This document shows, piece by piece, positions 1 through 64,000 of a DNA stretch of 64,000 nt. Location of the stretch: the IMG/VR virus record IMGVR_UViG_3300009614_000107. One strand, given 5' to 3'. Origin of the DNA: a virus. Its lineage: Duplodnaviria > Heunggongvirae > Uroviricota > Caudoviricetes. Each line of letters opens with the position of its first letter. Position 1 is the stretch's first letter. The translations under genes and the position numbers were made by a program. A model generated the notes under the pieces. That model was not told the origin of the DNA. It was given only the letters and a program-made list of their open reading frames with translations, and did no database searches.

Positions 1-303
1 TTACACCAACAGATTGCCCTGACCTTTCTTTGTTAGTTCGAATAGATGAACTACATATGGACCAGCAGGGGTTTCATAGCTGTCTGAGCCTATGTAATAG
101 AGATATGATGGATCGATCTGTATTGGTTGACCAGTTTCAACTAGCCAGAAGTTGCGCTCTTCCTCTGGTTTTTCTATGTCAACAAATGCCCATAGACAGG
201 GTATCTTGTTCTGGAATTTAAATGAAAGAATTTTTGTTCCTTTTGGCATTTTGATTCTTGGGTGATCTGTGTCTGGTAATTGATATTTCCAAATCCTCAA
301 CAT
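1..303 (-). CDS. hypothetical protein (C-terminus runs off window edge)
   Basis: ORF with GGAGG SD 9 nt upstream of ATG at 303; no recognisable motifs. Confidence 0.35.
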   Translation of the reverse strand: MLRIWKYQLPDTDHPRIKMPKGTKILSFKFQNKIPCLWAFVDIEKPEEERNFWLVETGQPIQIDPSYLYYIGSDSYETPAGPYVVHLFELTKKGQGNLLV

Positions 304-599
304 TAGTTTTTCACCTCCTTCAGTTTTTCTAATGTTATAGACTCATAATGTGTTTGAACCAGTGCTAATTTGAATGAGGAATGGAAAGGCTCTAAATAGA
401 AAAGCTGATCAAGACCAAGATTTAAAGTATAAGTTGTCGAGAGTCCACCCATAACATATGTTATTTGTAGACCTATGCACTTTGATACAATCGATGGTCC
501 AGTGTAAACAATTATCCAAAAATTCATTGGGCTAATCTCAAGAATCATTGGATGCCCTAGGTCGAGTGAAACTGTTCCATCATCAACTTTTTTGCTCAC
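303..599 (-). CDS. hypothetical protein
   Basis: ORF in co-directional gene string, overlapping start/stop with neighbours. Confidence 0.35.
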   Translation of the reverse strand: MSKKVDDGTVSLDLGHPMILEISPMNFWIIVYTGPSIVSKCIGLQITYVMGGLSTTYTLNLGLDQLFYLEPFHSSFKLALVQTHYESITLEKLKEVKN

Positions 600-1114
600 T
601 TAAACCACTCCTGTAGATTTTCCTCTTTTGCTTTGCCAACCATTGCTATTCTGTAAACTACATCTGTTGGATTTTTGGGAATAAGTAAACCGTGAATTCT
701 ACACGTGGAGAAGATATTAACTCCATACATCTCTGGTCTAAGCATAAATATATTGTTATTTGGAGTGTGTACAACAATGTATTCTGTATCATCTTTGAGT
801 AGTTTATCTTGGTGTGATTGCCAGAGCCTTGAGTTTCGGCATTGCTTCTCTGTCCAAGTCGGGAACTTCTCCTTCATTTTCTTGGCGTGTGCGCTCAAGT
901 CGAAGGTTCGAATTACAAAATAGTAAGGTGGATCTATTATTGTTGACCATAAAGGAAATTTATCACAGCGTTCACATTGTGGGCATCCATTTGGATTTCC
1001 TTGATATGGTAAGTGACACCACTTTTTGACATATTCACCACCTATGACTCTCTTGAGCATAAGAAGTATGAGGTTGTCGTTCAGGATATTAAAGACTCCA
1101 GGCTCTATAGGCAT
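596..1114 (-). CDS. hypothetical Cys-rich protein with DPPY motif (possible small DNA methyltransferase-like)
   Basis: CPQCERC Zn-binding cluster followed by IIDPPYYF (DPPY = motif IV of N6A/N4C MTases); no motif I seen, so assignment weak. Confidence 0.4.
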   Translation of the reverse strand: MPIEPGVFNILNDNLILLMLKRVIGGEYVKKWCHLPYQGNPNGCPQCERCDKFPLWSTIIDPPYYFVIRTFDLSAHAKKMKEKFPTWTEKQCRNSRLWQSHQDKLLKDDTEYIVVHTPNNNIFMLRPEMYGVNIFSTCRIHGLLIPKNPTDVVYRIAMVGKAKEENLQEWFK

Positions 1115-1456
1115 TTAGATTTCCTTCCAATCATTTGTGTATAATTTTGCACGATACTTACCAACTTTGAAACTTCCAGTGGAAATTGCTATTTGCAAAA
1201 CAAACTGCAAGTCTCTATATATTTCCATCATTCTTGTTTCAACATCATCTGAGTAACCACCATTTTCATCTGGTTCTATTCCAAGTATTCTTCCTATATC
1301 ACCAAACACATATGAGTTACCAAATGGCCGTTTTGGGTCGATTGATGGTGCTCCAAATTCTGTGTCTGTCCAGTCCACATATAGTTCCTTTAGAAGTTTG
1401 ATATGATTTCTTTTGATTTCAAAATATTGATATTTATCGTCCTTAGTTCTTGGCAT
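1115..1456 (-). CDS. hypothetical protein
   Basis: ORF, start overlaps stop of upstream gene. Confidence 0.4.
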   Translation of the reverse strand: MPRTKDDKYQYFEIKRNHIKLLKELYVDWTDTEFGAPSIDPKRPFGNSYVFGDIGRILGIEPDENGGYSDDVETRMMEIYRDLQFVLQIAISTGSFKVGKYRAKLYTNDWKEI

Positions 1457-2022
1457 TATTTATCCCTCTTACCATAATCCTTCTTACAGGGTGCTGGGAC
1501 AACCTTTCCATCTGCTTGAAGCAGGACGTTTTCACATTTTCCACAGTTGTGATCACACTCTTCAAAGAAGTTGTGCGAAACCGAGATTGGGACATCTCTA
1601 ATCATCATATCATCGTATCGTCCAGTTCTAATATATTTGAGTAAATGAACCTTGTCAACCTCATCTGGGATGCAAATCTTTCTGCCTGGAAGAACTAGAA
1701 CATTTGCCTCAACACGAATCTTTGGACAGGTTTGGCGGTTTCTTGAGAGAACTTCAGCATTGTAGATTATGTTTCTAATCATATTTGTATAGAGCCAGAC
1801 GTTCTCTGTTATTGTGTAGCAGAGTTTGAGGATCCTGTAGATATCTGGGTGTGATAATGGCTCACCACCAGAGATATTGATTCTATCTATGTCCTTGTGA
1901 AGGAGAAGGAACTTCTCTATCTCTTCAAATGGAAGCGGTTTGCCCTCTGGTGTTGCAGAGGACGAGCAGACTTCACAATCCTCTTCACAGAATTGTGTGA
2001 TTTCTATTGTTACTTCAACCAA
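1456..2022 (-). CDS. radical SAM protein (small activase/QueE-like)
   Basis: CEEDCEVC (CxxxCxxC) near N-terminus and ISGGEPL motif; TTG start with GGAGG SD. Confidence 0.55.
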   Translation of the reverse strand: MVEVTIEITQFCEEDCEVCSSSATPEGKPLPFEEIEKFLLLHKDIDRINISGGEPLSHPDIYRILKLCYTITENVWLYTNMIRNIIYNAEVLSRNRQTCPKIRVEANVLVLPGRKICIPDEVDKVHLLKYIRTGRYDDMMIRDVPISVSHNFFEECDHNCGKCENVLLQADGKVVPAPCKKDYGKRDK

Positions 2023-2242
2023 CTAACTTTTCCTCCTTCTTTAATTCTCTTAATGAAACTTGACCAGCTATTCTCCATCTTTTTGCTGTTTTTGCATTGT
2101 TGAGAGCGTGTCCACAGATTGGACACCCACCTCTACCGTGTGGTACATAAGTCTGGGAAAGCATTACTGTAATAATATCACCAGATTTTACAACTCTAAT
2201 CCGTGGAGAAAATTGAGTACCCATATTAAGGCATCCTCTCAA
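2015..2242 (-). CDS. hypothetical small protein with CPICGH motif
   Basis: ORF; short. Confidence 0.3.
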   Translation of the reverse strand: MRGCLNMGTQFSPRIRVVKSGDIITVMLSQTYVPHGRGGCPICGHALNNAKTAKRWRIAGQVSLRELKKEEKLVG

Positions 2243-2675
2243 CTGTGACTGTCTCGTCCACCCAATTTACAGCCCATAATTTGTATGTTACTCCAGCAGC
2301 ATTGAATGTTTGGTGTAATACTGGATATATAGTTAATGTCTCTATGTCATTACCAAGAACAAAGTAAACAGTAAAAATTACCTGTTGTGAATATGTATGG
2401 TTTATTCCAGAAAGTACTAAAGTTGGATATCTTGTATAATAATTATTTAATATCATATCTCCAGTGTGCATCACTATTGCATCAGATGGTATGGTTTCTG
2501 TATCTGCTGATACAACAGGTGTTGGTTTTTGTGGTGTATTACCCATAATACCAACAGCAAATATGCCAAAGACTAATACACAGATTACTAAACCAAATAT
2601 AAAATCTCTTACGGAGAGATTTCTTTCCTTTCTTGGTTTTTTATTTTTTGGCTTATCATCATCAATATGTATCAA
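2226..2675 (-). CDS. membrane-anchored hypothetical protein
   Basis: basic N-terminus followed by one hydrophobic helix. Confidence 0.45.
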   Translation of the reverse strand: MIHIDDDKPKNKKPRKERNLSVRDFIFGLVICVLVFGIFAVGIMGNTPQKPTPVVSADTETIPSDAIVMHTGDMILNNYYTRYPTLVLSGINHTYSQQVIFTVYFVLGNDIETLTIYPVLHQTFNAAGVTYKLWAVNWVDETVTVERMP

Positions 2676-3094
2676 GATACTCTCACCTTACCGTGCTTTG
2701 GTGGTCTTGTCCAGTTGAATTTCATTTTCTTAATCATTTCATATTCTAAATCAATATGAAGATCTTCTGCTGTTTGGAACAGACGGAGTGCAAGATCGGC
2801 TAAATCCTCACCAAGATGTTCGTTATCTCTCCATTTCTCAAAATCTTCTGAGACTTCAGAATGGAGATAACAAAGAGCTAGAGGAACCTGATCGTTTCCT
2901 TTGAGCCAGTGACCTAACTTAGCGTGTGTGTATTTCTGGGCTTCTCTTTGCCAACCACGAATTGAAAATCCAGTGTAATGTTTTTCAAACCACTGGTTGT
3001 ACGCTTCTATATGACAGGATGGACAAGGACAAAGCTGCTCACCAGATTCTGGATTATATAGGTAGTTTCTATCAGCACAAAGTAGACAGGTCAA
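2672..3094 (-). CDS. Cys-rich hypothetical protein
   Basis: CLLCADR...CPCPSC Zn-finger-like. Confidence 0.45.
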   Translation of the reverse strand: MTCLLCADRNYLYNPESGEQLCPCPSCHIEAYNQWFEKHYTGFSIRGWQREAQKYTHAKLGHWLKGNDQVPLALCYLHSEVSEDFEKWRDNEHLGEDLADLALRLFQTAEDLHIDLEYEMIKKMKFNWTRPPKHGKVRVS

Positions 3095-3327
3095 TCAATA
3101 CCACCTCTGAAACAGATTGCCTGTTCATTTAAATTAATAAGATCTCGAAGTGATAATGGAAGTAAATGGAATGGAAGTGTGGTTATAACTATAACTTTTT
3201 TGACCTTGAGTTTTTTCATCAGTTCTTGATAGTTCACTGGAACAGACATTCTTTCTGGAAGTAAATCTGCCGTATCGAGCAGAAGCGCATACTCACCTTT
3301 GTATTTGATTTTATCCAAACAAAGCAC
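3091..3327 (-). CDS. hypothetical protein
   Basis: ORF in gene string. Confidence 0.35.
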   Translation of the reverse strand: MLCLDKIKYKGEYALLLDTADLLPERMSVPVNYQELMKKLKVKKVIVITTLPFHLLPLSLRDLINLNEQAICFRGGID

Positions 3328-3658
3328 CTCTCATTACGAGAATATTTACATATGCACAGTGGTATCTACCAAAGGCATAAATTAATGGACTAAGGAAAAA
3401 AAGATATTTATATTTGAGATCAAGTCGCATAAATACCCAGCACATAAAGATAATTGAGCCTGTGCAAGCAAACTCAAGGAGCATCCAAGTTCCATTCTGC
3501 ATACCTATTAGCACCAATGGATTCATCTCATAAGTTCCTTGTATTTGCAAACCAAAATGGGTTGTTAGAATGTCAGCCAATGCACCAAGGATAACTACTG
3601 AATAGACAACTATCTCTGAAGTAGTAATTTGCTTTTCATTCTTGGCAAATCTTATCAA
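3311..3658 (-). CDS. polytopic membrane protein
   Basis: 3-4 hydrophobic segments. Confidence 0.45.
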   Translation of the reverse strand: MIRFAKNEKQITTSEIVVYSVVILGALADILTTHFGLQIQGTYEMNPLVLIGMQNGTWMLLEFACTGSIIFMCWVFMRLDLKYKYLFFLSPLIYAFGRYHCAYVNILVMRGALFG

Positions 3659-3840
3659 AGTTCATCTACCTTCAATGGGATTTGTTTTCGCTCCATTGGA
3701 TGTAGGAGATTGATATGATTTTCCCTGAGATAGTGGGATGGAAAAACTTTCGTACAAAAAGGACATTTGTATTCCGTTTTGAATTCAAACTTTTCGCCTG
3801 GAATTACGGACACAAAATGTTCCTCCTCTCGTTTACTCAT
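3655..3840 (-). CDS. C2H2 zinc-finger protein
   Basis: YKCPFCTKVFPSHYLRENHINLLH = C-x2-C-x12-H-x4-H. Confidence 0.5.
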   Translation of the reverse strand: MSKREEEHFVSVIPGEKFEFKTEYKCPFCTKVFPSHYLRENHINLLHPMERKQIPLKVDEL

Positions 3841-4343
3841 TTAGACTTGTCCTCTTTTAACTTCTTGATTGATTCTGAAAAAATCTTGGCTTGCTCTTTA
3901 TGCCTAGTCCAAGACGGTGAATATTTTACAGTTCCATCCTTATCTTGAAGGAATTGACATCCACACTTTTTACACTCTCTCCAATATGGCATAACTGCAC
4001 CAATTATTGGATCATATGGATGTTGCTTGTTGTACGCTCGATTCATCTGATTCATCGTTGGATCTTCCCAATCGATATCGTCTGAGTCACAATTTGGACA
4101 CTTCAACTTTTTTTCCAGCCTCTTGACCACTGGCTTATTAGCATTCGGAGTTAAATTCTTTCCGCACCGCTTACACTCCAAGATGTCTGCTCCTTGATGA
4201 CCTGGAGCCCAAAAAGTATGCACCCATTGGCTCTCCCTATGTGAGCAAGTATCTTGCATTTCTTTTATCTCTAGATCACGCTGTGTTTCTATTGGCTTGA
4301 TCATTTCTTGGTACTTGTTCCATATTCTAGTATATTCAGACAT
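3837..4343 (-). CDS. multi-zinc-ribbon protein
   Basis: CxxC pairs: CKRCGK, CPNCDSD, CKKCGC. Confidence 0.5.
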   Translation of the reverse strand: MSEYTRIWNKYQEMIKPIETQRDLEIKEMQDTCSHRESQWVHTFWAPGHQGADILECKRCGKNLTPNANKPVVKRLEKKLKCPNCDSDDIDWEDPTMNQMNRAYNKQHPYDPIIGAVMPYWRECKKCGCQFLQDKDGTVKYSPSWTRHKEQAKIFSESIKKLKEDKSK

Positions 4344-4539
4344 TTTTCATCGGTTCCCTTTCTATATGGTTGCACTTTGGGCATACCCAAGCGTGTTCTC
4401 CAGAGGCTCTGAAATTTCCAAGTCCTTTTTGAATAGTGTCTAAGATGTAATTCATTTTATGACCACAATTCTTACACTCTCTTTCAGGGAAATGGAATGC
4501 TCCACAACGACCAACAGATGCCATTTTCAAATACACCAA
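4336..4539 (-). CDS. zinc-ribbon protein
   Basis: CKNCGH...CPKCNH. Confidence 0.45.
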   Translation of the reverse strand: MVYLKMASVGRCGAFHFPERECKNCGHKMNYILDTIQKGLGNFRASGEHAWVCPKCNHIEREPMKNV

Positions 4540-4574
4540 TTCGGGTTTTTCTAATTATTAAGGTACAGTTTATA

Positions 4575-4586
4575 TTTATAAATATT
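4575..4586. promoter_or_regulatory. TTTATAAATATT promoter-like element (BRE/TATA)
   Basis: exact 12-mer about 45 nt downstream of the stop of gene 4585..5001, i.e. a terminator-proximal copy that would serve gene 4336..4539. Confidence 0.5.
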
Positions 4587-5001
4587 ATGAAATACTATTA
4601 TTAATTATCTTCCTGAGTTCATCTGCCTCTTTGGTGTAACCTTCTTTTTCACATATCTTGGCCACAGCATCATAGAGGGGAATATCCCTTGGCATTAATT
4701 TGAAGGAATATGGGTTTGCACTTGTTTGTACTTCAAAATTGGCTCGGAAGTATGGACTTTTAACATAGATTAGACCGACTATGATACAGGTTACTGGACC
4801 GATTGCAAATCCTATTGTTAGAAAAATTGGGAAATTGGGGAATATTATTTTTAATGCTGGTATGTTCACAATATCAAGATAAAATGCAACAGAGGCATAG
4901 TTGAAGAGTGTTAGAGGGAGAGCAACGAGAGCATATCCCTGGGTGAATAGAAAAAGCCAGTTGTGTCTAGTTTGTTTTAGCTGATCTATATTTTGCGTCA
5001 A
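4585..5001 (-). CDS. membrane protein
   Basis: multiple hydrophobic helices. Confidence 0.45.
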   Translation of the reverse strand: MTQNIDQLKQTRHNWLFLFTQGYALVALPLTLFNYASVAFYLDIVNIPALKIIFPNFPIFLTIGFAIGPVTCIIVGLIYVKSPYFRANFEVQTSANPYSFKLMPRDIPLYDAVAKICEKEGYTKEADELRKIINNSIS

Positions 5002-5233
5002 ACTGTTTCATCCTTTCTTCTATTGCTTTTGTTTTCGCTATTTGTTTCTGTAATACATTATCTCTTAGGTTGTCAAGAATATCTATTAACTCAGTATCGG
5101 TTGGGCCATCATATGGTTGCCATACTTCACCATAGTTTAGATTAACATCAAGCACAAGAGGCTTTAGTTTTTCCTCTAGCCGTTCCCTCATCTCAGATGG
5201 ATAATCAATCACAAGAACAAGTGTTTTGTTCAA
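4967..5233 (-). CDS. hypothetical protein
   Basis: ORF. Confidence 0.4.
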   Translation of the reverse strand: MNKTLVLVIDYPSEMRERLEEKLKPLVLDVNLNYGEVWQPYDGPTDTELIDILDNLRDNVLQKQIAKTKAIEERMKQFDAKYRSAKTN

Positions 5234-5236
5234 GTT

Positions 5237-5692
5237 TTACAGCTTCCAGAATGGCATATGCTTCGTTTCTTCCCTTTTAGGAGTTACCTTCTCAGGGGCA
5301 TTGGAGTTGTCTTGAACTGGAAAAGTAGATTGTTCCTGTTTCTCAGGCTCTTTTTCCTCTTCTTTATCTTCCTCTTTATCCTCTTCTGTTTCTTCTTCCT
5401 CTTCTGGCTCTTCAAATTGTACCTCAACTATGAACCCTGAATCAAACACAAACATAATGTCCTCCTCATCATCATCCATAGTTGTCAAAATTGCAGCATT
5501 AAAGAGTCCAGATAGTATGCCTAGGGAAGAATTAAATGAACCGCCTGAGTTTTCTAGTTGTTTTGCAACTTCTTCATATTTTCCAATATATTTAATTGAG
5601 ATATCTGTATCACTATAATCAAATCGGTTGATTTTTTCTGAATCAGTAAATCTTATGCCTTTCATATAAACAGTGAGTGTCATATTTACCAC
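5237..5692 (-). CDS. acidic Glu-rich hypothetical protein
   Basis: EEPEEEEETEEDKEEDKEEEKEPEKQE low-complexity tract. Confidence 0.45.
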   Translation of the reverse strand: MVNMTLTVYMKGIRFTDSEKINRFDYSDTDISIKYIGKYEEVAKQLENSGGSFNSSLGILSGLFNAAILTTMDDDEEDIMFVFDSGFIVEVQFEEPEEEEETEEDKEEDKEEEKEPEKQEQSTFPVQDNSNAPEKVTPKREETKHMPFWKL

Positions 5693-6021
5693 TCTGGTTT
5701 GGTTGTATAACTCTTAGAGGCATCGTGCCTGTGATTCTTGAACTTATTTTCAAGGTTGGTTAGAGTGCCATCCAACTCATTTAGTTCGGTTGCAAACAAT
5801 GGACCAAACCAATCTCGATGAACAAGCCCTAGCCTGTCAGCTATCACACCTCTCAGGACATCGTATCTTACCATATCCTTTATTATTTCACCATCCATAG
5901 TCTTATCAAACTCTTCAAAAAGTTTGAGTGTTGGAAGGTTCCAAACTTGATTGTACACAGTTCGTTCATCTTCATTCATATTTGAAGTGAAGAATGGGAA
6001 CTCATAATCTGGTTTTGACAT
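5686..6021 (-). CDS. hypothetical protein
   Basis: ORF. Confidence 0.45.
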   Translation of the reverse strand: MSKPDYEFPFFTSNMNEDERTVYNQVWNLPTLKLFEEFDKTMDGEIIKDMVRYDVLRGVIADRLGLVHRDWFGPLFATELNELDGTLTNLENKFKNHRHDASKSYTTKPEW

Positions 6022-6092
6022 TTAGATTACCTTGGATTCCGCTTAGGCGGTGACTCCAGTGAATGTAATCAGTCAAATCTTTATAAATATTA

Positions 6093-6374
6093 TTATTTAA
6101 TTTCAAGTTCCTTGATTTTTTGTATAGCATTATCCATCTGTTTGATAGTGAATTCTAAGCGCATTCTGTATCCTGCTGCTTCTAATGGTAGACCACCAGC
6201 CATAAGAGTAAGACCAAATAACCTGTTTTGGGATTTTAGTGGTTTTATGAACTTCTCGTCCAGTTCATTTAGAACGATTTCTTGTTTCTTTACTTGATTT
6301 AGATAATGAACGTATAATGTCTTTGTATTTTCGAGTTGGGTCACGATTAGATCTCTATCTTCCTTAGTAACCAT
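6093..6374 (-). CDS. hypothetical coiled-coil protein
   Basis: ORF flanked by TTTATAAATATT elements at 6080 and 6404. Confidence 0.4.
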   Translation of the reverse strand: MVTKEDRDLIVTQLENTKTLYVHYLNQVKKQEIVLNELDEKFIKPLKSQNRLFGLTLMAGGLPLEAAGYRMRLEFTIKQMDNAIQKIKELEIK

Positions 6375-6403
6375 TGTAGTCTACCTGATAAAGGAACATA
6401 GAA

Positions 6404-6415
6404 TTTATAAATATT
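6404..6415. promoter_or_regulatory. TTTATAAATATT promoter-like element
   Basis: exact 12-mer about 30 nt upstream of minus-strand gene start 6374. Confidence 0.55.
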
Positions 6416-6446
6416 TGGAAATTATATGACATTTCTCTGGAGTAGA

Positions 6447-6788
6447 TTACTTCCGTAAATTGGTGATTTCTTGTGCCTTGCATCTACAGAGTAGACAACG
6501 TGTCATTAGTTCTACTCCATTTTTCTCAACATCAACTTTGCCAGCAATGAGTTTTAGTTTATAGGAATTGGAAATCGGTGTGTTGTGATTCATTCCACGT
6601 GCAAGCATTTCCTTGACTATCTCATCGTGACGTGTGCGGATATGGTGAACTTCAACCAAACCATTTTGGATATATCCTTCAATGCTCTTTCCTTTCTCGA
6701 TGCAACCAACAAACATATGGAGTTCGAGATGTTCACCAAGAAGGTGCTTGTCACACATCATCTGGGGTGGGATCATCCACATTCTCAT
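6447..6788 (-). CDS. denV: pyrimidine-dimer DNA glycosylase (T4 endonuclease V / DenV family)
   Basis: CDKHLLGEHLELHMFVG and GLVEVHHIRTRHDEIVKEMLARGMN align with T4 DenV DQHLMAEYRELPRVFG / [32 protein letters not shown]. Confidence 0.65.
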   Translation of the reverse strand: MRMWMIPPQMMCDKHLLGEHLELHMFVGCIEKGKSIEGYIQNGLVEVHHIRTRHDEIVKEMLARGMNHNTPISNSYKLKLIAGKVDVEKNGVELMTRCLLCRCKAQEITNLRK

Positions 6789-6828
6789 ATGATGAAAAAG
6801 AGGCTGAGTGAACTTATAAATAATTGGG

Positions 6829-7032
6829 TTACTCGATTACGTTTCCATATCTGTCTCTTTTCTTCAATCTCCAAATATAGAGTTCGTGATGCTTGCCATA
6901 TGGGGTTTCAGTGCTTATAATATGAGTTTGCCATTCTGGGTGCTTCTTTTTTATCTTTGTGGCCACTTGCTTGGCACTGCTGAGAGTCTTGTACCAGGCA
7001 TAGTACTTGTATTTATTGAAAAACCCAACCAT
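6829..7032 (-). CDS. small basic protein (tandem paralog family)
   Basis: 67 aa, K/R-rich; shares W/Y-x-T..S.AK..A..IKKK..YIW motif with neighbours. Confidence 0.45.
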   Translation of the reverse strand: MVGFFNKYKYYAWYKTLSSAKQVATKIKKKHPEWQTHIISTETPYGKHHELYIWRLKKRDRYGNVIE

Positions 7033-7236
7033 TTACTTCACCCATTTATGCTTGATTCTTCCGAGCTCACCTAGATGGATGCGTTCTGCACTGATTATGC
7101 GACCAATGGTCATTGCTTCTTCAGAATAACCACCTTTTTCTAGGTTGGCTTGGAATTTCTTATAGTCTGCTATAACTTGTTTCTCCGAAACACGTATAGC
7201 ATGTTCGAGTTGTTTTCTTAGAGTTGCATTCACCAT
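7033..7236 (-). CDS. small hypothetical protein (paralog of 7238..7447)
   Basis: 67 aa; ...EE..HLGELGRIKHKW vs ...EEVHRRELAEIKRKW. Confidence 0.45.
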   Translation of the reverse strand: MVNATLRKQLEHAIRVSEKQVIADYKKFQANLEKGGYSEEAMTIGRIISAERIHLGELGRIKHKWVK

Positions 7237-7237
7237 A

Positions 7238-7447
7238 TTACTTCATCCTCATCCATTTTCTCTTGATCTCTGCAAGTTCTCTACGATGAACTTCCTCTTC
7301 TCGTCTGATTTCAATGATTTTACGTGCTTCTTCCACTCTGCCATTTGCCAAAAGATGAGTATAGAATTTGTTATAGCCACGTATGGCCACAATCTCACCA
7401 CGATCATTGCTGGCAAGTTCCCTAAACTCTGATTTACTAGGTTTCAT
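7238..7447 (-). CDS. small hypothetical protein (paralog of 7033..7236)
   Basis: 69 aa. Confidence 0.45.
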   Translation of the reverse strand: MKPSKSEFRELASNDRGEIVAIRGYNKFYTHLLANGRVEEARKIIEIRREEEVHRRELAEIKRKWMRMK

Positions 7448-7608
7448 TTCAATCTCTCCCCACAGAATGGACAGTGAAGTCCACCGTTTGGAACGTATTT
7501 GTAGACATAACTACCCTTTTTGAAGAGATGTTTGTTCTTACAAACTTTATCCTTTCTAATCTGAATACGTGTTCTTGGTGAACCTTCATCATACTTGAGT
7601 CTCTTCAT
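7444..7608 (-). CDS. small zinc-ribbon protein (54 aa, below ORF-track cutoff)
   Basis: ATG at 7606-7608 with GGAG 8 nt upstream; CKNKH...CPFCG; stop overlaps next start (ATGA). Confidence 0.4.
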   Translation of the reverse strand: MKRLKYDEGSPRTRIQIRKDKVCKNKHLFKKGSYVYKYVPNGGLHCPFCGERLK

Positions 7609-7631
7609 TTTTACATCTCCTAATTTATCAT

Positions 7632-7904
7632 TTAATTGCCTCTAGTATTATGGAAGCCTTTTGCTCCTTTTTTCCTCATCCTTATCCTGTCAAGACGAAG
7701 CACTTCATTTGCATATTGAAGTGGGCCATCGTAGGTGAGATACCAGAAGTGTTTGCTTGGAGTCATTGACCACTCGATAGATGCCTGACCGTGTGGTGTC
7801 TTGTAGTATGAAGCATAATTTGTGTGCTTGTCCTGGTAGGGATCGTTGACGGTTTCCTTTTCTTGACGGACATACTTTACTTTTGGATTTGTCATATTTA
7901 TCAC
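7632..7904 (-). CDS. small basic hypothetical protein
   Basis: 90 aa ORF in array. Confidence 0.4.
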   Translation of the reverse strand: MINMTNPKVKYVRQEKETVNDPYQDKHTNYASYYKTPHGQASIEWSMTPSKHFWYLTYDGPLQYANEVLRLDRIRMRKKGAKGFHNTRGN

Positions 7905-8107
7905 AGTTTTAGGAACGCTTCTATCATTGCTCTGCTAAATCCTTCCTTTTTAGCATTGATAGCAAAGACTTCTTTCTTGTCAAGACGCTTTGGAACAGTG
8001 CCACCATATATTGAGGTTGGATAACTGTTTTGCCAAACTCTCTGCATACGATCTGCTTTTGTCTTTCCATATTTCTTTACGAAACGCTGTTCATCATCAA
8101 AACCCAT
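7901..8107 (-). CDS. small basic hypothetical protein
   Basis: 68 aa. Confidence 0.4.
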   Translation of the reverse strand: MGFDDEQRFVKKYGKTKADRMQRVWQNSYPTSIYGGTVPKRLDKKEVFAINAKKEGFSRAMIEAFLKL

Positions 8108-8118
8108 TTCATTTCCAC

Positions 8119-8340
8119 CTACATAGTATATCTGCTTTGATTCCAGAATAGCTTTTTAATACTCTTCTGGGGTCTGAGTTTATCTTTTGGAACCCTGACA
8201 ACGTACAGCCCATTTGGTAATTGGTAGATGGTGTGTTTCCACTCTTTGGAAACTCTCTTAGATACTTCAATTGAGAGTGTGGCTAACCACTTACTTTTAT
8301 CACGAACAATCGCTTCTTGACTTATTTTTCGTATGGTCAT
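8119..8340 (-). CDS. small basic hypothetical protein
   Basis: 73 aa. Confidence 0.4.
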   Translation of the reverse strand: MTIRKISQEAIVRDKSKWLATLSIEVSKRVSKEWKHTIYQLPNGLYVVRVPKDKLRPQKSIKKLFWNQSRYTM

Positions 8341-8492
8341 TTGCTTTTCCTCCTAACTTTTCTAACTACTCCGAACTTGATATCTAAATCAGAAATCCTG
8401 TATAGTGATGCAGGATATTCTTTATGTAAAAATTCCAATGCTTGTTTATAGTTTTTTGCCATAACTCTGACAGATTGGTAAGTTGTCATTTT

Positions 8493-8693
8493 TTATTTTC
8501 TCCTATATTCTTTCTGGTATTCTTTACGTAGACGCTTGTCTATGTATGTGTAAGTCTTGCCACAGTATGGACAACCAACTTTGCAGAAGCCACTTGCAGA
8601 CATTTCACTCCAGCCCTCATCGGGTTTAAGGTGTCTATGGCAGTACGGACAAGTGCCTGTCTTGTTCTCTGAAACCCTTTTCATTACCATTTT
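8493..8693 (-). CDS. small zinc-ribbon protein
   Basis: CPYCHRH...CKVGCPYCGK; start trimmed to internal Met (MVMKR) abutting upstream stop. Confidence 0.4.
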   Translation of the reverse strand, partial: KMVMKRVSENKTGTCPYCHRHLKPDEGWSEMSASGFCKVGCPYCGKTYTYIDKRLRKEYQKEYRRK

Positions 8694-8961
8694 ACTTCCA
8701 GTTCCCCTTTTTGTACCAGCTTGGATATGAGTGCTTATTCTTATACTGTACAAGGTAATGCTTTGGATCGTATTTTGGTCTTGAGTGAGATATACTTACT
8801 CTTAACATATCGCCCCTGTGTTTTGCATTGTCAGCAACTATCTTAGCTTCTTCATATGTTTCGGCTGTGAACACTAACTTGTTTGCCTTTCCCTGGGCTT
8901 TACCCCATCCAGACAAAAATTTGTCTGTCATTGTGACCCAATACTTGTAAGTTGTGACCAT
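8692..8961 (-). CDS. small basic protein (paralog family)
   Basis: FTAETYEEAKIVADNAKHRGDMLRVSISH...YLVQYKNK family motif; SD GGAGAGCGAAAAAGTAAATG. Confidence 0.45.
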   Translation of the reverse strand: MVTTYKYWVTMTDKFLSGWGKAQGKANKLVFTAETYEEAKIVADNAKHRGDMLRVSISHSRPKYDPKHYLVQYKNKHSYPSWYKKGNWK

Positions 8962-9114
8962 TTACTTTTTCGCTCTCCTAAGATGAACTTGCGTAGGCTT
9001 GTATGTTGTCCCGTCTGTGAACTTCTTACGTGCCTCTCTTGCACTATCAGCAACTACTTTGTGCCATCTTCCACCCCTGTGGGGATATTTTAACTCATAA
9101 ACGTGTTTGGTCAT
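8962..9114 (-). CDS. small basic protein (50 aa, paralog-family half-domain; below cutoff)
   Basis: MTKHVYELKYPHRGGRWHKVVADSAREARKKF...; TAATG coupling to next gene. Confidence 0.35.
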   Translation of the reverse strand: MTKHVYELKYPHRGGRWHKVVADSAREARKKFTDGTTYKPTQVHLRRAKK

Positions 9115-9120
9115 TTTATG

Positions 9121-9339
9121 TCATTTCTCCTTGACTACTGCATAGAGGACATATGTCCTTTTATCATATCTGTCTTTCGGTTTGGTGGATGGAAACATAA
9201 CTATTCTGGTATAAAATCCACCTTTTTTCCAGTGTTTTGCAGCGTGTTCAATAGATGATTTTGTTGGGTGATCGGCAACTTTAAGATATGTTCTATGACC
9301 GAATTTTTTAGTTATTGGGATACGTGGAAGTCTTTTCAT
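9121..9339 (-). CDS. small basic protein (paralog family)
   Basis: KKGGFYTRIVMFPS...YVLYAVVKEK. Confidence 0.45.
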   Translation of the reverse strand: MKRLPRIPITKKFGHRTYLKVADHPTKSSIEHAAKHWKKGGFYTRIVMFPSTKPKDRYDKRTYVLYAVVKEK

Positions 9340-9341
9340 TT

Positions 9342-9569
9342 TTAGCGTTTCTCCTTATTGGCTGTGTAGAGGATATAATACATCTTGCCTCTCATATTTT
9401 TGAGTTTAGGATCATTACCACGATATGGACCTGCCTTGACCACACGTGCCATCATACCATCTTTGCGCCTTCTCTCGGCTGTCTTTTGCATCTCACGTTT
9501 GGAGAAGTCTGAGTCATCTAGATAGAAGTGCTTACCGCCTATCCATTTTGTGCTCTGTGGTTTTCTCAT
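9342..9569 (-). CDS. small basic protein (paralog family)
   Basis: KDGMMARVVKAGPYRG...YYILYTANKEKR. Confidence 0.45.
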   Translation of the reverse strand: MRKPQSTKWIGGKHFYLDDSDFSKREMQKTAERRRKDGMMARVVKAGPYRGNDPKLKNMRGKMYYILYTANKEKR

Positions 9570-9890
9570 TTAGAATCCTCCGATATCATATGCACTCCAA
9601 GACTTCTTTCTCTTAGATCCTTCAACATATCTCTTATAAAGGACATAAAGTGTGGCTTTGCGTTTTCCATCCTTAGCCTTGAATGGTTTGACTATTTCAT
9701 TTCTAAGTCCAGCTTCATTTGTGTGCTTTGCCCACCTTTTAGCAACGTCACTATAGAATGTGTAACTTGAGATCACAACATCATATTTCTTTCCACGATG
9801 AATTACGTGCTCAGGAACTTTGAAGGTGAAACCACCATATTCAATTGTTTCCATATTTATCAGTACTCCTTCCAGATGTAGACTGCCCAC
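9570..9890 (-). CDS. small basic protein (paralog family)
   Basis: SYTFYSDVAKRWAKHTNEAGLRNEIVKPF...LYVLYKRY. Confidence 0.45.
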   Translation of the reverse strand: MGSLHLEGVLINMETIEYGGFTFKVPEHVIHRGKKYDVVISSYTFYSDVAKRWAKHTNEAGLRNEIVKPFKAKDGKRKATLYVLYKRYVEGSKRKKSWSAYDIGGF

Positions 9891-10072
9891 ATAGTGTGGG
9901 TCACTCCACCAACTTTTACCATTCTTGCGAGATAGCCTTTCTTCCTATATTTGGTTGCTCCTTCCTTTGCCTGAGTCTTTAATCTATAAAGACGTATGGG
10001 ATGGAATAAGTGCTTACCAAATTTTCTAGAAGTGACAACCTTGTCAAACTCAGAACCGTGATATCTCACCAT
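9860..10072 (-). CDS. small basic protein (paralog family)
   Basis: KKGYLARMVKVGG...WAVYIWKEY. Confidence 0.45.
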   Translation of the reverse strand: MVRYHGSEFDKVVTSRKFGKHLFHPIRLYRLKTQAKEGATKYRKKGYLARMVKVGGVTHTMWAVYIWKEY

Positions 10073-10270
10073 TTACTTTTTCCTCCTGAATACCATAACG
10101 TACTTCTGGCCACTCTTTTGAGTGTAAGTAGGAACAAGCCTGACGCTCCAGCCTTCAGCCTTCAGTTTTTCCTTGTGATATGGTGCTGTACCTTTTTGTG
10201 TAGTGACATAGAGATGGTAGATTTTACCATCAATCACTTTCTCCGAACCGATTAGCCTTCTTTTTCCCAT
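10073..10270 (-). CDS. small basic protein (paralog family)
   Basis: AEGWSVRLVPTYTQKSGQKYVMVFRRKK. Confidence 0.45.
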   Translation of the reverse strand: MGKRRLIGSEKVIDGKIYHLYVTTQKGTAPYHKEKLKAEGWSVRLVPTYTQKSGQKYVMVFRRKK

Positions 10271-10403
10271 TATTTTTTACCTTCCTTGGGATACCATATG
10301 TTCTTTAGTTTGGCATCTGAACCCCAGAGAGTGCCAACCTTTAGGGAGTTATCTCCCCAGAGGGAACCTTGTTTAAAAGAATATTTTTTCTTAGTGGGCA
10401 TAG

Positions 10404-10628
10404 CTACTTCTCCTTGTATGCCTTTAGGTCTGATTCGTGTCTGTACATTGCCTTTGGTTTGCCTGGGATTTTAACACGGTATTCGTATCCAGTGACATAG
10501 AGAGCAGAGCCAAGGACTTTTGCCTTTAACCCACTCTTTGTTTGTACCCACTGACCGACCCTGAACTTTCTCTTTGGATGTTTATGACCCATTACGTCTG
10601 TCCTGCCGTCTGTGTAATCCTTTGCCAT
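10404..10628 (-). CDS. small basic protein
   Basis: start trimmed to MAKDYTDG to remove overlap with upstream gene. Confidence 0.4.
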   Translation of the reverse strand: MAKDYTDGRTDVMGHKHPKRKFRVGQWVQTKSGLKAKVLGSALYVTGYEYRVKIPGKPKAMYRHESDLKAYKEK

Positions 10629-10629
10629 T

Positions 10630-10866
10630 TTATCTCGCCTTCCCGTACACGACATATAGTGGTGGAAAACCACGTAATGTCTCATTATTTGGAATCATTT
10701 TTATTCCAAAGATATTTCCTGTTTTTTTCTTTAGAGCAGCCATTTTCTTTTTAGTCACAGATAGATGCTGTGAATAAACGTGAAGCATTTCGTACTCAGA
10801 ACCTCTAACAGTCACTGAGTCTGGTAGTGTATATGAGTACTTTCCAACTACTACTTTTCTATCCAT
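10630..10866 (-). CDS. small basic protein
   Basis: 78 aa. Confidence 0.4.
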   Translation of the reverse strand: MDRKVVVGKYSYTLPDSVTVRGSEYEMLHVYSQHLSVTKKKMAALKKKTGNIFGIKMIPNNETLRGFPPLYVVYGKAR

Positions 10867-11166
10867 TTACTTTCTCCTCCCTAAATGAACTCCCTTATCG
10901 GTTATAACCGTCCACTCTGAATTTCCTCTGAATTTTGTCATACTGCCTCTACGCTTTTTCTTAGGAGCAATATATACAGCGTGTGTATCCTTACCCTTTC
11001 CACTAGGAACTATTGGTGAATATGACTTTGGAATTTTTACAATCCTTATCTTGTAACCAATTGAAGCAGATTCCTTTGCGTGTGCTTGGCAATGTGCTTT
11101 TGTTCCCTCACAGTCTAGGACATAGGTTTCTCCATTGAATTTCTTCGTGAATGCTGTCTGCTTCAT
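10867..11166 (-). CDS. small basic protein (paralog family)
   Basis: SIGYKIRIVKIPKSYS...HAVYIAPKKKRR; SD GGAGGAAAAAGTAAATG. Confidence 0.45.
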   Translation of the reverse strand: MKQTAFTKKFNGETYVLDCEGTKAHCQAHAKESASIGYKIRIVKIPKSYSPIVPSGKGKDTHAVYIAPKKKRRGSMTKFRGNSEWTVITDKGVHLGRRK

Positions 11167-11310
11167 TTACTTTTTCCTCCCATATTTCTGTTCAATTAGT
11201 TTCTGGTGCTTCTGTAGACGTTTAATCTCTTTATCTGTCTCTCTGAAAAACTTCTCCATTTTAAGTCTTTCATCTTTGAGCATTTTTCTGGCTACTGGAT
11301 CGCTTACCAT
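11167..11310 (-). CDS. small coiled-coil basic protein (47 aa, below cutoff)
   Basis: TAATG overlap with upstream gene; SD GGGAGGAAAAAGTAA precedes next gene. Confidence 0.3.
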   Translation of the reverse strand: MVSDPVARKMLKDERLKMEKFFRETDKEIKRLQKHQKLIEQKYGRKK

Positions 11311-11642
11311 TACTTCTTTCTCCTTACTGTTTGTTTGAACCCATAGAACCTTTCAAACTGTTCTGGGGTCATCGGTGTTCCACCACTTGGAAATTTCTTG
11401 TAGAGTTTACAAGCATTTGAGATTGTAATCTTTTTCTTTGTGTAGCCATATACCTGTGGGTTGCTAAGAACCATACCAGCTCTCTGCAATGGGAATTGTT
11501 TTCCAACTATCAGGGACTTTCTCTTTTTCTTGTATTCTGAGTCAGATATCTTTTTTGCAAGCCAATCTTTATCAAGTTTTTCAAGCTGTCTATTAATGGC
11601 TTGTATTCTTGCTGATATCTGCTTGTGTGTTAGCATTACCAT
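11310..11642 (-). CDS. basic hypothetical protein
   Basis: 110 aa. Confidence 0.4.
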   Translation of the reverse strand: MVMLTHKQISARIQAINRQLEKLDKDWLAKKISDSEYKKKRKSLIVGKQFPLQRAGMVLSNPQVYGYTKKKITISNACKLYKKFPSGGTPMTPEQFERFYGFKQTVRRKK

Positions 11643-11643
11643 T

Positions 11644-11889
11644 TTAATCTACCCATCCTGCTTCTCCAGACTTGAGCAATTTTCTAGCCCTATCTGGTGT
11701 GATTGCTCTCATTGATGCTACATCTTCCTTACGGAAAGCATAATAATGAGGTGTCTGTGATGATCTTGCTTTCTTTGCCTGAGTTGGAGTTCCAGCCCAA
11801 AGTCCATCCTGTATGTGTCTACCTCTCTTCATTTTGATATGATAGATCTTCCATCCAGACTTGATATTACGTCTACCAACTACTGGCAT
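11644..11889 (-). CDS. small basic protein
   Basis: 81 aa; AGGTGAT SD. Confidence 0.4.
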   Translation of the reverse strand: MPVVGRRNIKSGWKIYHIKMKRGRHIQDGLWAGTPTQAKKARSSQTPHYYAFRKEDVASMRAITPDRARKLLKSGEAGWVD

Positions 11890-11895
11890 CTAAGA

Positions 11896-12060
11896 TCACC
11901 TATAATCTCCAACATTTCCATATCCTGGTTTCTTTGGATGGAATTTTGATTTGTGTCTCTTGTCAGCAGCTATGGATTTACCGATGCTAACCCACTTTTT
12001 GAATCTGCCGTCTGCATAGCGTTCTACATAGAACTTTCCAATTTTACTTCTTGCAACCAT
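11896..12060 (-). CDS. small basic protein (54 aa, below cutoff)
   Basis: MVARSKIGKFYVERYADGRFKKWVSIGKSIAADKRHK...; abuts stop of 12061..12243. Confidence 0.35.
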   Translation of the reverse strand: MVARSKIGKFYVERYADGRFKKWVSIGKSIAADKRHKSKFHPKKPGYGNVGDYR

Positions 12061-12243
12061 TTACTTTTTCAACCCCATTCTTTCTGCTCTTTTGGATGCT
12101 ACAAGCAATTCCTTATTTGTGAACACCCAAGATCTGTCCTTTGCCATAATTCCAGAGTAGGTTTTATGGCGTTTTGGATCGTGAATTCTAACGGCAGTAA
12201 CTTTAGTTTTTCTGCCTACTGTGTGTGCTTTATTTTCTGTCAT
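12061..12243 (-). CDS. small basic protein
   Basis: 60 aa; SD GGGGTTGAAAAAGTAAATG. Confidence 0.4.
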   Translation of the reverse strand: MTENKAHTVGRKTKVTAVRIHDPKRHKTYSGIMAKDRSWVFTNKELLVASKRAERMGLKK

Positions 12244-12450
12244 TTACTTTCTTCTCCTCATTCTGTCACGGTGTTTCTTTGTAGAACGGACACGAGCGTG
12301 ATATACTTCCATAGCGTGTTCCTTACCAGCTAACCTGATTGCTTTTAGAGGTTTACCATTGCCATCTGTACCACCAGAAACCCAGTAGTACCCAAGGATA
12401 ATACCGTATGTATCCCTGTCCTTACAAATAGAAACTTTTCTCCTTGCCAA
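12244..12450 (-). CDS. small basic protein (first gene of array)
   Basis: 68 aa; SD GGAGAAGAAAGTAAATG. Confidence 0.4.
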   Translation of the reverse strand: MARRKVSICKDRDTYGIILGYYWVSGGTDGNGKPLKAIRLAGKEHAMEVYHARVRSTKKHRDRMRRRK

Positions 12451-12599
12451 GGTTTGTCTAAGTGGATATCACTAGCTGAGAATATAAAGTTTATGATAAA
12501 TCGTTATGATATTGATAGATGTATCGGTATGGTACATCTAGCTCATCTTTTTATGATAATTCTTTTATCTTAGCGTTCAAGATAGATTAACTGATAACA

Positions 12600-12848
12600 A
12601 TGGTTCCACCACCAAGAAAAAGAATCTTCTTAACAAAGAAGAGAGGCTGGTCGAAAGACCTTCCTGCATCAGAGCGCAGAAAGAGAGTGTATTCCACCAC
12701 AGATCATAAAAAGACTAGACACAACCGCTACCTTGAAGCATTCAGGGCAACACAGGGTCTAGCTAATCTCAGTAAGGATCCTGACACAAAGGCAAAGGCA
12801 AAGTCTGATGCAAATTACTTCTCCAAGAAAATGGAGAAGTACCAATAA
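12600..12848 (+). CDS. basic hypothetical protein
   Basis: only plus-strand ORF here without overlap; divergent from array across repeat-bearing intergenic region. Confidence 0.35.
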   Translation: MVPPPRKRIFLTKKRGWSKDLPASERRKRVYSTTDHKKTRHNRYLEAFRATQGLANLSKDPDTKAKAKSDANYFSKKMEKYQ

Positions 12849-12855
12849 ACTTTTT

Positions 12856-13236
12856 TTATTCTTGTAATAAAGCGTTAGAACTTCCTAAGATTTTATCGAG
12901 TGAGTAGAGGAAGGCTAATGATGTCAGCCTAGACACACCATCTTCATCCATCGTCAAAACAGATATTATTGAAGTATTCGAGAACTTTTTTGAACGAACA
13001 TATACATTAAGATCGTCACTGCTGTCTCTTAAAAATCCATTTTCCTTTCCTATAATAAAATGACCATCTTCATATTTAATAGTCATAAAGCCTGGAAAGG
13101 CATCTTTGATGGCTCTATCAATGTAGTCTTTTGGTTCTTCACCCTGTTTTAGGAAATAAACAACAGAACTTGGGATACTCAAACCGTGACTACTTGAGGA
13201 TGAACCGTGTGCTATTGGAACAAAAATTACAGGCAT
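12856..13236 (-). CDS. hypothetical protein
   Basis: 126 aa downstream of flotillin-like gene. Confidence 0.45.
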   Translation of the reverse strand: MPVIFVPIAHGSSSSSHGLSIPSSVVYFLKQGEEPKDYIDRAIKDAFPGFMTIKYEDGHFIIGKENGFLRDSSDDLNVYVRSKKFSNTSIISVLTMDEDGVSRLTSLAFLYSLDKILGSSNALLQE

Positions 13237-13330
13237 TTTACATCACTCTTTACTTTACATTACTTGACTTAACTGCACTAAACTCCAGTTCACTGCACTT
13301 TACTGCTCTACTTTACTTTAAAAAATGGGA

Positions 13331-15175
13331 TTAGACTGCTTTGGTAGCTGCCTCTTTCTTTCGAAGCATCTGAGCCAGCCAGACATTGAGTAGGTTGCCT
13401 TGGGCTTCTCCACCATTGCCACCTGAAACTAGGATATCAGGTGTGATAGTGATCTTGCCAGAGGCAATCTGCTCGAACACCTTTAGCATTGCAACGTTGT
13501 CCTGACCTAGGACACCCATCTGTGCAGCATATGCTTTAGCTGTACCTACACCTTCCTGTTCATTCTTGTAAGCTGTACCGTCTGCCTGAGCCTTAGTTGC
13601 ATCACGAACACCAGCAGCTTCCATCCTTGCTGCATCTGCACGGTCTGCTGCAATATCGATTGACAGTTTAGCTGAGATAACGTCAGTCTGCTTGTCAGCC
13701 CTTGCCGTTTTCTCTGCTACAGCAATCCTCTGCTCCTGTGCAAGTGCTTCCTGCTGGTACTGTGCCTGTTGCTGGGCAGCTATTTCCTTCTTTGTCTGAG
13801 TTTCTAGTAGTGCCTTGTCAACATCAATGTAAGCAATTAGCAGCCCCTGAACCTCTGTGTGGTACTTCGAGAACTCTTCACGAGCCTTCTCAAGTGCCTG
13901 TTCCTGTAGTTCAGTTCGGCTGTGGACGAACTGCATTGCCTGTTTCTTGCCAGCTTCGTTACGGAAGGAGGAGTCGATCAGTGGGTGAGCAACCTGTTCA
14001 ATCAGGTTCTGTACAGTACCGAACCTTGCAATCACGAAAGGTGCATTGGCTGGAGGTACACGGATGATGAGCCTGACATCTACATCAAGCTGGAACCCAT
14101 CCATTGAAGTTACACGAAGTTGGCTGAACTTGAAGAACTCTGTGATCTTCTGGCTCTGGGAAACGTCCTTTCCCTGAGCTCCAAGTACACGTGTCTCTGC
14201 TGGACCCTCAGTTGATGCCCAATCTATAGTGATAGCGGAAGTAGGTACTAACTCAGGCTTGTAGGCGATTTGGTTAAGGTTGTACTTTCCAGGTGTAACT
14301 GGCTCGGCCAGAATACCACGCTGGTTCTTGTCAGTGATTAGAAGAGACTCAACTGTCTCTGGAATTGGGGAATTGAGATCAGGTGTCTTGCTGATTTTTG
14401 GTGCTTCACCACTAGGCTGGACTTCCTTTCCAACACTGGAAATGATTACAGCAACGTAGCCTGGTGGGACAACAGCAACATCATAGAGAGTGACTTGGAA
14501 TAGGTTAGTATTTATGTAGTAATCACCTGGCTGAAGTGTCTCAAGTTGTGGACCCCTGTAGCCACCAGCCTCAATGAAGGCTTGGCTGTCTTGGAAGTGC
14601 TTGTGATCTGATGTGGGTGCTGGAGCAATTATGAAACCAGATGGCAGTGAATTGCCATCCATAGCAACAACTACACCGACCCTCTCCTGTGGAACTTGTA
14701 CTGCACCAACTGCTGTGACTTTGAATACAGCTAGGTTGATACGATAAACACCTGGGCGAAGTACACCAATCTGAGGACCCTTCTTTCCACCATTCTTGAG
14801 GAATGCCCCTGCATCTTGGTACGAATTACATTCAACCTCATCTGCAAGGATACGACCAGATGGAATGGATTGTCCGTCAATGGACTCAACTAGACCAATA
14901 TTTCCCTGTGGAATCTCGGTCACTTCGACCTTCTTAATCTTCCAGATTATGGGGAAACGCCAGTAAAGTCCAGGCATAAGGGTTTCAGCTTGAATACCGA
15001 CCTCACCCTCAGTAGCAATGATTTTTCCCTGTGGTAATTTCTTGCCAAACATTTTCTTAACTAGGATACCGACCTCACCAGCTTTGATGAGAGCGAATCC
15101 TGGTAGCACGAAGAAAACTAAGCATATTAGTACGACAATGCCTAGAATCCCTAGTCCGATTAGATCTTCAAACAT
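13331..15175 (-). CDS. flotillin / SPFH (band-7) family membrane protein
   Basis: N-terminal TM; internal duplicated SPFH-like segments; Ala/Glu/Gln coiled-coil region; C-terminal ITITPDILVSGGNGGEAQGNLL typical of bacterial flotillin/YqiK; GC content visibly higher than flanks. Confidence 0.6.
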   Translation of the reverse strand: MFEDLIGLGILGIVVLICLVFFVLPGFALIKAGEVGILVKKMFGKKLPQGKIIATEGEVGIQAETLMPGLYWRFPIIWKIKKVEVTEIPQGNIGLVESIDGQSIPSGRILADEVECNSYQDAGAFLKNGGKKGPQIGVLRPGVYRINLAVFKVTAVGAVQVPQERVGVVVAMDGNSLPSGFIIAPAPTSDHKHFQDSQAFIEAGGYRGPQLETLQPGDYYINTNLFQVTLYDVAVVPPGYVAVIISSVGKEVQPSGEAPKISKTPDLNSPIPETVESLLITDKNQRGILAEPVTPGKYNLNQIAYKPELVPTSAITIDWASTEGPAETRVLGAQGKDVSQSQKITEFFKFSQLRVTSMDGFQLDVDVRLIIRVPPANAPFVIARFGTVQNLIEQVAHPLIDSSFRNEAGKKQAMQFVHSRTELQEQALEKAREEFSKYHTEVQGLLIAYIDVDKALLETQTKKEIAAQQQAQYQQEALAQEQRIAVAEKTARADKQTDVISAKLSIDIAADRADAARMEAAGVRDATKAQADGTAYKNEQEGVGTAKAYAAQMGVLGQDNVAMLKVFEQIASGKITITPDILVSGGNGGEAQGNLLNVWLAQMLRKKEAATKAV

Positions 15176-15216
15176 TTGAATACATCTCTGTTTGCAAATG
15201 TAGGACTGTGCTAAAG

Positions 15217-15228
15217 TTTATAAATATT
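15217..15228. promoter_or_regulatory. TTTATAAATATT promoter-like element
   Basis: about 40 nt upstream of flotillin-like gene start 15175; abuts tRNA 3' end. Confidence 0.55.
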
Positions 15229-15235
15229 TGGAATT

Positions 15236-15320
15236 TGGTGGGGTTACAAGGAGTCGAACCCTGACCCTTGGTTTTCCCCTATTTCTGGGGACCAAGATGC
15301 TACCGCTACACCATAACCCC
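15236..15320 (-). tRNA. tRNA with about 11-nt intron in anticodon loop; anticodon CCA (Trp) most likely, CCC (Gly) alternative; CCA end encoded
   Basis: acceptor GGGGTTA/TAACCCC, T-arm CAGGG-TTCGACT-CCTTG, CCCC..GGGG helix flanking anticodon-loop insert. Confidence 0.6.
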
Positions 15321-15368
15321 AATGATATGCTCTAAGAAATGTGTGAATTTATAAATCTTGTGATTGGG

Positions 15369-15797
15369 TTAATCCCCACCGCCACCGCCATCTCCCCCAC
15401 CACCGCCATCTCCTCCTCCTGCATCTCCACCACCACCAGCATCAGAACCACCACCACTGCCACCAGAGTCGATTCCACCACCTGAACCACCATTTGATGC
15501 ACTGCCTGAGTCACCTGGACTTGGACCCTCTTCGTCATCTCCATTTGAGGATGTTGATGGATTTGAACTACTTGAACTGCCACCACCGTCATAGAAGAAA
15601 TATGGCATCCAAGGAACCCATCCAGTGTCAGTCGAGTTGTCTTTGCCTGATGTCGGTTTTGGATATGACCTTGATTGCTGGTTAATCATAGCTGTTTTTA
15701 TATTGGAAAGTAAAATAACTGTCAATAACAGTATGACAAACACCATAATTGCTGAAAGGGCTAAAGTTAGCTTTGTTCCCGTTCTCATATCGATCAA
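15369..15797 (-). CDS. Gly/Asp-rich low-complexity protein with N-terminal membrane anchor
   Basis: TM LTLALSAIMVFVILLLTVILL then GGSGGG/GGGGD repeats. Confidence 0.45.
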   Translation of the reverse strand: MIDMRTGTKLTLALSAIMVFVILLLTVILLSNIKTAMINQQSRSYPKPTSGKDNSTDTGWVPWMPYFFYDGGGSSSSSNPSTSSNGDDEEGPSPGDSGSASNGGSGGGIDSGGSGGGSDAGGGGDAGGGDGGGGGDGGGGGD

Positions 15798-15900
15798 TAA
15801 ATTGTAAGTTTGAGTGTTTATAAATATTTAGTATATTTTTTATATAGATAATTAATAAAATTTTGTTTGAAACTAATTATCTCGGAAATAAATAATTATT

Positions 15901-16671
15901 TTATGGTATCAGTTCTATCTTAGTAACCGTATCATCATATGATGGTGCTTCATAGATAGTTCTGTCCCAATATGGTTGACCAACTTTAACGTGCATTATT
16001 ATATCAGTCTGTGGCTCGATGTAGACAATTCCCCTGTCTGTGGTGTTGAAAGCTACCAAAGCGTGTCCTACACTTGTTGGCATAAAATCACCCATCTCGA
16101 TAGACACAAAGAAACACCGATAACCAGCATTAAACGCATTTCTCTTCACATCTGATGTGAAATCGTGGCAAACATAGCTACCTTCTACATATTCTTTCTC
16201 ATCTGTCTTGTCATTCTGTATGAATGTAAGCATCTGTTGATATGTTGGGTCTTTGATATTAAATCCTGTAGCTTTCCATCCTTTTTGATATCCTACTGTA
16301 TAGCCTGTTTTTTCACCCAAGCCATAGCCAGTTGTATTTCCGACTTTGTAACCGTTGGTGTATCCAGTGGCAATACCAGCCGTGTTACCAGTATTGTATC
16401 CAGCTAGATCACCCACATTGTAGCCTCTACCATACCCAACGGAATCACCAGCCGTATATCCTGTATTATACCCATCCTTTGTTCCATTTGAATAACCAGA
16501 GGTATATCCAACTGGATAACCTGATTTGTATCCAGCAATCTGTCCCTCAGTATATCCAGCAATATGTCCTTGAGTGTTTCCAAAGTAAAAACCAAAAAAG
16601 GTTCCACCAAGGATCATTGCTGTCATTCCCACAATTACTATTGTACTTGTCTTTTGGTTCATTTCATTCAC
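15901..16671 (-). CDS. GY-hexapeptide-repeat protein with N-terminal TM and C-terminal globular domain
   Basis: about 17 tandem x-G-Y-x-x-G units. Confidence 0.5.
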   Translation of the reverse strand: MNEMNQKTSTIVIVGMTAMILGGTFFGFYFGNTQGHIAGYTEGQIAGYKSGYPVGYTSGYSNGTKDGYNTGYTAGDSVGYGRGYNVGDLAGYNTGNTAGIATGYTNGYKVGNTTGYGLGEKTGYTVGYQKGWKATGFNIKDPTYQQMLTFIQNDKTDEKEYVEGSYVCHDFTSDVKRNAFNAGYRCFFVSIEMGDFMPTSVGHALVAFNTTDRGIVYIEPQTDIIMHVKVGQPYWDRTIYEAPSYDDTVTKIELIP

Positions 16672-16715
16672 TATTACGTATTGATAATTAACTTACTTAA
16701 AAATGTTATGGATTA

Positions 16716-16795
16716 TGGCGGGTTCGGAGGGATTTGAACCCCCGACAAGTGGATTAAAAGTCCACTGCGCTAAGACCTGACTGCGCCACGAACCC
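16716..16795 (-). tRNA. tRNA-Lys (anticodon UUU), CCA encoded
   Basis: GGGTTCG...GGACTTTTAATCCAC...GGTTCAAATCC...CGAACCCGCCA. Confidence 0.8.
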
Positions 16796-16817
16796 AGCAC
16801 TGAATAGTATGACTGAA

Positions 16818-16829
16818 TTTATAAATATT
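16818..16829. promoter_or_regulatory. TTTATAAATATT promoter element for tRNA-Lys(UUU)
   Basis: centred about 28 nt upstream of tRNA 5' end. Confidence 0.6.
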
Positions 16830-16834
16830 GTGAA

Positions 16835-16912
16835 TGGTGGACTCGAAGGGATTTGAACCCCTGACCCTTGGCTTAGAAGGCCAATGCTCTATCCAAGCTG
16901 TGCTACGAGTCC
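16835..16912 (-). tRNA. tRNA-Arg (anticodon UCU), CCA encoded
   Basis: GGACTCG...loop CTTCTAA...GGTTCAAATCC...CGAGTCCACCA. Confidence 0.8.
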
Positions 16913-16914
16913 AA

Positions 16915-16993
16915 TGGTGAGTCTGAGGGGATTTGAACCCCTGAATGGAGGATTAAGGGTCCTCTGCGCTAGACCTTGCTACGCCACAGACTC
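16915..16993 (-). tRNA. tRNA-Lys (anticodon CUU), CCA encoded
   Basis: GAGTCTG...loop CCCTTAA...GGTTCAAATCC...CAGACTCACCA; 2 nt from tRNA-Arg, so co-transcribed. Confidence 0.7.
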
Positions 16994-17014
16994 AGCATAA
17001 AAGACAAAATCTGA

Positions 17015-17026
17015 TTTATAAATATT
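17015..17026. promoter_or_regulatory. TTTATAAATATT promoter element for tRNA-Lys(CUU)/tRNA-Arg pair
   Basis: about 25 nt upstream of tRNA 5' end. Confidence 0.6.
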
Positions 17027-17032
17027 TAGAAT

Positions 17033-17293
17033 CTACTCTTCTGGCTTCTCAGCGACTTCCTTTACACTATCAAGGAAATCTACATTGTTTGGAACTTCTA
17101 CAATATTCTTTGATGTCACTCCAATAGATTGAACAAGTACACCAAAAAATGCACCTAAACCAAGTATTCCAAAAAGATATATAATTTCATTAGGGTGAAT
17201 TAGGGTGAATATAAGTGAAACAACTATTGAAATTGATAATAGCAACCAACCCTTGGCATTAATGCCACCCTCTACCACAACTTTACGACTCAT
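17033..17293 (-). CDS. membrane protein
   Basis: two hydrophobic helices; contains tagggtgaat x2 tandem duplication. Confidence 0.4.
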   Translation of the reverse strand: MSRKVVVEGGINAKGWLLLSISIVVSLIFTLIHPNEIIYLFGILGLGAFFGVLVQSIGVTSKNIVEVPNNVDFLDSVKEVAEKPEE

Positions 17294-17565
17294 TTCTTTT
17301 TCACCTTTTTTATTTTCTCTGGAATTACAGCTTTTTGATTTTCAAGATAAGGATCATCTGGCTTACCAAGTTCGTCCCTAAGTTTTTTATTAATCCAGGC
17401 TTCAAATTTACATTTTTGACATTGTACTACCATTGGCTCTGGTAGCTGGTTTGGTCTTTTGCCCCATATTGGTATGAGAATAAATTTCCAATCTGCCTGA
17501 TAGGAATTATGTTCAGTGCAACCATTAGGACAATATATCCCTATGAATTCTTTAGGATCTGCCAT
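17290..17565 (-). CDS. zinc-ribbon protein
   Basis: CPNGC...CQKCKFEAW. Confidence 0.45.
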   Translation of the reverse strand: MADPKEFIGIYCPNGCTEHNSYQADWKFILIPIWGKRPNQLPEPMVVQCQKCKFEAWINKKLRDELGKPDDPYLENQKAVIPEKIKKVKKK

Positions 17566-17571
17566 ATTATA

Positions 17572-17727
17572 TCAAGTTCCCGTAACTGCTTTACCCATAA
17601 ATTCTGCAAGCCATAGCAGGACTTTGAAGATGAAATACACACCAACTCCTAGGGCAAAGACGAGCAGAAGATAGATTAATATCTTCTTTTCATTTGCGTG
17701 TTCATCATCTTCGTCTATGTCAAACAA
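17572..17727 (-). CDS. small tail-anchored membrane protein (51 aa, TTG start; below cutoff)
   Basis: AGGTGA SD 7 nt upstream of TTG; acidic N-terminus then one TM. Confidence 0.25.
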   Translation of the reverse strand: MFDIDEDDEHANEKKILIYLLLVFALGVGVYFIFKVLLWLAEFMGKAVTGT

Positions 17728-17734
17728 TTTAGGT

Positions 17735-17986
17735 TCACCTAACTTTCCTTATCTTGCTTGTAATTACAATTTCACCATCTTTAATATCCATTTTTACTGT
17801 TTGAATTTTAACTAGTTTGAAGATGTATTGATTGACACCTTGTTCATTAGCCCAACCTTGCTTAACATCCATTCCAAACTGTTTCTCTGCCTCTTTGAGG
17901 GTTTTGCACCAAGAAACTTGCTCGAAGGCACAACCATTACCGTGTGCTTCACGATTATCAAAACACTTAATATATTTTGTGCTCAT
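17735..17986 (-). CDS. hypothetical protein
   Basis: ORF. Confidence 0.4.
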   Translation of the reverse strand: MSTKYIKCFDNREAHGNGCAFEQVSWCKTLKEAEKQFGMDVKQGWANEQGVNQYIFKLVKIQTVKMDIKDGEIVITSKIRKVR

Positions 17987-18186
17987 TTCTTTGCAGACTC
18001 CTTCTCCTGTTTCATAACTGTAATACTATCCCAATAATTTTTCTCGTATATGCTCCTTCCTTTTTCATAGTTGAAAAAATGAATTAAGCACTCGATTACG
18101 TCTAATTCGTCTGTTGCCTCTCTTGAGAATTCGGTTTTTTGTTTACCTTCCTTTCCTTTCCATTTTATCGTGTATTTAGTGTTCAT
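17983..18186 (-). CDS. hypothetical protein
   Basis: ORF, overlapping start/stop. Confidence 0.4.
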   Translation of the reverse strand: MNTKYTIKWKGKEGKQKTEFSREATDELDVIECLIHFFNYEKGRSIYEKNYWDSITVMKQEKESAKK

Positions 18187-18419
18187 TCCTTTGCAACCTC
18201 TGCATCCACGGTCTTTAGGAATTCAATGAACTTGGCTATGTGGTTTTGACCAAGGTCATTCATAATCTCATCGTATCGCTCGACCCCTTCTGGATAGCCC
18301 ATCTCCTTGAGAACCTTGTCGATAATCTTCATTCGCTTGACAAGTCTTTCCTGTTCCTTGGGATCTGAGGATACAACCTTTCCATTTTTCACATACACAT
18401 TGATCGGCATTTGTTTCAC
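18183..18419 (-). CDS. hypothetical protein
   Basis: ORF. Confidence 0.4.
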   Translation of the reverse strand: MKQMPINVYVKNGKVVSSDPKEQERLVKRMKIIDKVLKEMGYPEGVERYDEIMNDLGQNHIAKFIEFLKTVDAEVAKE

Positions 18420-18629
18420 CTACACATTGAGAATCTTTGCCATTTTAATGAGATTCTTCTGTGTTTCAATTAGACTTTCCCTAATTGCTACAATCTCCAG
18501 AAGTTCTGGTGTGGTTATCTTATCAGTATTAAAAAATGCGTATTGATCAATCGCTTCTGCATATGGCTTCAAATCCATTGCAAAACGAACTCCTTCGAAC
18601 CACTGGCAATCACGCTTTCTAGCAGACAT
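18420..18629 (-). CDS. hypothetical protein
   Basis: ORF. Confidence 0.4.
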   Translation of the reverse strand: MSARKRDCQWFEGVRFAMDLKPYAEAIDQYAFFNTDKITTPELLEIVAIRESLIETQKNLIKMAKILNV

Positions 18630-18658
18630 TTTGAACGTAGGAGAGATAGATGTGTGAA

Positions 18659-18670
18659 TTTATAAATATT
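18659..18670. promoter_or_regulatory. TTTATAAATATT promoter-like element
   Basis: about 30 nt upstream of gene start 18629. Confidence 0.5.
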
Positions 18671-18682
18671 GTGATTAGTTAT

Positions 18683-18871
18683 TTATGGACAGATAATACT
18701 TCCTCTAATAAAATTATCATACTTCCTATTTTCCTTGAATTTCTCAATCTTTCTTTCACGTTCTGTAGGTGGAAGAACCTCACAAAAATTCGGGTATTGA
18801 TCCAAATGCCAGTGCCAGACCCATTCCTTATCCGACATTTGTTGACCACAATGCAAACACCTTACCATCAT
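18683..18871 (-). CDS. zinc-ribbon protein
   Basis: CLHCGQQ motif. Confidence 0.4.
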   Translation of the reverse strand: MMVRCLHCGQQMSDKEWVWHWHLDQYPNFCEVLPPTERERKIEKFKENRKYDNFIRGSIICP

Positions 18872-19290
18872 TTAGAATTGTTCACCTCACTGAGTTCTTC
18901 CATCAATGTTACTTTTTTGAGCTGGGTTGGTGGTGTTTGGACATCAATCGTTCCAAGTGTTGAGTCTACATTCCAAACCATAAACTTGAAACCACCAACT
19001 GTGAAATTTTGGGGTAAGTTGTTGTTATAAAATGTTATAATATATCCACCAAGGTGCATTGAATGTGTGAGAGGTGTAGCGGAAAATAAACCACCACCAT
19101 TGTCTGTAAAGCCATTATATGTGTATGGACCAAGTTGATCGCCTGGAATGAGGGTCACTATGTTCTTTGGTTTCAATGGAACTGGTGTTGTGAATACAGA
19201 TGAAATAATACTAATTATTGCTATAGACATAAATAATCCAAAAAATAGTTTTGGTATCATATCGAACATATCTAAGTCAGACACTTTCAT
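18868..19290 (-). CDS. membrane-anchored hypothetical protein
   Basis: N-terminal TM. Confidence 0.4.
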   Translation of the reverse strand: MKVSDLDMFDMIPKLFFGLFMSIAIISIISSVFTTPVPLKPKNIVTLIPGDQLGPYTYNGFTDNGGGLFSATPLTHSMHLGGYIITFYNNNLPQNFTVGGFKFMVWNVDSTLGTIDVQTPPTQLKKVTLMEELSEVNNSK

Positions 19291-19296
19291 TTCACC

Positions 19297-20142
19297 TTAT
19301 TCATCATCGTCTTGAGGATTAGAACGTGGTCTACCTCTCGGTCTTGTTGGTGGTAATGGTTGTGGCTTACTACGAACAAATGCACCTATTGAAAATGCCA
19401 TTGACATAACACAAAACCCAATAATTGTATAGAATTCCCATTCTGGTGCTATTTCTCCTTGGGGACCCTGAATGCCTTGAGGACCTGTTGCGCCTGTGTC
19501 ACCCTTATCACCCTTTGCACCAGTTGCACCAGTTAATCCCCTATCACCCTGTATTCCTTGTATTCCTTGTAATCCCTGTATGCCTTGTGTTCCGTTAAAT
19601 CCTCTTAATCCTTGAGGACCAACTGGACCAATAAGTTTTGCTTTTATAGTTGAGTTCAATTTATCAAACCAGTCTGGTGGTGGAATGAAATTTGTGATTG
19701 TAAATGATTTTGCAATTGTTACTTTACTTCCATCCATTCCTTCAACAATAATTTTTATTGTGTGCAGACCAAGATTAGAGTAGGGTGTTTGATTAGGTAC
19801 TAAAATAAATGTGTCCCAAGTTACTAAAATATTTGCTCCAGCAGTACTGTATAATGGTTCAGATTTAATAATCTCAGAAAAATCATCATAATATACATAT
19901 AAATATGAAGAAACTGGACAAGTTGTGTGATCAGCTTCTGGATTAACTTCAATATGTATATTTATTTTTGTATTAACATCACCAGATTCTGGTGATATTA
20001 TTACAGATAAATTATTTATTGGGACATCTGCTTTTATTAATTTAGGTGTAGAGATTACAAAACATATTAAAAAAATCATTAAGATAAATTTGTGTTTGAA
20101 CATTTTATAATTTCTCACCACAGTGTTTGCAAAACTGAGCAT
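19297..20142 (-). CDS. collagen-like triple-helix-repeat protein with signal peptide and C-terminal TM
   Basis: about 25 uninterrupted G-X-Y triplets (GPVGPQGLRGFNGTQGIQGLQGIQGIQGDRGLTGATGAKGDKGDTGATGPQGIQGPQG); C-terminal TM + RPRGRPR tail. Confidence 0.6.
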   Translation of the reverse strand: MLSFANTVVRNYKMFKHKFILMIFLICFVISTPKLIKADVPINNLSVIISPESGDVNTKINIHIEVNPEADHTTCPVSSYLYVYYDDFSEIIKSEPLYSTAGANILVTWDTFILVPNQTPYSNLGLHTIKIIVEGMDGSKVTIAKSFTITNFIPPPDWFDKLNSTIKAKLIGPVGPQGLRGFNGTQGIQGLQGIQGIQGDRGLTGATGAKGDKGDTGATGPQGIQGPQGEIAPEWEFYTIIGFCVMSMAFSIGAFVRSKPQPLPPTRPRGRPRSNPQDDDE

Positions 20143-20395
20143 CTTCAGAATTAAGTGTTTTGCATTTTTGGCATTTGATTTTTATACGTATTTTTTGGTC
20201 AGAATTAACTTCTTGTTTCATAATAATTTGCTGGTGTTGACTGGATGTGATTAAACCAGCAAAAAGTATTATTCCACCCAAAAACATTGCTGGAACACCT
20301 ATAAGTGCTCCTATAATTGTAAGTGAAATTAGCCATCCTAAAAAACCAATTATAAGCCCAATGATTATTAATCCAAGACGCAAGTTGATTACCAT
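20105..20395 (-). CDS. membrane protein with C-terminal double zinc ribbon
   Basis: start trimmed to MVINLRL to avoid overlap with tRNA-Ile; CQKCKTLNSEDAQFCKHCGEKL. Confidence 0.4.
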   Translation of the reverse strand: MVINLRLGLIIIGLIIGFLGWLISLTIIGALIGVPAMFLGGIILFAGLITSSQHQQIIMKQEVNSDQKIRIKIKCQKCKTLNSEDAQFCKHCGEKL

Positions 20396-20415
20396 AAAAT
20401 AACAAATATGAAAGT

Positions 20416-20427
20416 TTATAAATATTA
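20416..20427. promoter_or_regulatory. TTTATAAATATT promoter-like element
   Basis: 20 nt upstream of trimmed start 20395; abuts tRNA-Ile 3' end. Confidence 0.5.
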
Positions 20428-20433
20428 TGAAAA

Positions 20434-20510
20434 TGGTGGCGAAGAGCAGACTTGAACTGCTGATGCCCTGATTATCAGTCAGGTGGACTACCAAGCTGTC
20501 CTACTTCGCC
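20434..20510 (-). tRNA. tRNA-Ile (anticodon GAU), CCA encoded
   Basis: GGCGAAG...loop CTGATAA...GTTCAAGTC...CTTCGCCACCA. Confidence 0.8.
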
Positions 20511-20515
20511 AAGAA

Positions 20516-20596
20516 TGGTAGAGAGGATGGGATTCGAACCCACATAAAGGCAAGGATTATGAGTCCTCCGAGATAACCAGGTTCCTCTACCTCTCT
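20516..20596 (-). tRNA. tRNA-Met-like (anticodon CAU; A1:U72), CCA encoded
   Basis: AGAGAGG...loop CTCATAA...GGTTCGAATCC...CCTCTCTACCA; 5 nt from tRNA-Ile. Confidence 0.65.
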
Positions 20597-20628
20597 GGGT
20601 ATTATAAATAAAGTGTGTTTATAAAGAT

Positions 20629-22086
20629 TTATTCTCTGACGATGTAAAGGTTGTTTAATGACCTTGTTAGAGCTACAAACTTGCAGTTATCTTCCTCTTT
20701 CAACTGCTGGGGATTGCCCTGCTTTACAGCATATGGGTGTGGCATAAGATCATAGCGGAGTATGTAGACGTTCTCAGACTCAAGTCCCTTAGCCCTATGA
20801 ACACTGCTGAAAACTATGCCCTCAATATTGTCACGGAAAATGAATTTCACTTTTGATGTAAGATCGGTTATGGTTTTGCTCTCATCGGCTATAGCAAAGA
20901 TTGTGTCAACCCTGTCACTGAGGGTGAGTATTGATGCTTCCTTTTTCTGGATCTTCAACTTCTCGGTCTGCTTCTGCTGGTACTCTTTCAGACCGATTAG
21001 GAAAGTGCTGAGATCGGTAGCACCACACATCTTTACGACACGGTTGATTAGGTTCTCAAGCTGATCGCCTATGCTCTTGCCAACAATTATGACCTTCTTG
21101 CCGTTTCGAATAAGTTCGAAGGCTGGTTCTACGAGAGGGGCATTTGTTCGGCAGAGAACCATATCCTTCGGCTGGACTTTTTTCATAAATGTGGGATAGT
21201 CTATTTCCTCAACTTTTCCCTGCTTGGCATTTGGACCACATTCGTGTGTGATGTTTGGGAAGGTCTTGTTTACAAAGGCAACGACAGACTTTGGGTTTCT
21301 GTAACTGATGCTGAGTGGAAATTCGACAGCATCAAGCATATTTCCCAAGTAATCCATAGCATTGATTCCAGCTCCACGGAAACCGTATATGGCTTGGTTT
21401 CTGTCACCGATTACTATTGTGCATCCGTTGGGTTTCCTGATTTTGAGGATCATTTGAACCTGAGTCTCGTTCAAGTCCTGTGCCTCATCAACAAGGACAT
21501 AATCGTATTTTCTCATTGGGATATCGAGAACGACAGGAAGCCAGATCATATCATCATAATCGATTGTTTGTGTGTCTTTTTTAGATCGTTGTATAACATA
21601 ATTAACGGCCTTGAACACTGTTTTTTCATTACCATTTAATTTAATGTTATAGAAATCACACATTTCAATCATAGAATCTTCATCTTCTGAATCTGTTAAT
21701 GTGTTTTTCACATATTGAACAACTTTAGCAATTGTCTGCCAGAGCATTTTATTGACAACAGTGTCCTCTAGGATTGAGTATGTTTTTTGATTGTCCATAA
21801 TGAAATTACCATATACATTACGAAGTTCACGATTGCCAAGAGAATGAAGTGTTTTTGCTTCTCCACCAGGCATATTTGCTAGTTTTTCTTTTGCCTCAAG
21901 TTGATTCTTTTTATTAAAAACAAGATATATCCAGCTTTTATTTTTTGGTATATAATTTTTAATAAACTCTTGAATTGTTCGAGTTTTACCAGAGCCAGCA
22001 GTTGCACTCACTATGATGTTCTTATCTCCCTTTCTGCCAGCCTCAAAGATTGCCTTCTGGTATGAGGACGGGACGAATGTTGACAT
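20629..22086 (-). CDS. SF1 UvrD/Rep-like DNA helicase
   Basis: Walker A VSATAGSGKTRT, Walker B VLVDEAQDLN, IVIGDRNQAIYGFRGA (helicase motif III). Confidence 0.7.
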   Translation of the reverse strand: MSTFVPSSYQKAIFEAGRKGDKNIIVSATAGSGKTRTIQEFIKNYIPKNKSWIYLVFNKKNQLEAKEKLANMPGGEAKTLHSLGNRELRNVYGNFIMDNQKTYSILEDTVVNKMLWQTIAKVVQYVKNTLTDSEDEDSMIEMCDFYNIKLNGNEKTVFKAVNYVIQRSKKDTQTIDYDDMIWLPVVLDIPMRKYDYVLVDEAQDLNETQVQMILKIRKPNGCTIVIGDRNQAIYGFRGAGINAMDYLGNMLDAVEFPLSISYRNPKSVVAFVNKTFPNITHECGPNAKQGKVEEIDYPTFMKKVQPKDMVLCRTNAPLVEPAFELIRNGKKVIIVGKSIGDQLENLINRVVKMCGATDLSTFLIGLKEYQQKQTEKLKIQKKEASILTLSDRVDTIFAIADESKTITDLTSKVKFIFRDNIEGIVFSSVHRAKGLESENVYILRYDLMPHPYAVKQGNPQQLKEEDNCKFVALTRSLNNLYIVRE

Positions 22087-22088
22087 TT

Positions 22089-22313
22089 TTATACTTCCAA
22101 TGCTAATTCTCTACAAAGTTGTATAAACTCATTTTCTTGGCGTAGTGGATTAATATCCTCAATTTTTGAATTAAAAATATAACCACATTTTGGGCAGAGG
22201 CAATAATTCATCCAATAGCGATCTTCAATCAGCTTACGATAATAAAGTGGTTTTATATCACATTGTGGGCATACCCTATTTAGGATAATGTCCAAGTCCC
22301 TGTTGGTCAACAT
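22089..22313 (-). CDS. small zinc-ribbon protein
   Basis: CPQCD...CLCPKCGY. Confidence 0.45.
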   Translation of the reverse strand: MLTNRDLDIILNRVCPQCDIKPLYYRKLIEDRYWMNYCLCPKCGYIFNSKIEDINPLRQENEFIQLCRELALEV

Positions 22314-22364
22314 TTTATACGGTGTAGATGTGTTTAGTACTCTTATAAATATTGTGGATTATAG

Positions 22365-22570
22365 TTACAGGGGAGTGATTGGCTCCCCTGCCTGAGCTTC
22401 CTTGGTTATCAACCAGTGGACATTGAGACATACACGGTGATCAGTCGTGCTGTTACTCATTCTCAGGACGTATTTACCTGTCGCTTTCCCGATTACTAGT
22501 CGGGAGCAACATAGGGAACCACACCATTGGTAAGGTGTTACGCACAGGTTCCTTCGTAGAAGAAACACGT
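22365..22570 (-). ncRNA. candidate structured non-coding RNA (about 200 nt), family unassigned
   Basis: GC-richer island between promoter elements at 22345 and 22577; only a 67-aa low-complexity ORF; hairpins such as ggggagtgattggctcccc. Confidence 0.3.
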
Positions 22571-22576
22571 TAAGAC

Positions 22577-22588
22577 TTTATAAATATT
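22577..22588. promoter_or_regulatory. TTTATAAATATT promoter-like element
   Basis: immediately upstream of the candidate ncRNA; abuts tRNA-Thr 3' end. Confidence 0.5.
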
Positions 22589-22664
22589 TGGAGCCCCAGG
22601 CAGGACTCGGACCTGCGACCATCAACTTACAAGGTTGACGCACTACCAACTATGCTACAGGGGC
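22589..22664 (-). tRNA. tRNA-Thr (anticodon UGU), CCA encoded
   Basis: GCCCCTG...loop CTTGTAA...GGTCCGAGTCC...CTGGGGCTCCA (one U-U mismatch in acceptor stem). Confidence 0.7.
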
Positions 22665-22700
22665 AACAGTGGTAAAAGGTATGTGTATGGTTATAAATAT

Positions 22701-23204
22701 TTAGATAAAAACAGGAATTTTGTTTATTTTCATTAAGTCTTTAATTGTTATTATTTTTACTTCATTTTCTATATAATTTCTAATATTTTCCCATCCCCAG
22801 ATACATTGTTCATTTTTAACATCTATAAATGGTTCATTATGTTCTTGTGCATTATCCATTGAAGATATTGGATATTGTAATAATTTTAAGAGTGGTATCA
22901 TCACTGCGTTTGTACCACCTTTATTTATTTGAATATAATATGAATATGGTTTTGCATATTTTAATTTACGTTCTAAAAAATGAACAGAATTGAATGAAAA
23001 ATAATCGTTCCAATATTTCTCGTGATTTTCTACTTCTATACCACCGACTAATGTTAGAGACTTCATAATTTGTATATCAATATCATATTTCTTTTCATTT
23101 CTTTTAATCCAAAACACATTTGATTTAATATTTTTAAAAACACAATTTATTGCAGGATCATTAAATTTTTTATTTGCTTTCTCGTCATATTCCTTATGAC
23201 CCAA
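22701..23204 (-). CDS. hypothetical protein (very AT-rich gene)
   Basis: ORF with markedly lower GC than neighbouring helicase. Confidence 0.4.
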   Translation of the reverse strand: MGHKEYDEKANKKFNDPAINCVFKNIKSNVFWIKRNEKKYDIDIQIMKSLTLVGGIEVENHEKYWNDYFSFNSVHFLERKLKYAKPYSYYIQINKGGTNAVMIPLLKLLQYPISSMDNAQEHNEPFIDVKNEQCIWGWENIRNYIENEVKIITIKDLMKINKIPVFI

Positions 23205-23208
23205 GAGA

Positions 23209-25005
23209 TCACCTAATAGCTTCCTTAAACCACTTCGGGAAGAATCCTATATTCTGGTTGAATAAGTCTGAGAACTTCCCATCAATTATGAAAGTCTCAC
23301 CCCAATCGTCAACACTTCTACAGACTCTACCATAAGTCTGGATTAGGAGCATTGCGGTTGTCCAGTTGTACCAGGATTGATCCTTTTCGACCCTCTTCTT
23401 AATCTGAGGATCACCGAGAGATGGATAGGGTACTTTAACTAGGACTTGCCATCTAGCCAAATCATCTTTTAGGTCGATGCCCATTTTCATACTCGGTGTT
23501 GTCATAATGCAAGGTGCTTTTGCTTGGAAGAATCTCTCGAAAGTATCTTCACGCCTCTCATCTGTGTCAATAAAGTTTCCTCTCTCATCTCTAAGAGAAA
23601 CATTGGTCATCATATACTGCTTGTATTTTGAATTAGCCATAATATATCTTGCAATTTCGTTATTGTGAGTGTGTATTACACCTTTGTGCTGCAAACGAGT
23701 TGGAATGATATCGTTGTCAATTATTCTAAGCATATTCGGTAGGAACTGATCCATTTCTTTGAAAATCGCTCTTCCAGCAAATTTTTGGTAGAGTGGACGA
23801 TGTTCGACTGGGAATGTTGAGTTGCCTATTCTGAAAAACTTAACCTCTTCTTCTATGCCTAAGTATTTCTGTAATTTTTCTTTGTCAAGTATTGTGGCCG
23901 ATATAAGAATGTGTTTGTCAGTGTGCTTGAAAAGCTGGTCAGAATATTTATTAATTGTAACTGGTTTGAAAGTGGCAGATGTTTTGTCTTTTAAGACAAC
24001 CCAGTTATCAATATCATCTTCTAGACTATCTAGCAACTCTGTGATTCTATTTGTTATATTTTCAACTGTTTTACGACTCTTCAGTTCTTGTACACGATTT
24101 GAACTATCACCTATATCCCTTTGGATTGAGGCGAAAGTTCCATACTTTTCTGAGATCCCTTTAAGTTCACCCTGGATATTCTGCAACCATTTTTCCCAAT
24201 CTTCCATTTTTGTGTATTCTGGTATTATTGGAAATGGCATATCTTTAAAATACATCCAAATACCATTAAATGTTCTCGAAGAAATTAAAACTTCAATATA
24301 GGTCATTAAAGTATTTTCGATTGTGTGTGCCTCATCAAAGATTCCTAAAAATCTTTTATTGAAGCTGTGTGCGTGATTTTGTTCGTGAAGGTAATAGGAA
24401 TAGTTGTGGATGGTAAGAGGTGAATGGATTGCCTTGTCCTTGGCTTGCCAGTAGGCACAGAGTGGATAAGAACAATTGCTCCAATCGAACTTAACTCCAA
24501 ACTTGTCACGATCTGCTCTCGGTGACGCATTATCATCTTCAAAATTTTCTGGGTCAATTTCAGCACCCATCTCCATATCGGTTAGTGCAGACTCACGTTT
24601 TACTTGGTTTGCCTTGTGGGGGCATTTGTAACCATTAATCAGGGTACACGGTGCTCTGTCTGCATAGAGTGTGTTCCCTATTCTCTCAGCCCAAAACTCT
24701 GGTTCCATATCTCCTGCTGTGAGAGAGCAGGGATAATTGCCCCTACCTTTGATTAGTGCTATGTCTGGAAAATCACGTAGATACTGTCCCTGTAGGTAGA
24801 TGTCGTTTACAACAAAGTGTGTAAGGTTGCCATATTCCTGATAGACATACTTAGCGATTGCATAGGCTACAGGTGACTTACCAAAGCCTGTAGGTGCTTC
24901 TAGGAAGATGTAATTGTAGGGATCAAGGTTGGCTTCTATAAGACTTAGGATTTCCTTCTGGTATGGACGGAATTCCTTGAATGGGAAACAGGCTTCAATT
25001 GCCAA
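23209..25005 (-). CDS. SF2 DEAH-box DNA helicase
   Basis: Walker A APTGFGKSPV, DEAH box IFDEAHTIEN, helicase C-terminal region. Confidence 0.65.
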   Translation of the reverse strand: MAIEACFPFKEFRPYQKEILSLIEANLDPYNYIFLEAPTGFGKSPVAYAIAKYVYQEYGNLTHFVVNDIYLQGQYLRDFPDIALIKGRGNYPCSLTAGDMEPEFWAERIGNTLYADRAPCTLINGYKCPHKANQVKRESALTDMEMGAEIDPENFEDDNASPRADRDKFGVKFDWSNCSYPLCAYWQAKDKAIHSPLTIHNYSYYLHEQNHAHSFNKRFLGIFDEAHTIENTLMTYIEVLISSRTFNGIWMYFKDMPFPIIPEYTKMEDWEKWLQNIQGELKGISEKYGTFASIQRDIGDSSNRVQELKSRKTVENITNRITELLDSLEDDIDNWVVLKDKTSATFKPVTINKYSDQLFKHTDKHILISATILDKEKLQKYLGIEEEVKFFRIGNSTFPVEHRPLYQKFAGRAIFKEMDQFLPNMLRIIDNDIIPTRLQHKGVIHTHNNEIARYIMANSKYKQYMMTNVSLRDERGNFIDTDERREDTFERFFQAKAPCIMTTPSMKMGIDLKDDLARWQVLVKVPYPSLGDPQIKKRVEKDQSWYNWTTAMLLIQTYGRVCRSVDDWGETFIIDGKFSDLFNQNIGFFPKWFKEAIR

Positions 25006-25948
25006 CGTCTATACCACCGAGTTGATATTTTCTTACGTGATTACGAATTGAAACCTCTGTCACGCCACAGGTTGTTGCTATAACCTTCTGGGAGATGTTA
25101 AGTTCCATCTTCTTGGATGCCAGATAAATTGCACAAGCTGCTACACAGAGTGGACTTGAGCCACTTGTGATTTTTAAGTCCTCTGCCTCTCTGCAAATCT
25201 TTAGGGCTAACATTTCAAATTCACCAGATAGGTTTAACTTAGAGGTGAACTGGGAAATAAAGATTGCAGGATCCCTGCGAGTTGGCTTGATCTTCATTGA
25301 TTCTACCATAAGGCGATAGCAACGAGCAATATCCTTCTTGTCGATGCCTGTGACCTCTTCAATATTCTCCATTGTTGTTGGAATGCCATTCTCTCTGAGG
25401 CTGTAGTACATACAGGCAACTAGGATTTGCTGGATTGAACGTCCTCTAATGAGGTTTATGGCCACCGATTTTGTAAATATATCAAAGATATCGTCATCTA
25501 TTGCATCTGGTATGCTGAGTCTGTATTTGTAGGTTGTATAAAGTGACCTTGCAGAGGATAGTGTTCTGGTTAGAGATGCCTTATCACCTGTTGCCCTATT
25601 GTTCATTCTTGAAAGACGAAGATATTCTATCTTCTTTTCTCCTGTAAGTTTCTTGTTTTGACCATCTAAATTTGACCAAGGAGCAATCCTTGTATGGCTT
25701 GAAGAGCCATTAACGACACCTGGATTTGTGATTGGCGTAGCCCTGTCAAGTTGCTGTGGCTCACCATCAAAGTTTCGCCATTCCTTGTCTCTGGAAATTA
25801 CTTGTTCCTCAAGAACAACCAACCCACAGTTTTTGCAAACAACCTCACCAGTAACATTATCGTGATAGAAGTCACGACTGCCACAAATTGGGCAGTTTAA
25901 TGGAGCATCTTGTGGGGCTTCGTGGGACGGGTCATTAGACATAAACAT
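24995..25948 (-). CDS. tfb: transcription factor B (TFIIB homolog)
   Basis: N-terminal Zn ribbon CPICGSRDFYHDNVTGEVVCKNCG; cyclin-fold core; start trimmed to MFMSNDP about 20 nt downstream of TATA at 25968. Confidence 0.8.
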   Translation of the reverse strand: MFMSNDPSHEAPQDAPLNCPICGSRDFYHDNVTGEVVCKNCGLVVLEEQVISRDKEWRNFDGEPQQLDRATPITNPGVVNGSSSHTRIAPWSNLDGQNKKLTGEKKIEYLRLSRMNNRATGDKASLTRTLSSARSLYTTYKYRLSIPDAIDDDIFDIFTKSVAINLIRGRSIQQILVACMYYSLRENGIPTTMENIEEVTGIDKKDIARCYRLMVESMKIKPTRRDPAIFISQFTSKLNLSGEFEMLALKICREAEDLKITSGSSPLCVAACAIYLASKKMELNISQKVIATTCGVTEVSIRNHVRKYQLGGIDVGN

Positions 25949-25967
25949 CACTCCTATTGTACCTACA

Positions 25968-25979
25968 TTTATAAATATT
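25968..25979. promoter_or_regulatory. TTTATAAATATT promoter element for tfb (near-leaderless)
   Basis: between PolB stop (25989) and tfb start. Confidence 0.55.
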
Positions 25980-25988
25980 ATGAGATTT

Positions 25989-28325
25989 TTATCCAAACCA
26001 CTCATTTAGGTTTGCGAAACCTTCAACATTTTCCCAACCTATTCCAACTGCCTCTAGGATCCTCTCTAATGGGGAACGCACGGTTCTTTCAATTACCCAA
26101 TCATAATCTATTTCTATACCCTTTCCGACTAGGCTTTGCTTGTCTAGATATGAACACCAATTTGTTTGTTCCCAAGAACCGTTGTTAATCCTTTTTACTC
26201 TAAAGTACTTTACAAGATCACCTGGAACGATTTCTTCTTTAAGGAATTTATTTGACCAAATTGCACCGTCATAATATTCACCACCAGCATCCTGTTTAAG
26301 GAAGTTCTTTGAGAGGTTGACGGGGATAACTATCTGGTCGATATCGTATGTTCCACCTCTGATATCAGCCATCAACTTACCCAACTTTGCAACAAACTCC
26401 TGTGCTTGTCCGTGCAGAACCATCTCGATACACTCTTTTTGCAGTTTGCGTGTTACCTCAGATGTGTTTCCACGGATGTAGTCGAAACCCTTGATGAGGA
26501 TGTAGTCGCAGGATCGACCATCTTCTCTAATAATACGCTGTGCATATCTCTTCTTAGCACCTGTCTCTTTGCCCTTTTTCTTAATGAAAAGGCTTTCAGA
26601 GGCATACCTATCCTCTTTGATTTTGAATTTGGCTGTCTCGGCTATGCCATTTTCCTCTGCCCACTTCAGTAACTCATCGTTCATTGCAGCTTCGAGTTCT
26701 GGTACACGTTCCATTGGGGCATCGATGAATATGGAATCTGTATCACCGTAGATGACCTTGAAACCCATAGATTCTGCTCTCTTCTGGAGTCTGTGTAAAC
26801 CATCTCCAGCAGTTTTGAGAACGAAGTCTGCCTTTGCCTTTGAGAAGATACGACTGCCCTTGAATGCAAAGTATCCCCAAGCACCTGAGAGGAAAGCCTT
26901 AACCTTATCTCGTGTGTCCTTTACAACCTTGTACTGTGCAGAACCAGGCTCATATTTCAGAAGTTCCTTGTCCCACACTTCACGTTCACTTAATAAATCA
27001 TTGATAACTGCTGGACCCAACTTGCCCCAGATATCTGGAGAAGTTTCCATAGGATAACTTCTGAGGATACTTGGGTAGTATCTGCTCATATCCAGCACGA
27101 CTAAGTTTGGATAAATCTTTGGCGGTGGAGTGAACACTACACCACCATACTCTAAGTCCTCTTCACTCTGCTCCTCTGGAGAGGATGGTAGAACCATTCC
27201 AAGTCCGTGTGCTTTTCTAAGCCAGAAGCAGTCGTGACGCTTAATGTGTTCGAGTGTGTAGTTTATGTCGTGAAGCCCTACAAAGTTCTTCTCTCCCCAG
27301 AAGGACTGTATGAAGCGGTATTCCTTCCACTCACCAGTGTTGACATCCTTGAAGCCTCTGTCGAGCTTGACACAGTAGTCAACGTCCATCTTATTGTATA
27401 GAATGAACTCATCTCTCTTTGTAGGGTCAAGGTATGTATCGATTCTGAAGAATTCGGACACCATATCCTCTTGTTTGATTATCCCTTCCCTGATAACAAC
27501 TTCCTTTAGTCTGTTACCTAGGTTTGGTCTAGTCTTTGTGTAGGCATTATGTAGGTCGAAGATTTCTGTTCCAGCCCAATCAACCTTGAGATTGAACTGT
27601 TTCTTAGCCCAAGCATCAAAGTACTCGGTATCAAATCTGATATTCCAGCCTGTAACTATATCTGGCTTGAGGTAGTCAAAATACTTCTGGATATAATCAA
27701 TTAGAGCAACGTAAGAAGCAACGTGAACAACTTTCCAGTTCTCCTCTCTTTGCTCAACCTGTGTGGCCAAGAACCGATCATCAACAACAAACGTGATATA
27801 TTGCTCACTTTTGTTGTCCCAGAAGGTGACACAGATAATTGGCTGAGTTGGGTTGTTCTTGTTTGGGAATCTGATGCCCTGAGCCTTTGTCTCAATGTCC
27901 ATATAGACAACTAGAGGCTGGAGAACAACATTGGCTGGTTTTATGGTGTCAAATGGAATGATTGAAGAGTTCCCATCATAGTAGAATGAGGATTTGACAC
28001 CTGTGTCAATCAGCATACGTTCTACAAATTCAATATCTGCTTCCCAATGCTTTGAGAAATTGTCTCTGTGGTTACTTACTTCAAGTGGATTTTGAACAAC
28101 TATTTTTACTAACTTTTCACCGTCTTTTGAAATGAACCCAGGCTCAATGCGTTTAATCCAAGGTGCATTCTCTGGAATTGATTCACCATCGTGGACGTAC
28201 ATATAAGGGTCGAACTTGGAGATTCTGAACATTCTCTTCTCTCCAGTGTTCGAGCGACAGTAAATATTAATGAAGCCTGTCTCTCCATCGTAATGACCTT
28301 TAACGTACTGCCAGACAGTGGACAT
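25989..28325 (-). CDS. polB: family B DNA polymerase with 3'-5' exonuclease domain
   Basis: Exo I MDIET, Exo II WNIRFDTEYF, Exo III YNKMDVDY, Pol A LDMSRYYPS, Pol C VIYGDTDSIFI. Confidence 0.9.
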   Translation of the reverse strand: MSTVWQYVKGHYDGETGFINIYCRSNTGEKRMFRISKFDPYMYVHDGESIPENAPWIKRIEPGFISKDGEKLVKIVVQNPLEVSNHRDNFSKHWEADIEFVERMLIDTGVKSSFYYDGNSSIIPFDTIKPANVVLQPLVVYMDIETKAQGIRFPNKNNPTQPIICVTFWDNKSEQYITFVVDDRFLATQVEQREENWKVVHVASYVALIDYIQKYFDYLKPDIVTGWNIRFDTEYFDAWAKKQFNLKVDWAGTEIFDLHNAYTKTRPNLGNRLKEVVIREGIIKQEDMVSEFFRIDTYLDPTKRDEFILYNKMDVDYCVKLDRGFKDVNTGEWKEYRFIQSFWGEKNFVGLHDINYTLEHIKRHDCFWLRKAHGLGMVLPSSPEEQSEEDLEYGGVVFTPPPKIYPNLVVLDMSRYYPSILRSYPMETSPDIWGKLGPAVINDLLSEREVWDKELLKYEPGSAQYKVVKDTRDKVKAFLSGAWGYFAFKGSRIFSKAKADFVLKTAGDGLHRLQKRAESMGFKVIYGDTDSIFIDAPMERVPELEAAMNDELLKWAEENGIAETAKFKIKEDRYASESLFIKKKGKETGAKKRYAQRIIREDGRSCDYILIKGFDYIRGNTSEVTRKLQKECIEMVLHGQAQEFVAKLGKLMADIRGGTYDIDQIVIPVNLSKNFLKQDAGGEYYDGAIWSNKFLKEEIVPGDLVKYFRVKRINNGSWEQTNWCSYLDKQSLVGKGIEIDYDWVIERTVRSPLERILEAVGIGWENVEGFANLNEWFG

Positions 28326-28435
28326 AGAATCAGCCTGTCTTGTTTTTATTTACTGATTCTCCAAATTGAATTGCTTGGTAGGTCATACCCACATTTTTCT
28401 GTCCGTGGATGGAGATTGTTATATATTTATCTTTT

Positions 28436-29464
28436 TTAGAGTTGACCATTATTCATTAATTCCTCCTCTTCCTGTCTAGCATCTGGGTTGCGAATTGGAC
28501 AGTCTGAGAATCTATCGTATAGGCAAGCACCCCTTGTTTTAAGCCTTGTGCAGGAGTACTCCTTGAGATCCATACAGGAATGGATTTGGCTGATTGTTGT
28601 GTCGTAATCCCAGTCTACCCATTTGAGTTGGGCATACATATCGGCTATCTGGTGTGGTTTCCAGAATCTGAGTAAATCAACTGTGGCTGCTACACGAATG
28701 AAATGGAGTGGGTTAGGAGCACAAAGTGCCTTGAAGATGCAGGGACGAAGTTGTCCTTCTAGATAGATTGGTGCAGAGTTCTCGGATGAACTTGTATTGA
28801 ATAGAGGTGCTTCTTCGTCTGTCTCTATCCGTTTTATCTTTGAGAGATCGACTGTCTTGAAGTCATAGAGTGTCTTGTTTGGCACTGAAACTGTGTTAAA
28901 CTCGTGTGGCATCTTAGTCCAATTTACAACGTCCTTCCAGGACATATCAAGGAACCAAGGCGGTAGAGCAACACAGTAACTTGCATTGTTTGGCGGTCTG
29001 CGTGTGTTTGGTAGACGGCTGTATCTGCTGATGTCACCTATGCAGTGTGGGTCAACGGTTGTTTTAACATAATCATCTTCACCAAAGGTATCTATCAGGA
29101 TACGATAGGTAGAAGATGTTAGCAACTTCTTTGAGTCTGGATATTGACGTGGGGTAAGGAGAACATAGAGATGTATGCCCTTCTTACCAGATGCCACAGG
29201 AACGACTGTATGCTTCTGCTTTACGAGATATTGAAAAATGGCTTTAGAATCTTCCAGAGCTCGCCCATATCCATCAAAGTCAAAATATACCTTGTCTATC
29301 ATTCCACTTAGAGGATATATTTTAACGAAGCAGTCATTCACGCCTTCGTTATAAGATAAAAAACTTTTGAGTTGCTTGATATCAAAAACTATGGTATCAA
29401 TTGGATTTCCCACTATCCTTGGGAACTGACCAAAAAGCTGGAGAGTGAGAAGATCAGGGATCAA
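28436..29464 (-). CDS. archaeo-eukaryotic primase (PriS-like) with C-terminal Cys cluster
   Basis: motif I VYFDFDG, motif II SGKKGIHLY, motif III VDPHCIGDISRYSRLPNTRRP; four C-terminal Cys. Confidence 0.7.
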   Translation of the reverse strand: MIPDLLTLQLFGQFPRIVGNPIDTIVFDIKQLKSFLSYNEGVNDCFVKIYPLSGMIDKVYFDFDGYGRALEDSKAIFQYLVKQKHTVVPVASGKKGIHLYVLLTPRQYPDSKKLLTSSTYRILIDTFGEDDYVKTTVDPHCIGDISRYSRLPNTRRPPNNASYCVALPPWFLDMSWKDVVNWTKMPHEFNTVSVPNKTLYDFKTVDLSKIKRIETDEEAPLFNTSSSENSAPIYLEGQLRPCIFKALCAPNPLHFIRVAATVDLLRFWKPHQIADMYAQLKWVDWDYDTTISQIHSCMDLKEYSCTRLKTRGACLYDRFSDCPIRNPDARQEEEELMNNGQL

Positions 29465-29469
29465 TTTTT

Positions 29470-30027
29470 TTATCCTCCAATAGTAAACAACCCAATATCA
29501 TTGAAATTTATCTTTGCATATTTACCAAACAATTCAATGGCTTTACTATCATAGGCTCTAGCTGCATCTTCTTCTGTATTAAATGTGCCTAAATATATTA
29601 TTGTTCCATCTTTCACTATACGACTATACCATTTATTATTGTTTTTACTCACACCTTTATATTTGCTTAAACACATTTTTCTATTTCGTGTTTTCTGCTT
29701 TCTACTATTAAATTTATTTTGCTGGTTTGAAACTATTCTTAAATTACACTTACGATTATCAAGACCATCACCATTAATATGATCGATTTGCTCATTTGAA
29801 TTTACATTTAAAATTAATCTATGTATTGAATTTCCTTTGTTGCCAACTCTTCCAGATTCTGCATACCAGATACCATCTCTTTTATTGGCATACCAAGTAT
29901 GATTTTTTACATTATCATAATCTTCTGAATCTATAATAGCAGATTTATTTTGAGTTAATGAAATTATACAAATTTTACTTAATTTATCTTCAATTATTTT
30001 ATTATGTTTTCTGCTACCAAATTTCAT
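29470..30027 (-). CDS. HNH-AP2 homing endonuclease
   Basis: HNH IDHINGDGLDNRKCNLRIVSNQQN plus AP2 domain YKGVSKNNNKWYSRIVKDGTIIYLGTFNTEEDAARAYD; extremely AT-rich. Confidence 0.75.
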   Translation of the reverse strand: MKFGSRKHNKIIEDKLSKICIISLTQNKSAIIDSEDYDNVKNHTWYANKRDGIWYAESGRVGNKGNSIHRLILNVNSNEQIDHINGDGLDNRKCNLRIVSNQQNKFNSRKQKTRNRKMCLSKYKGVSKNNNKWYSRIVKDGTIIYLGTFNTEEDAARAYDSKAIELFGKYAKINFNDIGLFTIGG

Positions 30028-30040
30028 TTTTAGACACCAT

Positions 30041-30262
30041 TTATTTCATATCTTTTCTGACATCCACCTTTGGAGGGATTGTAATGACACTGTTGGCTTG
30101 TGTTACACCAAAAATTGGATGTCCTTTTGGATCAAATTTGTTGTCGAACACAAGAGACACAACACTTGTACGTATCAATATAGTGTAACCTTTGAACTTA
30201 CCCTCTGTCACTGTAACCTGTAATTCTCCAGACTTATCAGATTTAAAATCAATGAATTCCAT
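30041..30262 (-). CDS. hypothetical protein
   Basis: ORF. Confidence 0.4.
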   Translation of the reverse strand: MEFIDFKSDKSGELQVTVTEGKFKGYTILIRTSVVSLVFDNKFDPKGHPIFGVTQANSVITIPPKVDVRKDMK

Positions 30263-30272
30263 AAAAAATCGC

Positions 30273-31064
30273 CTAAGTAACTGCTGTCATATACATAAGC
30301 GAGAAGGTATCGTTGAGTTGGGTGATAAAGATTCCTCTCTCGTAGATAGTCACCACAACATTATCTGAGAAGTTTGCTAGGATATCTGCTAGGTGGTCGA
30401 TGAAGAATGTATAGTCTATCTTCTCACCCTGACCAGCAGTTCTAGGCTTCATAACTTCTAGGGGTGTAATCTTCTCACTATATTCACCACCTAGAGTGAA
30501 GTAGAGTGTAAGGCTTGGGCCATTTGTTCTATATGTGACCTTATCGATGCCCTTTGGTGTTGAGAGTGCAGATGCAGGAACCCTGATTTGGTAGTGTATA
30601 GGACGATCTTCCTTGGCTGGTAGCCAACCGATTGTAGGCTTCTCAGCAATAGTCATTTTGAGAGGCTGAACCTCTGGGTTAGATAAGACAGGGTGATAGT
30701 CAGATCGTGTGCCTGAAATGTTGAGTCTGCTATTAGGTATGTCTGTTTCGACAGTAATTTCTGCTTCACTGCCAAATTTGAGACTCTGCATATTTGCAAA
30801 CAATTCCTTTGTAAGTTTGATTGTCTCTGGTGCTGGGCATTCATACTTTGTGAAATATCCAGGCTTGAATGTGTTGTGAACACCAAATGTTCCAGCTCTG
30901 CTGGTTGATGTTGTCACCAACTCTGGTGTGAATGAAACTTCCATTGCTTCGAAGTGATTATTGATTAATCCCTTGCGAATGATATCAAGGAACTTCTGTG
31001 GACTACAACTGAATTTTGTCAATCTTCCTTCACCTTTACTATCTCGTGCTGTCTCTTCCTGCAC
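30273..31064 (-). CDS. hypothetical protein (size and position compatible with a divergent sliding clamp; unverified)
   Basis: 263 aa between primase and clamp-loader genes; no diagnostic motif seen. Confidence 0.4.
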   Translation of the reverse strand: MQEETARDSKGEGRLTKFSCSPQKFLDIIRKGLINNHFEAMEVSFTPELVTTSTSRAGTFGVHNTFKPGYFTKYECPAPETIKLTKELFANMQSLKFGSEAEITVETDIPNSRLNISGTRSDYHPVLSNPEVQPLKMTIAEKPTIGWLPAKEDRPIHYQIRVPASALSTPKGIDKVTYRTNGPSLTLYFTLGGEYSEKITPLEVMKPRTAGQGEKIDYTFFIDHLADILANFSDNVVVTIYERGIFITQLNDTFSLMYMTAVT

Positions 31065-31282
31065 GTTTTATGGATGTGCCATTTCTGTCCATTTCTAGTG
31101 ACAGAAACCCTATCTGCACGTATTATATGCTTGCCACATATTGGACAAGTTTCTAGATTGGGCTGGATGTGACCGTTCTCGAAGGTCATCTCTGGATGCA
31201 CAATCTTTACTTTGTTATGGTAAAAAATTGGATTGTTTGGATTTCCCATTACTTTTTCTCCTCCACTACTAACCTCTTCCAA
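31019..31282 (-). CDS. zinc-ribbon protein
   Basis: CPICGKH...HKTCRK. Confidence 0.4.
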   Translation of the reverse strand: MEEVSSGGEKVMGNPNNPIFYHNKVKIVHPEMTFENGHIQPNLETCPICGKHIIRADRVSVTRNGQKWHIHKTCRKRQHEIVKVKED

Positions 31283-32346
31283 ATATCTACTTTTCCTGGT
31301 TCACAGGTGATATCTGCCTTGTGTCCTGTTGGCATATCTGTATGCTTGGATGATATGATGTGGGCATAGAATCTTGGGATTCCTGTTTCCTTATTGATGT
31401 CAACCGTGTTCTCTATCACGATGTCTGTCTGTTCCTCAACGATGTCAACCCAGATTGGAACTTTCTTCTTCTCGACTACCATTCCAGCGATCTTGGTTTC
31501 TTCCCACTCGTACTTGGTGCAGAAGATGACACCCTGCTTGACGATGCTTCCTATCTTGATGAACAGTTGCTTGATGTAGAGCCTACGATCCTTCCAGTAC
31601 TGCCATTCCACACCCTGTGTGAGCTTGAGGTTGTTCCTGAACCTCATAACGTTCTCGGCTATAGACTTGTACTCTTCGAACCCGTCTATGATTATCCAGT
31701 CTGGATATTCTGACTGAGCACCTGACTTAATCTTGTCTAGGATAGCATTGATGAATTGGAATGTAATCTCTGAGGACATTAGTGTTGCATCTGGAGAACT
31801 GTAGTCCATATACTTGATGGCGTTCATAATGGTAATTCTTGTATCAGACTTGAACATTGTGAACCAAGCCTCAACTGTCTTGTTATCAAAAGACAGTGCA
31901 AGGACTTTTCCAGGTGCTGAAAGTGCCAGAGTTGACTTAGATGTACCTTTACCACCAAAAATGGTGATGTATTTGAGGCTACTCGGTGCTTGTGGTGTGA
32001 AATCAAATTCCTTTGGCATCTCAGGTAGAGGTGCATCGGGAAGAGCATTCTTTCTTGTATCTAATGAAGAAAGTCCTGCCAATAATGGATTAGGTATTGG
32101 TTGTGCCATCTTTGGTGTTTCCTTCATATCAAGAAGTCCACCACCTGGATTTCCTTTTGGATTAAGTGATTCCTGTGGTGCTATAGTTTGTGCTGGTGCT
32201 TGCTCTATTGGTTTGAGAGGTTCTTTTGGAGGAACTTGTTCCTTTGGCTTTTCCTCAACTACTGGTGCTTGGGGTACAGGAGCAGGAGTTTCCTTCTTCT
32301 CCTCTACCTTTGGTGGGCCTTTCTTAAACAGTTCCTCTATAGACAT
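31249..32346 (-). CDS. RecA-superfamily P-loop ATPase with Pro-rich N-terminal region
   Basis: Walker A FGGKGTSKST, Walker B-like IIIDGFEEY; N-terminal PAPVPQAPVVEEKPKEQVPPKEP. Confidence 0.5.
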   Translation of the reverse strand: MSIEELFKKGPPKVEEKKETPAPVPQAPVVEEKPKEQVPPKEPLKPIEQAPAQTIAPQESLNPKGNPGGGLLDMKETPKMAQPIPNPLLAGLSSLDTRKNALPDAPLPEMPKEFDFTPQAPSSLKYITIFGGKGTSKSTLALSAPGKVLALSFDNKTVEAWFTMFKSDTRITIMNAIKYMDYSSPDATLMSSEITFQFINAILDKIKSGAQSEYPDWIIIDGFEEYKSIAENVMRFRNNLKLTQGVEWQYWKDRRLYIKQLFIKIGSIVKQGVIFCTKYEWEETKIAGMVVEKKKVPIWVDIVEEQTDIVIENTVDINKETGIPRFYAHIISSKHTDMPTGHKADITCEPGKVDIWKRLVVEEKK

Positions 32347-32351
32347 TTAGT

Positions 32352-33338
32352 TTAACGCTCCTCAATTCCTTGGCTCATACTGAAGATTGGCATTATCAAG
32401 CCAGCCTTCATACTAGTTTTGACCTGACCTGTCTTTTCATCCTTCTTATTGGATACAGCACCTAGGAATGCAGCGTAGTCGTTCTCAGACTGTGCCTGTA
32501 GGAACTCTGGTGCAGCATAGCAATCAATACCTGGATAGACTGTAAAGTTCTTAGCGTCTTGGTAGGCGGTTTCCTTCACTGTAAGGTCAGTGATTGTGCA
32601 TCGACCATACTTGACAGGTTGACCATCAAGTTCGATTACATTTCCTGCATCATCCTTGGAGTTGTTGATTCTCGGTGGACCTGAGAAGTTGCCAAGTATG
32701 CAACGCCAGTCACAAGGATCAACAAAGCCATCAGACTTAGTTTTTGATGGATTTGCCTTTGCTTGCTCAATTGTCACTATTGGAGTATTGAGGATTTGAC
32801 ATAGAGCGTAGACATCTAGACTCTGAGGTCTGGGTGAACCGAATGAACACCTACCATCGTAGGTGAAATCACCCTCTACACCACCAGCACTCCTGCGTCT
32901 TGCAAGAACTGCTGTGTAGATATTTAGAGGATTGAGGACTTTATAGATACCAGCATATTTCCCATCAGATGAGAGTCTGTAAATCTTGAGTCCAGTTCCT
33001 TCTCTAAGACCTAAGAATAGAGTTGCACTAGCACGTTTGGAACCCTTTGCGACTGTCATACCAGATGTACCTAGATAAACGATATCATAGTTATTCACTG
33101 GTGGCATATTCACTATTTGGTTCCAGACAGTTGAGATTGCTATTGTTTGTGCCTTCGCAATCTTCTCATCTGCGGAGAGATTCGGGTGTACAATGTTGAC
33201 TTGTTGAATACTCATCTTAAAAACTCGTAAGTATTCCTGAAGGATAACTTCCTTCGAATTTCCTGTCCTTGAAACCAGTTGAGCAATCTGTGCTTCAATG
33301 GCTTCAGGGAGTGTTTGAGGATGTTCAATGACGGACAT
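32352..33338 (-). CDS. hypothetical protein
   Basis: 328 aa in replication module. Confidence 0.45.
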   Translation of the reverse strand: MSVIEHPQTLPEAIEAQIAQLVSRTGNSKEVILQEYLRVFKMSIQQVNIVHPNLSADEKIAKAQTIAISTVWNQIVNMPPVNNYDIVYLGTSGMTVAKGSKRASATLFLGLREGTGLKIYRLSSDGKYAGIYKVLNPLNIYTAVLARRRSAGGVEGDFTYDGRCSFGSPRPQSLDVYALCQILNTPIVTIEQAKANPSKTKSDGFVDPCDWRCILGNFSGPPRINNSKDDAGNVIELDGQPVKYGRCTITDLTVKETAYQDAKNFTVYPGIDCYAAPEFLQAQSENDYAAFLGAVSNKKDEKTGQVKTSMKAGLIMPIFSMSQGIEER

Positions 33339-33370
33339 AACAGCGTCAATACGTAACCCCCACTATAAAC

Positions 33371-33382
33371 TTTATAAATATT
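33371..33382. promoter_or_regulatory. TTTATAAATATT promoter element (minus-strand gene 32352..33338)
   Basis: divergent intergenic region. Confidence 0.55.
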
Positions 33383-33420
33383 ATCGGCTAGACGGATTTC
33401 TTGTTTTTCATAATTTAAAA

Positions 33421-33432
33421 AATATTTATAAA
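33421..33432. promoter_or_regulatory. AATATTTATAAA promoter element in plus orientation (rfcS)
   Basis: reverse-complement copy about 80 nt upstream of plus-strand gene 33514. Confidence 0.55.
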
Positions 33433-33513
33433 GTGTCTGCCTTGTATTTGTATGGTTTCAAATGCTTCCAACTAGCTTAGTGATTTCACAAGTTTTCAAT
33501 GTGAGGGATCGGT

Positions 33514-34497
33514 TTGAGTAATCAAAGACTTACTGAGAAATATAGACCCCAAAAATGGGATGATGTAGTCGGTCAGGACAAGATAATCAAGTCCATTAAG
33601 AACACCGTTGACAGGGCTAAAATGATGAAAGGTGAGGGTATTACTCCACATTTCTTATTTGTTGGTCCTCCAGGTTGTGGTAAAACAACAGTTGCAGAGA
33701 TTGTAGGTAGGGAACTTGGGTTTGAGACTATAGAGTTTAATGCCTCTGATGATAGAACACTTGTTTTTGTTAGAGAGGAAATCAAGAAACTAGCTGCATT
33801 TGCTGGTGTTCACGTAATCATTCTGGACGAGTTTGACGAAATGATCAAGCCAGCTCAGATGGCTATGAAGAGGATTATGGAAACAACTGATTCAATTTTC
33901 ATACTCTTGGCAAACCACGATTGGAAGATTGAAGATGCTATCAAGAGTCGATGTGCAAAGTTTACCTTTGAGAGAATCAAAGATGATATTATTGAGAAGA
34001 AGATTGTATCCATAATTATGGCAGAGGGAATCAAGTTCTCACCTACAGAAGAAGTCAAACAGGGTCTGAAGGACTTGGTAAAGAATGCCGATGGTGATCT
34101 TAGGAAGGCTATAAACGACTTGGAAAGTATCACAGACGCAAGCAAATACATTACAAATGATTCCGTTGCTTTACTCCAGAGGCCAATCGGACTTGGTTTG
34201 GTTGCTCTAACTTATGCTTTACAGGGTGACTTTGATAGTGCAAAGGAGAACATTGAGAAAACATATGTTGAGGGAAAATATGATCCAAGAAAGACTATTC
34301 ACGAACTTTACGAAGCTATTCCAAAACTACAGCTAGATCAGGAAATTAAAATCAGAATGTATGAGAAGTTAGCCAGAACAGATGCTGATATGAAATATGG
34401 TGGGGATCCTGTAATCCACCTGATTGGCTTCGTAGCTTTTGTTTGGCTACTACCACACCTTAGTAAGTGTCCAGTTCTAAGTACAAGTGGGGTTTAA
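33514..34497 (+). CDS. rfcS: replication factor C small subunit (clamp-loader AAA+ ATPase)
   Basis: Walker A GPPGCGKTT, NASDDR RFC box, DEFDEM, SRC motif (IKSRCAKF). Confidence 0.8.
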   Translation: MSNQRLTEKYRPQKWDDVVGQDKIIKSIKNTVDRAKMMKGEGITPHFLFVGPPGCGKTTVAEIVGRELGFETIEFNASDDRTLVFVREEIKKLAAFAGVHVIILDEFDEMIKPAQMAMKRIMETTDSIFILLANHDWKIEDAIKSRCAKFTFERIKDDIIEKKIVSIIMAEGIKFSPTEEVKQGLKDLVKNADGDLRKAINDLESITDASKYITNDSVALLQRPIGLGLVALTYALQGDFDSAKENIEKTYVEGKYDPRKTIHELYEAIPKLQLDQEIKIRMYEKLARTDADMKYGGDPVIHLIGFVAFVWLLPHLSKCPVLSTSGV

Positions 34498-34981
34498 GAT
34501 GCCAACACAATCAAAGGTCATAGGTAACAATGTTGTCACTAACCCAATTGGAGAAAAGATAGAGGATAATTACATACATATCTATCCAGGCACTGAAGTA
34601 ACAATAAGGTTGGCAAAAAGTTTTGCAGACGAACTTAGTGACCTTGGATATGTTGGTGTAGAAAGGACAGACGATAGAACAAAGTCTGTGGATTTGCCTG
34701 TAAACATAATCCATATGCAGGATGAATTAATGATATCATTCTACAGGCACGATCTTGGTGAACCTATGCCCTGTAAGTTACATAACTTTGTAATTGACGG
34801 TATCTCAGATACAATACAGGACATACTCCGATCTAGGGCAGATGTTGTGTCAAGAATTAAATATGAGGGTGTGTCGGTAGTAGTGGGCGAACTTCCCCAA
34901 GTTATTCATATGTACTTCGATATGTTGAAGTTAGAGAAACTTGGAAGGAAGGAAGAGAAGTTAGATTCGTGGTTTGGGTGA
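34487..34981 (+). CDS. hypothetical protein
   Basis: ORF overlapping rfcS stop. Confidence 0.45.
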   Translation: MGFKMPTQSKVIGNNVVTNPIGEKIEDNYIHIYPGTEVTIRLAKSFADELSDLGYVGVERTDDRTKSVDLPVNIIHMQDELMISFYRHDLGEPMPCKLHNFVIDGISDTIQDILRSRADVVSRIKYEGVSVVVGELPQVIHMYFDMLKLEKLGRKEEKLDSWFG

Positions 34982-34987
34982 TAATCC

Positions 34988-35725
34988 TTGCAAATGGGTC
35001 CAATTAGTCAGTCACAGATGTATTATGCAGAACATTGCCCACATAGTTGGTATTTCTATAGAATCAAGGCACAACAAATCCAAGGTGATATGTCCTATGC
35101 CACAATTGGAACCGTGATTCACGAATCAATTGAGGAGTATTTCAAATCAATCAGTGAAAATCCACATAGTGGACAAATCACAGGTACATTTAAAACGATT
35201 GTTGACAAGAACTGGAGTGTTTACGAATCTTTACTCAAGGAGTACTCTGGTAGAAAAGACAAGTGTGTTAATAACTTTGTCAACTTCGAAGTAAATAGAG
35301 CAGCTACAGCAAAGAAATACAAGCCAACTCTTATCGAACAAGATTTGAAGGCAATTATCAAGAGGATAGAGTACAGGGCAATAATAGACGCTTACTGGGA
35401 AGATGAGGGACTGATAGCAGACTGGAAAACAGGGAATAAGAATATGCTAAGTCCACAGGATTATCTTCAGGGACAAATTGAGACAATGCTCCTGAGAGAG
35501 CACGGATACAACGTTAAGAGAGTTGTCTTTGTAAGTCTCTTTTCTGGACTTGTACTTGAACTTCCAAAGGTAACAGATGAATACGTTCACGAGAAAGCAA
35601 TGAAAATGATAAATTATTGGAATACAGGTATATTCCCAAAAATTAGAGGACAAGGTTGCAATATGTGTAACTGGAATCTGAGATGTAAATTAGAAGATAG
35701 AGGGATATGTTTATGGCAACTATAG
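34988..35725 (+). CDS. Cas4/RecB-family PD-(D/E)xK nuclease with Fe-S cysteines
   Basis: N-terminal HCPHSWYF, C-terminal CNMCNWNLRC. Confidence 0.6.
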   Translation: MQMGPISQSQMYYAEHCPHSWYFYRIKAQQIQGDMSYATIGTVIHESIEEYFKSISENPHSGQITGTFKTIVDKNWSVYESLLKEYSGRKDKCVNNFVNFEVNRAATAKKYKPTLIEQDLKAIIKRIEYRAIIDAYWEDEGLIADWKTGNKNMLSPQDYLQGQIETMLLREHGYNVKRVVFVSLFSGLVLELPKVTDEYVHEKAMKMINYWNTGIFPKIRGQGCNMCNWNLRCKLEDRGICLWQL

Positions 35726-35988
35726 ACGAGCCAGTTTCTCTACCAAAATCTGGTAGATGCAAACGTTGTGGCAGACAACTATCAGATCACACTAGCATTC
35801 TTTTTGAAATGGGACCAGTCTGCCGTGCTAAAGAAGGAATGAAAATAACAAAACCTAGGGTGCATAAAGTAGATTTAACTATCAAGAAACCGAAGGTACA
35901 TACATTTAAATTTAAGAAGGTAGAAGGTACTGCACCCACCTTCGATTTCGAAGATTGGTTCAGCAATAAAGAGGAGAAAGAGCAATGA
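35707..35988 (+). CDS. zinc-ribbon protein
   Basis: CKRCGRQ...PVCRAK. Confidence 0.45.
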   Translation: MFMATIDEPVSLPKSGRCKRCGRQLSDHTSILFEMGPVCRAKEGMKITKPRVHKVDLTIKKPKVHTFKFKKVEGTAPTFDFEDWFSNKEEKEQ

Positions 35989-36881
35989 GATGGGATAAAA
36001 TAGCACCAAAGACAACTTCCGAGTTGCTAGGAAATCCCAAGGCTCACGAGTCATTGATGAGATACGTTAAGGAACGTACTGCTGTATGTTTAGTCGGTGA
36101 TCCAGGCTCAGGAAAGACTACCGCAGCATATGTGGTGGCTCGTGAGTTAGGTTTGAATGTGATGGAGCTCAATGCTTCTGACGAGAGAACAAAGGAATCT
36201 TCCCTTCCAGAGTTTGTTGAACTCTGCCAACAAGTACCAATGACAGGAGAAGGACTTCTTTTCCTGTTAGATGAGGTAGATGGTATGGGTTCGGTTGATG
36301 GTAAGGGAGCCTGGGAGTATGTCAAAGATATTTTGAAGTACTCCAAACACGCTGTTGTGTTGACTTGTAATGATGATTATAAAATTCCTGCTACAGTGAA
36401 AGGTTTACTTGTAACTGTTAAGTTGATAAAACCCAATGTAAAAACTGTTGAAAAATATGCTGCTAAAATTGCAAAGGAAAATTTGCGTACAACTGCACCT
36501 ACAACTGATGAATTGACATCTGACTTTAGAAATGCTATTAATGTTGCACTATTTGGTGGAGAACCCTACAAAGAACAGAATACATACACATTGACACACA
36601 AGTTCTTCGTTGAAGGGGATGTGGAGAGGATTGATGATGTTCCTCTACCTTTCCTCTTTGACAATGCCCCAAACTATCTAAAGGGGTGGGACTTGTTCCA
36701 GTTTTACAGAGTACTCAGAATATCAGCTATTAGCAATCAAACTGGAGCACTGTCCTTATCCCCCAGAGGTTCTGGGACATATGCCAGATTCCCTGGCTAT
36801 ATGAGAATGCGATCTAGTCGCAAGAAGGGTGAGGATGATGTCGAATCAACAACAACAGACGAAAACGGGCAGAAGAGTTGA
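35985..36881 (+). CDS. rfcL: RFC large-subunit-like clamp-loader ATPase
   Basis: Walker A GDPGSGKTT, NASDERTKE, LDEVDGM; lacks SRC motif. Confidence 0.7.
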   Translation: MRWDKIAPKTTSELLGNPKAHESLMRYVKERTAVCLVGDPGSGKTTAAYVVARELGLNVMELNASDERTKESSLPEFVELCQQVPMTGEGLLFLLDEVDGMGSVDGKGAWEYVKDILKYSKHAVVLTCNDDYKIPATVKGLLVTVKLIKPNVKTVEKYAAKIAKENLRTTAPTTDELTSDFRNAINVALFGGEPYKEQNTYTLTHKFFVEGDVERIDDVPLPFLFDNAPNYLKGWDLFQFYRVLRISAISNQTGALSLSPRGSGTYARFPGYMRMRSSRKKGEDDVESTTTDENGQKS

Positions 36882-38322
36882 ACTAACTTCTTCTGGTTTG
36901 GTTAGAGAACTAACCGAGTTTATGCTAGATGGGGTAAACACCCATCCAGATTGGGTAGAAAGTTTGGCAGTAGCTTTAGTTGGTATGTTGGCTGGAAAGA
37001 ACAGGTATATGGTCAACAACCTTGGAAAGGTCAGGGCTAATCTATTCTTCATTATAGTTGGGGCTAGTGGACTCAGTATGAAGTCTGTGCCACTTATGAA
37101 GGTGGCTAGACCTATTCTGAAGAAACTTACTAAGGCTGTAAATGATGACGTACTGAAAGATGCTGGAATCAAGGAAGAGGAATTCCTAGCACGTAAGATG
37201 GCCAACAACAAGGCAGATGCTAAGGAGAGAGGAAAGGACGAGTGGAAAAAGGAGAAGGCTTGGCTTGATGAGTTGGAGAAAAGTATGGTTGATTTTGTCA
37301 CACCTACCAGCTTCACGTCAGAACTTCTCACAACATTCCTGAGCAAGCACCCACAGGGTTTAATCTGTGGTGACGAGTACACCAAGATGTTCAAGGGAAC
37401 TTTGAAGAAAGATTACCTTACAGACAATATGGAAGATCTCAGTCGAATGTATGACTGTGATATGGAGAAGAAGGGTACTCAGACTAGGGGAATCGAGAAC
37501 CCAGAGGATGCCTATGTTAGCTTTACTTCCGCTACTACATATTATCTTCTGACAATAATGACCGATGACTTTTTCCTACAGGGAACAGGTAATCGGATAC
37601 TCTGGATTCTTGATGAGGAACTTTATCCTATGGATATCGAGAAGGAAGAGGGTAAGTTCTTCTGGGACTTGAACAGGGAAACAGAGTTCAACAACAAGAT
37701 GGATGAACTGGTAATCAAGCTAATGAATGTTAGGTATCTCCCAGAAGGAATCATAATGCCTAACTATGCTGCTGGAATCATGCTGGATAGATATAGGATA
37801 GAGATGTATAATGAGGCTGTAAAGAAGTTCAATGAGGATATTCTGAATAAGGATGCTAACCTAATTTCCAGACTTGCACAGAACTCTATGAAGTTGGCTT
37901 TGGCACATGCTATTGGTAGATATGCTGTAGATGACCGTGGAACATATCACGATGTTACACAACTTGAGATTGTAGAAGAGGATGCTAAATGGGCAATTGA
38001 AAAGACCAGAAAACACTATGAATACTATAAGAGAATGTGGGAAGTTGCTTCAACAATTAAGATTGGTACTATGAAGAATTACAAGGCTGACCAAGAACGT
38101 GTACTATTCATAATGGATAAGATAGAGAGTCAGGGAAAGCATATGACAACAGCCAATCTCAGAAAACACACTGGTTGGGATAAGGCAGAATGTCAGAAGT
38201 TGCTGGATACTATGGTTTCGAATGGTCAGTTAAAGTACCTTGAAGGACTGTCTGGTATTCATAAATATGGATATTATACACACAGTACTGAAGAGGATCC
38301 TCAAGATCAAAAGACTGTGTGA
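36829..38322 (+). CDS. hypothetical protein (497 aa) with degenerate P-loop-like segment
   Basis: VGASGLSMKS; no confident family. Confidence 0.5.
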   Translation: MRMMSNQQQQTKTGRRVELTSSGLVRELTEFMLDGVNTHPDWVESLAVALVGMLAGKNRYMVNNLGKVRANLFFIIVGASGLSMKSVPLMKVARPILKKLTKAVNDDVLKDAGIKEEEFLARKMANNKADAKERGKDEWKKEKAWLDELEKSMVDFVTPTSFTSELLTTFLSKHPQGLICGDEYTKMFKGTLKKDYLTDNMEDLSRMYDCDMEKKGTQTRGIENPEDAYVSFTSATTYYLLTIMTDDFFLQGTGNRILWILDEELYPMDIEKEEGKFFWDLNRETEFNNKMDELVIKLMNVRYLPEGIIMPNYAAGIMLDRYRIEMYNEAVKKFNEDILNKDANLISRLAQNSMKLALAHAIGRYAVDDRGTYHDVTQLEIVEEDAKWAIEKTRKHYEYYKRMWEVASTIKIGTMKNYKADQERVLFIMDKIESQGKHMTTANLRKHTGWDKAECQKLLDTMVSNGQLKYLEGLSGIHKYGYYTHSTEEDPQDQKTV

Positions 38323-38398
38323 TATGAGCTTTGATTATAATATATATTGGATTATAAAGAGCGAAAGATCGCTCTTCGCTTTTATCGCTTTTCGCTTT

Positions 38399-38935
38399 TC
38401 ATTTTCTAAGAAGGCTATATCCTTCATATAACTTTGGATATAATTTATAATCATAGATTAGAACTGCTGGATGTAATAATGGTAAAATAACTCGTCCTTC
38501 CCAGAAGAAGGCATTACCGTGTTCCATTGAGATTGATGCTCCTGGCTTGAAGAATTGAAGGGCAGAATTTCCAAGAGGTGCGATCTTCTGAGGGTTGACC
38601 ATATTTATTTCCATCCGAAGATAAGGAGAACAAGTTTGAATTTCTATTGGAACAGGTGCTCGATTCTTGTTACCATCTGTCGGTCTGCATTTAACAATGT
38701 TTGTTATAAAAAGATCAGACCTTTTTATGCCTATATCCTTTAGAAGTCTATCAAGCATCTGTCCAGCTTTACCAACAAATGGCAGTCCCTGAAGATCCTC
38801 ATCTTTTCCAGGTGCTTCACCAACAAGCATTGTTTTTGCTTGAGGGTTCCCAACTCCTATACAAACGTGATGTCTGTGAATTTTGATATCAGTTGGACAT
38901 CTTTTGCAGTCTATCTCGATACCGTTGATAGACAT
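38399..38935 (-). CDS. uracil-DNA glycosylase, family 4
   Basis: GEAPGKDEDLQGLPFVGKAGQMLDRLL and C-terminal LLHPAVL; N-terminal Cys. Confidence 0.8.
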   Translation of the reverse strand: MSINGIEIDCKRCPTDIKIHRHHVCIGVGNPQAKTMLVGEAPGKDEDLQGLPFVGKAGQMLDRLLKDIGIKRSDLFITNIVKCRPTDGNKNRAPVPIEIQTCSPYLRMEINMVNPQKIAPLGNSALQFFKPGASISMEHGNAFFWEGRVILPLLHPAVLIYDYKLYPKLYEGYSLLRK

Positions 38936-39180
38936 TTTCTAGTCCTCTTCTCGGTATCTATCTCCTTTCTTGTCTTTATGGCTAATTCGACTGCACACTC
39001 TTCACAATATAGTTTTCTCAAACCGTGGCTAACTTTGCTTATTGCATAGTCACCCTGTTTGAATGTGACCATATTTGTGCAATTTGGGTTGGCGCATTTT
39101 AACACTTCTTCACCACCCTTCAGACCTATTCTCTTTGCCGTGATATAAATTACTACAGTGTTCTTACCCATCAGTATCAT
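38911..39180 (-). CDS. zinc-ribbon protein
   Basis: CANPNC...CEEC. Confidence 0.4.
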   Translation of the reverse strand: MILMGKNTVVIYITAKRIGLKGGEEVLKCANPNCTNMVTFKQGDYAISKVSHGLRKLYCEECAVELAIKTRKEIDTEKRTRKCLSTVSR

Positions 39181-39748
39181 CTCCGATTTGGACTTGGTTT
39201 GTTTCCAGTGGAGTCCAATTGAACACTGGTGCTGTTTGCATATTAAAGCCTATGCCTTTTTCGTAAATATACCATAGCGGAATGTCAGCCCACACCGCCT
39301 TCTCCGAAACCTTGGCCACCCACTCATCTACATCTTCCTTGCTTAAAAGGAAGTAGGTATAGGGATGATGCTTGATTCTGACTTCAACAATCATACAGAG
39401 ATTTGCTATCCTACCACGAGCAAATTCTTTCAATCCAAACCATCCAGCCTTGTTGAGATGTGTATTTCCTACTTTTCAAATCTTCATACCTTTTACATTT
39501 TTATCTACACTGAAAGGTAGCATTGTTTTAACTTCTATAACCATCCTTCCAAGAGAAGTTACCAGATATATATCTGGGTGTCCACCCTGACCAGTTGTGG
39601 TTTGAATGGAATCTTCACCAAAGTAATGAGCCAGAATCATTTTGACATTCTCCTCACCTTGGTTTCCAATTTCCTCTCGCTCATCCCTTCCGTACATACC
39701 ATTCATCTCTTGTAAACATTGTAAAACTGTAACCGAAGTCACAATCAT
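39164..39748 (-). pseudogene. Hjc-like Holliday-junction resolvase (PD-(D/E)xK) interrupted by one in-frame TGA at 39476-39478
   Basis: ORFs 39476..39748 and 39164..39433 are in the same frame separated only by TGA; N-part GQGGHPDIYLV...MVIEVKT matches Hjc GS..PDL.A...IEVK core. Confidence 0.45.
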
Positions 39749-40022
39749 AGTATTGAATCATATAGTCGTGTTCTTTGGCGTATTGATTGATCCAGCTCCT
39801 AAGAGGAACAAAATGTACAGGTTTGACTCCTTGGTAGTATTCAAACCATTTCTTGAATCCTTCGCTACATTTCTTCTTAGTGTTTAGGTAGTTCTTACCA
39901 ATAAGAAAAGTAAAATATTCACCTATATGATGTGTTGATAATCTCCTATCTGACCTATTAATTAAATCCAGCCATTTGTTGAGATTATTATGATCTGGAA
40001 CATAGAGTTGCAACATTATCAC
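39681..40022 (-). CDS. hypothetical protein
   Basis: ORF; 3' end overlaps Hjc-like N-terminus in another frame. Confidence 0.35.
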   Translation of the reverse strand: MIMLQLYVPDHNNLNKWLDLINRSDRRLSTHHIGEYFTFLIGKNYLNTKKKCSEGFKKWFEYYQGVKPVHFVPLRSWINQYAKEHDYMIQYYDCDFGYSFTMFTRDEWYVRKG

Positions 40023-40198
40023 CTATGATATACACGGATTTCTGCAAGGCTGTAGACATCGGCTTGAAAGCCTCTGAGCAAGAGCCTGTTGGGGAAACTG
40101 ATGTAAAGCCAACAGGGAGACCAGGGGAAGAACTAACCCTACTCTACAGAAGAGTATGCCCATTTCGGATGTCCCTTGCCTCTTACAGTCCGTAATTA

Positions 40199-40750
40199 TC
40201 ACACCTGTTGTTGTGTCTCTTTTGGCTTGTTTTTACTACCTTTTGGTCTGCCACCGCCTCTCTTTTTCTGAACTGGAGATACTACTTGTTCTTGTTCCTG
40301 TGGCTGTTCTTGTTCCTGTTCCTCTGGTTGTGTCTGTTTCTCTGGTGGTGTTTGATGAGTACTCACGAATATTGGCTTTTTTCCTTTTCTCTTCAAGGCA
40401 CTTGGAATCTTGAGCTTTTCTTGTGGTTTTTGCATTGATTGAAACTGTGGTTTCTTGTGTCTGTCTGGCTTACTTAACCTAACATATGCGTCCCAATATG
40501 TCCAAGTTGAGACAATTGTAATTAGCACAAATAAGATGAATGTTCCAATAACTGTAGCATCTCTATTTTGATAAATGAAATCAAGACCAGATATTGGTTC
40601 CATCTTATCTAAGGCAAAGTAAACCATAACAAAGAATGTCCAACTAAAGAACACTGCAAATAGGTTTATCAGGAATAGTATCCCTTGGCTACCAACTAGG
40701 CTTCTAAGTGCCTTAGAAAACCAAGTTGTGAACTTTTCTCTTTGCATCAT
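40199..40750 (-). CDS. membrane protein with QEQ-repeat and AT-hook-like C-terminus
   Basis: three TM; ...KKRGGGRPKGSKNKPK. Confidence 0.45.
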   Translation of the reverse strand: MMQREKFTTWFSKALRSLVGSQGILFLINLFAVFFSWTFFVMVYFALDKMEPISGLDFIYQNRDATVIGTFILFVLITIVSTWTYWDAYVRLSKPDRHKKPQFQSMQKPQEKLKIPSALKRKGKKPIFVSTHQTPPEKQTQPEEQEQEQPQEQEQVVSPVQKKRGGGRPKGSKNKPKETQQQV

Positions 40751-40793
40751 TAATACACTCTCTTCATTTGGTCGCTTATACTATGTCTATGCG

Positions 40794-40805
40794 TTTATAA
40801 ATATT
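40794..40805. promoter_or_regulatory. TTTATAAATATT promoter-like element
   Basis: about 45 nt upstream of minus gene start 40750. Confidence 0.5.
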
Positions 40806-40870
40806 GTGGTTGGGTATCTATACAATAAACGAACACTATATGATAATTCTATTTATATTATACCACATAT

Positions 40871-43147
40871 ATGTGTGTAACGAGCGCATTGTCTAGTAAA
40901 TATCTCCACTTACTAGTTATACTTATAATTTTAATACCGATGATACCAAAGGCAAACGCAAGTTTATCCAAACCATATATTGATGGTATGACAATTGAAA
41001 ATATTAATGGAGAACCATTGAATCTATATGGGGTGAATATACGTGACAACTACCAAGAAAAGGACATTAAATGGCTATCAGATAATGGGTATAATGCAAT
41101 AAGAGTCACAATTCTATGGCAAACAATCGAGCCAACAGAAGGTGTACTGGATTGGAGTGGGTTAGACAACACAGTACAATGGGCTGAAAAATATCACATT
41201 TATGTACAGTTAGATTTTCACCAGTGGCAATATAGTAATTATTTTCATTGGGACAGTATGGGAACAGGTTGTGGATTTCCAGCTTGGATTGTTAGTGCTG
41301 GAGGATACACAAACGATGAGGCTGGACAGCAAGCCTTCTCAGATGATTTTTTCCTCAAACGTGGTTATGGTGCAGTAGTCTGGGATAAATATGAAAACTT
41401 CATATTGCAAATTGTCACCAGATATAAAGATTATCAAAATGTGTGGGCATATGAACCAATTAATGAACCAATGGTTGGTTCACCACATATTGATGATGCA
41501 AGAGTTGCCTGTAATGCTAGATATACAGAATTGATACAGGCAATCAGAGCAATCGACCCTGAAACGATAATTGTGTTACATTATATTGATTCTGGTTTCA
41601 ATCAAAAACAGGATTTTCCAAACATTGCCTGGACAAAGAGTGCATATAGTGAATATGGTGTTGGAACAACAAAATCTCAGATTGATAAATATCTAACAAA
41701 CCGTGAAGCAGAGTTCAATATTGTAATGGATGTTCCTTGGATAATTAGTGAAACTGGGTCGATGCCAGCTATGAAAGATTCGGCTGAGTATTTCCTAACA
41801 ACATTATTGACTGACTACAAATCAATGTTAAACAATGGTCAATCTGTTTGGTATATCTGGGATTATGGATATGGTATAACTGGTGGTTATGTAAGCCCAA
41901 GAAATGCAGACGGCAGTGATAGTTGGATACAGCCAATACTAGCTAATATTATTAATTCAATTACTCCACCAAAAACAATAACACAAGTAGACACATCATC
42001 TTGGACAGGATTTGCAATGTCTGTCGAGAATCGTGAAAACTTGGATATGTGGACTTCTGCTTTAGACAAAGGCTCAAAATGGGGATTTACTGTAATTCGT
42101 GTACCATTTCTATTTCCAATAGACTATGCTAATATGGATCAGATACTTGCCCTTATTGACCAGCACGGTGCAAAGGCAATTTTAGATTTCCATTGTTTGG
42201 TTCAATATCCAGCAGCAAATAAGATTGGCACTGTTGGATTCATATCAGATTGGGTGGAAGTAGTCAACCATTATAAGAATGACACTAGAGTTCTTGGCTG
42301 GGAAATTGCCAATGAACCTGATCCAACACAATGGGATACATCAATAGTTACTTCTTATGATCATATCAAAGCATTAACAGATGTTGTTGATGCTATCAGA
42401 GCAATCGATCCAAGTAGAGTGATCATTTGGCCACCATCTTCTTTTTGGGGAGATACTAACATCCCACAAGGACTTATACGGGATAATATTGTTCTTTCAA
42501 CACATCCATATAGTTACGGTGATAAGAGTACTTGGGCAGAATTAAAAGTAATAGCAGACTACAGAATATCACAAATTGCAAAATATGAAAACCAATTTAG
42601 TGGTGTTTGGGTTGGTGAAATTGAATGCCATCCAGGTGGAGCAACTAATCCAGAATTGGAAAAACAATATGTTGTCTATATGTTGAGTTGGTCACTCAGT
42701 AATGGACACGGATTTAATTATTGGAAATATGGAAATACATATGATGATGGTGGACAAAATCCAGATGAAATCATTAGTTTAGCATATGCAGATTCTGGAA
42801 TATCATTACCCGTCACAACAACTGCCATATCAACAGTTTCTATGATAACAACGACTGTAGAAGAAACATATACAAAAGAGCCAATTGTTACTTCCAAAAT
42901 ATCACAAAGAAATAATTTGAATCAGAATAATCAAAATAATGCCCCTGTAGATTCTCCACCTGTAGATCCACCATTAGATACTAGTATTGGTGCTATGGGA
43001 CAGATTATAGAATTTGTGATTATTGCATTTGGAATATCATTTTTGATAGCAATAGTCAATGGTGGAACAATAGAAGGAAGAAGTTTGATTGGAATGGTAA
43101 TTGGACTTACAATAGTTATGTTTATCTTAGTTTTGATAAATAAATAA
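40871..43147 (+). CDS. secreted tandem glycoside hydrolase family 5 protein with C-terminal membrane anchor
   Basis: signal peptide; two GH5 domains with catalytic NEP motifs (YEPINEP, WEIANEP); Thr-rich linker, NQ tract, C-terminal TM. Confidence 0.7.
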   Translation: MCVTSALSSKYLHLLVILIILIPMIPKANASLSKPYIDGMTIENINGEPLNLYGVNIRDNYQEKDIKWLSDNGYNAIRVTILWQTIEPTEGVLDWSGLDNTVQWAEKYHIYVQLDFHQWQYSNYFHWDSMGTGCGFPAWIVSAGGYTNDEAGQQAFSDDFFLKRGYGAVVWDKYENFILQIVTRYKDYQNVWAYEPINEPMVGSPHIDDARVACNARYTELIQAIRAIDPETIIVLHYIDSGFNQKQDFPNIAWTKSAYSEYGVGTTKSQIDKYLTNREAEFNIVMDVPWIISETGSMPAMKDSAEYFLTTLLTDYKSMLNNGQSVWYIWDYGYGITGGYVSPRNADGSDSWIQPILANIINSITPPKTITQVDTSSWTGFAMSVENRENLDMWTSALDKGSKWGFTVIRVPFLFPIDYANMDQILALIDQHGAKAILDFHCLVQYPAANKIGTVGFISDWVEVVNHYKNDTRVLGWEIANEPDPTQWDTSIVTSYDHIKALTDVVDAIRAIDPSRVIIWPPSSFWGDTNIPQGLIRDNIVLSTHPYSYGDKSTWAELKVIADYRISQIAKYENQFSGVWVGEIECHPGGATNPELEKQYVVYMLSWSLSNGHGFNYWKYGNTYDDGGQNPDEIISLAYADSGISLPVTTTAISTVSMITTTVEETYTKEPIVTSKISQRNNLNQNNQNNAPVDSPPVDPPLDTSIGAMGQIIEFVIIAFGISFLIAIVNGGTIEGRSLIGMVIGLTIVMFILVLINK

Positions 43148-43152
43148 AAAAA

Positions 43153-43410
43153 TTAGATTTTTCCTTCTATTTCAAGTCTAATCTGCTTCGCAATTCGGAC
43201 AGCTTTAGTCTTTGTTATTCCTTTTCTTTTGCGAATAAGCACCGACTGTACTTTCCAGACACCCTTAGTTGTTTTCCCAACAACAACTTCTGAACCTCTT
43301 ACCTTACTGTTTGCAACTAACTTTGCCCACTCTGGTGTCCTGAACATAGTAAACTGTCCAGGTGGTCGCTGTCGAACTCTAAAGTAGTTTGTCGTTTCTT
43401 CTACTGGCAT
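43153..43410 (-). CDS. small basic hypothetical protein
   Basis: 85 aa. Confidence 0.4.
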   Translation of the reverse strand: MPVEETTNYFRVRQRPPGQFTMFRTPEWAKLVANSKVRGSEVVVGKTTKGVWKVQSVLIRKRKGITKTKAVRIAKQIRLEIEGKI

Positions 43411-43542
43411 TTTTTTTCACCTCCTACATAACTGGTGGATATTTCTTAATATTCTGTCTTTGTTTCTTCTTCCATTCTGGAAGTTTTGAGAGTTTATTTT
43501 TTGTACCGCTTGACCGTTTATCTTTTTTAACTTTCTTTCCCA

Positions 43543-44235
43543 TTAATCCTCAACCTTCTTCAATAGTTCGTAATAATCTGGTTTTTCTTTCAAGTGCGCC
43601 CAAGCTATCTTAGCTGTAAGCACAGGATCATTGTGTGTAACATCTGTCTGTGGATCTTGGATTCCGTGTTCGTTCTCGACATTCATTCCCTGAGCGAATG
43701 TCTCTGCTGTGAACGGTGATTTAGTCCACTCAATACCAACCATTCTGCCTATCTCTCTGGCCATTTTGGAATTGTAATGTCTCTTTGTTGTGAATCTTGA
43801 TTTAAACTTGTTACGCCACTTTAACTCCTCTTCATTGGCGTGAAAGTGAGCGACTTCGTATGGTTCCTTGAGATCTCTCATCCTCTTGGCTTCAACAGTT
43901 TCGTGAATTTTGAGTGCTTCGAAGTCAAAAGGTGCAAGATCATCATCTATCCAAACTTCACCCTTTGGAATGTAGCCATCTCCAGCATAGCAGTGATTAC
44001 CCATAGTGAATGATATGTCAATTTTATCTCTAACGTAAGAGCCATTTACACCATAGATTTTAAATCCGTTCAGAGAACCACGATAAATCTTTCTAAGTCC
44101 AGGTGCTTCGAGATGACTTGTGGTTAGTGGTTTCTGGTGCTGTGGTTTGAATACACCACGTGCATATGAATGAACTGTATGTCCTTCTCTATTGTATCCT
44201 CTTACAACGTGACGTTTTGGGGGTTGTCTTGCCAA
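43543..44235 (-). CDS. hypothetical protein
   Basis: 230 aa. Confidence 0.45.
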   Translation of the reverse strand: MARQPPKRHVVRGYNREGHTVHSYARGVFKPQHQKPLTTSHLEAPGLRKIYRGSLNGFKIYGVNGSYVRDKIDISFTMGNHCYAGDGYIPKGEVWIDDDLAPFDFEALKIHETVEAKRMRDLKEPYEVAHFHANEEELKWRNKFKSRFTTKRHYNSKMAREIGRMVGIEWTKSPFTAETFAQGMNVENEHGIQDPQTDVTHNDPVLTAKIAWAHLKEKPDYYELLKKVED

Positions 44236-44326
44236 GCTGAAACACCTTAGTGTATGATAATTCCCTCCTTAGAATAAAAAAGTTATGATAAATATTTAAT
44301 ACTCGATTATATATGATTATAATGAC

Positions 44327-44500
44327 TTGGGCAAGAAAAGAAAGGCTGAGAACAATTATACAACTGTGCGTGTCAGTAAAGATTTTGTTGATAAGGTTGC
44401 CAAGCTCAGAATCACAGAATCTTTTGAGGATACGCTTAGAAGGATTCTTAACTGGGAACCTCTAAAAAAACAGTCCTCTGAGGTATCCGATAGCAAGTGA
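44327..44500 (+). CDS. possible ribbon-helix-helix (CopG/Arc-like) small regulator (57 aa, TTG start)
   Basis: NNYTTVRVSKDFVDKVAKLRITESFEDTLRRIL beta-alpha-alpha pattern; AATATTTA(A)TA-like element 25-35 nt upstream; overlaps 3' end of convergent GT2 gene by 39 nt. Confidence 0.3.
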   Translation: MGKKRKAENNYTTVRVSKDFVDKVAKLRITESFEDTLRRILNWEPLKKQSSEVSDSK

Positions 44501-45397
44501 TAATTGCATTATTGTAAATGCAACGGTTTCTTCTGGTAGCAACTCTAGAATAAGAATGTATGATGAAATTCCTATTATTCCTAGTGCTGGGAACATATAG
44601 AAGATAATTGGAGCAAGAATTAACAGTAAAATTAAAGCAATCGAAGGTATTGCCCTAGATAACTTGAAGATATGCTTGACTCTGAGTAGTCTACCCCAGC
44701 TCCAACCATACCCATTCATTTGTTTTTGGAATGCCTTGTATGTCACTCTTTCCTTGTGAACAACTGGAACGGCTGGTACACCAAGCAAACAATATCCTGC
44801 ATTTCTGAGTCTATTGTTGAGCTCCCAATCCTCACATCCACCAATTTCCTCTGAGAATCCACCAACTTTTCGGATTGCATCTGCTTTGTAGACAGCATTG
44901 TAGCCAGGAACACTGTTGACATAGACGGTGTTTGTGTACTTCCTAGAATGGTTTGATGCTATTTTCATAACATTGCTTTTTGCTCTGGAAAGACTTGTTG
45001 ATGTGTCTGGTTCACAGCCAGATGTTATGGCTGCAACTGGAATGAATTGTGTGGTTTTTGGGTCAACAACTGGAGATCTATAAATTTCCATTAAGTTCTC
45101 CATTTCTTCAGCCCAAGTCTCTGGGATTACTGTATCACTATCTAGGAACCCAACGAACTCAGATGTTACGTGTCTCAAACCTTCATTACAGGCCACTGCT
45201 CTTTTGCTACCTTTGAAATTTGTTTTTGGCTCTTCTAGGATAGTACAACCAAAGGCTTTTGCTATATCTTTTGTCTCATCTGATGAGTTGGCATCTACGA
45301 TAATGACATGCACTGGATTGGTTTGTTTTGAGAGGGATAATAGACAGGGTTCTAACACAGGAGCACTGTTTCGAGTGGGAATTATAACATCCATCAA
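44462..45397 (-). CDS. glycosyltransferase family 2
   Basis: MMDVIIPTRNSAPVL...IIVDANSSDET GT-A signature; C-terminal TM helices. Confidence 0.75.
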   Translation of the reverse strand: MMDVIIPTRNSAPVLEPCLLSLSKQTNPVHVIIVDANSSDETKDIAKAFGCTILEEPKTNFKGSKRAVACNEGLRHVTSEFVGFLDSDTVIPETWAEEMENLMEIYRSPVVDPKTTQFIPVAAITSGCEPDTSTSLSRAKSNVMKIASNHSRKYTNTVYVNSVPGYNAVYKADAIRKVGGFSEEIGGCEDWELNNRLRNAGYCLLGVPAVPVVHKERVTYKAFQKQMNGYGWSWGRLLRVKHIFKLSRAIPSIALILLLILAPIIFYMFPALGIIGISSYILILELLPEETVAFTIMQLSLAIGYLRGLFF

Positions 45398-45786
45398 AAT
45401 TCATTTCTCCAGTTCTTGATTCTGTAAATTAGGCTGAAACTTGCAGCACCTGGATACCCATTTGATATTGCGTCAAAGAGCATATGTACGATAAGCCCAT
45501 TCACAAACGCACCGATAAGCATTGGTGAAATTGGCATTAGTAATATAGAAAAAATTATGGCTTCATAGCTATGAAATGGTAAGATAAAATGGTGGTAAGG
45601 AGCTAAAGTCTCTGAGAGTTCTGTGACACTTAGAGTAAATCGTTTCTTTCTCAGGAAGAAATCGACTTGATGATCAAAGTCCACAAGAACAGCACCTAAT
45701 AGAAATGGGATGATTAATGTTGGTGTCCAAATGAAACCGAACATAATCAGAAAGATGACCGATACAAAGAAATGATATTTTGCCAT
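45394..45786 (-). CDS. membrane protein
   Basis: start trimmed to internal Met to remove overlap. Confidence 0.35.
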   Translation of the reverse strand: MAKYHFFVSVIFLIMFGFIWTPTLIIPFLLGAVLVDFDHQVDFFLRKKRFTLSVTELSETLAPYHHFILPFHSYEAIIFSILLMPISPMLIGAFVNGLIVHMLFDAISNGYPGAASFSLIYRIKNWRNEF

Positions 45787-46544
45787 CAAAACTTTTTCCA
45801 CATCCCAAGGAACCAAGGAACCTTTGTTCCATCTATATCCAGTACAGTTGAATATTGTGTTAGACATAAATACTCTTCGTGATTTACGACAATTTTTGAC
45901 TCATTTTTATTCCTCATTTGTTTGTTTTGCCATAATAAATTACTATTTTCCATCCAGAGATTGTGTTGATGTAGACCGAGCCATTTGTTGCAATCTGCTA
46001 CTTTTATGTCACCACAAACTATTAGGATTCCGTTTGGTTTTAAGACTGTATTAATCCCTTTAAATGTTTGTTCTGGATTATCTCCGTGATCTATTGAATT
46101 GCTTGCATAGATCATATGAATTGAATTTGGTTTAAAAAGTTCAGCAATTTCCTCTCCTCTGCCTCTCAGAAGAAAGTCTCTCCCACCAAATTCTCTCTTA
46201 AAATCATCTGCAAGAGGATCAATTGCCCTCAAATCAAAAAGACCATCATCATATCCTTTGGTGAGTCTAGAACGTGGACCAGGACCAATCTCCAAACATT
46301 TAATTGCTTTGCCAGATATACCAAAATCTTTCTTTATTTCATTTAATGCTATCTCTATATCATTTGTTTGCATATCTTGGGAGTAACTTAGTGGTTTGCC
46401 GTTCATCTCACGTTTCCAATAAAGCAGTTCATCAGAATATCCAAAATTAGAATATTTTAGTACGTTATGAACATAATAAAGAAACAGCTTTGGATGAAAT
46501 ATTGCACCATGTACATAATTCACAGCTTTTCTTATTTTACTCAT
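45786..46544 (-). CDS. SAM-dependent methyltransferase-like protein
   Basis: motif I-like CLEIGPGPRS. Confidence 0.45.
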   Translation of the reverse strand: MSKIRKAVNYVHGAIFHPKLFLYYVHNVLKYSNFGYSDELLYWKREMNGKPLSYSQDMQTNDIEIALNEIKKDFGISGKAIKCLEIGPGPRSRLTKGYDDGLFDLRAIDPLADDFKREFGGRDFLLRGRGEEIAELFKPNSIHMIYASNSIDHGDNPEQTFKGINTVLKPNGILIVCGDIKVADCNKWLGLHQHNLWMENSNLLWQNKQMRNKNESKIVVNHEEYLCLTQYSTVLDIDGTKVPWFLGMWKKF

Positions 46545-47248
46545 ACGTTTGCCTTCAGCATAAAGTTCTTGTCGTTTGTGTATATCTTAACAGCAATACT
46601 AGGAATATTAGGATCGATATATTTTATAAACATTTTATTTTTAATGACCATATCATGGAAAAGTGGGTTGTTATAAATCAATACTATCTTCCTTGGATTT
46701 GTTGTTAGTGATTCAGATATGCGTTCAAGCACATCAAACATAACCTCTTTTGGAAACGAGTTGAATATATAAAAAAAATTATAATTATTATATTTATTAA
46801 ATATTCTTGCATCACAATGATAAATTTTTATATTTTTATGAGGAATTTTTGATATATTTCTTATACTTATCTCACATAATTCTTTATCAATTTCTATTCC
46901 GTCTATCTTTTCAAATGGATATTGTAGAAATGTTATGATTGCTCCACCCTTACCACTACCTATATCAATTATAGAATCTGTTTGTTGTATTTCTATTTTT
47001 GAGATTATTTTATTAAGAATTGGACCACCAGAACTTTGATGGCATGTCATATTTTCAGCATTAGATTTTCTATATTCAAGATCTATGCCAAGAGAAAACA
47101 TTCTCAATTGAAATCTTATGTTTTCTGGAGATATGTTAGTTATAATAAAATGTATTATAGGTTTAAAGTTCATACCAATCAACATATTGAGATATTTTCT
47201 GATCATGAATACTCTACGCTGATTGGTGCTGTTATAGAAGAAATTCAA
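46541..47248 (-). CDS. class I SAM-dependent methyltransferase
   Basis: IIDIGSGKGGAI motif I. Confidence 0.65.
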   Translation of the reverse strand: MNFFYNSTNQRRVFMIRKYLNMLIGMNFKPIIHFIITNISPENIRFQLRMFSLGIDLEYRKSNAENMTCHQSSGGPILNKIISKIEIQQTDSIIDIGSGKGGAIITFLQYPFEKIDGIEIDKELCEISIRNISKIPHKNIKIYHCDARIFNKYNNYNFFYIFNSFPKEVMFDVLERISESLTTNPRKIVLIYNNPLFHDMVIKNKMFIKYIDPNIPSIAVKIYTNDKNFMLKANV

Positions 47249-48141
47249 TAAGAAACATCCCTATATGTCTCTATAATTTTCTTTACAAGAATGTTTTTAC
47301 TAAGATTCTCCCTAAAGTACATTGCCCCATCTACATTTGGTTCAGTTCTATCTTCAAGATTTTTGAGAAGTTCAAGAGAAGTATTGTAGTCTGTAGCATA
47401 TTCACAAAATGGAAATTTTTGTGACCATATAACATATCTGCCCATACTCAGGCTTTCCTGAACCATATGTGAAAGAGCATCATGTTTTGTTATTCTAAGA
47501 AGGACAGTTGACCTTTTATAGATATTTTCCATCTCATTATGATTGACGATATCTATATACTCAACATTTGGTAATTTTTTGAATCTTGCCCCACCAAGAA
47601 TTATATAATTATACGATGTGTTTTTGATTAATTCTTTAATTATTTTTCCACCATAGAAGTCTGTTGCACCGACTTTTTTCCATCCTAAATAGACAAGAAC
47701 TGTGAATTTCTTTGGTAATGGAGAAATATCAGTAGTTGAGATATCACTTGGAAGGATCAAGCATTTTGATTCTACACCCTTAGTTTTAAGTTCGTCAACT
47801 AACCAAGGAGAGTTGGCCAAATGCAAATCAATAAGTGGGTTGATACGATTTAGTAGTCTCTGATCTGCTTCAAGTACATCTGTTCCAATCCAGTGAAGTA
47901 CTATCTTTTTTCCCATCTTCTTCAGTATTGTAAATATCACAAGCCAAAGAAATCCCTCTATGCCACTCAGTTTTGCAGAAATATGATGAAAAACATCCGA
48001 TCTTATTACTTTCACAAAGTTTCCGAATATAGATAAGATGCTACGATTCACAACAAGCACTTGAATATCTGGATAGTCTTTTAGGAGGGACGAAAGAAAC
48101 TTGACATCTATACTATTTCCAGAGAGTAGCACTTTTGTCAT
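47245..48141 (-). CDS. GT-B fold glycosyltransferase (GT4-like)
   Basis: C-terminal E-x7-E-like MVQESLSMGRYVI. Confidence 0.45.
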   Translation of the reverse strand: MTKVLLSGNSIDVKFLSSLLKDYPDIQVLVVNRSILSIFGNFVKVIRSDVFHHISAKLSGIEGFLWLVIFTILKKMGKKIVLHWIGTDVLEADQRLLNRINPLIDLHLANSPWLVDELKTKGVESKCLILPSDISTTDISPLPKKFTVLVYLGWKKVGATDFYGGKIIKELIKNTSYNYIILGGARFKKLPNVEYIDIVNHNEMENIYKRSTVLLRITKHDALSHMVQESLSMGRYVIWSQKFPFCEYATDYNTSLELLKNLEDRTEPNVDGAMYFRENLSKNILVKKIIETYRDVSY

Positions 48142-48770
48142 TGTTCATCATCCTTCCATGCCACTATTGTATTTATGATTGTTTTATTATATGGTCTAAA
48201 GATATTTACAAATTTTATTAAATATGTTATCAGCCTCTGTTCTTCTCCTTCAAAATCCAGTCTGCTTACTAGTTTTGTTTTAAATCCAAGTTTTTTAAAA
48301 TCTTTTTCATACCAGATCGTATTATGTGTGTGATAATCGTTCACTTTTGGTGAGAGAGCATTGCCGTTTGGACAAGTAAATATCACAAGTGGTGCTAAAT
48401 CTCTAAGATATTCAATCATCTTTAATGTCTTATTTTTATCTAATGTGTGTTCAACAACTTCTGTGCAAATTATTATTTTTACATCTTTTGTTATATTTGC
48501 TGGATATGGAACTTCAACAGCATCATATAAATAGACATCTCGATAAAATGGCATCCATTTTTTTGCAAATTCAACATTATCTGGATTCTTGTCTATTCCA
48601 ATGATATAAGGTTCCCCTGTGAAATGGTATTGCTTTCCATAACTAAATGACATAATAGTGTGCATCACTTGACCATAACCGAATCCAATATCAAGTATCT
48701 TCTTATTATGTAGATCCTTTGGAAGCAAATCGATAACTGGTGCTACATTATATAGCGCACCGTGTGCCAT
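48138..48770 (-). CDS. class I SAM-dependent methyltransferase
   Basis: ILDIGFGYGQ motif I. Confidence 0.6.
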   Translation of the reverse strand: MAHGALYNVAPVIDLLPKDLHNKKILDIGFGYGQVMHTIMSFSYGKQYHFTGEPYIIGIDKNPDNVEFAKKWMPFYRDVYLYDAVEVPYPANITKDVKIIICTEVVEHTLDKNKTLKMIEYLRDLAPLVIFTCPNGNALSPKVNDYHTHNTIWYEKDFKKLGFKTKLVSRLDFEGEEQRLITYLIKFVNIFRPYNKTIINTIVAWKDDEQ

Positions 48771-49303
48771 TATATCAATCTCCTAATTTTTTTAGATGTG
48801 TTTTTAATAAATAAATTCACACCTTCTGGCTTCTTGCTTATTACAGTGCATGGATTTCCATAAGCAACAACATTGTCTGGGATATCTTTGACAACATTGC
48901 TACCCTGACCAATTATCGTATTCTTACCTATTCTTATCCGATTCCTGATTGTTGAACCAGCATGAATTACTGTATCATCACCTATTTCCACAAAACCACT
49001 TACAAATGTTGAGATAATTTCTGTTCTATTCCCAATTATACAATCATGTCCAATATCTGTGTATTGACCTATAATTACCTGGTTGCCAATTTTTGTTGGT
49101 CGAGTAACGCCACTCATAATAACAGAATGAGGACCAATGTAAACATCATTTCCTATCTCAACACCAAATTTTGCTTCTTCACGTTTGAAATTCTTGAATT
49201 CTAAAGGAGTGCCACAGATAACAGAAAACTCACGAATTTCCACATTTTTACCTATGACTGCTGGTTGATTGATAATTGCTGTTGAATGTATGAATTCAGT
49301 CAA
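48770..49303 (-). CDS. hexapeptide-repeat (left-handed beta-helix) sugar N-/O-acetyltransferase
   Basis: repeated [LIV]G-x4 hexapeptides: IGNDVYIGPHSVI, IGNQVIIGQYTDIG, IGNRTEI. Confidence 0.7.
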   Translation of the reverse strand: MTEFIHSTAIINQPAVIGKNVEIREFSVICGTPLEFKNFKREEAKFGVEIGNDVYIGPHSVIMSGVTRPTKIGNQVIIGQYTDIGHDCIIGNRTEIISTFVSGFVEIGDDTVIHAGSTIRNRIRIGKNTIIGQGSNVVKDIPDNVVAYGNPCTVISKKPEGVNLFIKNTSKKIRRLI

Positions 49304-49809
49304 TCCTTCTTCTTCTCCTTTAGATTCTCATATAGGAAGTCAATATATACTTCGAATAAGTATCTTGCATCAATATGCCAAATTGGAAGTTCTCCATCTT
49401 CTAATGGAACCCTGTTTCCCTTCATCCAATCTGTATCATAATGCCATGTTTTCTTTGGCTGGTTGAGTGGTGGATACCAAACACGCTTGCGATTGAAACC
49501 ATATTTTCCAACATGAATATGTCTATGTATATCCTTACCAGAACTCTTTAGATAATCAATTAATACCTTTTTTTCTTTCGCAACATCATCTGTGATACCA
49601 TAAACAGTATCAACATCAAGAAGTTCGTTAAGTTCAGTAATTGCTATTGCATAACTATCAGTTTCTTCATACATGTCTCTAAAGAAAAATGGGTGTATAT
49701 GAAAAAGATTGCAACATCCAAAAAAGAAGAGTTTAATTCCTCTCTTAATGCACCAAAAAGCATCAACATCTGGTGTATCCCAATCAAATAAAACTTTTAA
49801 CTTACCCAT
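49300..49809 (-). CDS. hypothetical protein
   Basis: ORF in glycan cluster. Confidence 0.4.
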   Translation of the reverse strand: MGKLKVLFDWDTPDVDAFWCIKRGIKLFFFGCCNLFHIHPFFFRDMYEETDSYAIAITELNELLDVDTVYGITDDVAKEKKVLIDYLKSSGKDIHRHIHVGKYGFNRKRVWYPPLNQPKKTWHYDTDWMKGNRVPLEDGELPIWHIDARYLFEVYIDFLYENLKEKKKD

Positions 49810-50795
49810 TTTTTACCATATCCTATTTTTGGTCTATCTTTGGTTTTAAAGATAACCCAAAGTTGATAATACTCACCAATACTACCTAGTACTTGCAATA
49901 TAAACAAATTGAAATTAAACGTACTGTGCGACCACGTTATACCAAAAACAAGTGCTATTATGGACAGTAACACCCCTAAACTGGGAAAAAGTGTTGGTAG
50001 TCCAAATAACAGTGAAATTATTAGAAAAACTGTTGAGAATAAAAATACTGATCTGAGTAATACACCACAAAAATGATGGATATCTATTAAGCAATATCTC
50101 CACCCGTATTTATATATAAATTTAAAAAATGTTGGTGTTTTAAATGCCTTCCATAGATTTCTTTTTCCCTGTACTCCAAAATGATATCCCTGAAGATCAT
50201 TTTCAACACCGCCAACTGCTCCAGATTTAATTAATCGAATAACCAAATCCCTATCCTGACCACGAGTAAAGAATTGATCAAAACCACCAACCTTGAGTAC
50301 AACTTCCCTCTTAAATGCCACAACACCCGATGGGTTTCCAAGATGGTTATTATCATATGTTATTGTTGAATATTTATGTCCATTATCTTCAAATTTCTTT
50401 GATATTAATTTAGAATCTGTTTCATATTGATGTGAACATAAGTAATCGAGCTGTGGGTTCTCTTTAAAATATCTAACATTGGCTTCAACCCACCAATGTG
50501 ATCTTACACTATCTGAATCAGCCCACAGAATAATATCTCCTGTTGCTTTGGACAGCAATAGATTCATTGCATACCCAGTTCCCAAGCCATTCATATCATA
50601 ATATACGCTGACTGGTGTCTTGCTTTCTTTCTGAAAGTTAAGAACAATTTCTTCTGTTTTATCATTACTTTTGCCAACACAAATAAGTATTTCATTTGGT
50701 TGCAGAGATTGATCTGAAATGAACTTGAGCGCATATGGTAGACTCCATTCCGCATTCCTAGTTGGAAGGAGCACAGAGACAGTCATATTATCCAT
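49797..50795 (-). CDS. glycosyltransferase family 2 with C-terminal TM segments
   Basis: VSVLLPTRNAEWSL...DSD. Confidence 0.7.
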   Translation of the reverse strand: MDNMTVSVLLPTRNAEWSLPYALKFISDQSLQPNEILICVGKSNDKTEEIVLNFQKESKTPVSVYYDMNGLGTGYAMNLLLSKATGDIILWADSDSVRSHWWVEANVRYFKENPQLDYLCSHQYETDSKLISKKFEDNGHKYSTITYDNNHLGNPSGVVAFKREVVLKVGGFDQFFTRGQDRDLVIRLIKSGAVGGVENDLQGYHFGVQGKRNLWKAFKTPTFFKFIYKYGWRYCLIDIHHFCGVLLRSVFLFSTVFLIISLLFGLPTLFPSLGVLLSIIALVFGITWSHSTFNFNLFILQVLGSIGEYYQLWVIFKTKDRPKIGYGKKWVS

Positions 50796-51409
50796 CTAAT
50801 TACCTCAAATGCTTCTGCATAATCAGAATCACATTGAACACCACGTGCCTTGGCCAAACCATAAATGGCATCTTTATCAAAGTATCTTTTGTTAGATTGT
50901 GATTTATATTTTTGTAAAATATCCCACTTTCTATCCATGTGACTTTTTGTTAATTTACTAAAAAGCTGTGTGTTGAACGTTATATAATTCCAGGGTAGTT
51001 CATATGAAATTATACTACTTGAAGTCTTAAATGCCCTGACAGTTTCAGATGCAATAACTTGATGATCTTGGTGGAAGTCATTAAGAGAGGGACAAATCAC
51101 AAGATCTGGCTTGAACATGTCTCTTATCTTTATCAATTCATCAAGTATAGGTTGTCTGTGAACATGTAATTCCCTCACTTTGAAGGTAAATATTTTGTAA
51201 GAATCCTTTCCAAGTCCAATAGTATTCATAACGTCTTGAAATTCATTTTTGAGTGTGTCTTTAGAATATTCCTTTGGAATAGATATTTCTGCTGTTGAAA
51301 ACACAACCCAAAATAGATTCGCTCCGTTCTCTAAAAGTTTAAAAACAGTACCTCCACATCCGAGCTCTATGTCATCTGTGTGTGGACTTAGAAGTAAGAT
51401 ATTTTTCAA
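50783..51409 (-). CDS. PIG-L/LmbE family N-acetylglucosaminyl deacetylase
   Basis: ILLLSPHTDDIELGCGGT signature. Confidence 0.75.
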   Translation of the reverse strand: MKNILLLSPHTDDIELGCGGTVFKLLENGANLFWVVFSTAEISIPKEYSKDTLKNEFQDVMNTIGLGKDSYKIFTFKVRELHVHRQPILDELIKIRDMFKPDLVICPSLNDFHQDHQVIASETVRAFKTSSSIISYELPWNYITFNTQLFSKLTKSHMDRKWDILQKYKSQSNKRYFDKDAIYGLAKARGVQCDSDYAEAFEVIRWII

Positions 51410-52071
51410 TATAGATCAACTCCCATGTTGAATATTAAATCAATAATTGAGAGATTTGACAAAAAATCCCCATATAGTTGTTGGTATATCGGGTGTTTTA
51501 TATTTTGGTATATTATCTTGATATCATACTTTTCAAAGTGTAAGTTATCATTATATTTTCTACCAGATATACCACAATAGTAGACATCTGCACCAACTGC
51601 TTTGCAAATTTCTGGGATTAGTGTTTCTTTCTTACCATGTACATCAAGTTCTGAGGCACGTATAAAAGTACCACCTATATTAAACAATTGAGCCAATGTT
51701 TCTGTTATAAATATATTGAGATCAGACAGATTGTGCCATTCCTTTTTGTAGATGGAATTTATAATATTTTCATATTGTCTGTAATACTTACTGTGAACAT
51801 AATTCTCGTGTATCAAATTCATATGTGCAGTGCGCCAATCAATTGTGTTTGAAATAGTAACATTTTTTATTTCTTTTTCTAATATTCCTTTTTTATTAAG
51901 TGGCACTGTAAGCCATGCCTCTCCTTTTGGTGTTTTGATTCTATTTCTATTTGTAAAACTCTCCTTGGAATAAGTAACATTATCAAGAAATACAAAGATA
52001 TCAGATACATTGATTTTATCAAAATAGCCATAGTATGGGAAGAAATTTGGTTGATGTATAGATACAATCAT
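51406..52071 (-). CDS. WbqC-like family protein
   Basis: N-terminal MIVSIHQPNFFPYYGYFDKI pattern. Confidence 0.45.
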   Translation of the reverse strand: MIVSIHQPNFFPYYGYFDKINVSDIFVFLDNVTYSKESFTNRNRIKTPKGEAWLTVPLNKKGILEKEIKNVTISNTIDWRTAHMNLIHENYVHSKYYRQYENIINSIYKKEWHNLSDLNIFITETLAQLFNIGGTFIRASELDVHGKKETLIPEICKAVGADVYYCGISGRKYNDNLHFEKYDIKIIYQNIKHPIYQQLYGDFLSNLSIIDLIFNMGVDLY

Positions 52072-52073
52072 TT

Positions 52074-52712
52074 TTATTCACTTTTTAATTCAAATAACAT
52101 AACTGACTGCTCGTGAAGAAGAGTTGATTTTCTTGCTATAAGAACAAATCCCTTAGTTTTAAGGTAATCTATGAAATATTGTAGTTTAAAAGAGTATTCA
52201 AGAACACCTTTTCCACCGAGATGTAACCAAGCCCAATGAAGCAAACCACCAAAGAATGAGAAGTGATCTGGCTGGGAAATCATTATCCAGTGATTTGATA
52301 AACGACATGTTTCATCCATAAATGGTGTTGGATCCTTGTAATGTTCCCAAAGACCTTCGGACACACAGAAGTTAAAGGTTTTGTCTGGGAATGTAGTTTT
52401 CATTGCGTCCATGTAAAAAACATCTTTATCTTTTTTAAATCCCAGCTTTTCACAATTTTCTAATGCAGCATCTGAATAATCTATACCTATTGAATCATAG
52501 AAACCTCTCATTCTTAATGTAGATAATGTAATGCCACCGCCACATCCTAAATCTATTGTTTTTGCCCTGTTATCAACTTTGCAGAGCATGTCGTTTATTA
52601 TTTTCATTTTCTGTTTGTGAATCCAAACTCCAATAAAGGATGCCCTATCGCTAACATTTGATGAGAGTTTCCATTCTTCCTCCCAGGCTTGTTTTACTTT
52701 TTCATCAGACAT
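52074..52712 (-). CDS. class I SAM-dependent methyltransferase
   Basis: IDLGCGGGIT motif I. Confidence 0.65.
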   Translation of the reverse strand: MSDEKVKQAWEEEWKLSSNVSDRASFIGVWIHKQKMKIINDMLCKVDNRAKTIDLGCGGGITLSTLRMRGFYDSIGIDYSDAALENCEKLGFKKDKDVFYMDAMKTTFPDKTFNFCVSEGLWEHYKDPTPFMDETCRLSNHWIMISQPDHFSFFGGLLHWAWLHLGGKGVLEYSFKLQYFIDYLKTKGFVLIARKSTLLHEQSVMLFELKSE

Positions 52713-54199
52713 TAAGAATCAACCCTTTGATAGACCTTGACACCATACCTATTATATATCAATCTCCAACTTGAAGATTCTTCCCATTTGAATGGAAAAT
52801 GAACCTGATATGCCCTACTACCAGTATAAATATTAAAGAAAGCTAAATTAGTCATTCTATCACTAACAAAGATGTAATCATAACGACTTGGTACTTTTAT
52901 ATTTTGAGCAGTTGTATTTGTTGCAAGTGTATGTATCATATTATAGAGTTCTTCTGATTGTGTATCAACAAGTGTTTGATTTGCTGGTTTTATATAGAGG
53001 AAAGAATCTGTGATTTCAGCAGATACTATAGAACATGTTGCTGGATAATCTGCAAACCATTTGTCATAATCTTTGATAACACCTGTCTTGTATAAATCAT
53101 TAATTGCACTATATTCATTCAATGTTGGTGCATCTGAAACTGTTAGAAAAGCATTAAGTCCAGAAAATGTAGACAAAATCATTATCACTGAAATAAACAT
53201 AAAAATAATATATTTTCTATTCCCTTTCATAGAAGATATCCATTTTGATGAAAGCATTGCCAATGGAATTATAAAATAGATAGTTAATCTCGGTGGAGCA
53301 AATAAGTATGGTGAATAGAATATCCAAGAAAATGTAAACAAACCAGTTGCAACTATCAACATAGAGATAATTATTTTGTCTATAGAGAACTTAGTTGATA
53401 TTATTTCCAGTAAAGAAAATAAGATCAAAAAGATAGAACCCATAAATACAGATATTCCAAAAGCAATATCAGTAGCAGAATATAACATAATATTACTAAT
53501 TTTGAATCTAGAAATGAGATATATTGGGTTTATTTTATCTTGTTGTTTTATATGTGTATCAAATGGAGATAAGATAAATAAGTAGAAAGCCAAGCATAAT
53601 CCTATTGCTATTAATTTCTTCTTTTTACTTGTGTTTAGGAACATATCTACTGCTACTACACCTATTGTAAATGCACCTGGAAGCAAATGTGAAAATAATG
53701 ATAATATTAGAAAAGCAAATGATGGAATATAGTTTTTTCTAACATAGAAGGCTAAAGAGAAAACACAAAGAAATATCGCCAAAGGTTCAGTTGATGAATA
53801 TGTTGCACTTCTGTAGAATACAGACTCTGAGAAAGTCCAAAACATGCAAACAAATACAGACTGTGTTTTAGTCAGGTATTTTATTGAAAAATAATATATT
53901 GGCACAACAGTCAATGCAGATATCAATGGATTAAAGGACATTGCAATCGTCCTTAGATCTATATGTGAAAACAAACTTGTAAAGTAGACGATTAACTGAG
54001 TTAATATTGGTATTGTGACATTAAATGTAATTTTTTCCGTGGCCATTTCCTGAGTCTGTCTAAACACAAATGCTTCTTCTGCAACCCATCTTGGAATCAG
54101 GAAAAGATGTGGGTACATACGGAAGATAAAACCCAATATCACTAAAGCAATAAGTGAGAATGTGTATTTATGTTGCTCTAATTTAATTTTGAAAGACAA
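52712..54199 (-). CDS. polytopic membrane protein (GT-C-like glycosyltransferase/polymerase candidate)
   Basis: about 12 predicted TM helices, 495 aa. Confidence 0.45.
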   Translation of the reverse strand: MSFKIKLEQHKYTFSLIALVILGFIFRMYPHLFLIPRWVAEEAFVFRQTQEMATEKITFNVTIPILTQLIVYFTSLFSHIDLRTIAMSFNPLISALTVVPIYYFSIKYLTKTQSVFVCMFWTFSESVFYRSATYSSTEPLAIFLCVFSLAFYVRKNYIPSFAFLILSLFSHLLPGAFTIGVVAVDMFLNTSKKKKLIAIGLCLAFYLFILSPFDTHIKQQDKINPIYLISRFKISNIMLYSATDIAFGISVFMGSIFLILFSLLEIISTKFSIDKIIISMLIVATGLFTFSWIFYSPYLFAPPRLTIYFIIPLAMLSSKWISSMKGNRKYIIFMFISVIMILSTFSGLNAFLTVSDAPTLNEYSAINDLYKTGVIKDYDKWFADYPATCSIVSAEITDSFLYIKPANQTLVDTQSEELYNMIHTLATNTTAQNIKVPSRYDYIFVSDRMTNLAFFNIYTGSRAYQVHFPFKWEESSSWRLIYNRYGVKVYQRVDS

Positions 54200-54924
54200 G
54201 ATATTATCTCCTTTTCGTGATTACTAGAAAGCATAGTGTTTTTTGTATATGACAGTTCGGTGATTATTTTCTTGATTTCTTTATCATTTCTTTCCCACCA
54301 TTTAGTCTTTAAAATAAGGTTAATTGTATCTATATTAAATCTATATCTTATCAGTTTTGCTGGATTTCCAGCAACAATTGCATATGGTGGAACGCTGTGT
54401 GTAACAACAGAACCAGCACCAATAACAGCACCATCACCTATTGAAACCGAAGTTAAAATAATGGCATTCAAACCTATCCAGACATCATTACCTATAGTAA
54501 TTTTGCCATTTTTTGAATGAAGCCATTCTGTTGGTGTGTTATGATTTATAAAGCCATATTCTTTCTCTGAAGTAAATGGGTGTGTTGTTAGTCTATCAAT
54601 TGGATGATTACCATTTGAGATAATTACACCATCAGCAATCGAACAGAAACTACCAATTGATGCAAGCCTTTCAATATCAAGGTGCATAAATTGTATATAT
54701 CCATAAGTATATTTTCCAACATCTATATTGAGATATTTTTTGAAATAAAATCTTCCAATGTGTTGATCTTTATATTTTAAATTTATCTTAGCAAGTAATA
54801 AAGCAGATATCTGTCTAAAAAATTGTGTAGGTTGCATTCTGCTTATGATATGAATAACTCTAAGTTCACTTTCTTCTATGGTAGTGACTTTTGAGTTATT
54901 TCTATCAGACATATATAACACCAA
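54178..54924 (-). CDS. hexapeptide-repeat acetyltransferase
   Basis: IGNDVWIGLNAIILTSVSIGDGAVIGAGSVVT...AGNPAKLI. Confidence 0.65.
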   Translation of the reverse strand: MVLYMSDRNNSKVTTIEESELRVIHIISRMQPTQFFRQISALLLAKINLKYKDQHIGRFYFKKYLNIDVGKYTYGYIQFMHLDIERLASIGSFCSIADGVIISNGNHPIDRLTTHPFTSEKEYGFINHNTPTEWLHSKNGKITIGNDVWIGLNAIILTSVSIGDGAVIGAGSVVTHSVPPYAIVAGNPAKLIRYRFNIDTINLILKTKWWERNDKEIKKIITELSYTKNTMLSSNHEKEIISCLSKLN

Positions 54925-54925
54925 A

Positions 54926-56266
54926 TCATTTTGATAGGAATCCTAGCATTCCTAGGGCATCATTCACAACATTTTTCCATTCACGTGGGTTTGTTACAAC
55001 ATTCATCCAGAACTTGGGATTTTTGATATAGAATTCCTTGAAACAGTACTGTTCCCATTGCTGCATCTCATTAAAGTCCATCATATGTTTTCCAGGCATA
55101 TCCTTGTAGGATGCTATAACATCCATTATTGGGACATTTGGATAGGCTTGTAACTGTGCAACATTGATCCTTGTAGCATTGTTATCCTTAATCCATTTGA
55201 CCATATATTTTATCTGGTCAGGTGTCATCCAAGGGAAAATCATAAAAGAAGAGGATGTCCAAAGACCAACTTTATTGACATTTTTGATAAACTGCTCTTC
55301 TTGTTCAACTGTGATATCTTTTTTGATTTCGTCTAGGATACTTTGAATTGGAACCTCATAACCAACATGTAGAGTTCGACACCCAGCTTCTTTCATTAAT
55401 TTGAGGGTTTCGTAATCTTTATCTGCCCTGCTATATGCACCCCAACACATCTCTAAACCCTCATCAATTATGGCTTGACTAATCTCTTTTGCCCAAGGTG
55501 TGATTAGAGTTGAGTCTTGGAAGAACACCTGATTCACTTCTGGAAGTTCATTTTTTATGTACCAAAGTTCTTCCATTAATTTTGAAAGGCTTCGTGTTTG
55601 TGTCCTATCTGGGTCGAGCTGATACATTCCATTTACCCAAGAGCAGAAAGCGCATCTATGTGGACAACTTCCGTGACCATAGAAGAGATCGGTAAATGGG
55701 TGTCTAAAACTTGTTTGATAGTAAGCAGGAATTATAAGGTGTTTCTTATAGACACTTGTGACAAATGGCATCCAATCAAGATCTATTCTGGTGTATGGTT
55801 TTCCTTGCGGAATGTATCTACCATCACTATACGTTACTCCCTTTGCTGGTCTTTTCTCGATAAGTTCTGGTAATGTGTACTCAAACTGCCCCCAAGTCAT
55901 TGATTCTACAGATGGGCATTCCCAGAGAGCATTAGGATAGTGTGCGCTCCAAGGACCAACAAGTATAACTCTGTATTTTTGAGCCAACTGTTCTGCATAT
56001 GCCAAATCTTCAAATCTTGTATCATATGCCCAGTAGTAGGCAATTACTTCTGGGTTATAGTCTTGGATTATCTGGTTTGTTTTATCTATGCTGGTTTTGA
56101 GAACAGAAGCATCATATAACATACATTCATAGCCTAACTTTTCAAGAACACCAGTTGCATATGCTAAAAAAATCGGTGGCCAAGATTGTGTGCTGATCTT
56201 GCTTTTACGGACAAGCCTTCCTGTCCGAATTATATCCCCAGGGGGATTCAAAAGAAAGATTTTCAA
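54926..56266 (-). CDS. B12-binding radical SAM enzyme (class B)
   Basis: CPHRCAFCS CxxxCxxC; N-terminal B12-binding-like region. Confidence 0.75.
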   Translation of the reverse strand: MKIFLLNPPGDIIRTGRLVRKSKISTQSWPPIFLAYATGVLEKLGYECMLYDASVLKTSIDKTNQIIQDYNPEVIAYYWAYDTRFEDLAYAEQLAQKYRVILVGPWSAHYPNALWECPSVESMTWGQFEYTLPELIEKRPAKGVTYSDGRYIPQGKPYTRIDLDWMPFVTSVYKKHLIIPAYYQTSFRHPFTDLFYGHGSCPHRCAFCSWVNGMYQLDPDRTQTRSLSKLMEELWYIKNELPEVNQVFFQDSTLITPWAKEISQAIIDEGLEMCWGAYSRADKDYETLKLMKEAGCRTLHVGYEVPIQSILDEIKKDITVEQEEQFIKNVNKVGLWTSSSFMIFPWMTPDQIKYMVKWIKDNNATRINVAQLQAYPNVPIMDVIASYKDMPGKHMMDFNEMQQWEQYCFKEFYIKNPKFWMNVVTNPREWKNVVNDALGMLGFLSK

Positions 56267-56269
56267 CCA

Positions 56270-57205
56270 TTACACCTTATCCCACGTAGGTGGCTCAAGT
56301 GCATCCTGAGCTTCGTAGTATGTAAATAAGGTATTGATGATTTTATAAATATCACTCTTTGGATGCCAGTTTTGTTGTCTTGCAATCTTATCTATATCAA
56401 GTGTAGATTCTTTGACATACCCAGGTGCTTTAAAATCAGTCAATGTAAAGTTTGTTTTGTAGCCCTTTGTTGCTGCAACTTCGGATACTAGTTTTGCTAA
56501 ATCACCAGTGGAAATTTCCATTCCCATCGAGACATTATATAGTCCTGTATTTTCTGGTAGGTTGAATGTTGGTGCTTTCATTACAGCATCAACAATATCG
56601 TTCACATCTACTAAATCACGATAGGCTTGTCCTTGACAGAATATTTGTTCAGGAATCCCTCTTATTGCACTCCAAACCAATCTGTTAGGGAAGCAACGTC
56701 CTCTGGTTCCGACAACTGTCCCAAATCTGAAAACAACATTCTTCTTTCCAGACTTGCGTATGATTTCTTCTGCAATCCATTTGGAATAGCCATATTGTGA
56801 TGAAAGATTTACAGGACTGAGCTCCGTAAATTTCCTTCCTTCACCATAAAGATTTGCAGTTGATGAAATTACAATCATTTTTGGGTTGATTGCTCTGAGT
56901 GCATTGTAAGTTCCAATAGAATTATTGTAGAAAGCATCCTTGCTACCGTGGAACCAGCCTTCTAAGTCCTTAACCATTGACCAAGGAGTTGCAGCGAGAT
57001 GATAGAGTACTTCTGGTGGCTCATCTGGGAACATAAAATCGTCTTTTGACAAGTCACCATATTGATAGATAACACCCCTTTTCAATTCATATTTTGGGGT
57101 AACTTTGTCAATGTTTATAACTTTCTTTCCAGAAAGCCTTAGTGCCTCAACTAGGTGTGAACCTATGAAACCTGATCCACCTGTTACAACTACTATTCCA
57201 CCCAT
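56270..57205 (-). CDS. NAD-dependent sugar epimerase/dehydratase (extended SDR)
   Basis: VVTGGSGFIGSHLV Rossmann motif and YGYSK catalytic YxxxK. Confidence 0.8.
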   Translation of the reverse strand: MGGIVVVTGGSGFIGSHLVEALRLSGKKVINIDKVTPKYELKRGVIYQYGDLSKDDFMFPDEPPEVLYHLAATPWSMVKDLEGWFHGSKDAFYNNSIGTYNALRAINPKMIVISSTANLYGEGRKFTELSPVNLSSQYGYSKWIAEEIIRKSGKKNVVFRFGTVVGTRGRCFPNRLVWSAIRGIPEQIFCQGQAYRDLVDVNDIVDAVMKAPTFNLPENTGLYNVSMGMEISTGDLAKLVSEVAATKGYKTNFTLTDFKAPGYVKESTLDIDKIARQQNWHPKSDIYKIINTLFTYYEAQDALEPPTWDKV

Positions 57206-57292
57206 TTACTTTTTCTCCTTTACTTTTTTAACACCTATCAATCCAGCCCACATCATCTGACCAGAAAACTCCATAACTCCCCACAGCCATCC

Positions 57293-57850
57293 CTATGGTG
57301 AAACTTCTATCAATCCATTAGAATACATAATCCAACTAGCCCAATATCCACTAACTGTTAGATAATATAATGATCCTGTAAATATTAATCCAAGTATCCA
57401 AAACCATTTTGAAATACTTAAAAAATTATATATTTTACCCAGTATAATTACAGTTGCAATCATAATCATTCCAATTACAAAATGTGATATACCATAAGTA
57501 CCAAAAAACATAATATATATATCATTACCAATACCAGTATTTGGTTCGTAAAAAACTTTTTCAACCCACCAAGCAAAATCATGTGATATTAAAATAGATG
57601 CCATGATAACAAGCACCATCACTGAATATCGTATTGTATAATGAATTTGTCTGGTTTCGTAATATAATACTATATACAATAAACACCAAGTCAAAACTGT
57701 AATAGAATGTGGAGTAAATGGTGTGAATGGAATTGCTATTCCTCTTATATCAAACAATCCATATCGAAAGATGTTGACAATGGCAACTATCATTACTACT
57801 ATTGCAGGAGATAGTGCTAAAAAGTCAAATAATTCACCTTTATTGACCAA
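57293..57850 (-). CDS. polytopic membrane protein
   Basis: about 6 TM helices. Confidence 0.4.
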   Translation of the reverse strand: MVNKGELFDFLALSPAIVVMIVAIVNIFRYGLFDIRGIAIPFTPFTPHSITVLTWCLLYIVLYYETRQIHYTIRYSVMVLVIMASILISHDFAWWVEKVFYEPNTGIGNDIYIMFFGTYGISHFVIGMIMIATVIILGKIYNFLSISKWFWILGLIFTGSLYYLTVSGYWASWIMYSNGLIEVSP

Positions 57851-57866
57851 AATTTATTTCACCATT

Positions 57867-58286
57867 TTATTTTACTTCCTTTTTTAGGTGAACTTCATAG
57901 AATATCCAGATCCAACTACTACAAGCATATGTGCCAGAGATTATAAATATTAATGAAGTTAGCCTTGTCCAAGGCAAAATCCATGTGATTAGTGAGGCTA
58001 TAGATAACCCAATACCTATAAGCAACGTCTTAAATGATGTGGGATTATCCATATAAAATTCATCGTGCTTTGTACCATCTGCTTCAGTCACGTGAAAGAT
58101 AGTTGGCTCTGGTAAATTTCTACAAGTTATAAAGAAATATAGAATTACCATAACACCAATAAATCCAATTATAACAGAGCTAACGTGCATTTCTGGTGAT
58201 ATAAAATCAAGAATTCCGATTGCTAATATTAAAATTGCTGATGTATATAATGATGCAAGTGTTGGTGGTTCTCCAACTATACCCAT
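57867..58286 (-). CDS. polytopic membrane protein
   Basis: 4 TM helices. Confidence 0.4.
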   Translation of the reverse strand: MGIVGEPPTLASLYTSAILILAIGILDFISPEMHVSSVIIGFIGVMVILYFFITCRNLPEPTIFHVTEADGTKHDEFYMDNPTSFKTLLIGIGLSIASLITWILPWTRLTSLIFIISGTYACSSWIWIFYEVHLKKEVK

Positions 58287-58498
58287 TAGAGCAACCCACC
58301 TCTGGCTTCATCCATCTCCTTGAATGTCTGTTTATAGTTGCTTAGAAGCAGAGGTATTCCACTAAGAGGAATATAGAAAAGCATTATGTGGAAATGATAA
58401 TGAATCTCTTTCCAAATCCACACATATATGAAAGCAGCCATATCTATTGTAATATATCCTAATCCAGTCAGCTTCAAAATTTCAAAAATATCTATCAT
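58286..58498 (-). CDS. small membrane protein
   Basis: 2 TM helices. Confidence 0.35.
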   Translation of the reverse strand: MIDIFEILKLTGLGYITIDMAAFIYVWIWKEIHYHFHIMLFYIPLSGIPLLLSNYKQTFKEMDEARGGLL

Positions 58499-59703
58499 TT
58501 TCTGGATAGCTCCTTAATTACACGTCTTTGAATTGTGATAAAGAAAATTATTGAAACCAAAGCGACAGAGGATAGGAACGACACTCCACATAATATGGCC
58601 AAGGTTGCAAGCAACTTGCCTTCAGCCAAGTAGACTATAATTGCTTGGATTCCTGCCCACATAGAGAATATGAAGAGAACCAAGGCTGGTAATCCGAGAA
58701 CAGTGTATGGTCTTGCCCATATTCCAGACCAGAAAATAGAGTTAATTAGATTTAATCCCTGGGATAGGAGATTGCTGGCTGGCTTCTCTGGTTTGTTGTA
58801 TGTTATTACACATGGAACTTCTGAAATTTTCATATTTTCTTCTTTTGCAATATTAAGTATCTCAAGGGAAGCACCCATTCCATCGTCTGTAATTTTTATG
58901 GACTCGATTGCCTTTCTACTGTAAGCTCGGAATCCACACTGTGTATCACCGATTTTGTAGATTAGGTTGAGTGCTGAGATTACTGCTTTTCTATGAAGAG
59001 GAACCTGTTCTCCTGCTAAGAACCTGTTGCCTATCACTATATCTGAGGTTTGTAGAGCAGTTAGGAATCTGGGAATCTCATTTGGATTGTGTTGTCCATC
59101 TCCGTCCAAAGTGATAAGGGTATCATAGTAGTTTTCTTTTGCATATTTGAATATCTCATAAAGTGCTTGTCCATATCCAGACCATTTGAAATCAAGAACT
59201 TGTGCTCCAAGAGACTTTGAGATTTCTGCTGTTCCATCCATCGAGCCATTTGATACAACTAGAACATTGCCAAATTTTTTGGCTTCTTTTATAACATCAC
59301 TGATATTATCCTGTTCGTTATGTGCTGGTATCCCTATGAGGATCCTGCTTCTTGTAGTGTGAATTAGGCATCTTACATATTCTGAGGAGAAGAGTTGTTT
59401 GGATTCCTCTAGGTTGAGAACATCGTCACAGCCTATGATATGATAGTGCTGGGGAACAGAGGCGTATGTCCCGAAAACCATATAGAAGGTTTCTGTCTTG
59501 CAGTTTTGCTCCATATATGAACGTAATCTATCTAGGCAGTGGGCAAACTCTGCTGGTGTTGGTGTCTCTGTATGGCGGTTTGTGACAACCATAATACGTA
59601 AATTGTGTCCTTTTGGTTCCTTTGTTTTAACTATGTAACAGAGATCATCCTGGTAAAGTAATTGTTCCCGTTGTGGGATTGTGCAAAGGGGGCATTCAGA
59701 CAC
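58495..59703 (-). CDS. HIT-like domain fused to DPM1-like GT2 glycosyltransferase with C-terminal TM helices
   Basis: N-terminal CPLCTI...DDLCYIVKTKEPKGHNLRIMVVTNRH...SVPQHYHIIG (HIT pattern); then IGIPAHNEQDNI...VSNGSMDGT GT2; two C-terminal TM. Confidence 0.6.
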   Translation of the reverse strand: MSECPLCTIPQREQLLYQDDLCYIVKTKEPKGHNLRIMVVTNRHTETPTPAEFAHCLDRLRSYMEQNCKTETFYMVFGTYASVPQHYHIIGCDDVLNLEESKQLFSSEYVRCLIHTTRSRILIGIPAHNEQDNISDVIKEAKKFGNVLVVSNGSMDGTAEISKSLGAQVLDFKWSGYGQALYEIFKYAKENYYDTLITLDGDGQHNPNEIPRFLTALQTSDIVIGNRFLAGEQVPLHRKAVISALNLIYKIGDTQCGFRAYSRKAIESIKITDDGMGASLEILNIAKEENMKISEVPCVITYNKPEKPASNLLSQGLNLINSIFWSGIWARPYTVLGLPALVLFIFSMWAGIQAIIVYLAEGKLLATLAILCGVSFLSSVALVSIIFFITIQRRVIKELSRK

Positions 59704-60128
59704 TACTTAACTCCACCAGCCACAGTAGGATAAATTAACTTTAATGCTAGGAATATAATCAGCACAATAATGATTATGGAATCACTGAAGATTTTTGGTG
59801 CTTTTGCACGTTGCATTATATCACCATAAATTACTTCTGCTTTTCCAATTATAAAACCACCAACACTTTCACAACCAATCATAAGGATATATGCAGCAAA
59901 TGCGTATGTAGCAAACCCAAGTATCGTCATATTTTCAAAGTTTAACACACTTGTGAGAATGTTTGGTTCTATTACCATAGCTGTCATTATACCGACTACA
60001 AAACCAACAGCAATTTTCATTTGTCTATATTGAAATGTGTCTTTGAATGAATATTCTTCATCTTTATGTTCATCTGCATCCTCTTTCAGGAATGTCTTGA
60101 CCTTTTCTTTCAGATCATTTAGGTTCAT
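59703..60128 (-). CDS. GtrA-like small polytopic membrane protein
   Basis: 141 aa, 4 TM. Confidence 0.35.
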   Translation of the reverse strand: MNLNDLKEKVKTFLKEDADEHKDEEYSFKDTFQYRQMKIAVGFVVGIMTAMVIEPNILTSVLNFENMTILGFATYAFAAYILMIGCESVGGFIIGKAEVIYGDIMQRAKAPKIFSDSIIIIVLIIFLALKLIYPTVAGGVK

Positions 60129-60786
60129 CTGTTATCCCAGCCACAAACTTTTCCCAAGCCTCATCAAATTCCTTGATGGTGGTTTCTGTTCTTGGATGGG
60201 TTATCATACCCATAAGGACTTCATAGGATACTGTAACAATGTCTGCACCGTAACTGAAGGCTAGTGGAACATCTAATGGACTCCTAATACTTCCAGCAAT
60301 GATCTCTGCTGGTGGATCCCAGTCTGAACCGTGCTCTAGAAGGTAGATATGTGATAGCCTGAAAGCATCTTCAACTGCTTCCATATTCTTTTCATTCCAG
60401 TCAAGTATGCGGTTATAGAAGAGTGAAACATATCTTGCACCAGCTTCCATAGCAAGAATTGCCTGGGAAGCGGTCATTAGACACGTTGCATTTGTTGGGA
60501 TTCCGTTTTCTGTGAGTTCCGCTATTACTCCAAGTCCCTTGCCATCACTCCACATTGGGACTTTTATTACAATATTGCTATGGTTTATATCAAACAAATC
60601 CTTGGCTTCGTTGATTAATTCATCAATGGAACCCTTGGAGTTTGTAAGTTCGACACTTATTGGACCATCTACAATATCACAGATATCCGCTATTGCTGAT
60701 ATGTAGGCTTCCTTTGAATACTTCATACCAGATTTTCTGAAGATATTTTGGTTTGTTGTGACTCCATGAATCACACCCAAATCCAA
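60115..60786 (-). CDS. transaldolase / fructose-6-phosphate aldolase family (short type)
   Basis: GVTTNQ; Schiff-base lysine context IVIKVP...GIPTNATCLMTASQAILAMEAGARYVSLFYNRI. Confidence 0.75.
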   Translation of the reverse strand: MDLGVIHGVTTNQNIFRKSGMKYSKEAYISAIADICDIVDGPISVELTNSKGSIDELINEAKDLFDINHSNIVIKVPMWSDGKGLGVIAELTENGIPTNATCLMTASQAILAMEAGARYVSLFYNRILDWNEKNMEAVEDAFRLSHIYLLEHGSDWDPPAEIIAGSIRSPLDVPLAFSYGADIVTVSYEVLMGMITHPRTETTIKEFDEAWEKFVAGITDEPK

Positions 60787-60955
60787 TGCCTTTTCTATTT
60801 CATCTATCTTTGCTGTATCTAAAAAGATTGTCGTACCCTCATCATCTCCAAAGCCTTGTATATAATAACTGGAACCATAAGACCGATGAGTATGGCTTCC
60901 TTAATGCCTATTTCATCGTCTTTGTCCATATAGAACGTTTTTCTCAATGTCATTT

Positions 60956-61333
60956 CTAACACCTCAATAGATCGGGATTGATTTGCGCCAGAGGATGTTT
61001 CTTTTTGACAAAGTAATATGCTTCGTCACGTGACATTCCCATTTTTTCAAGCCAAAGAATTATTATGAATACTGATCTGGACATACCAGCTCTGCAACAG
61101 ACAAGAACTTTCTGATTACTTCCCAGTGCGTTTTCTAAATCTTTAAGAATTGTTGAAAATGCCTCTTCTGGGTTTGTACCATCATCATTTAAACGAAATT
61201 GATAGCAGTTTGGTAAATGACCGAGATCGAAGCCACCAACGTTAATTATATGGTTTATTTCATATTTATTAATATCATCCATAGCTATGAAGGAGTCACC
61301 AACATATAATCTGTCTAAGATTTTTGTTATCAT
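60956..61333 (-). CDS. dual-specificity (CX5R) protein/sugar-phosphate phosphatase
   Basis: VLVCCRAGMSRS active-site P-loop. Confidence 0.6.
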   Translation of the reverse strand: MITKILDRLYVGDSFIAMDDINKYEINHIINVGGFDLGHLPNCYQFRLNDDGTNPEEAFSTILKDLENALGSNQKVLVCCRAGMSRSVFIIILWLEKMGMSRDEAYYFVKKKHPLAQINPDLLRC

Positions 61334-61890
61334 TTTTGAACCAGCCTCTTCAACTCGTGGCAGACTAGGTGGGTGTAAACAGAATGAATTCCCTCAACAA
61401 CATACACATCCCCAGAACTAATTGTCAGGAAATGTGCGGTTGGGAATAACTTGGCTAAATCTCCACCATTATTCCCAGAAAGAATGAAGATTTCCCCCTT
61501 CTTTTCCTTAGCCAGATTTGCAGCACCTACTAGGTTCTGACTCCATTGCCCAGCATCCTGCTGTCCTGCTCCACCGTGAACGGTAATCAGGATAAGTCCA
61601 TCACCTTGAGTGAAATATTTCATTTGTTCGGTGTAGACTCTGCTCCATCCTCTGTCATTTGTGAGTGCTGATAATCTAGGTGCATTATCCACCATCGAAG
61701 TGACATCAAAACCAAGGTTCATCAAGTCTGATGCAAAATGGCTTGCTGTCGCTAGTGAACCGCCATTACCAGCAACAAAAATTCTCTTTCCCATCCTTCT
61801 AACAGCCATTAATTTCTGTGAGAAATCTTTAATGTCCTTTATGGATGTTGCCTTGAGCATATCGATTACTACAGTCTTTGGTTCAATCAA
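61330..61890 (-). CDS. SIS-domain phosphoheptose isomerase (GmhA-like)
   Basis: RIFVAGNGGSLATASHFASDL similar to GmhA GNGGSAADAQHFAAEL. Confidence 0.7.
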   Translation of the reverse strand: MIEPKTVVIDMLKATSIKDIKDFSQKLMAVRRMGKRIFVAGNGGSLATASHFASDLMNLGFDVTSMVDNAPRLSALTNDRGWSRVYTEQMKYFTQGDGLILITVHGGAGQQDAGQWSQNLVGAANLAKEKKGEIFILSGNNGGDLAKLFPTAHFLTISSGDVYVVEGIHSVYTHLVCHELKRLVQK

Positions 61891-62825
61891 GCCTCAATCA
61901 CTCTGGATCCATTTTGGTAGAATTTGAATGGCACGTATGGTAAGCCAATATTATTCATAGCCTTGATCAATTTAGCCTTATCCTGATTTTTGGCTGTATA
62001 GAACAATAAAAAGCCACCTCCACCAGCACCAATTATCTTTCCACCAAGTGCGCCTGACTTCATTGCTAATTCATATGCCTTGTCAATATCTGGATTTGTC
62101 ATCTCTGGAGTTATCTGACGTTTAGTTTTCCAATGAACATCAAGAGTTCTTCCAAACTCATCATATTCACAGGCTTCAAGCGCACTGAAACTTCTCTCAC
62201 CGAGTTGCATTATTTTAAGCATATTTTCATCATCATTGCCAACTTTGGCAAGTATGGGGTTGGCATCTCTTGTGAAATTTGTGTAGAATAGTGATAAATG
62301 ATCTTCCAAGCCTGGAACTTCCATCTTTTTACTCATAACAAGTCCAGCCTTATTTATTGTGTAAACACGAATTCCACCATAAAGTGCAGTATATTGATCT
62401 TGTTTACCAACTGGATGTCCAAGTGATCTATCCAAGTCAAAGGCTAGTTCTGCAATATTATTAATTGGTGTCTTTGTGTAGACTGAAAGAGCATTAATTA
62501 AACCAACAGCAAATGAACAGGAAGAACCCATACCGCTTCCACTTGGTAAGTCGGATAATGTTGTGATATCTACGTGATCTCTAATGTTAAAGTATTCTAG
62601 GGCAACTCTAATGAACTTATGTTGAATATCATCAAGTTCGTTTGCTATCTCTATCCTTGAATATGCCAAACGAATTGGACTTTCGAATCTAGAATTAATT
62701 GCAACGTAAACAAACTTATCAATTGCAGCAGAAATCCAGAACCCATCGTGTTTAGTATAGAACTCTGGTATATCTGTACCCCCACCGCCTAGGGGAAGTC
62801 TATGAGGTGTTTTGGATATTATCAA
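61887..62825 (-). CDS. GHMP-family sugar kinase (HddA-like heptose-7-phosphate kinase candidate)
   Basis: LPSGSGMGSSCSFAVG GHMP motif; N-terminal PLGGGGTD. Confidence 0.7.
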   Translation of the reverse strand: MIISKTPHRLPLGGGGTDIPEFYTKHDGFWISAAIDKFVYVAINSRFESPIRLAYSRIEIANELDDIQHKFIRVALEYFNIRDHVDITTLSDLPSGSGMGSSCSFAVGLINALSVYTKTPINNIAELAFDLDRSLGHPVGKQDQYTALYGGIRVYTINKAGLVMSKKMEVPGLEDHLSLFYTNFTRDANPILAKVGNDDENMLKIMQLGERSFSALEACEYDEFGRTLDVHWKTKRQITPEMTNPDIDKAYELAMKSGALGGKIIGAGGGGFLLFYTAKNQDKAKLIKAMNNIGLPYVPFKFYQNGSRVIEA

Positions 62826-63492
62826 CTTTCTTTTTCCTCCAAACTGGTGCGTCTTTCTTAATTGCTAGAAACACAATAACTGTACAAATTAGCCTATCTA
62901 GCATATAATATGGTGTATTCCAAACTGTCTCATTTGCGTTTGCTGATGGTGGTATATACCAACCAAGCATAAACAGAGTGGCTATTACAAGACCGAGAAC
63001 AATTAATCCTAATGATTTTTTATCTGTTTTCCAGCCAGTTGTTTTTAATATGAACCAAACAAACATCAGACTTACTAGGTGAAGAACCCAGTCTAACTGG
63101 AAACCAAGAATAAATGCGTTTGTGATTAGATATGGAACTTCCCAATAATGAGATCCTATGAACACAACTAGAACAGATATTGCTATAGCTTGTGGAAAAT
63201 CCCATTTTTTAACTACCATTAGGTATAATGCAAATACAAATCCAACTCCAATATAGAACATAAACAGAGTTATTATTGGATTTGCTTGAATAACATTATT
63301 AAGAAATGGGATCATTCCTTTCAATAAATAAGAAATACCCAGAAGCATAATCGCAACGGGCATTAAGACTACCATTAAATTGTTTAGTTTCTTGCTTTTA
63401 AAATAAAAGAAATACATCCAGAAGATTGGCTGTAACCACACCATTGTGAAGTCAAGTAAAGAATAAAAATCACTTGTATTCATTGAATTCAA
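62800..63492 (-). CDS. polytopic membrane protein
   Basis: 6-7 TM helices. Confidence 0.45.
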   Translation of the reverse strand: MNSMNTSDFYSLLDFTMVWLQPIFWMYFFYFKSKKLNNLMVVLMPVAIMLLGISYLLKGMIPFLNNVIQANPIITLFMFYIGVGFVFALYLMVVKKWDFPQAIAISVLVVFIGSHYWEVPYLITNAFILGFQLDWVLHLVSLMFVWFILKTTGWKTDKKSLGLIVLGLVIATLFMLGWYIPPSANANETVWNTPYYMLDRLICTVIVFLAIKKDAPVWRKKKVDNIQNTS

Positions 63493-64000
63493 GTCCTATT
63501 TATTGCAAGCCAATCCCATTCTGCTTTGTAGAGTGCAGCTACGTTTTTATCTGTGATTAAAAGCATATTTTCTGCATTTTCTGTTTCGGCTGCGGTTGTC
63601 CAATTGAAACTTCCTGTTGTAACATAGACACCATCAACAATCATAAATTTATTGTGCATTATTCCAGAACCTGTGTCAAAGGAAACTTTGATATTTTCAT
63701 ATCTTCCTATATAAGAAAACATATTTCCTTCAGTTCTCTGGGATGGTTCTCCAATAACATATATTTTGATGCCTCTGTTTCCAGCAGCAATTAAAGCATC
63801 TGCAATATTTTGACTTGTAAATGAGTAAATAGCTATGTATATTGTAGAGTTTGCATTGTTAATTAGTTTGATTACTTCGTTGGAACAGCTAGTATGTGTT
63901 GAGAAAAAGACTTTGACATTTGTTGAATATGGTTCTGGTGGTCCGTGGGCAATTATCCCAGGAAGATTAGAACCAATTGACAGTCCTATAATGAATACTA
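63489..64000 (-). CDS. phospholipase D / HKD-nuclease family protein (N-terminus beyond window)
   Basis: HKD motif HNKFMIVDG...GSFNWT; frame open upstream to window edge. Confidence 0.55.
   Translation of the reverse strand, partial: VFIIGLSIGSNLPGIIAHGPPEPYSTNVKVFFSTHTSCSNEVIKLINNANSTIYIAIYSFTSQNIADALIAAGNRGIKIYVIGEPSQRTEGNMFSYIGRYENIKVSFDTGSGIMHNKFMIVDGVYVTTGSFNWTTAAETENAENMLLITDKNVAALYKAEWDWLAINRT

Follow-up and report, generated by a model that had tools for sequence, protein, structure and literature searches.

A conserved gene module for a putative heptose glycosylation route with a CX5R phosphatase and a HIT-fold domain in a virus-like element of archaeal type

The source contig is a 197-kb archaeal-type replicon from peat; the window analysed here is its last 64 kb (the whole stretch of 64,000 nucleotides, to which all positions refer). 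The replicon carries archaeal-type genes for PolB, TFIIB, and clamp loaders as well as seven tRNAs, and appears to be a large, virus-like element from uncultivated archaea, belonging to a family of large archaeal elements, virus-like or extrachromosomal, that share the module described below. Positions 44462–63492 are occupied by a glycan cluster of 27 mostly overlapping genes (Table 1). Because the entire cluster lies on the minus strand, the heptose genes are transcribed first, whereas a sequence-only reading had them follow the other genes. The gene content proposed in that reading is real overall by HMM or fold evidence, including three GT2 glycosyltransferases, four SAM methyltransferases, two hexapeptide acyltransferases, several small membrane proteins, and the four enzymes of the heptose branch (transaldolase, isomerase, kinase, and phosphatase); only the GT-B call is weak and was not confirmed.

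Table 1. Features of the glycan cluster in order of transcription (E-values in brackets; TM, transmembrane helices).
Feature	Position	Strand	Evidence and remarks
Polytopic membrane protein, 230 aa	62800–63492	-	Hydropathy, at least 4 predicted TM; directly upstream of kinase
GHMP kinase, HddA-like	61887–62825	-	Pfam GHMP_kinases_N and _C
SIS-domain isomerase, GmhA-like	61330–61890	-	4-bp overlap with kinase gene
Dual-specificity phosphatase (PTP fold, CX5R), 125 aa	60956–61333	-	Pfam DSPc; 4-bp overlap with isomerase gene
44-aa ORF between phosphatase and transaldolase	60819–60953	-	Sequence reading
Transaldolase, short type	60115–60834	-	Pfam TAL_FSA (7.6e-34)
Membrane protein, 141 aa	59703–60128	-	Hydropathy, 3 predicted TM; some relatives without ortholog
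HIT-fold domain, residues 1–118 of 402-aa protein	59350–59703	-	
GT2 domain with 3 C-terminal TM (whole protein 58495–59703)	58495–59349	-	Pfam Glycos_transf_2 (7.8e-16); TM prediction
Small proteins of 70, 139, and 185 aa, two polytopic membrane	57293–58498	-	ORF list and hydropathy
SDR NAD-dependent epimerase/dehydratase	56270–57205	-	Pfam Epimerase (2.9e-28)
B12-binding radical SAM, HpnJ-like	54926–56266	-	Pfam Radical_SAM and B12-binding
Hexapeptide-repeat acyltransferase	54178–54924	-	Pfam Hexapep (1.2e-10); also one in L028
GT-C glycosyltransferase (PMT / STT3-AglB / ArnT class), 495 aa	52712–54199	-	Fold
MetW-like SAM methyltransferase, conserved core	52074–52712	-	Pfam Methyltransf_11 and _23
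Accessory half, variable and AT-rich, comprising:	44462–52071	-	Pfam; gene set varies between related loci
WbqC	51406–52071	-	HMM (2.5e-70)
PIG-L/LmbE deacetylase	50783–51409	-	HMM
GT2, 332 aa	49797–50795	-	HMM
169-aa protein		-	
Hexapeptide acyltransferase	48770–49303	-	HMM
SAM methyltransferase	48138–48770	-	Sub-threshold (1e-5)
Possible GT-B, 298 aa	47245–48141	-	Only sub-threshold Glycos_transf_1 (0.057)
SAM methyltransferase	46541–47248	-	
SAM methyltransferase	45786–46544	-	
Membrane protein		-	
GT2, 311 aa	44462–45397	-	HMM

The order kinase–isomerase–phosphatase–transaldolase–(HIT)GT2–SDR–radical SAM is collinear in nine further divergent contigs with 31–71% identity, the radical SAM match in one of them (L007) being weak. 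Orthologs of the 230-aa membrane protein occupy the same position in L009, L028, L029, L030, and L037 (32–47% identity), and orthologs of the MetW-like methyltransferase occur in L011, L028, L029, L036, and L037. Pfam scans found no family for the 230-aa or the 141-aa membrane protein, the latter possibly a flippase, and none for the three small proteins, of which the 139-aa one resembles, by eye, a 108-aa ORF of L028.

The GC content of the cluster is 34.9%, compared with 39.0% in the rest of the window, but AT-richness is a property of the variable distal half only (44462–54924; 32.9%). The conserved core (54926–63492) has 37.2% GC, the replication genes (20629–28325) 39.6%, and PolB 42.4%, so that the contrast originally proposed (30–33% versus 42–45%) was off. 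Separate acquisition had been concluded from this contrast, an argument that fails for the heptose genes because their GC content (39.0%) equals that of the flanks (39.0%). The core is a vertically conserved part of this family of elements.

Kinase and isomerase both fall among heptose enzymes. The top NCBIfam match of the kinase is HddA (NF049969; 2.1e-44), with 152 bits falling short of the equivalog threshold (600). Among solved structures, the kinase comes closest to heptose kinases (PDB 3k85, 1e-37; 4n3o, 1e-35; WcbL 4usk, 2e-29), whereas a mevalonate kinase structure is matched at 1e-10 only, and it shares 35% identity with the heptose kinase of Caulobacter phage Cr30. The SIS-domain protein, a predicted sedoheptulose-7-phosphate isomerase, matches the NCBIfam models for phosphoheptose isomerase (2.5e-14) and gmhA (2.7e-12) and the structure of GmhA (PDB 5ltz; 1.7e-10, residues 20–179). 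Seven orthologs keep GNGGS, a His, an Asp (for Glu68), NDxGW, a Glu (for Gln175), and His183; departures from GmhA are the replacement of the catalytic Glu by Asp and the absence of the S-T-S-G-x-S phosphate loop. That these genes and the phosphatase stem from an unrelated pathway (with a RuMP-type hexulose-phosphate or KpsF-type isomerase and a mevalonate kinase or galactokinase), their likeness to heptose enzymes being coincidental, is highly improbable. All scores with the equivalog models of GmhA, HddA, and AglJ are far under the curated cut-offs, and there are weak partial matches to HxlB (3e-5), DiaA (4e-8), mevalonate kinase (3e-16), and fucokinase (1e-19), but the full-length top matches are always heptose enzymes, with a margin of at least 20 orders of magnitude for the kinase. 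Moreover, the SIS protein matches GmhA across 160 residues with its active-site positions, metal and catalytic, kept, and a transaldolase producing sedoheptulose-7-phosphate always adjoins. The earlier placement of the SIS, GHMP, and DSP genes in a heptose route therefore stands at the family level, with the kinase nearest HddA/WcbL and the isomerase nearest GmhA.

The label "transaldolase/FSA-type" can be narrowed to transaldolase, since the transaldolase structures 1vpx (1.3e-37) and 3s0c (3e-35) are matched far better than FSA 1l6w (1.6e-15) and the alignment has Asp (FLDTA), Glu (SVE), Lys (VIKVP), and Phe (SLF) all in place. We propose that the enzyme may supply sedoheptulose-7-phosphate. 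The first ATG, GTG, or TTG (60786) comes only after its conserved N-terminus TTIFLDTAK, which includes the catalytic Asp; the ancestral ATG is ACG in this element (60832–60834), leaving the catalytic N-terminus without a canonical start codon. The transaldolase N-terminal codons are overlain by the end of the 44-aa ORF (TCT TTT TAG), which is the same in five independent assemblies and could mark a −1 frameshift site, serve as a coupling ORF, or be a remnant.

The phosphatase is a clear member of its Pfam family (3.1e-13, 50.1 bits, cut-off 33.5) with the motif C80-X5-R86; D50, C80, R86, and S87 are invariant among 22 family members. The gene is located between isomerase and transaldolase in all nine divergent related contigs. 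Its family comprises 28 clusters among 5.8 billion proteins, exclusively from metagenome contigs, and every such contig examined carries the heptose module. No HAD phosphatase was detected in the cluster or the nine related contigs by Pfam scans, annotations, and tblastn, with positive controls matching every locus. Together, the invariant residues, the fixed position, and the lack of a HAD enzyme provide strong genomic support for the non-homologous replacement of GmhB by a CX5R phosphatase, as originally suggested; the predicted substrate is probably heptose-1,7-bisphosphate, from which the 7-phosphate would be removed. We know of no PTP-fold enzyme acting on heptose bisphosphate. Laforin, SEX4/LSF2, PTP-like phytases, and PTPMT1, which have the CX5R chemistry in common with the phosphatase of the element, act on sugar or polyol phosphate monoesters and are a precedent for a non-protein substrate. 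Unlike the laforin/SEX4 group, the element's enzyme is minimal in size, lacks a carbohydrate-binding module, and is closer in sequence to MAPK phosphatases; its PDB matches also include LSF1 (3e-7).

A canonical nucleotidyltransferase is absent from the cluster genes in Pfam scans. In the 10 kb past the window end, the Pfam annotations precomputed for the called genes, most of which have no Pfam match, show none either. A tblastn search with a phage HddC-like enzyme gave no match, and NTP_transferase is missing from the nine related contigs (Pfam, tblastn). The earlier observation that no such enzyme is visible thus holds for the canonical families, but it overlooked that the 402-aa GT2 protein begins with a HIT-fold domain (HMM E 0.05). 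The domain always adjoins GT2, either fused to it or as a separate ORF between transaldolase and GT2, and in one case is fused to the transaldolase. It represents a distinct and very small subfamily (200 representatives among 1.84 billion). We tentatively regard it as a possible, though doubtful, heptose-1-phosphate nucleotidyltransferase or phosphorylase standing in for HddC. The HIT superfamily includes GalT, VTC2, ADP-glucose phosphorylase, and the Ap4A phosphorylase Rv2613c, and the last of these, a HIT enzyme working as a phosphorylase, is the second-best structural match. By contrast, the element has a single domain of ~115 aa rather than the tandem layout of GalT, and its motif is P-x-H-x-H, which in sequence register resembles Hint/Fhit hydrolases more than the HxHxQ of GalT. 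To our knowledge, no single-domain HIT sugar-1-phosphate nucleotidyltransferase has been described.

The hydrolase-like arrangement of the two His residues would also fit an element that encodes only transaldolase, isomerase, and kinase and relies on the host for GmhB-like and HddC-like activities; the phosphatase would then be regulatory or protein-directed, as in other viruses, and the HIT domain a nucleotide hydrolase for housekeeping or by-product clearing. The nearest solved relatives of the phosphatase are indeed protein phosphatases of the DUSP10 type, and partial viral heptose modules that lean on the host do exist, because phage Cr30 has an epimerase, GT2, heptose kinase, and isomerase but neither a phosphatase nor a nucleotidyltransferase is annotated. 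Moreover, the evidence covers the 64-kb window and 10 kb beyond it of a 197-kb contig, so that GmhB and HddC could come in trans from the rest of the contig or the host. Nevertheless, we consider this scenario unlikely: the phosphatase is translationally coupled between isomerase and transaldolase at every locus examined, its tiny family is tied to the module, and a housekeeping role would leave the fusions of the HIT domain to two pathway enzymes (GT2 and transaldolase) unexplained. Nor is supply by the host assured, since many archaea, as far as we know, have no heptose pathway.

The enzymes encoded downstream point to the fate of the sugar. The GT2 domain matches the NCBIfam models of AglJ (3.8e-28), PpgS (4.8e-25), Dol-P-hexose transferase (5.8e-18), and ArnC (1.9e-7), all under cut-off, and is a putative Dol-P-heptose synthase of the polyprenyl-phosphate sugar synthase type. 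The GT-C protein, kept at five related loci out of nine and already noted as GT-C-like, is nearest in fold to the protein-glycosylating Pmt4, AglB, and STT3; it is unusually short, lacks the exact WWDYG motif, and would move the lipid-linked sugar onto protein outside the membrane. The combination of GT2 and GT-C therefore suggests that the sugar donor is linked to lipid phosphate and that the acceptor is protein, a logic that had been overlooked. A GtrA-type flippase is hinted at solely by a 159-aa protein just beyond the window (E 0.015). The SDR (NCBIfam GalE, 2.9e-22; heptose epimerase, 4e-16), kept in all relatives with 37–55% identity, probably alters the activated sugar. The radical SAM protein, kept in eight of the nine loci with 44–71% identity (in L007 the sole match, weak at 21%, is to a second radical SAM gene), may methylate the sugar at carbon or rearrange its ring.

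The latter activity raises the alternative that the product is no plain heptosyl modification but a sugar anchored to lipid and rearranged, for example into a carbocyclic cyclitol head group, which an HpnJ-like radical SAM enzyme would form from a GT2-installed and, here, deacetylated sugar, by analogy with hopanoid cyclitol ether synthesis by HpnI/HpnK/HpnJ and with the calditol synthase of archaeal lipids. The ring-contraction chemistry of HpnI/K/J and Cds has been described (PMC13459092). The radical SAM protein scores much higher with HpnJ (5.6e-55, 187 bits) than with methylase models (at most 75 bits; PhpK is next) and is encoded in the conserved core beside GT2 and SDR; a PIG-L/LmbE deacetylase and additional GT2 enzymes are also encoded in the window. 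However, the HpnJ score is far from the equivalog cut-off (577), the deacetylase is not kept in related loci, class-B radical SAM enzymes are mostly methylases, and the GT-C, likest protein glycosyltransferases, points to a protein acceptor, making such a product improbable.

We slightly favor a conserved module that would carry heptose from central metabolites via dolichyl phosphate onto protein on the membrane's outer face. Sedoheptulose-7-phosphate from the transaldolase would be converted by the GmhA-like isomerase to the 7-phosphate of D-glycero-D-manno-heptose and by the HddA-like kinase to heptose-1,7-bisphosphate, whose 7-phosphate would be taken off by the CX5R phosphatase instead of the HAD enzyme GmhB. 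The HIT-fold domain, instead of HddC, would then form NDP-heptose from heptose-1-phosphate via a nucleotidyl-histidine intermediate, with NTP, NDP, or a host NDP-hexose as nucleotide donor, and the attached AglJ/DPM1-like GT2 domain would produce Dol-P-heptose. After tailoring by SDR, B12-radical SAM, methyltransferases, and acyltransferases, and after flipping, GT-C would place the sugar on host S-layer or surface proteins or on proteins of the element itself, for which the collagen-like and GY-repeat proteins had been proposed earlier. Sequence, fold, and synteny establish the families of the enzymes of supply, isomerization, phosphorylation, lipid loading, and transfer, the gene order, and the lack of GmhB and HddC homologs; we infer the identities of carrier and acceptor.

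The module shares with the canonical GmhA/HddA/GmhB/HddC route (PMC10680097) the GmhA-like isomerase beside an HddA-like GHMP kinase, SDR-type tailoring, and the logic from sedoheptulose-7-phosphate to an activated heptose, but differs in its own transaldolase and its archaeal mobile setting. HddA-like kinases (33–35% identity) with isomerase, GT2, and epimerase occur also in the bacterial phages Cr30 and Synechococcus phage S-MITS9220M01, neither of which has the DSP or HIT components; in S-MITS9220M01, conventional phosphatase and nucleotidyltransferase genes adjoin the kinase. The pairing of a TM-anchored GT2 polyprenyl-phosphate sugar synthase with a GT-C is known from three-component glycosylation systems, namely phage GtrA/GtrB/GtrC, ArnC/ArnE-F/ArnT, DPM1 with PMT, and haloarchaeal AglD/AglR/AglS and AglJ with AglB. 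Like the gtr genes, which temperate phages carry, the set described here sits on a mobile element, with a likely role in surface remodelling; the element differs from these systems by an inferred heptose donor, a HIT domain on the synthase, a short GT-C, and no clear GtrA-type flippase. Borgs, which are large archaeal extrachromosomal elements, likewise devote glycoconjugate regions to decorating the surface, with epimerases, deacetylases, and DPMS-like GT2 enzymes in multiple copies; the study describing them makes no mention of heptose, HIT domain, or DSP (PMC12660748). A Borg-like load of tandem repeats is absent from this element. Although the overall pathway is already known, a PTP-fold phosphatase and a HIT domain where bacteria use GmhB and HddC would be new.

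The heptose genes of the window belong to a module that is conserved in content and order among related contigs. The order kinase, isomerase, phosphatase, transaldolase, (HIT) GT2, SDR, and radical SAM enzyme is common to all nine further contigs that were found through homologs of the phosphatase or the GT2 protein and examined here, at protein identities to the window of 31-71%; the one locus that is cut at its 5' end still shows the phosphatase and the transaldolase. In the window, the kinase, isomerase, and phosphatase genes overlap by 4 bp each and form part of a run of 27 co-directional minus-strand genes (63492 down to 44462), most of which overlap their neighbour by 1-26 bp or lie less than 20 bp from it. 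HMM searches bore out nearly all family calls of the sequence-only reading, with matches for three GT2s, two hexapeptide transferases, a B12-binding radical SAM enzyme, an SDR epimerase/dehydratase, a PIG-L/LmbE deacetylase, WbqC, TAL_FSA, a GmhA-like SIS protein, an HddA-like GHMP kinase, and a DSPc phosphatase (motif VCCRAGMSRS). The four SAM methyltransferases were also recovered, one of them below threshold, and the GT-B call for a 298-aa protein found no better support than an E value of about 0.06. This observation of gene content is solid.

Features of the window and of related contigs, with their coordinates and GC content
Feature	Coordinates	Strand	Size	GC (%)
Small-ORF array	5600-12900	minus	about 30 ORFs, 45-113 aa
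Paralogous pair in small-ORF array	7033-7236, 7238-7447	minus
SPFH/Band-7 protein	13331-15175	minus	614 aa	47.5
tRNA genes	15236-22664	minus	7 genes
Repeat-rich proteins	15369-16671, 19297-20142	minus	142, 256, and 281 aa
Replication genes	20629-28325			39.6
HNH-AP2 endonuclease	29470-30027	minus
GH5-like protein	40871-43147	plus	758 aa
Basic-motif protein with DUF5661	43543-44235
Whole cluster	44327-64000			34.9
Window outside cluster				39.0
Distal half	44462-54924	minus		32.9
GT2 and PIG-L/LmbE deacetylase	49797-51409	minus
GT-C protein	52712-54199	minus	495 aa
Conserved core	54926-63492	minus		37.2
HpnJ-like radical SAM enzyme	54926-56266	minus
HIT-GT2 protein	58495-59703	minus	402 aa
Heptose genes	60115-62825	minus		39.0
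Transaldolase	60115-60834	minus
ACG at transaldolase start	60832-60834	minus
ORF across transaldolase start	60819-60953 (start region 60784-60953)	minus	44 aa
CX5R phosphatase	60956-61333	minus
SIS isomerase	61330-61890	minus
Kinase	61887-62825	minus
PLD-like protein	63492-64000	minus	187 aa
L001, three basic-motif copies	194-2319
L001, DPM1-like GT2 and coiled-coil protein	5246-6578		217 and 159 aa
L001, coiled-coil protein	6099-6578		159 aa
L011, Y1_Tnp and TnpB/Cas12f-like gene	10966-11808
L029, Band_7 gene	19809-20861

The canonical route that serves as reference comprises GmhA, HddA, GmhB, and HddC (PMC10680097), and the proposed heptose branch holds at the family level. The top family of the kinase is HddA (2e-44; 152 bits against a cut-off of 600), and its top solved relatives are the heptose kinases 3k85, 4n3o, and WcbL (1e-37 to 2e-29), with fucokinase (2e-15) and mevalonate kinase (1e-10) far behind. 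The SIS protein is nearest to GmhA, which provides its top models (2.5e-14; 53 bits, far from the cut-offs of 209-320) and aligns with it across 160 residues. When seven orthologs are aligned with GmhA of B. pseudomallei, GNGGS, the His64 position, NDxGW, and His183 are kept, Asp replaces Glu68, Glu replaces Gln175, and the S-T-S-G-x-S loop is missing. For the aldolase, which had been read as a transaldolase/FSA-type enzyme, an FSA identity was rejected because its matches to true short transaldolases (1e-37 to 1e-32) are some 20 orders of magnitude stronger than those to FSA (about 1e-15) and because Phe instead of the Tyr of FSA occupies the discriminating position, which aligns together with the Asp, Glu, and Schiff-base Lys of transaldolases. 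The scores of all three enzymes lie well under the NCBIfam equivalog cut-offs; they are divergent relatives rather than orthologs in the strict sense.

A PTP-fold enzyme probably replaces GmhB as the heptose 7-phosphatase of this pathway, as the sequence-only reading had proposed. The CX5R phosphatase belongs to the PTP-fold, dual-specificity class (DSPc, 50.1 bits; cut-off 33.5), which is marked by an HCX5R(S/T) P-loop and an upstream general-acid Asp; D50, C80, R86, and S87 are invariant in 22 members of its family. Its profile search leads to DUSP10 (9e-15), and among solved structures protein phosphatases are nearest to it; sugar phosphates are the substrates of some other PTP-fold enzymes, such as the glucan phosphatases and the PTP-like phytases. 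There is no Pfam HAD domain, the family of GmhB, among the genes of the window, the upstream 10 kb, or the related loci. A tblastn search with a phage HAD phosphatase yielded nothing in the window and only weak, short matches among the relatives, in contigs L029 (26 residues, E 0.002) and L030 (E 0.10); the positive controls, GmhA and the kinase of phage Cr30, matched every locus. Comparative genomics, through the shared gene order, the invariant catalytic residues, and the missing HAD family, supports the assignment of the CX5R phosphatase to the heptose pathway. The phosphatase family is small (28 clusters among 5.8 billion proteins). It has no relatives in the viral contigs of IMG/VR, and the genomes of GTDB contain only remote DSPs of Nitrospira, matched over 50-75 residues, which provide neither a cellular home nor a clue to the host.

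The reading frame of the transaldolase extends upstream of its first ATG, GTG, or TTG, and this stretch encodes the N-terminus TTIFLDTAK, which contains the catalytic Asp; an ACG stands where relatives, which begin with MTLFLDTAK, have ATG. A sequencing error is ruled out, because the start region is identical in five independent assemblies. Translation may begin at the ACG. Alternatively, the enzyme may be made through a -1 slip on a T-run; the last codons of a 44-aa ORF in the +1 register, TCT TTT TAG, lie across the transaldolase start and are plausibly a -1 slippery site with a stop codon. As a third option, the gene may encode a truncated protein.

The statement that no HddC is visible holds for the canonical families of sugar-1-phosphate nucleotidyltransferases (NTP_transferase/HddC), which by Pfam are absent from the window, the 10 kb beyond it, and the related loci, apart from a CTP_transf_like gene in L029 that is not conserved; a tblastn search with a phage HddC homolog was negative. 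A candidate Rosetta-stone fusion of a GT2 homolog (P0117) to NTP_transf_3 was set aside, because its Pfam match is faint and overlaps the GT-A domain and because its gene context is an unrelated cellular polysaccharide locus.

A replacement of HddC by a HIT domain is plausible. The N-terminal domain of the 402-aa GT2 protein (residues 1-118) shows the HIT alpha/beta fold and the motif P84-x-H86-x-H88-I-I-G, with two of the three triad His; its match to Pfam HIT (E 0.049; 14.7 bits) falls under the cut-off of 21.5, and by sequence register the motif resembles the hydrolytic Hint/Fhit enzymes. The subfamily is very small, at about 200 representatives in 1.84 billion proteins, and its domain is found in three contexts. 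In the window and many homologs it is joined to the GT2; in L007 and L011 it stands as an ORF of its own between the transaldolase and GT2 genes; and in one representative (P0155) it forms a C-terminal fusion on a transaldolase. The fusion of the domain to two different enzymes of the module argues that it works in the heptose pathway. Nucleotidyl-His intermediates are a feature of HIT enzymes, some of which interconvert sugar-1-phosphates and NDP-sugars (GalT, VTC2); therefore, we tentatively propose that the HIT domain might supply NDP-heptose to the attached GT2, although we know of no single-domain HIT sugar nucleotidyltransferase.

The GT2 domain of the same protein (Glycos_transf_2, 7.8e-16) carries the DxD-type motif LDGDGQH and is followed by three predicted TM segments (residues 328-389), and this combination of GT-A domain, DxD-type motif, and C-terminal anchor is that of the polyprenyl-phosphate sugar synthases. 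Its nearest models are AglJ (3.8e-28), PpgS (4.8e-25), and Dol-P-hexose transferase (5.8e-18), all scoring under their equivalog cut-offs, followed by ArnC (1.9e-7). The 495-aa protein has the TM fold of a GT-C, with acidic residues in the first external loop, and its top structural matches are protein-glycosylating GT-Cs. Orthologs with 28-33% identity are present in five of the nine related loci (L011, L028, L029, L030, and L037), and that of L028 matches Pfam STT3. The window protein has W-x-x-D-Y-P where STT3/AglB has WWDYG; it may be a PMT-like single-sugar transferase or a minimal AglB-like oligosaccharyltransferase.

Pairs of a synthase and a GT-C are known from DPM1/PMT, GtrB/GtrC, ArnC/ArnT, and AglJ or AglD with AglB or AglS, in which a lipid phosphate receives the sugar in the cytoplasm and, once flipped, hands it on outside the membrane. 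The module likewise pairs a GT2 synthase with a GT-C. A GtrA-like flippase was not found among the small membrane proteins of the cluster, which match no family. About 4.8-6.1 kb past the window end (L001), an anchorless DPM1-like GT2 of 217 aa precedes a 159-aa coiled-coil protein that matches GtrA_DPMS_TM at an E value of only 0.015, and small GT2 genes upstream of the kinase occur also in L009, L030, and L037. The sugar would presumably be tailored by the conserved SDR, the HpnJ-like B12-radical-SAM enzyme (187 bits against the HpnJ cut-off of 577, and thus below equivalog level), and a MetW-like methyltransferase. The co-occurrence of a GT2, the PIG-L/LmbE deacetylase, which is not conserved among the related loci, and the radical SAM enzyme mirrors the logic of HpnI/HpnK/HpnJ in hopanoid cyclitol-ether formation and that of archaeal calditol synthase.

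The claim that the cluster is AT-rich stands for its distal half, where the low GC is concentrated, but not for the heptose genes, which equal the flanks in GC content. This distal half comprises WbqC, the deacetylase, two GT2s, three methyltransferases, an acyltransferase, and the possible GT-B; AT-rich and differing between relatives, it looks like a swappable decoration set.

An exact protein match places the window on a 197-kb contig that independent assemblies have recovered from several metagenomes of peat and wetland (NCBI JAFMOA010002524.1, JGI Ga0187878_1000020, and others); by coordinate arithmetic, the window forms the final 64 kb of this contig in reverse complement. The replicon is of archaeal type, with genes for a family-B DNA polymerase, TFIIB, XPD-like and UvrD-like helicases, RFC-like clamp-loader subunits, a UDG, a PD-(D/E)XK nuclease, and an HNH-AP2 endonuclease. 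Among deposited viruses, the nearest relatives of the polymerase are those of haloarchaeal tailed viruses, with an identity of only 24%, and the 64-kb window contains no capsid gene. The HNH endonuclease, which carries an AP2 DNA-binding domain and is of the homing-endonuclease type, lies beside the polymerase region. Seven tRNA genes (Trp, two Lys, Arg, Ile, Met, and Thr) are interspersed with structural-looking genes, a pattern typical of large viruses or megaplasmids.

Three repeat-rich proteins, one Gly/Ser/Asp-rich (142 aa), one with GY repeats (256 aa), and one with a collagen-like G-x-y tract (281 aa), are candidate targets of glycosylation; L009 likewise has a gene for a collagen-domain protein close to the module. 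The SPFH/Band-7 gene has the highest GC content in the window, and a Band_7 gene also adjoins the glycan module in L029. Immediately upstream of the module lies a gene for a PLD-like protein (HKD motif, Nuc-type) with an N-terminal TM segment, which runs on past the window end. On its other side, the cluster is adjoined on the opposite strand by a gene for a 758-aa protein with a signal/TM N-terminus, a C-terminal TM anchor, two GH5 cellulase stretches (best at residues 377-622), and a weak N-terminal GH42-like match. The DUF5661 protein (9e-13, C-terminal domain) belongs to a paralogous set with the N-terminal basic motif R-H-x-V-x-x-H-x-R-x-x-G-x-x-V-x-x-Y-x-RG, three more copies of which stand in tandem about 8-10 kb past the window end (64000). 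A dense array of small ATG-initiated ORFs, many of them very basic, has a strong AT skew and no ORF of at least 120 aa over 6 kb. A loose KKGY.ARVVK motif recurs in it by eye; general paralogy across the array (5.7-12.9 kb) was rejected, because BLASTP backs only one pair. In L011, an IS200/IS605 TnpA (Y1_Tnp) and a TnpB/Cas12f-like gene lie beside the glycan module.

Virus-borne heptose genes already occur in bacteriophages: phage Cr30 has an epimerase, a GT2, a kinase, and an isomerase, and a cyanophage has a heptose kinase with conventional phosphatase and nucleotidyltransferase genes. In a nucleotide search against deposited phages, the heptose genes of the window gave a single match of 79 bp. 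Borgs are large archaeal extrachromosomal elements with DPMS-rich glycoconjugate regions (PMC12660748). An affiliation with them was set aside: the element carries no Borg-like load of tandem repeats, and the Borg glycoconjugate paper mentions no heptose, HIT, or phosphatase. A literature search yielded no heptose module in an archaeal element, no PTP-fold enzyme replacing GmhB, no HIT domain fused to a Dol-P-sugar synthase, and no lipid-phosphate heptose donor.

Taken jointly, two of the four steps of nucleotide-heptose synthesis would have passed to unrelated folds: the minimal PTP-fold enzyme would act as a heptose-1,7-bisphosphate 7-phosphatase, and the single-domain HIT protein as a heptose-1-phosphate nucleotidyltransferase fused to a dolichyl-phosphate heptose synthase, channelling the activated sugar onto lipid; with the short GT-C, this would be the first Dol-P-heptose-dependent protein glycosylation, with which a family of large archaeal viruses or extrachromosomal elements would remodel either the surface of the cell or particles of their own. 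We regard this reading, as a whole, as rather doubtful. The proteins are small, and the phosphatase, the isomerase, the kinase, and the HIT domain are expected to be soluble; therefore, the hypotheses are directly testable in vitro. If these steps hold, they would give two well-studied superfamilies a new activity each, that of a sugar-bisphosphate phosphatase for the PTP fold and that of a sugar-1-phosphate nucleotidyltransferase for the HIT fold, and would define a lipid-linked heptose donor that we have not seen described before. Large mobile elements of uncultivated archaea would then encode, on their own, the whole route that leads from central metabolism to the glycosylation of proteins. 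The gtr genes of temperate phages alter host surfaces, and the module bears on how archaeal viruses and extrachromosomal elements may do so, e.g., in superinfection exclusion or receptor masking.
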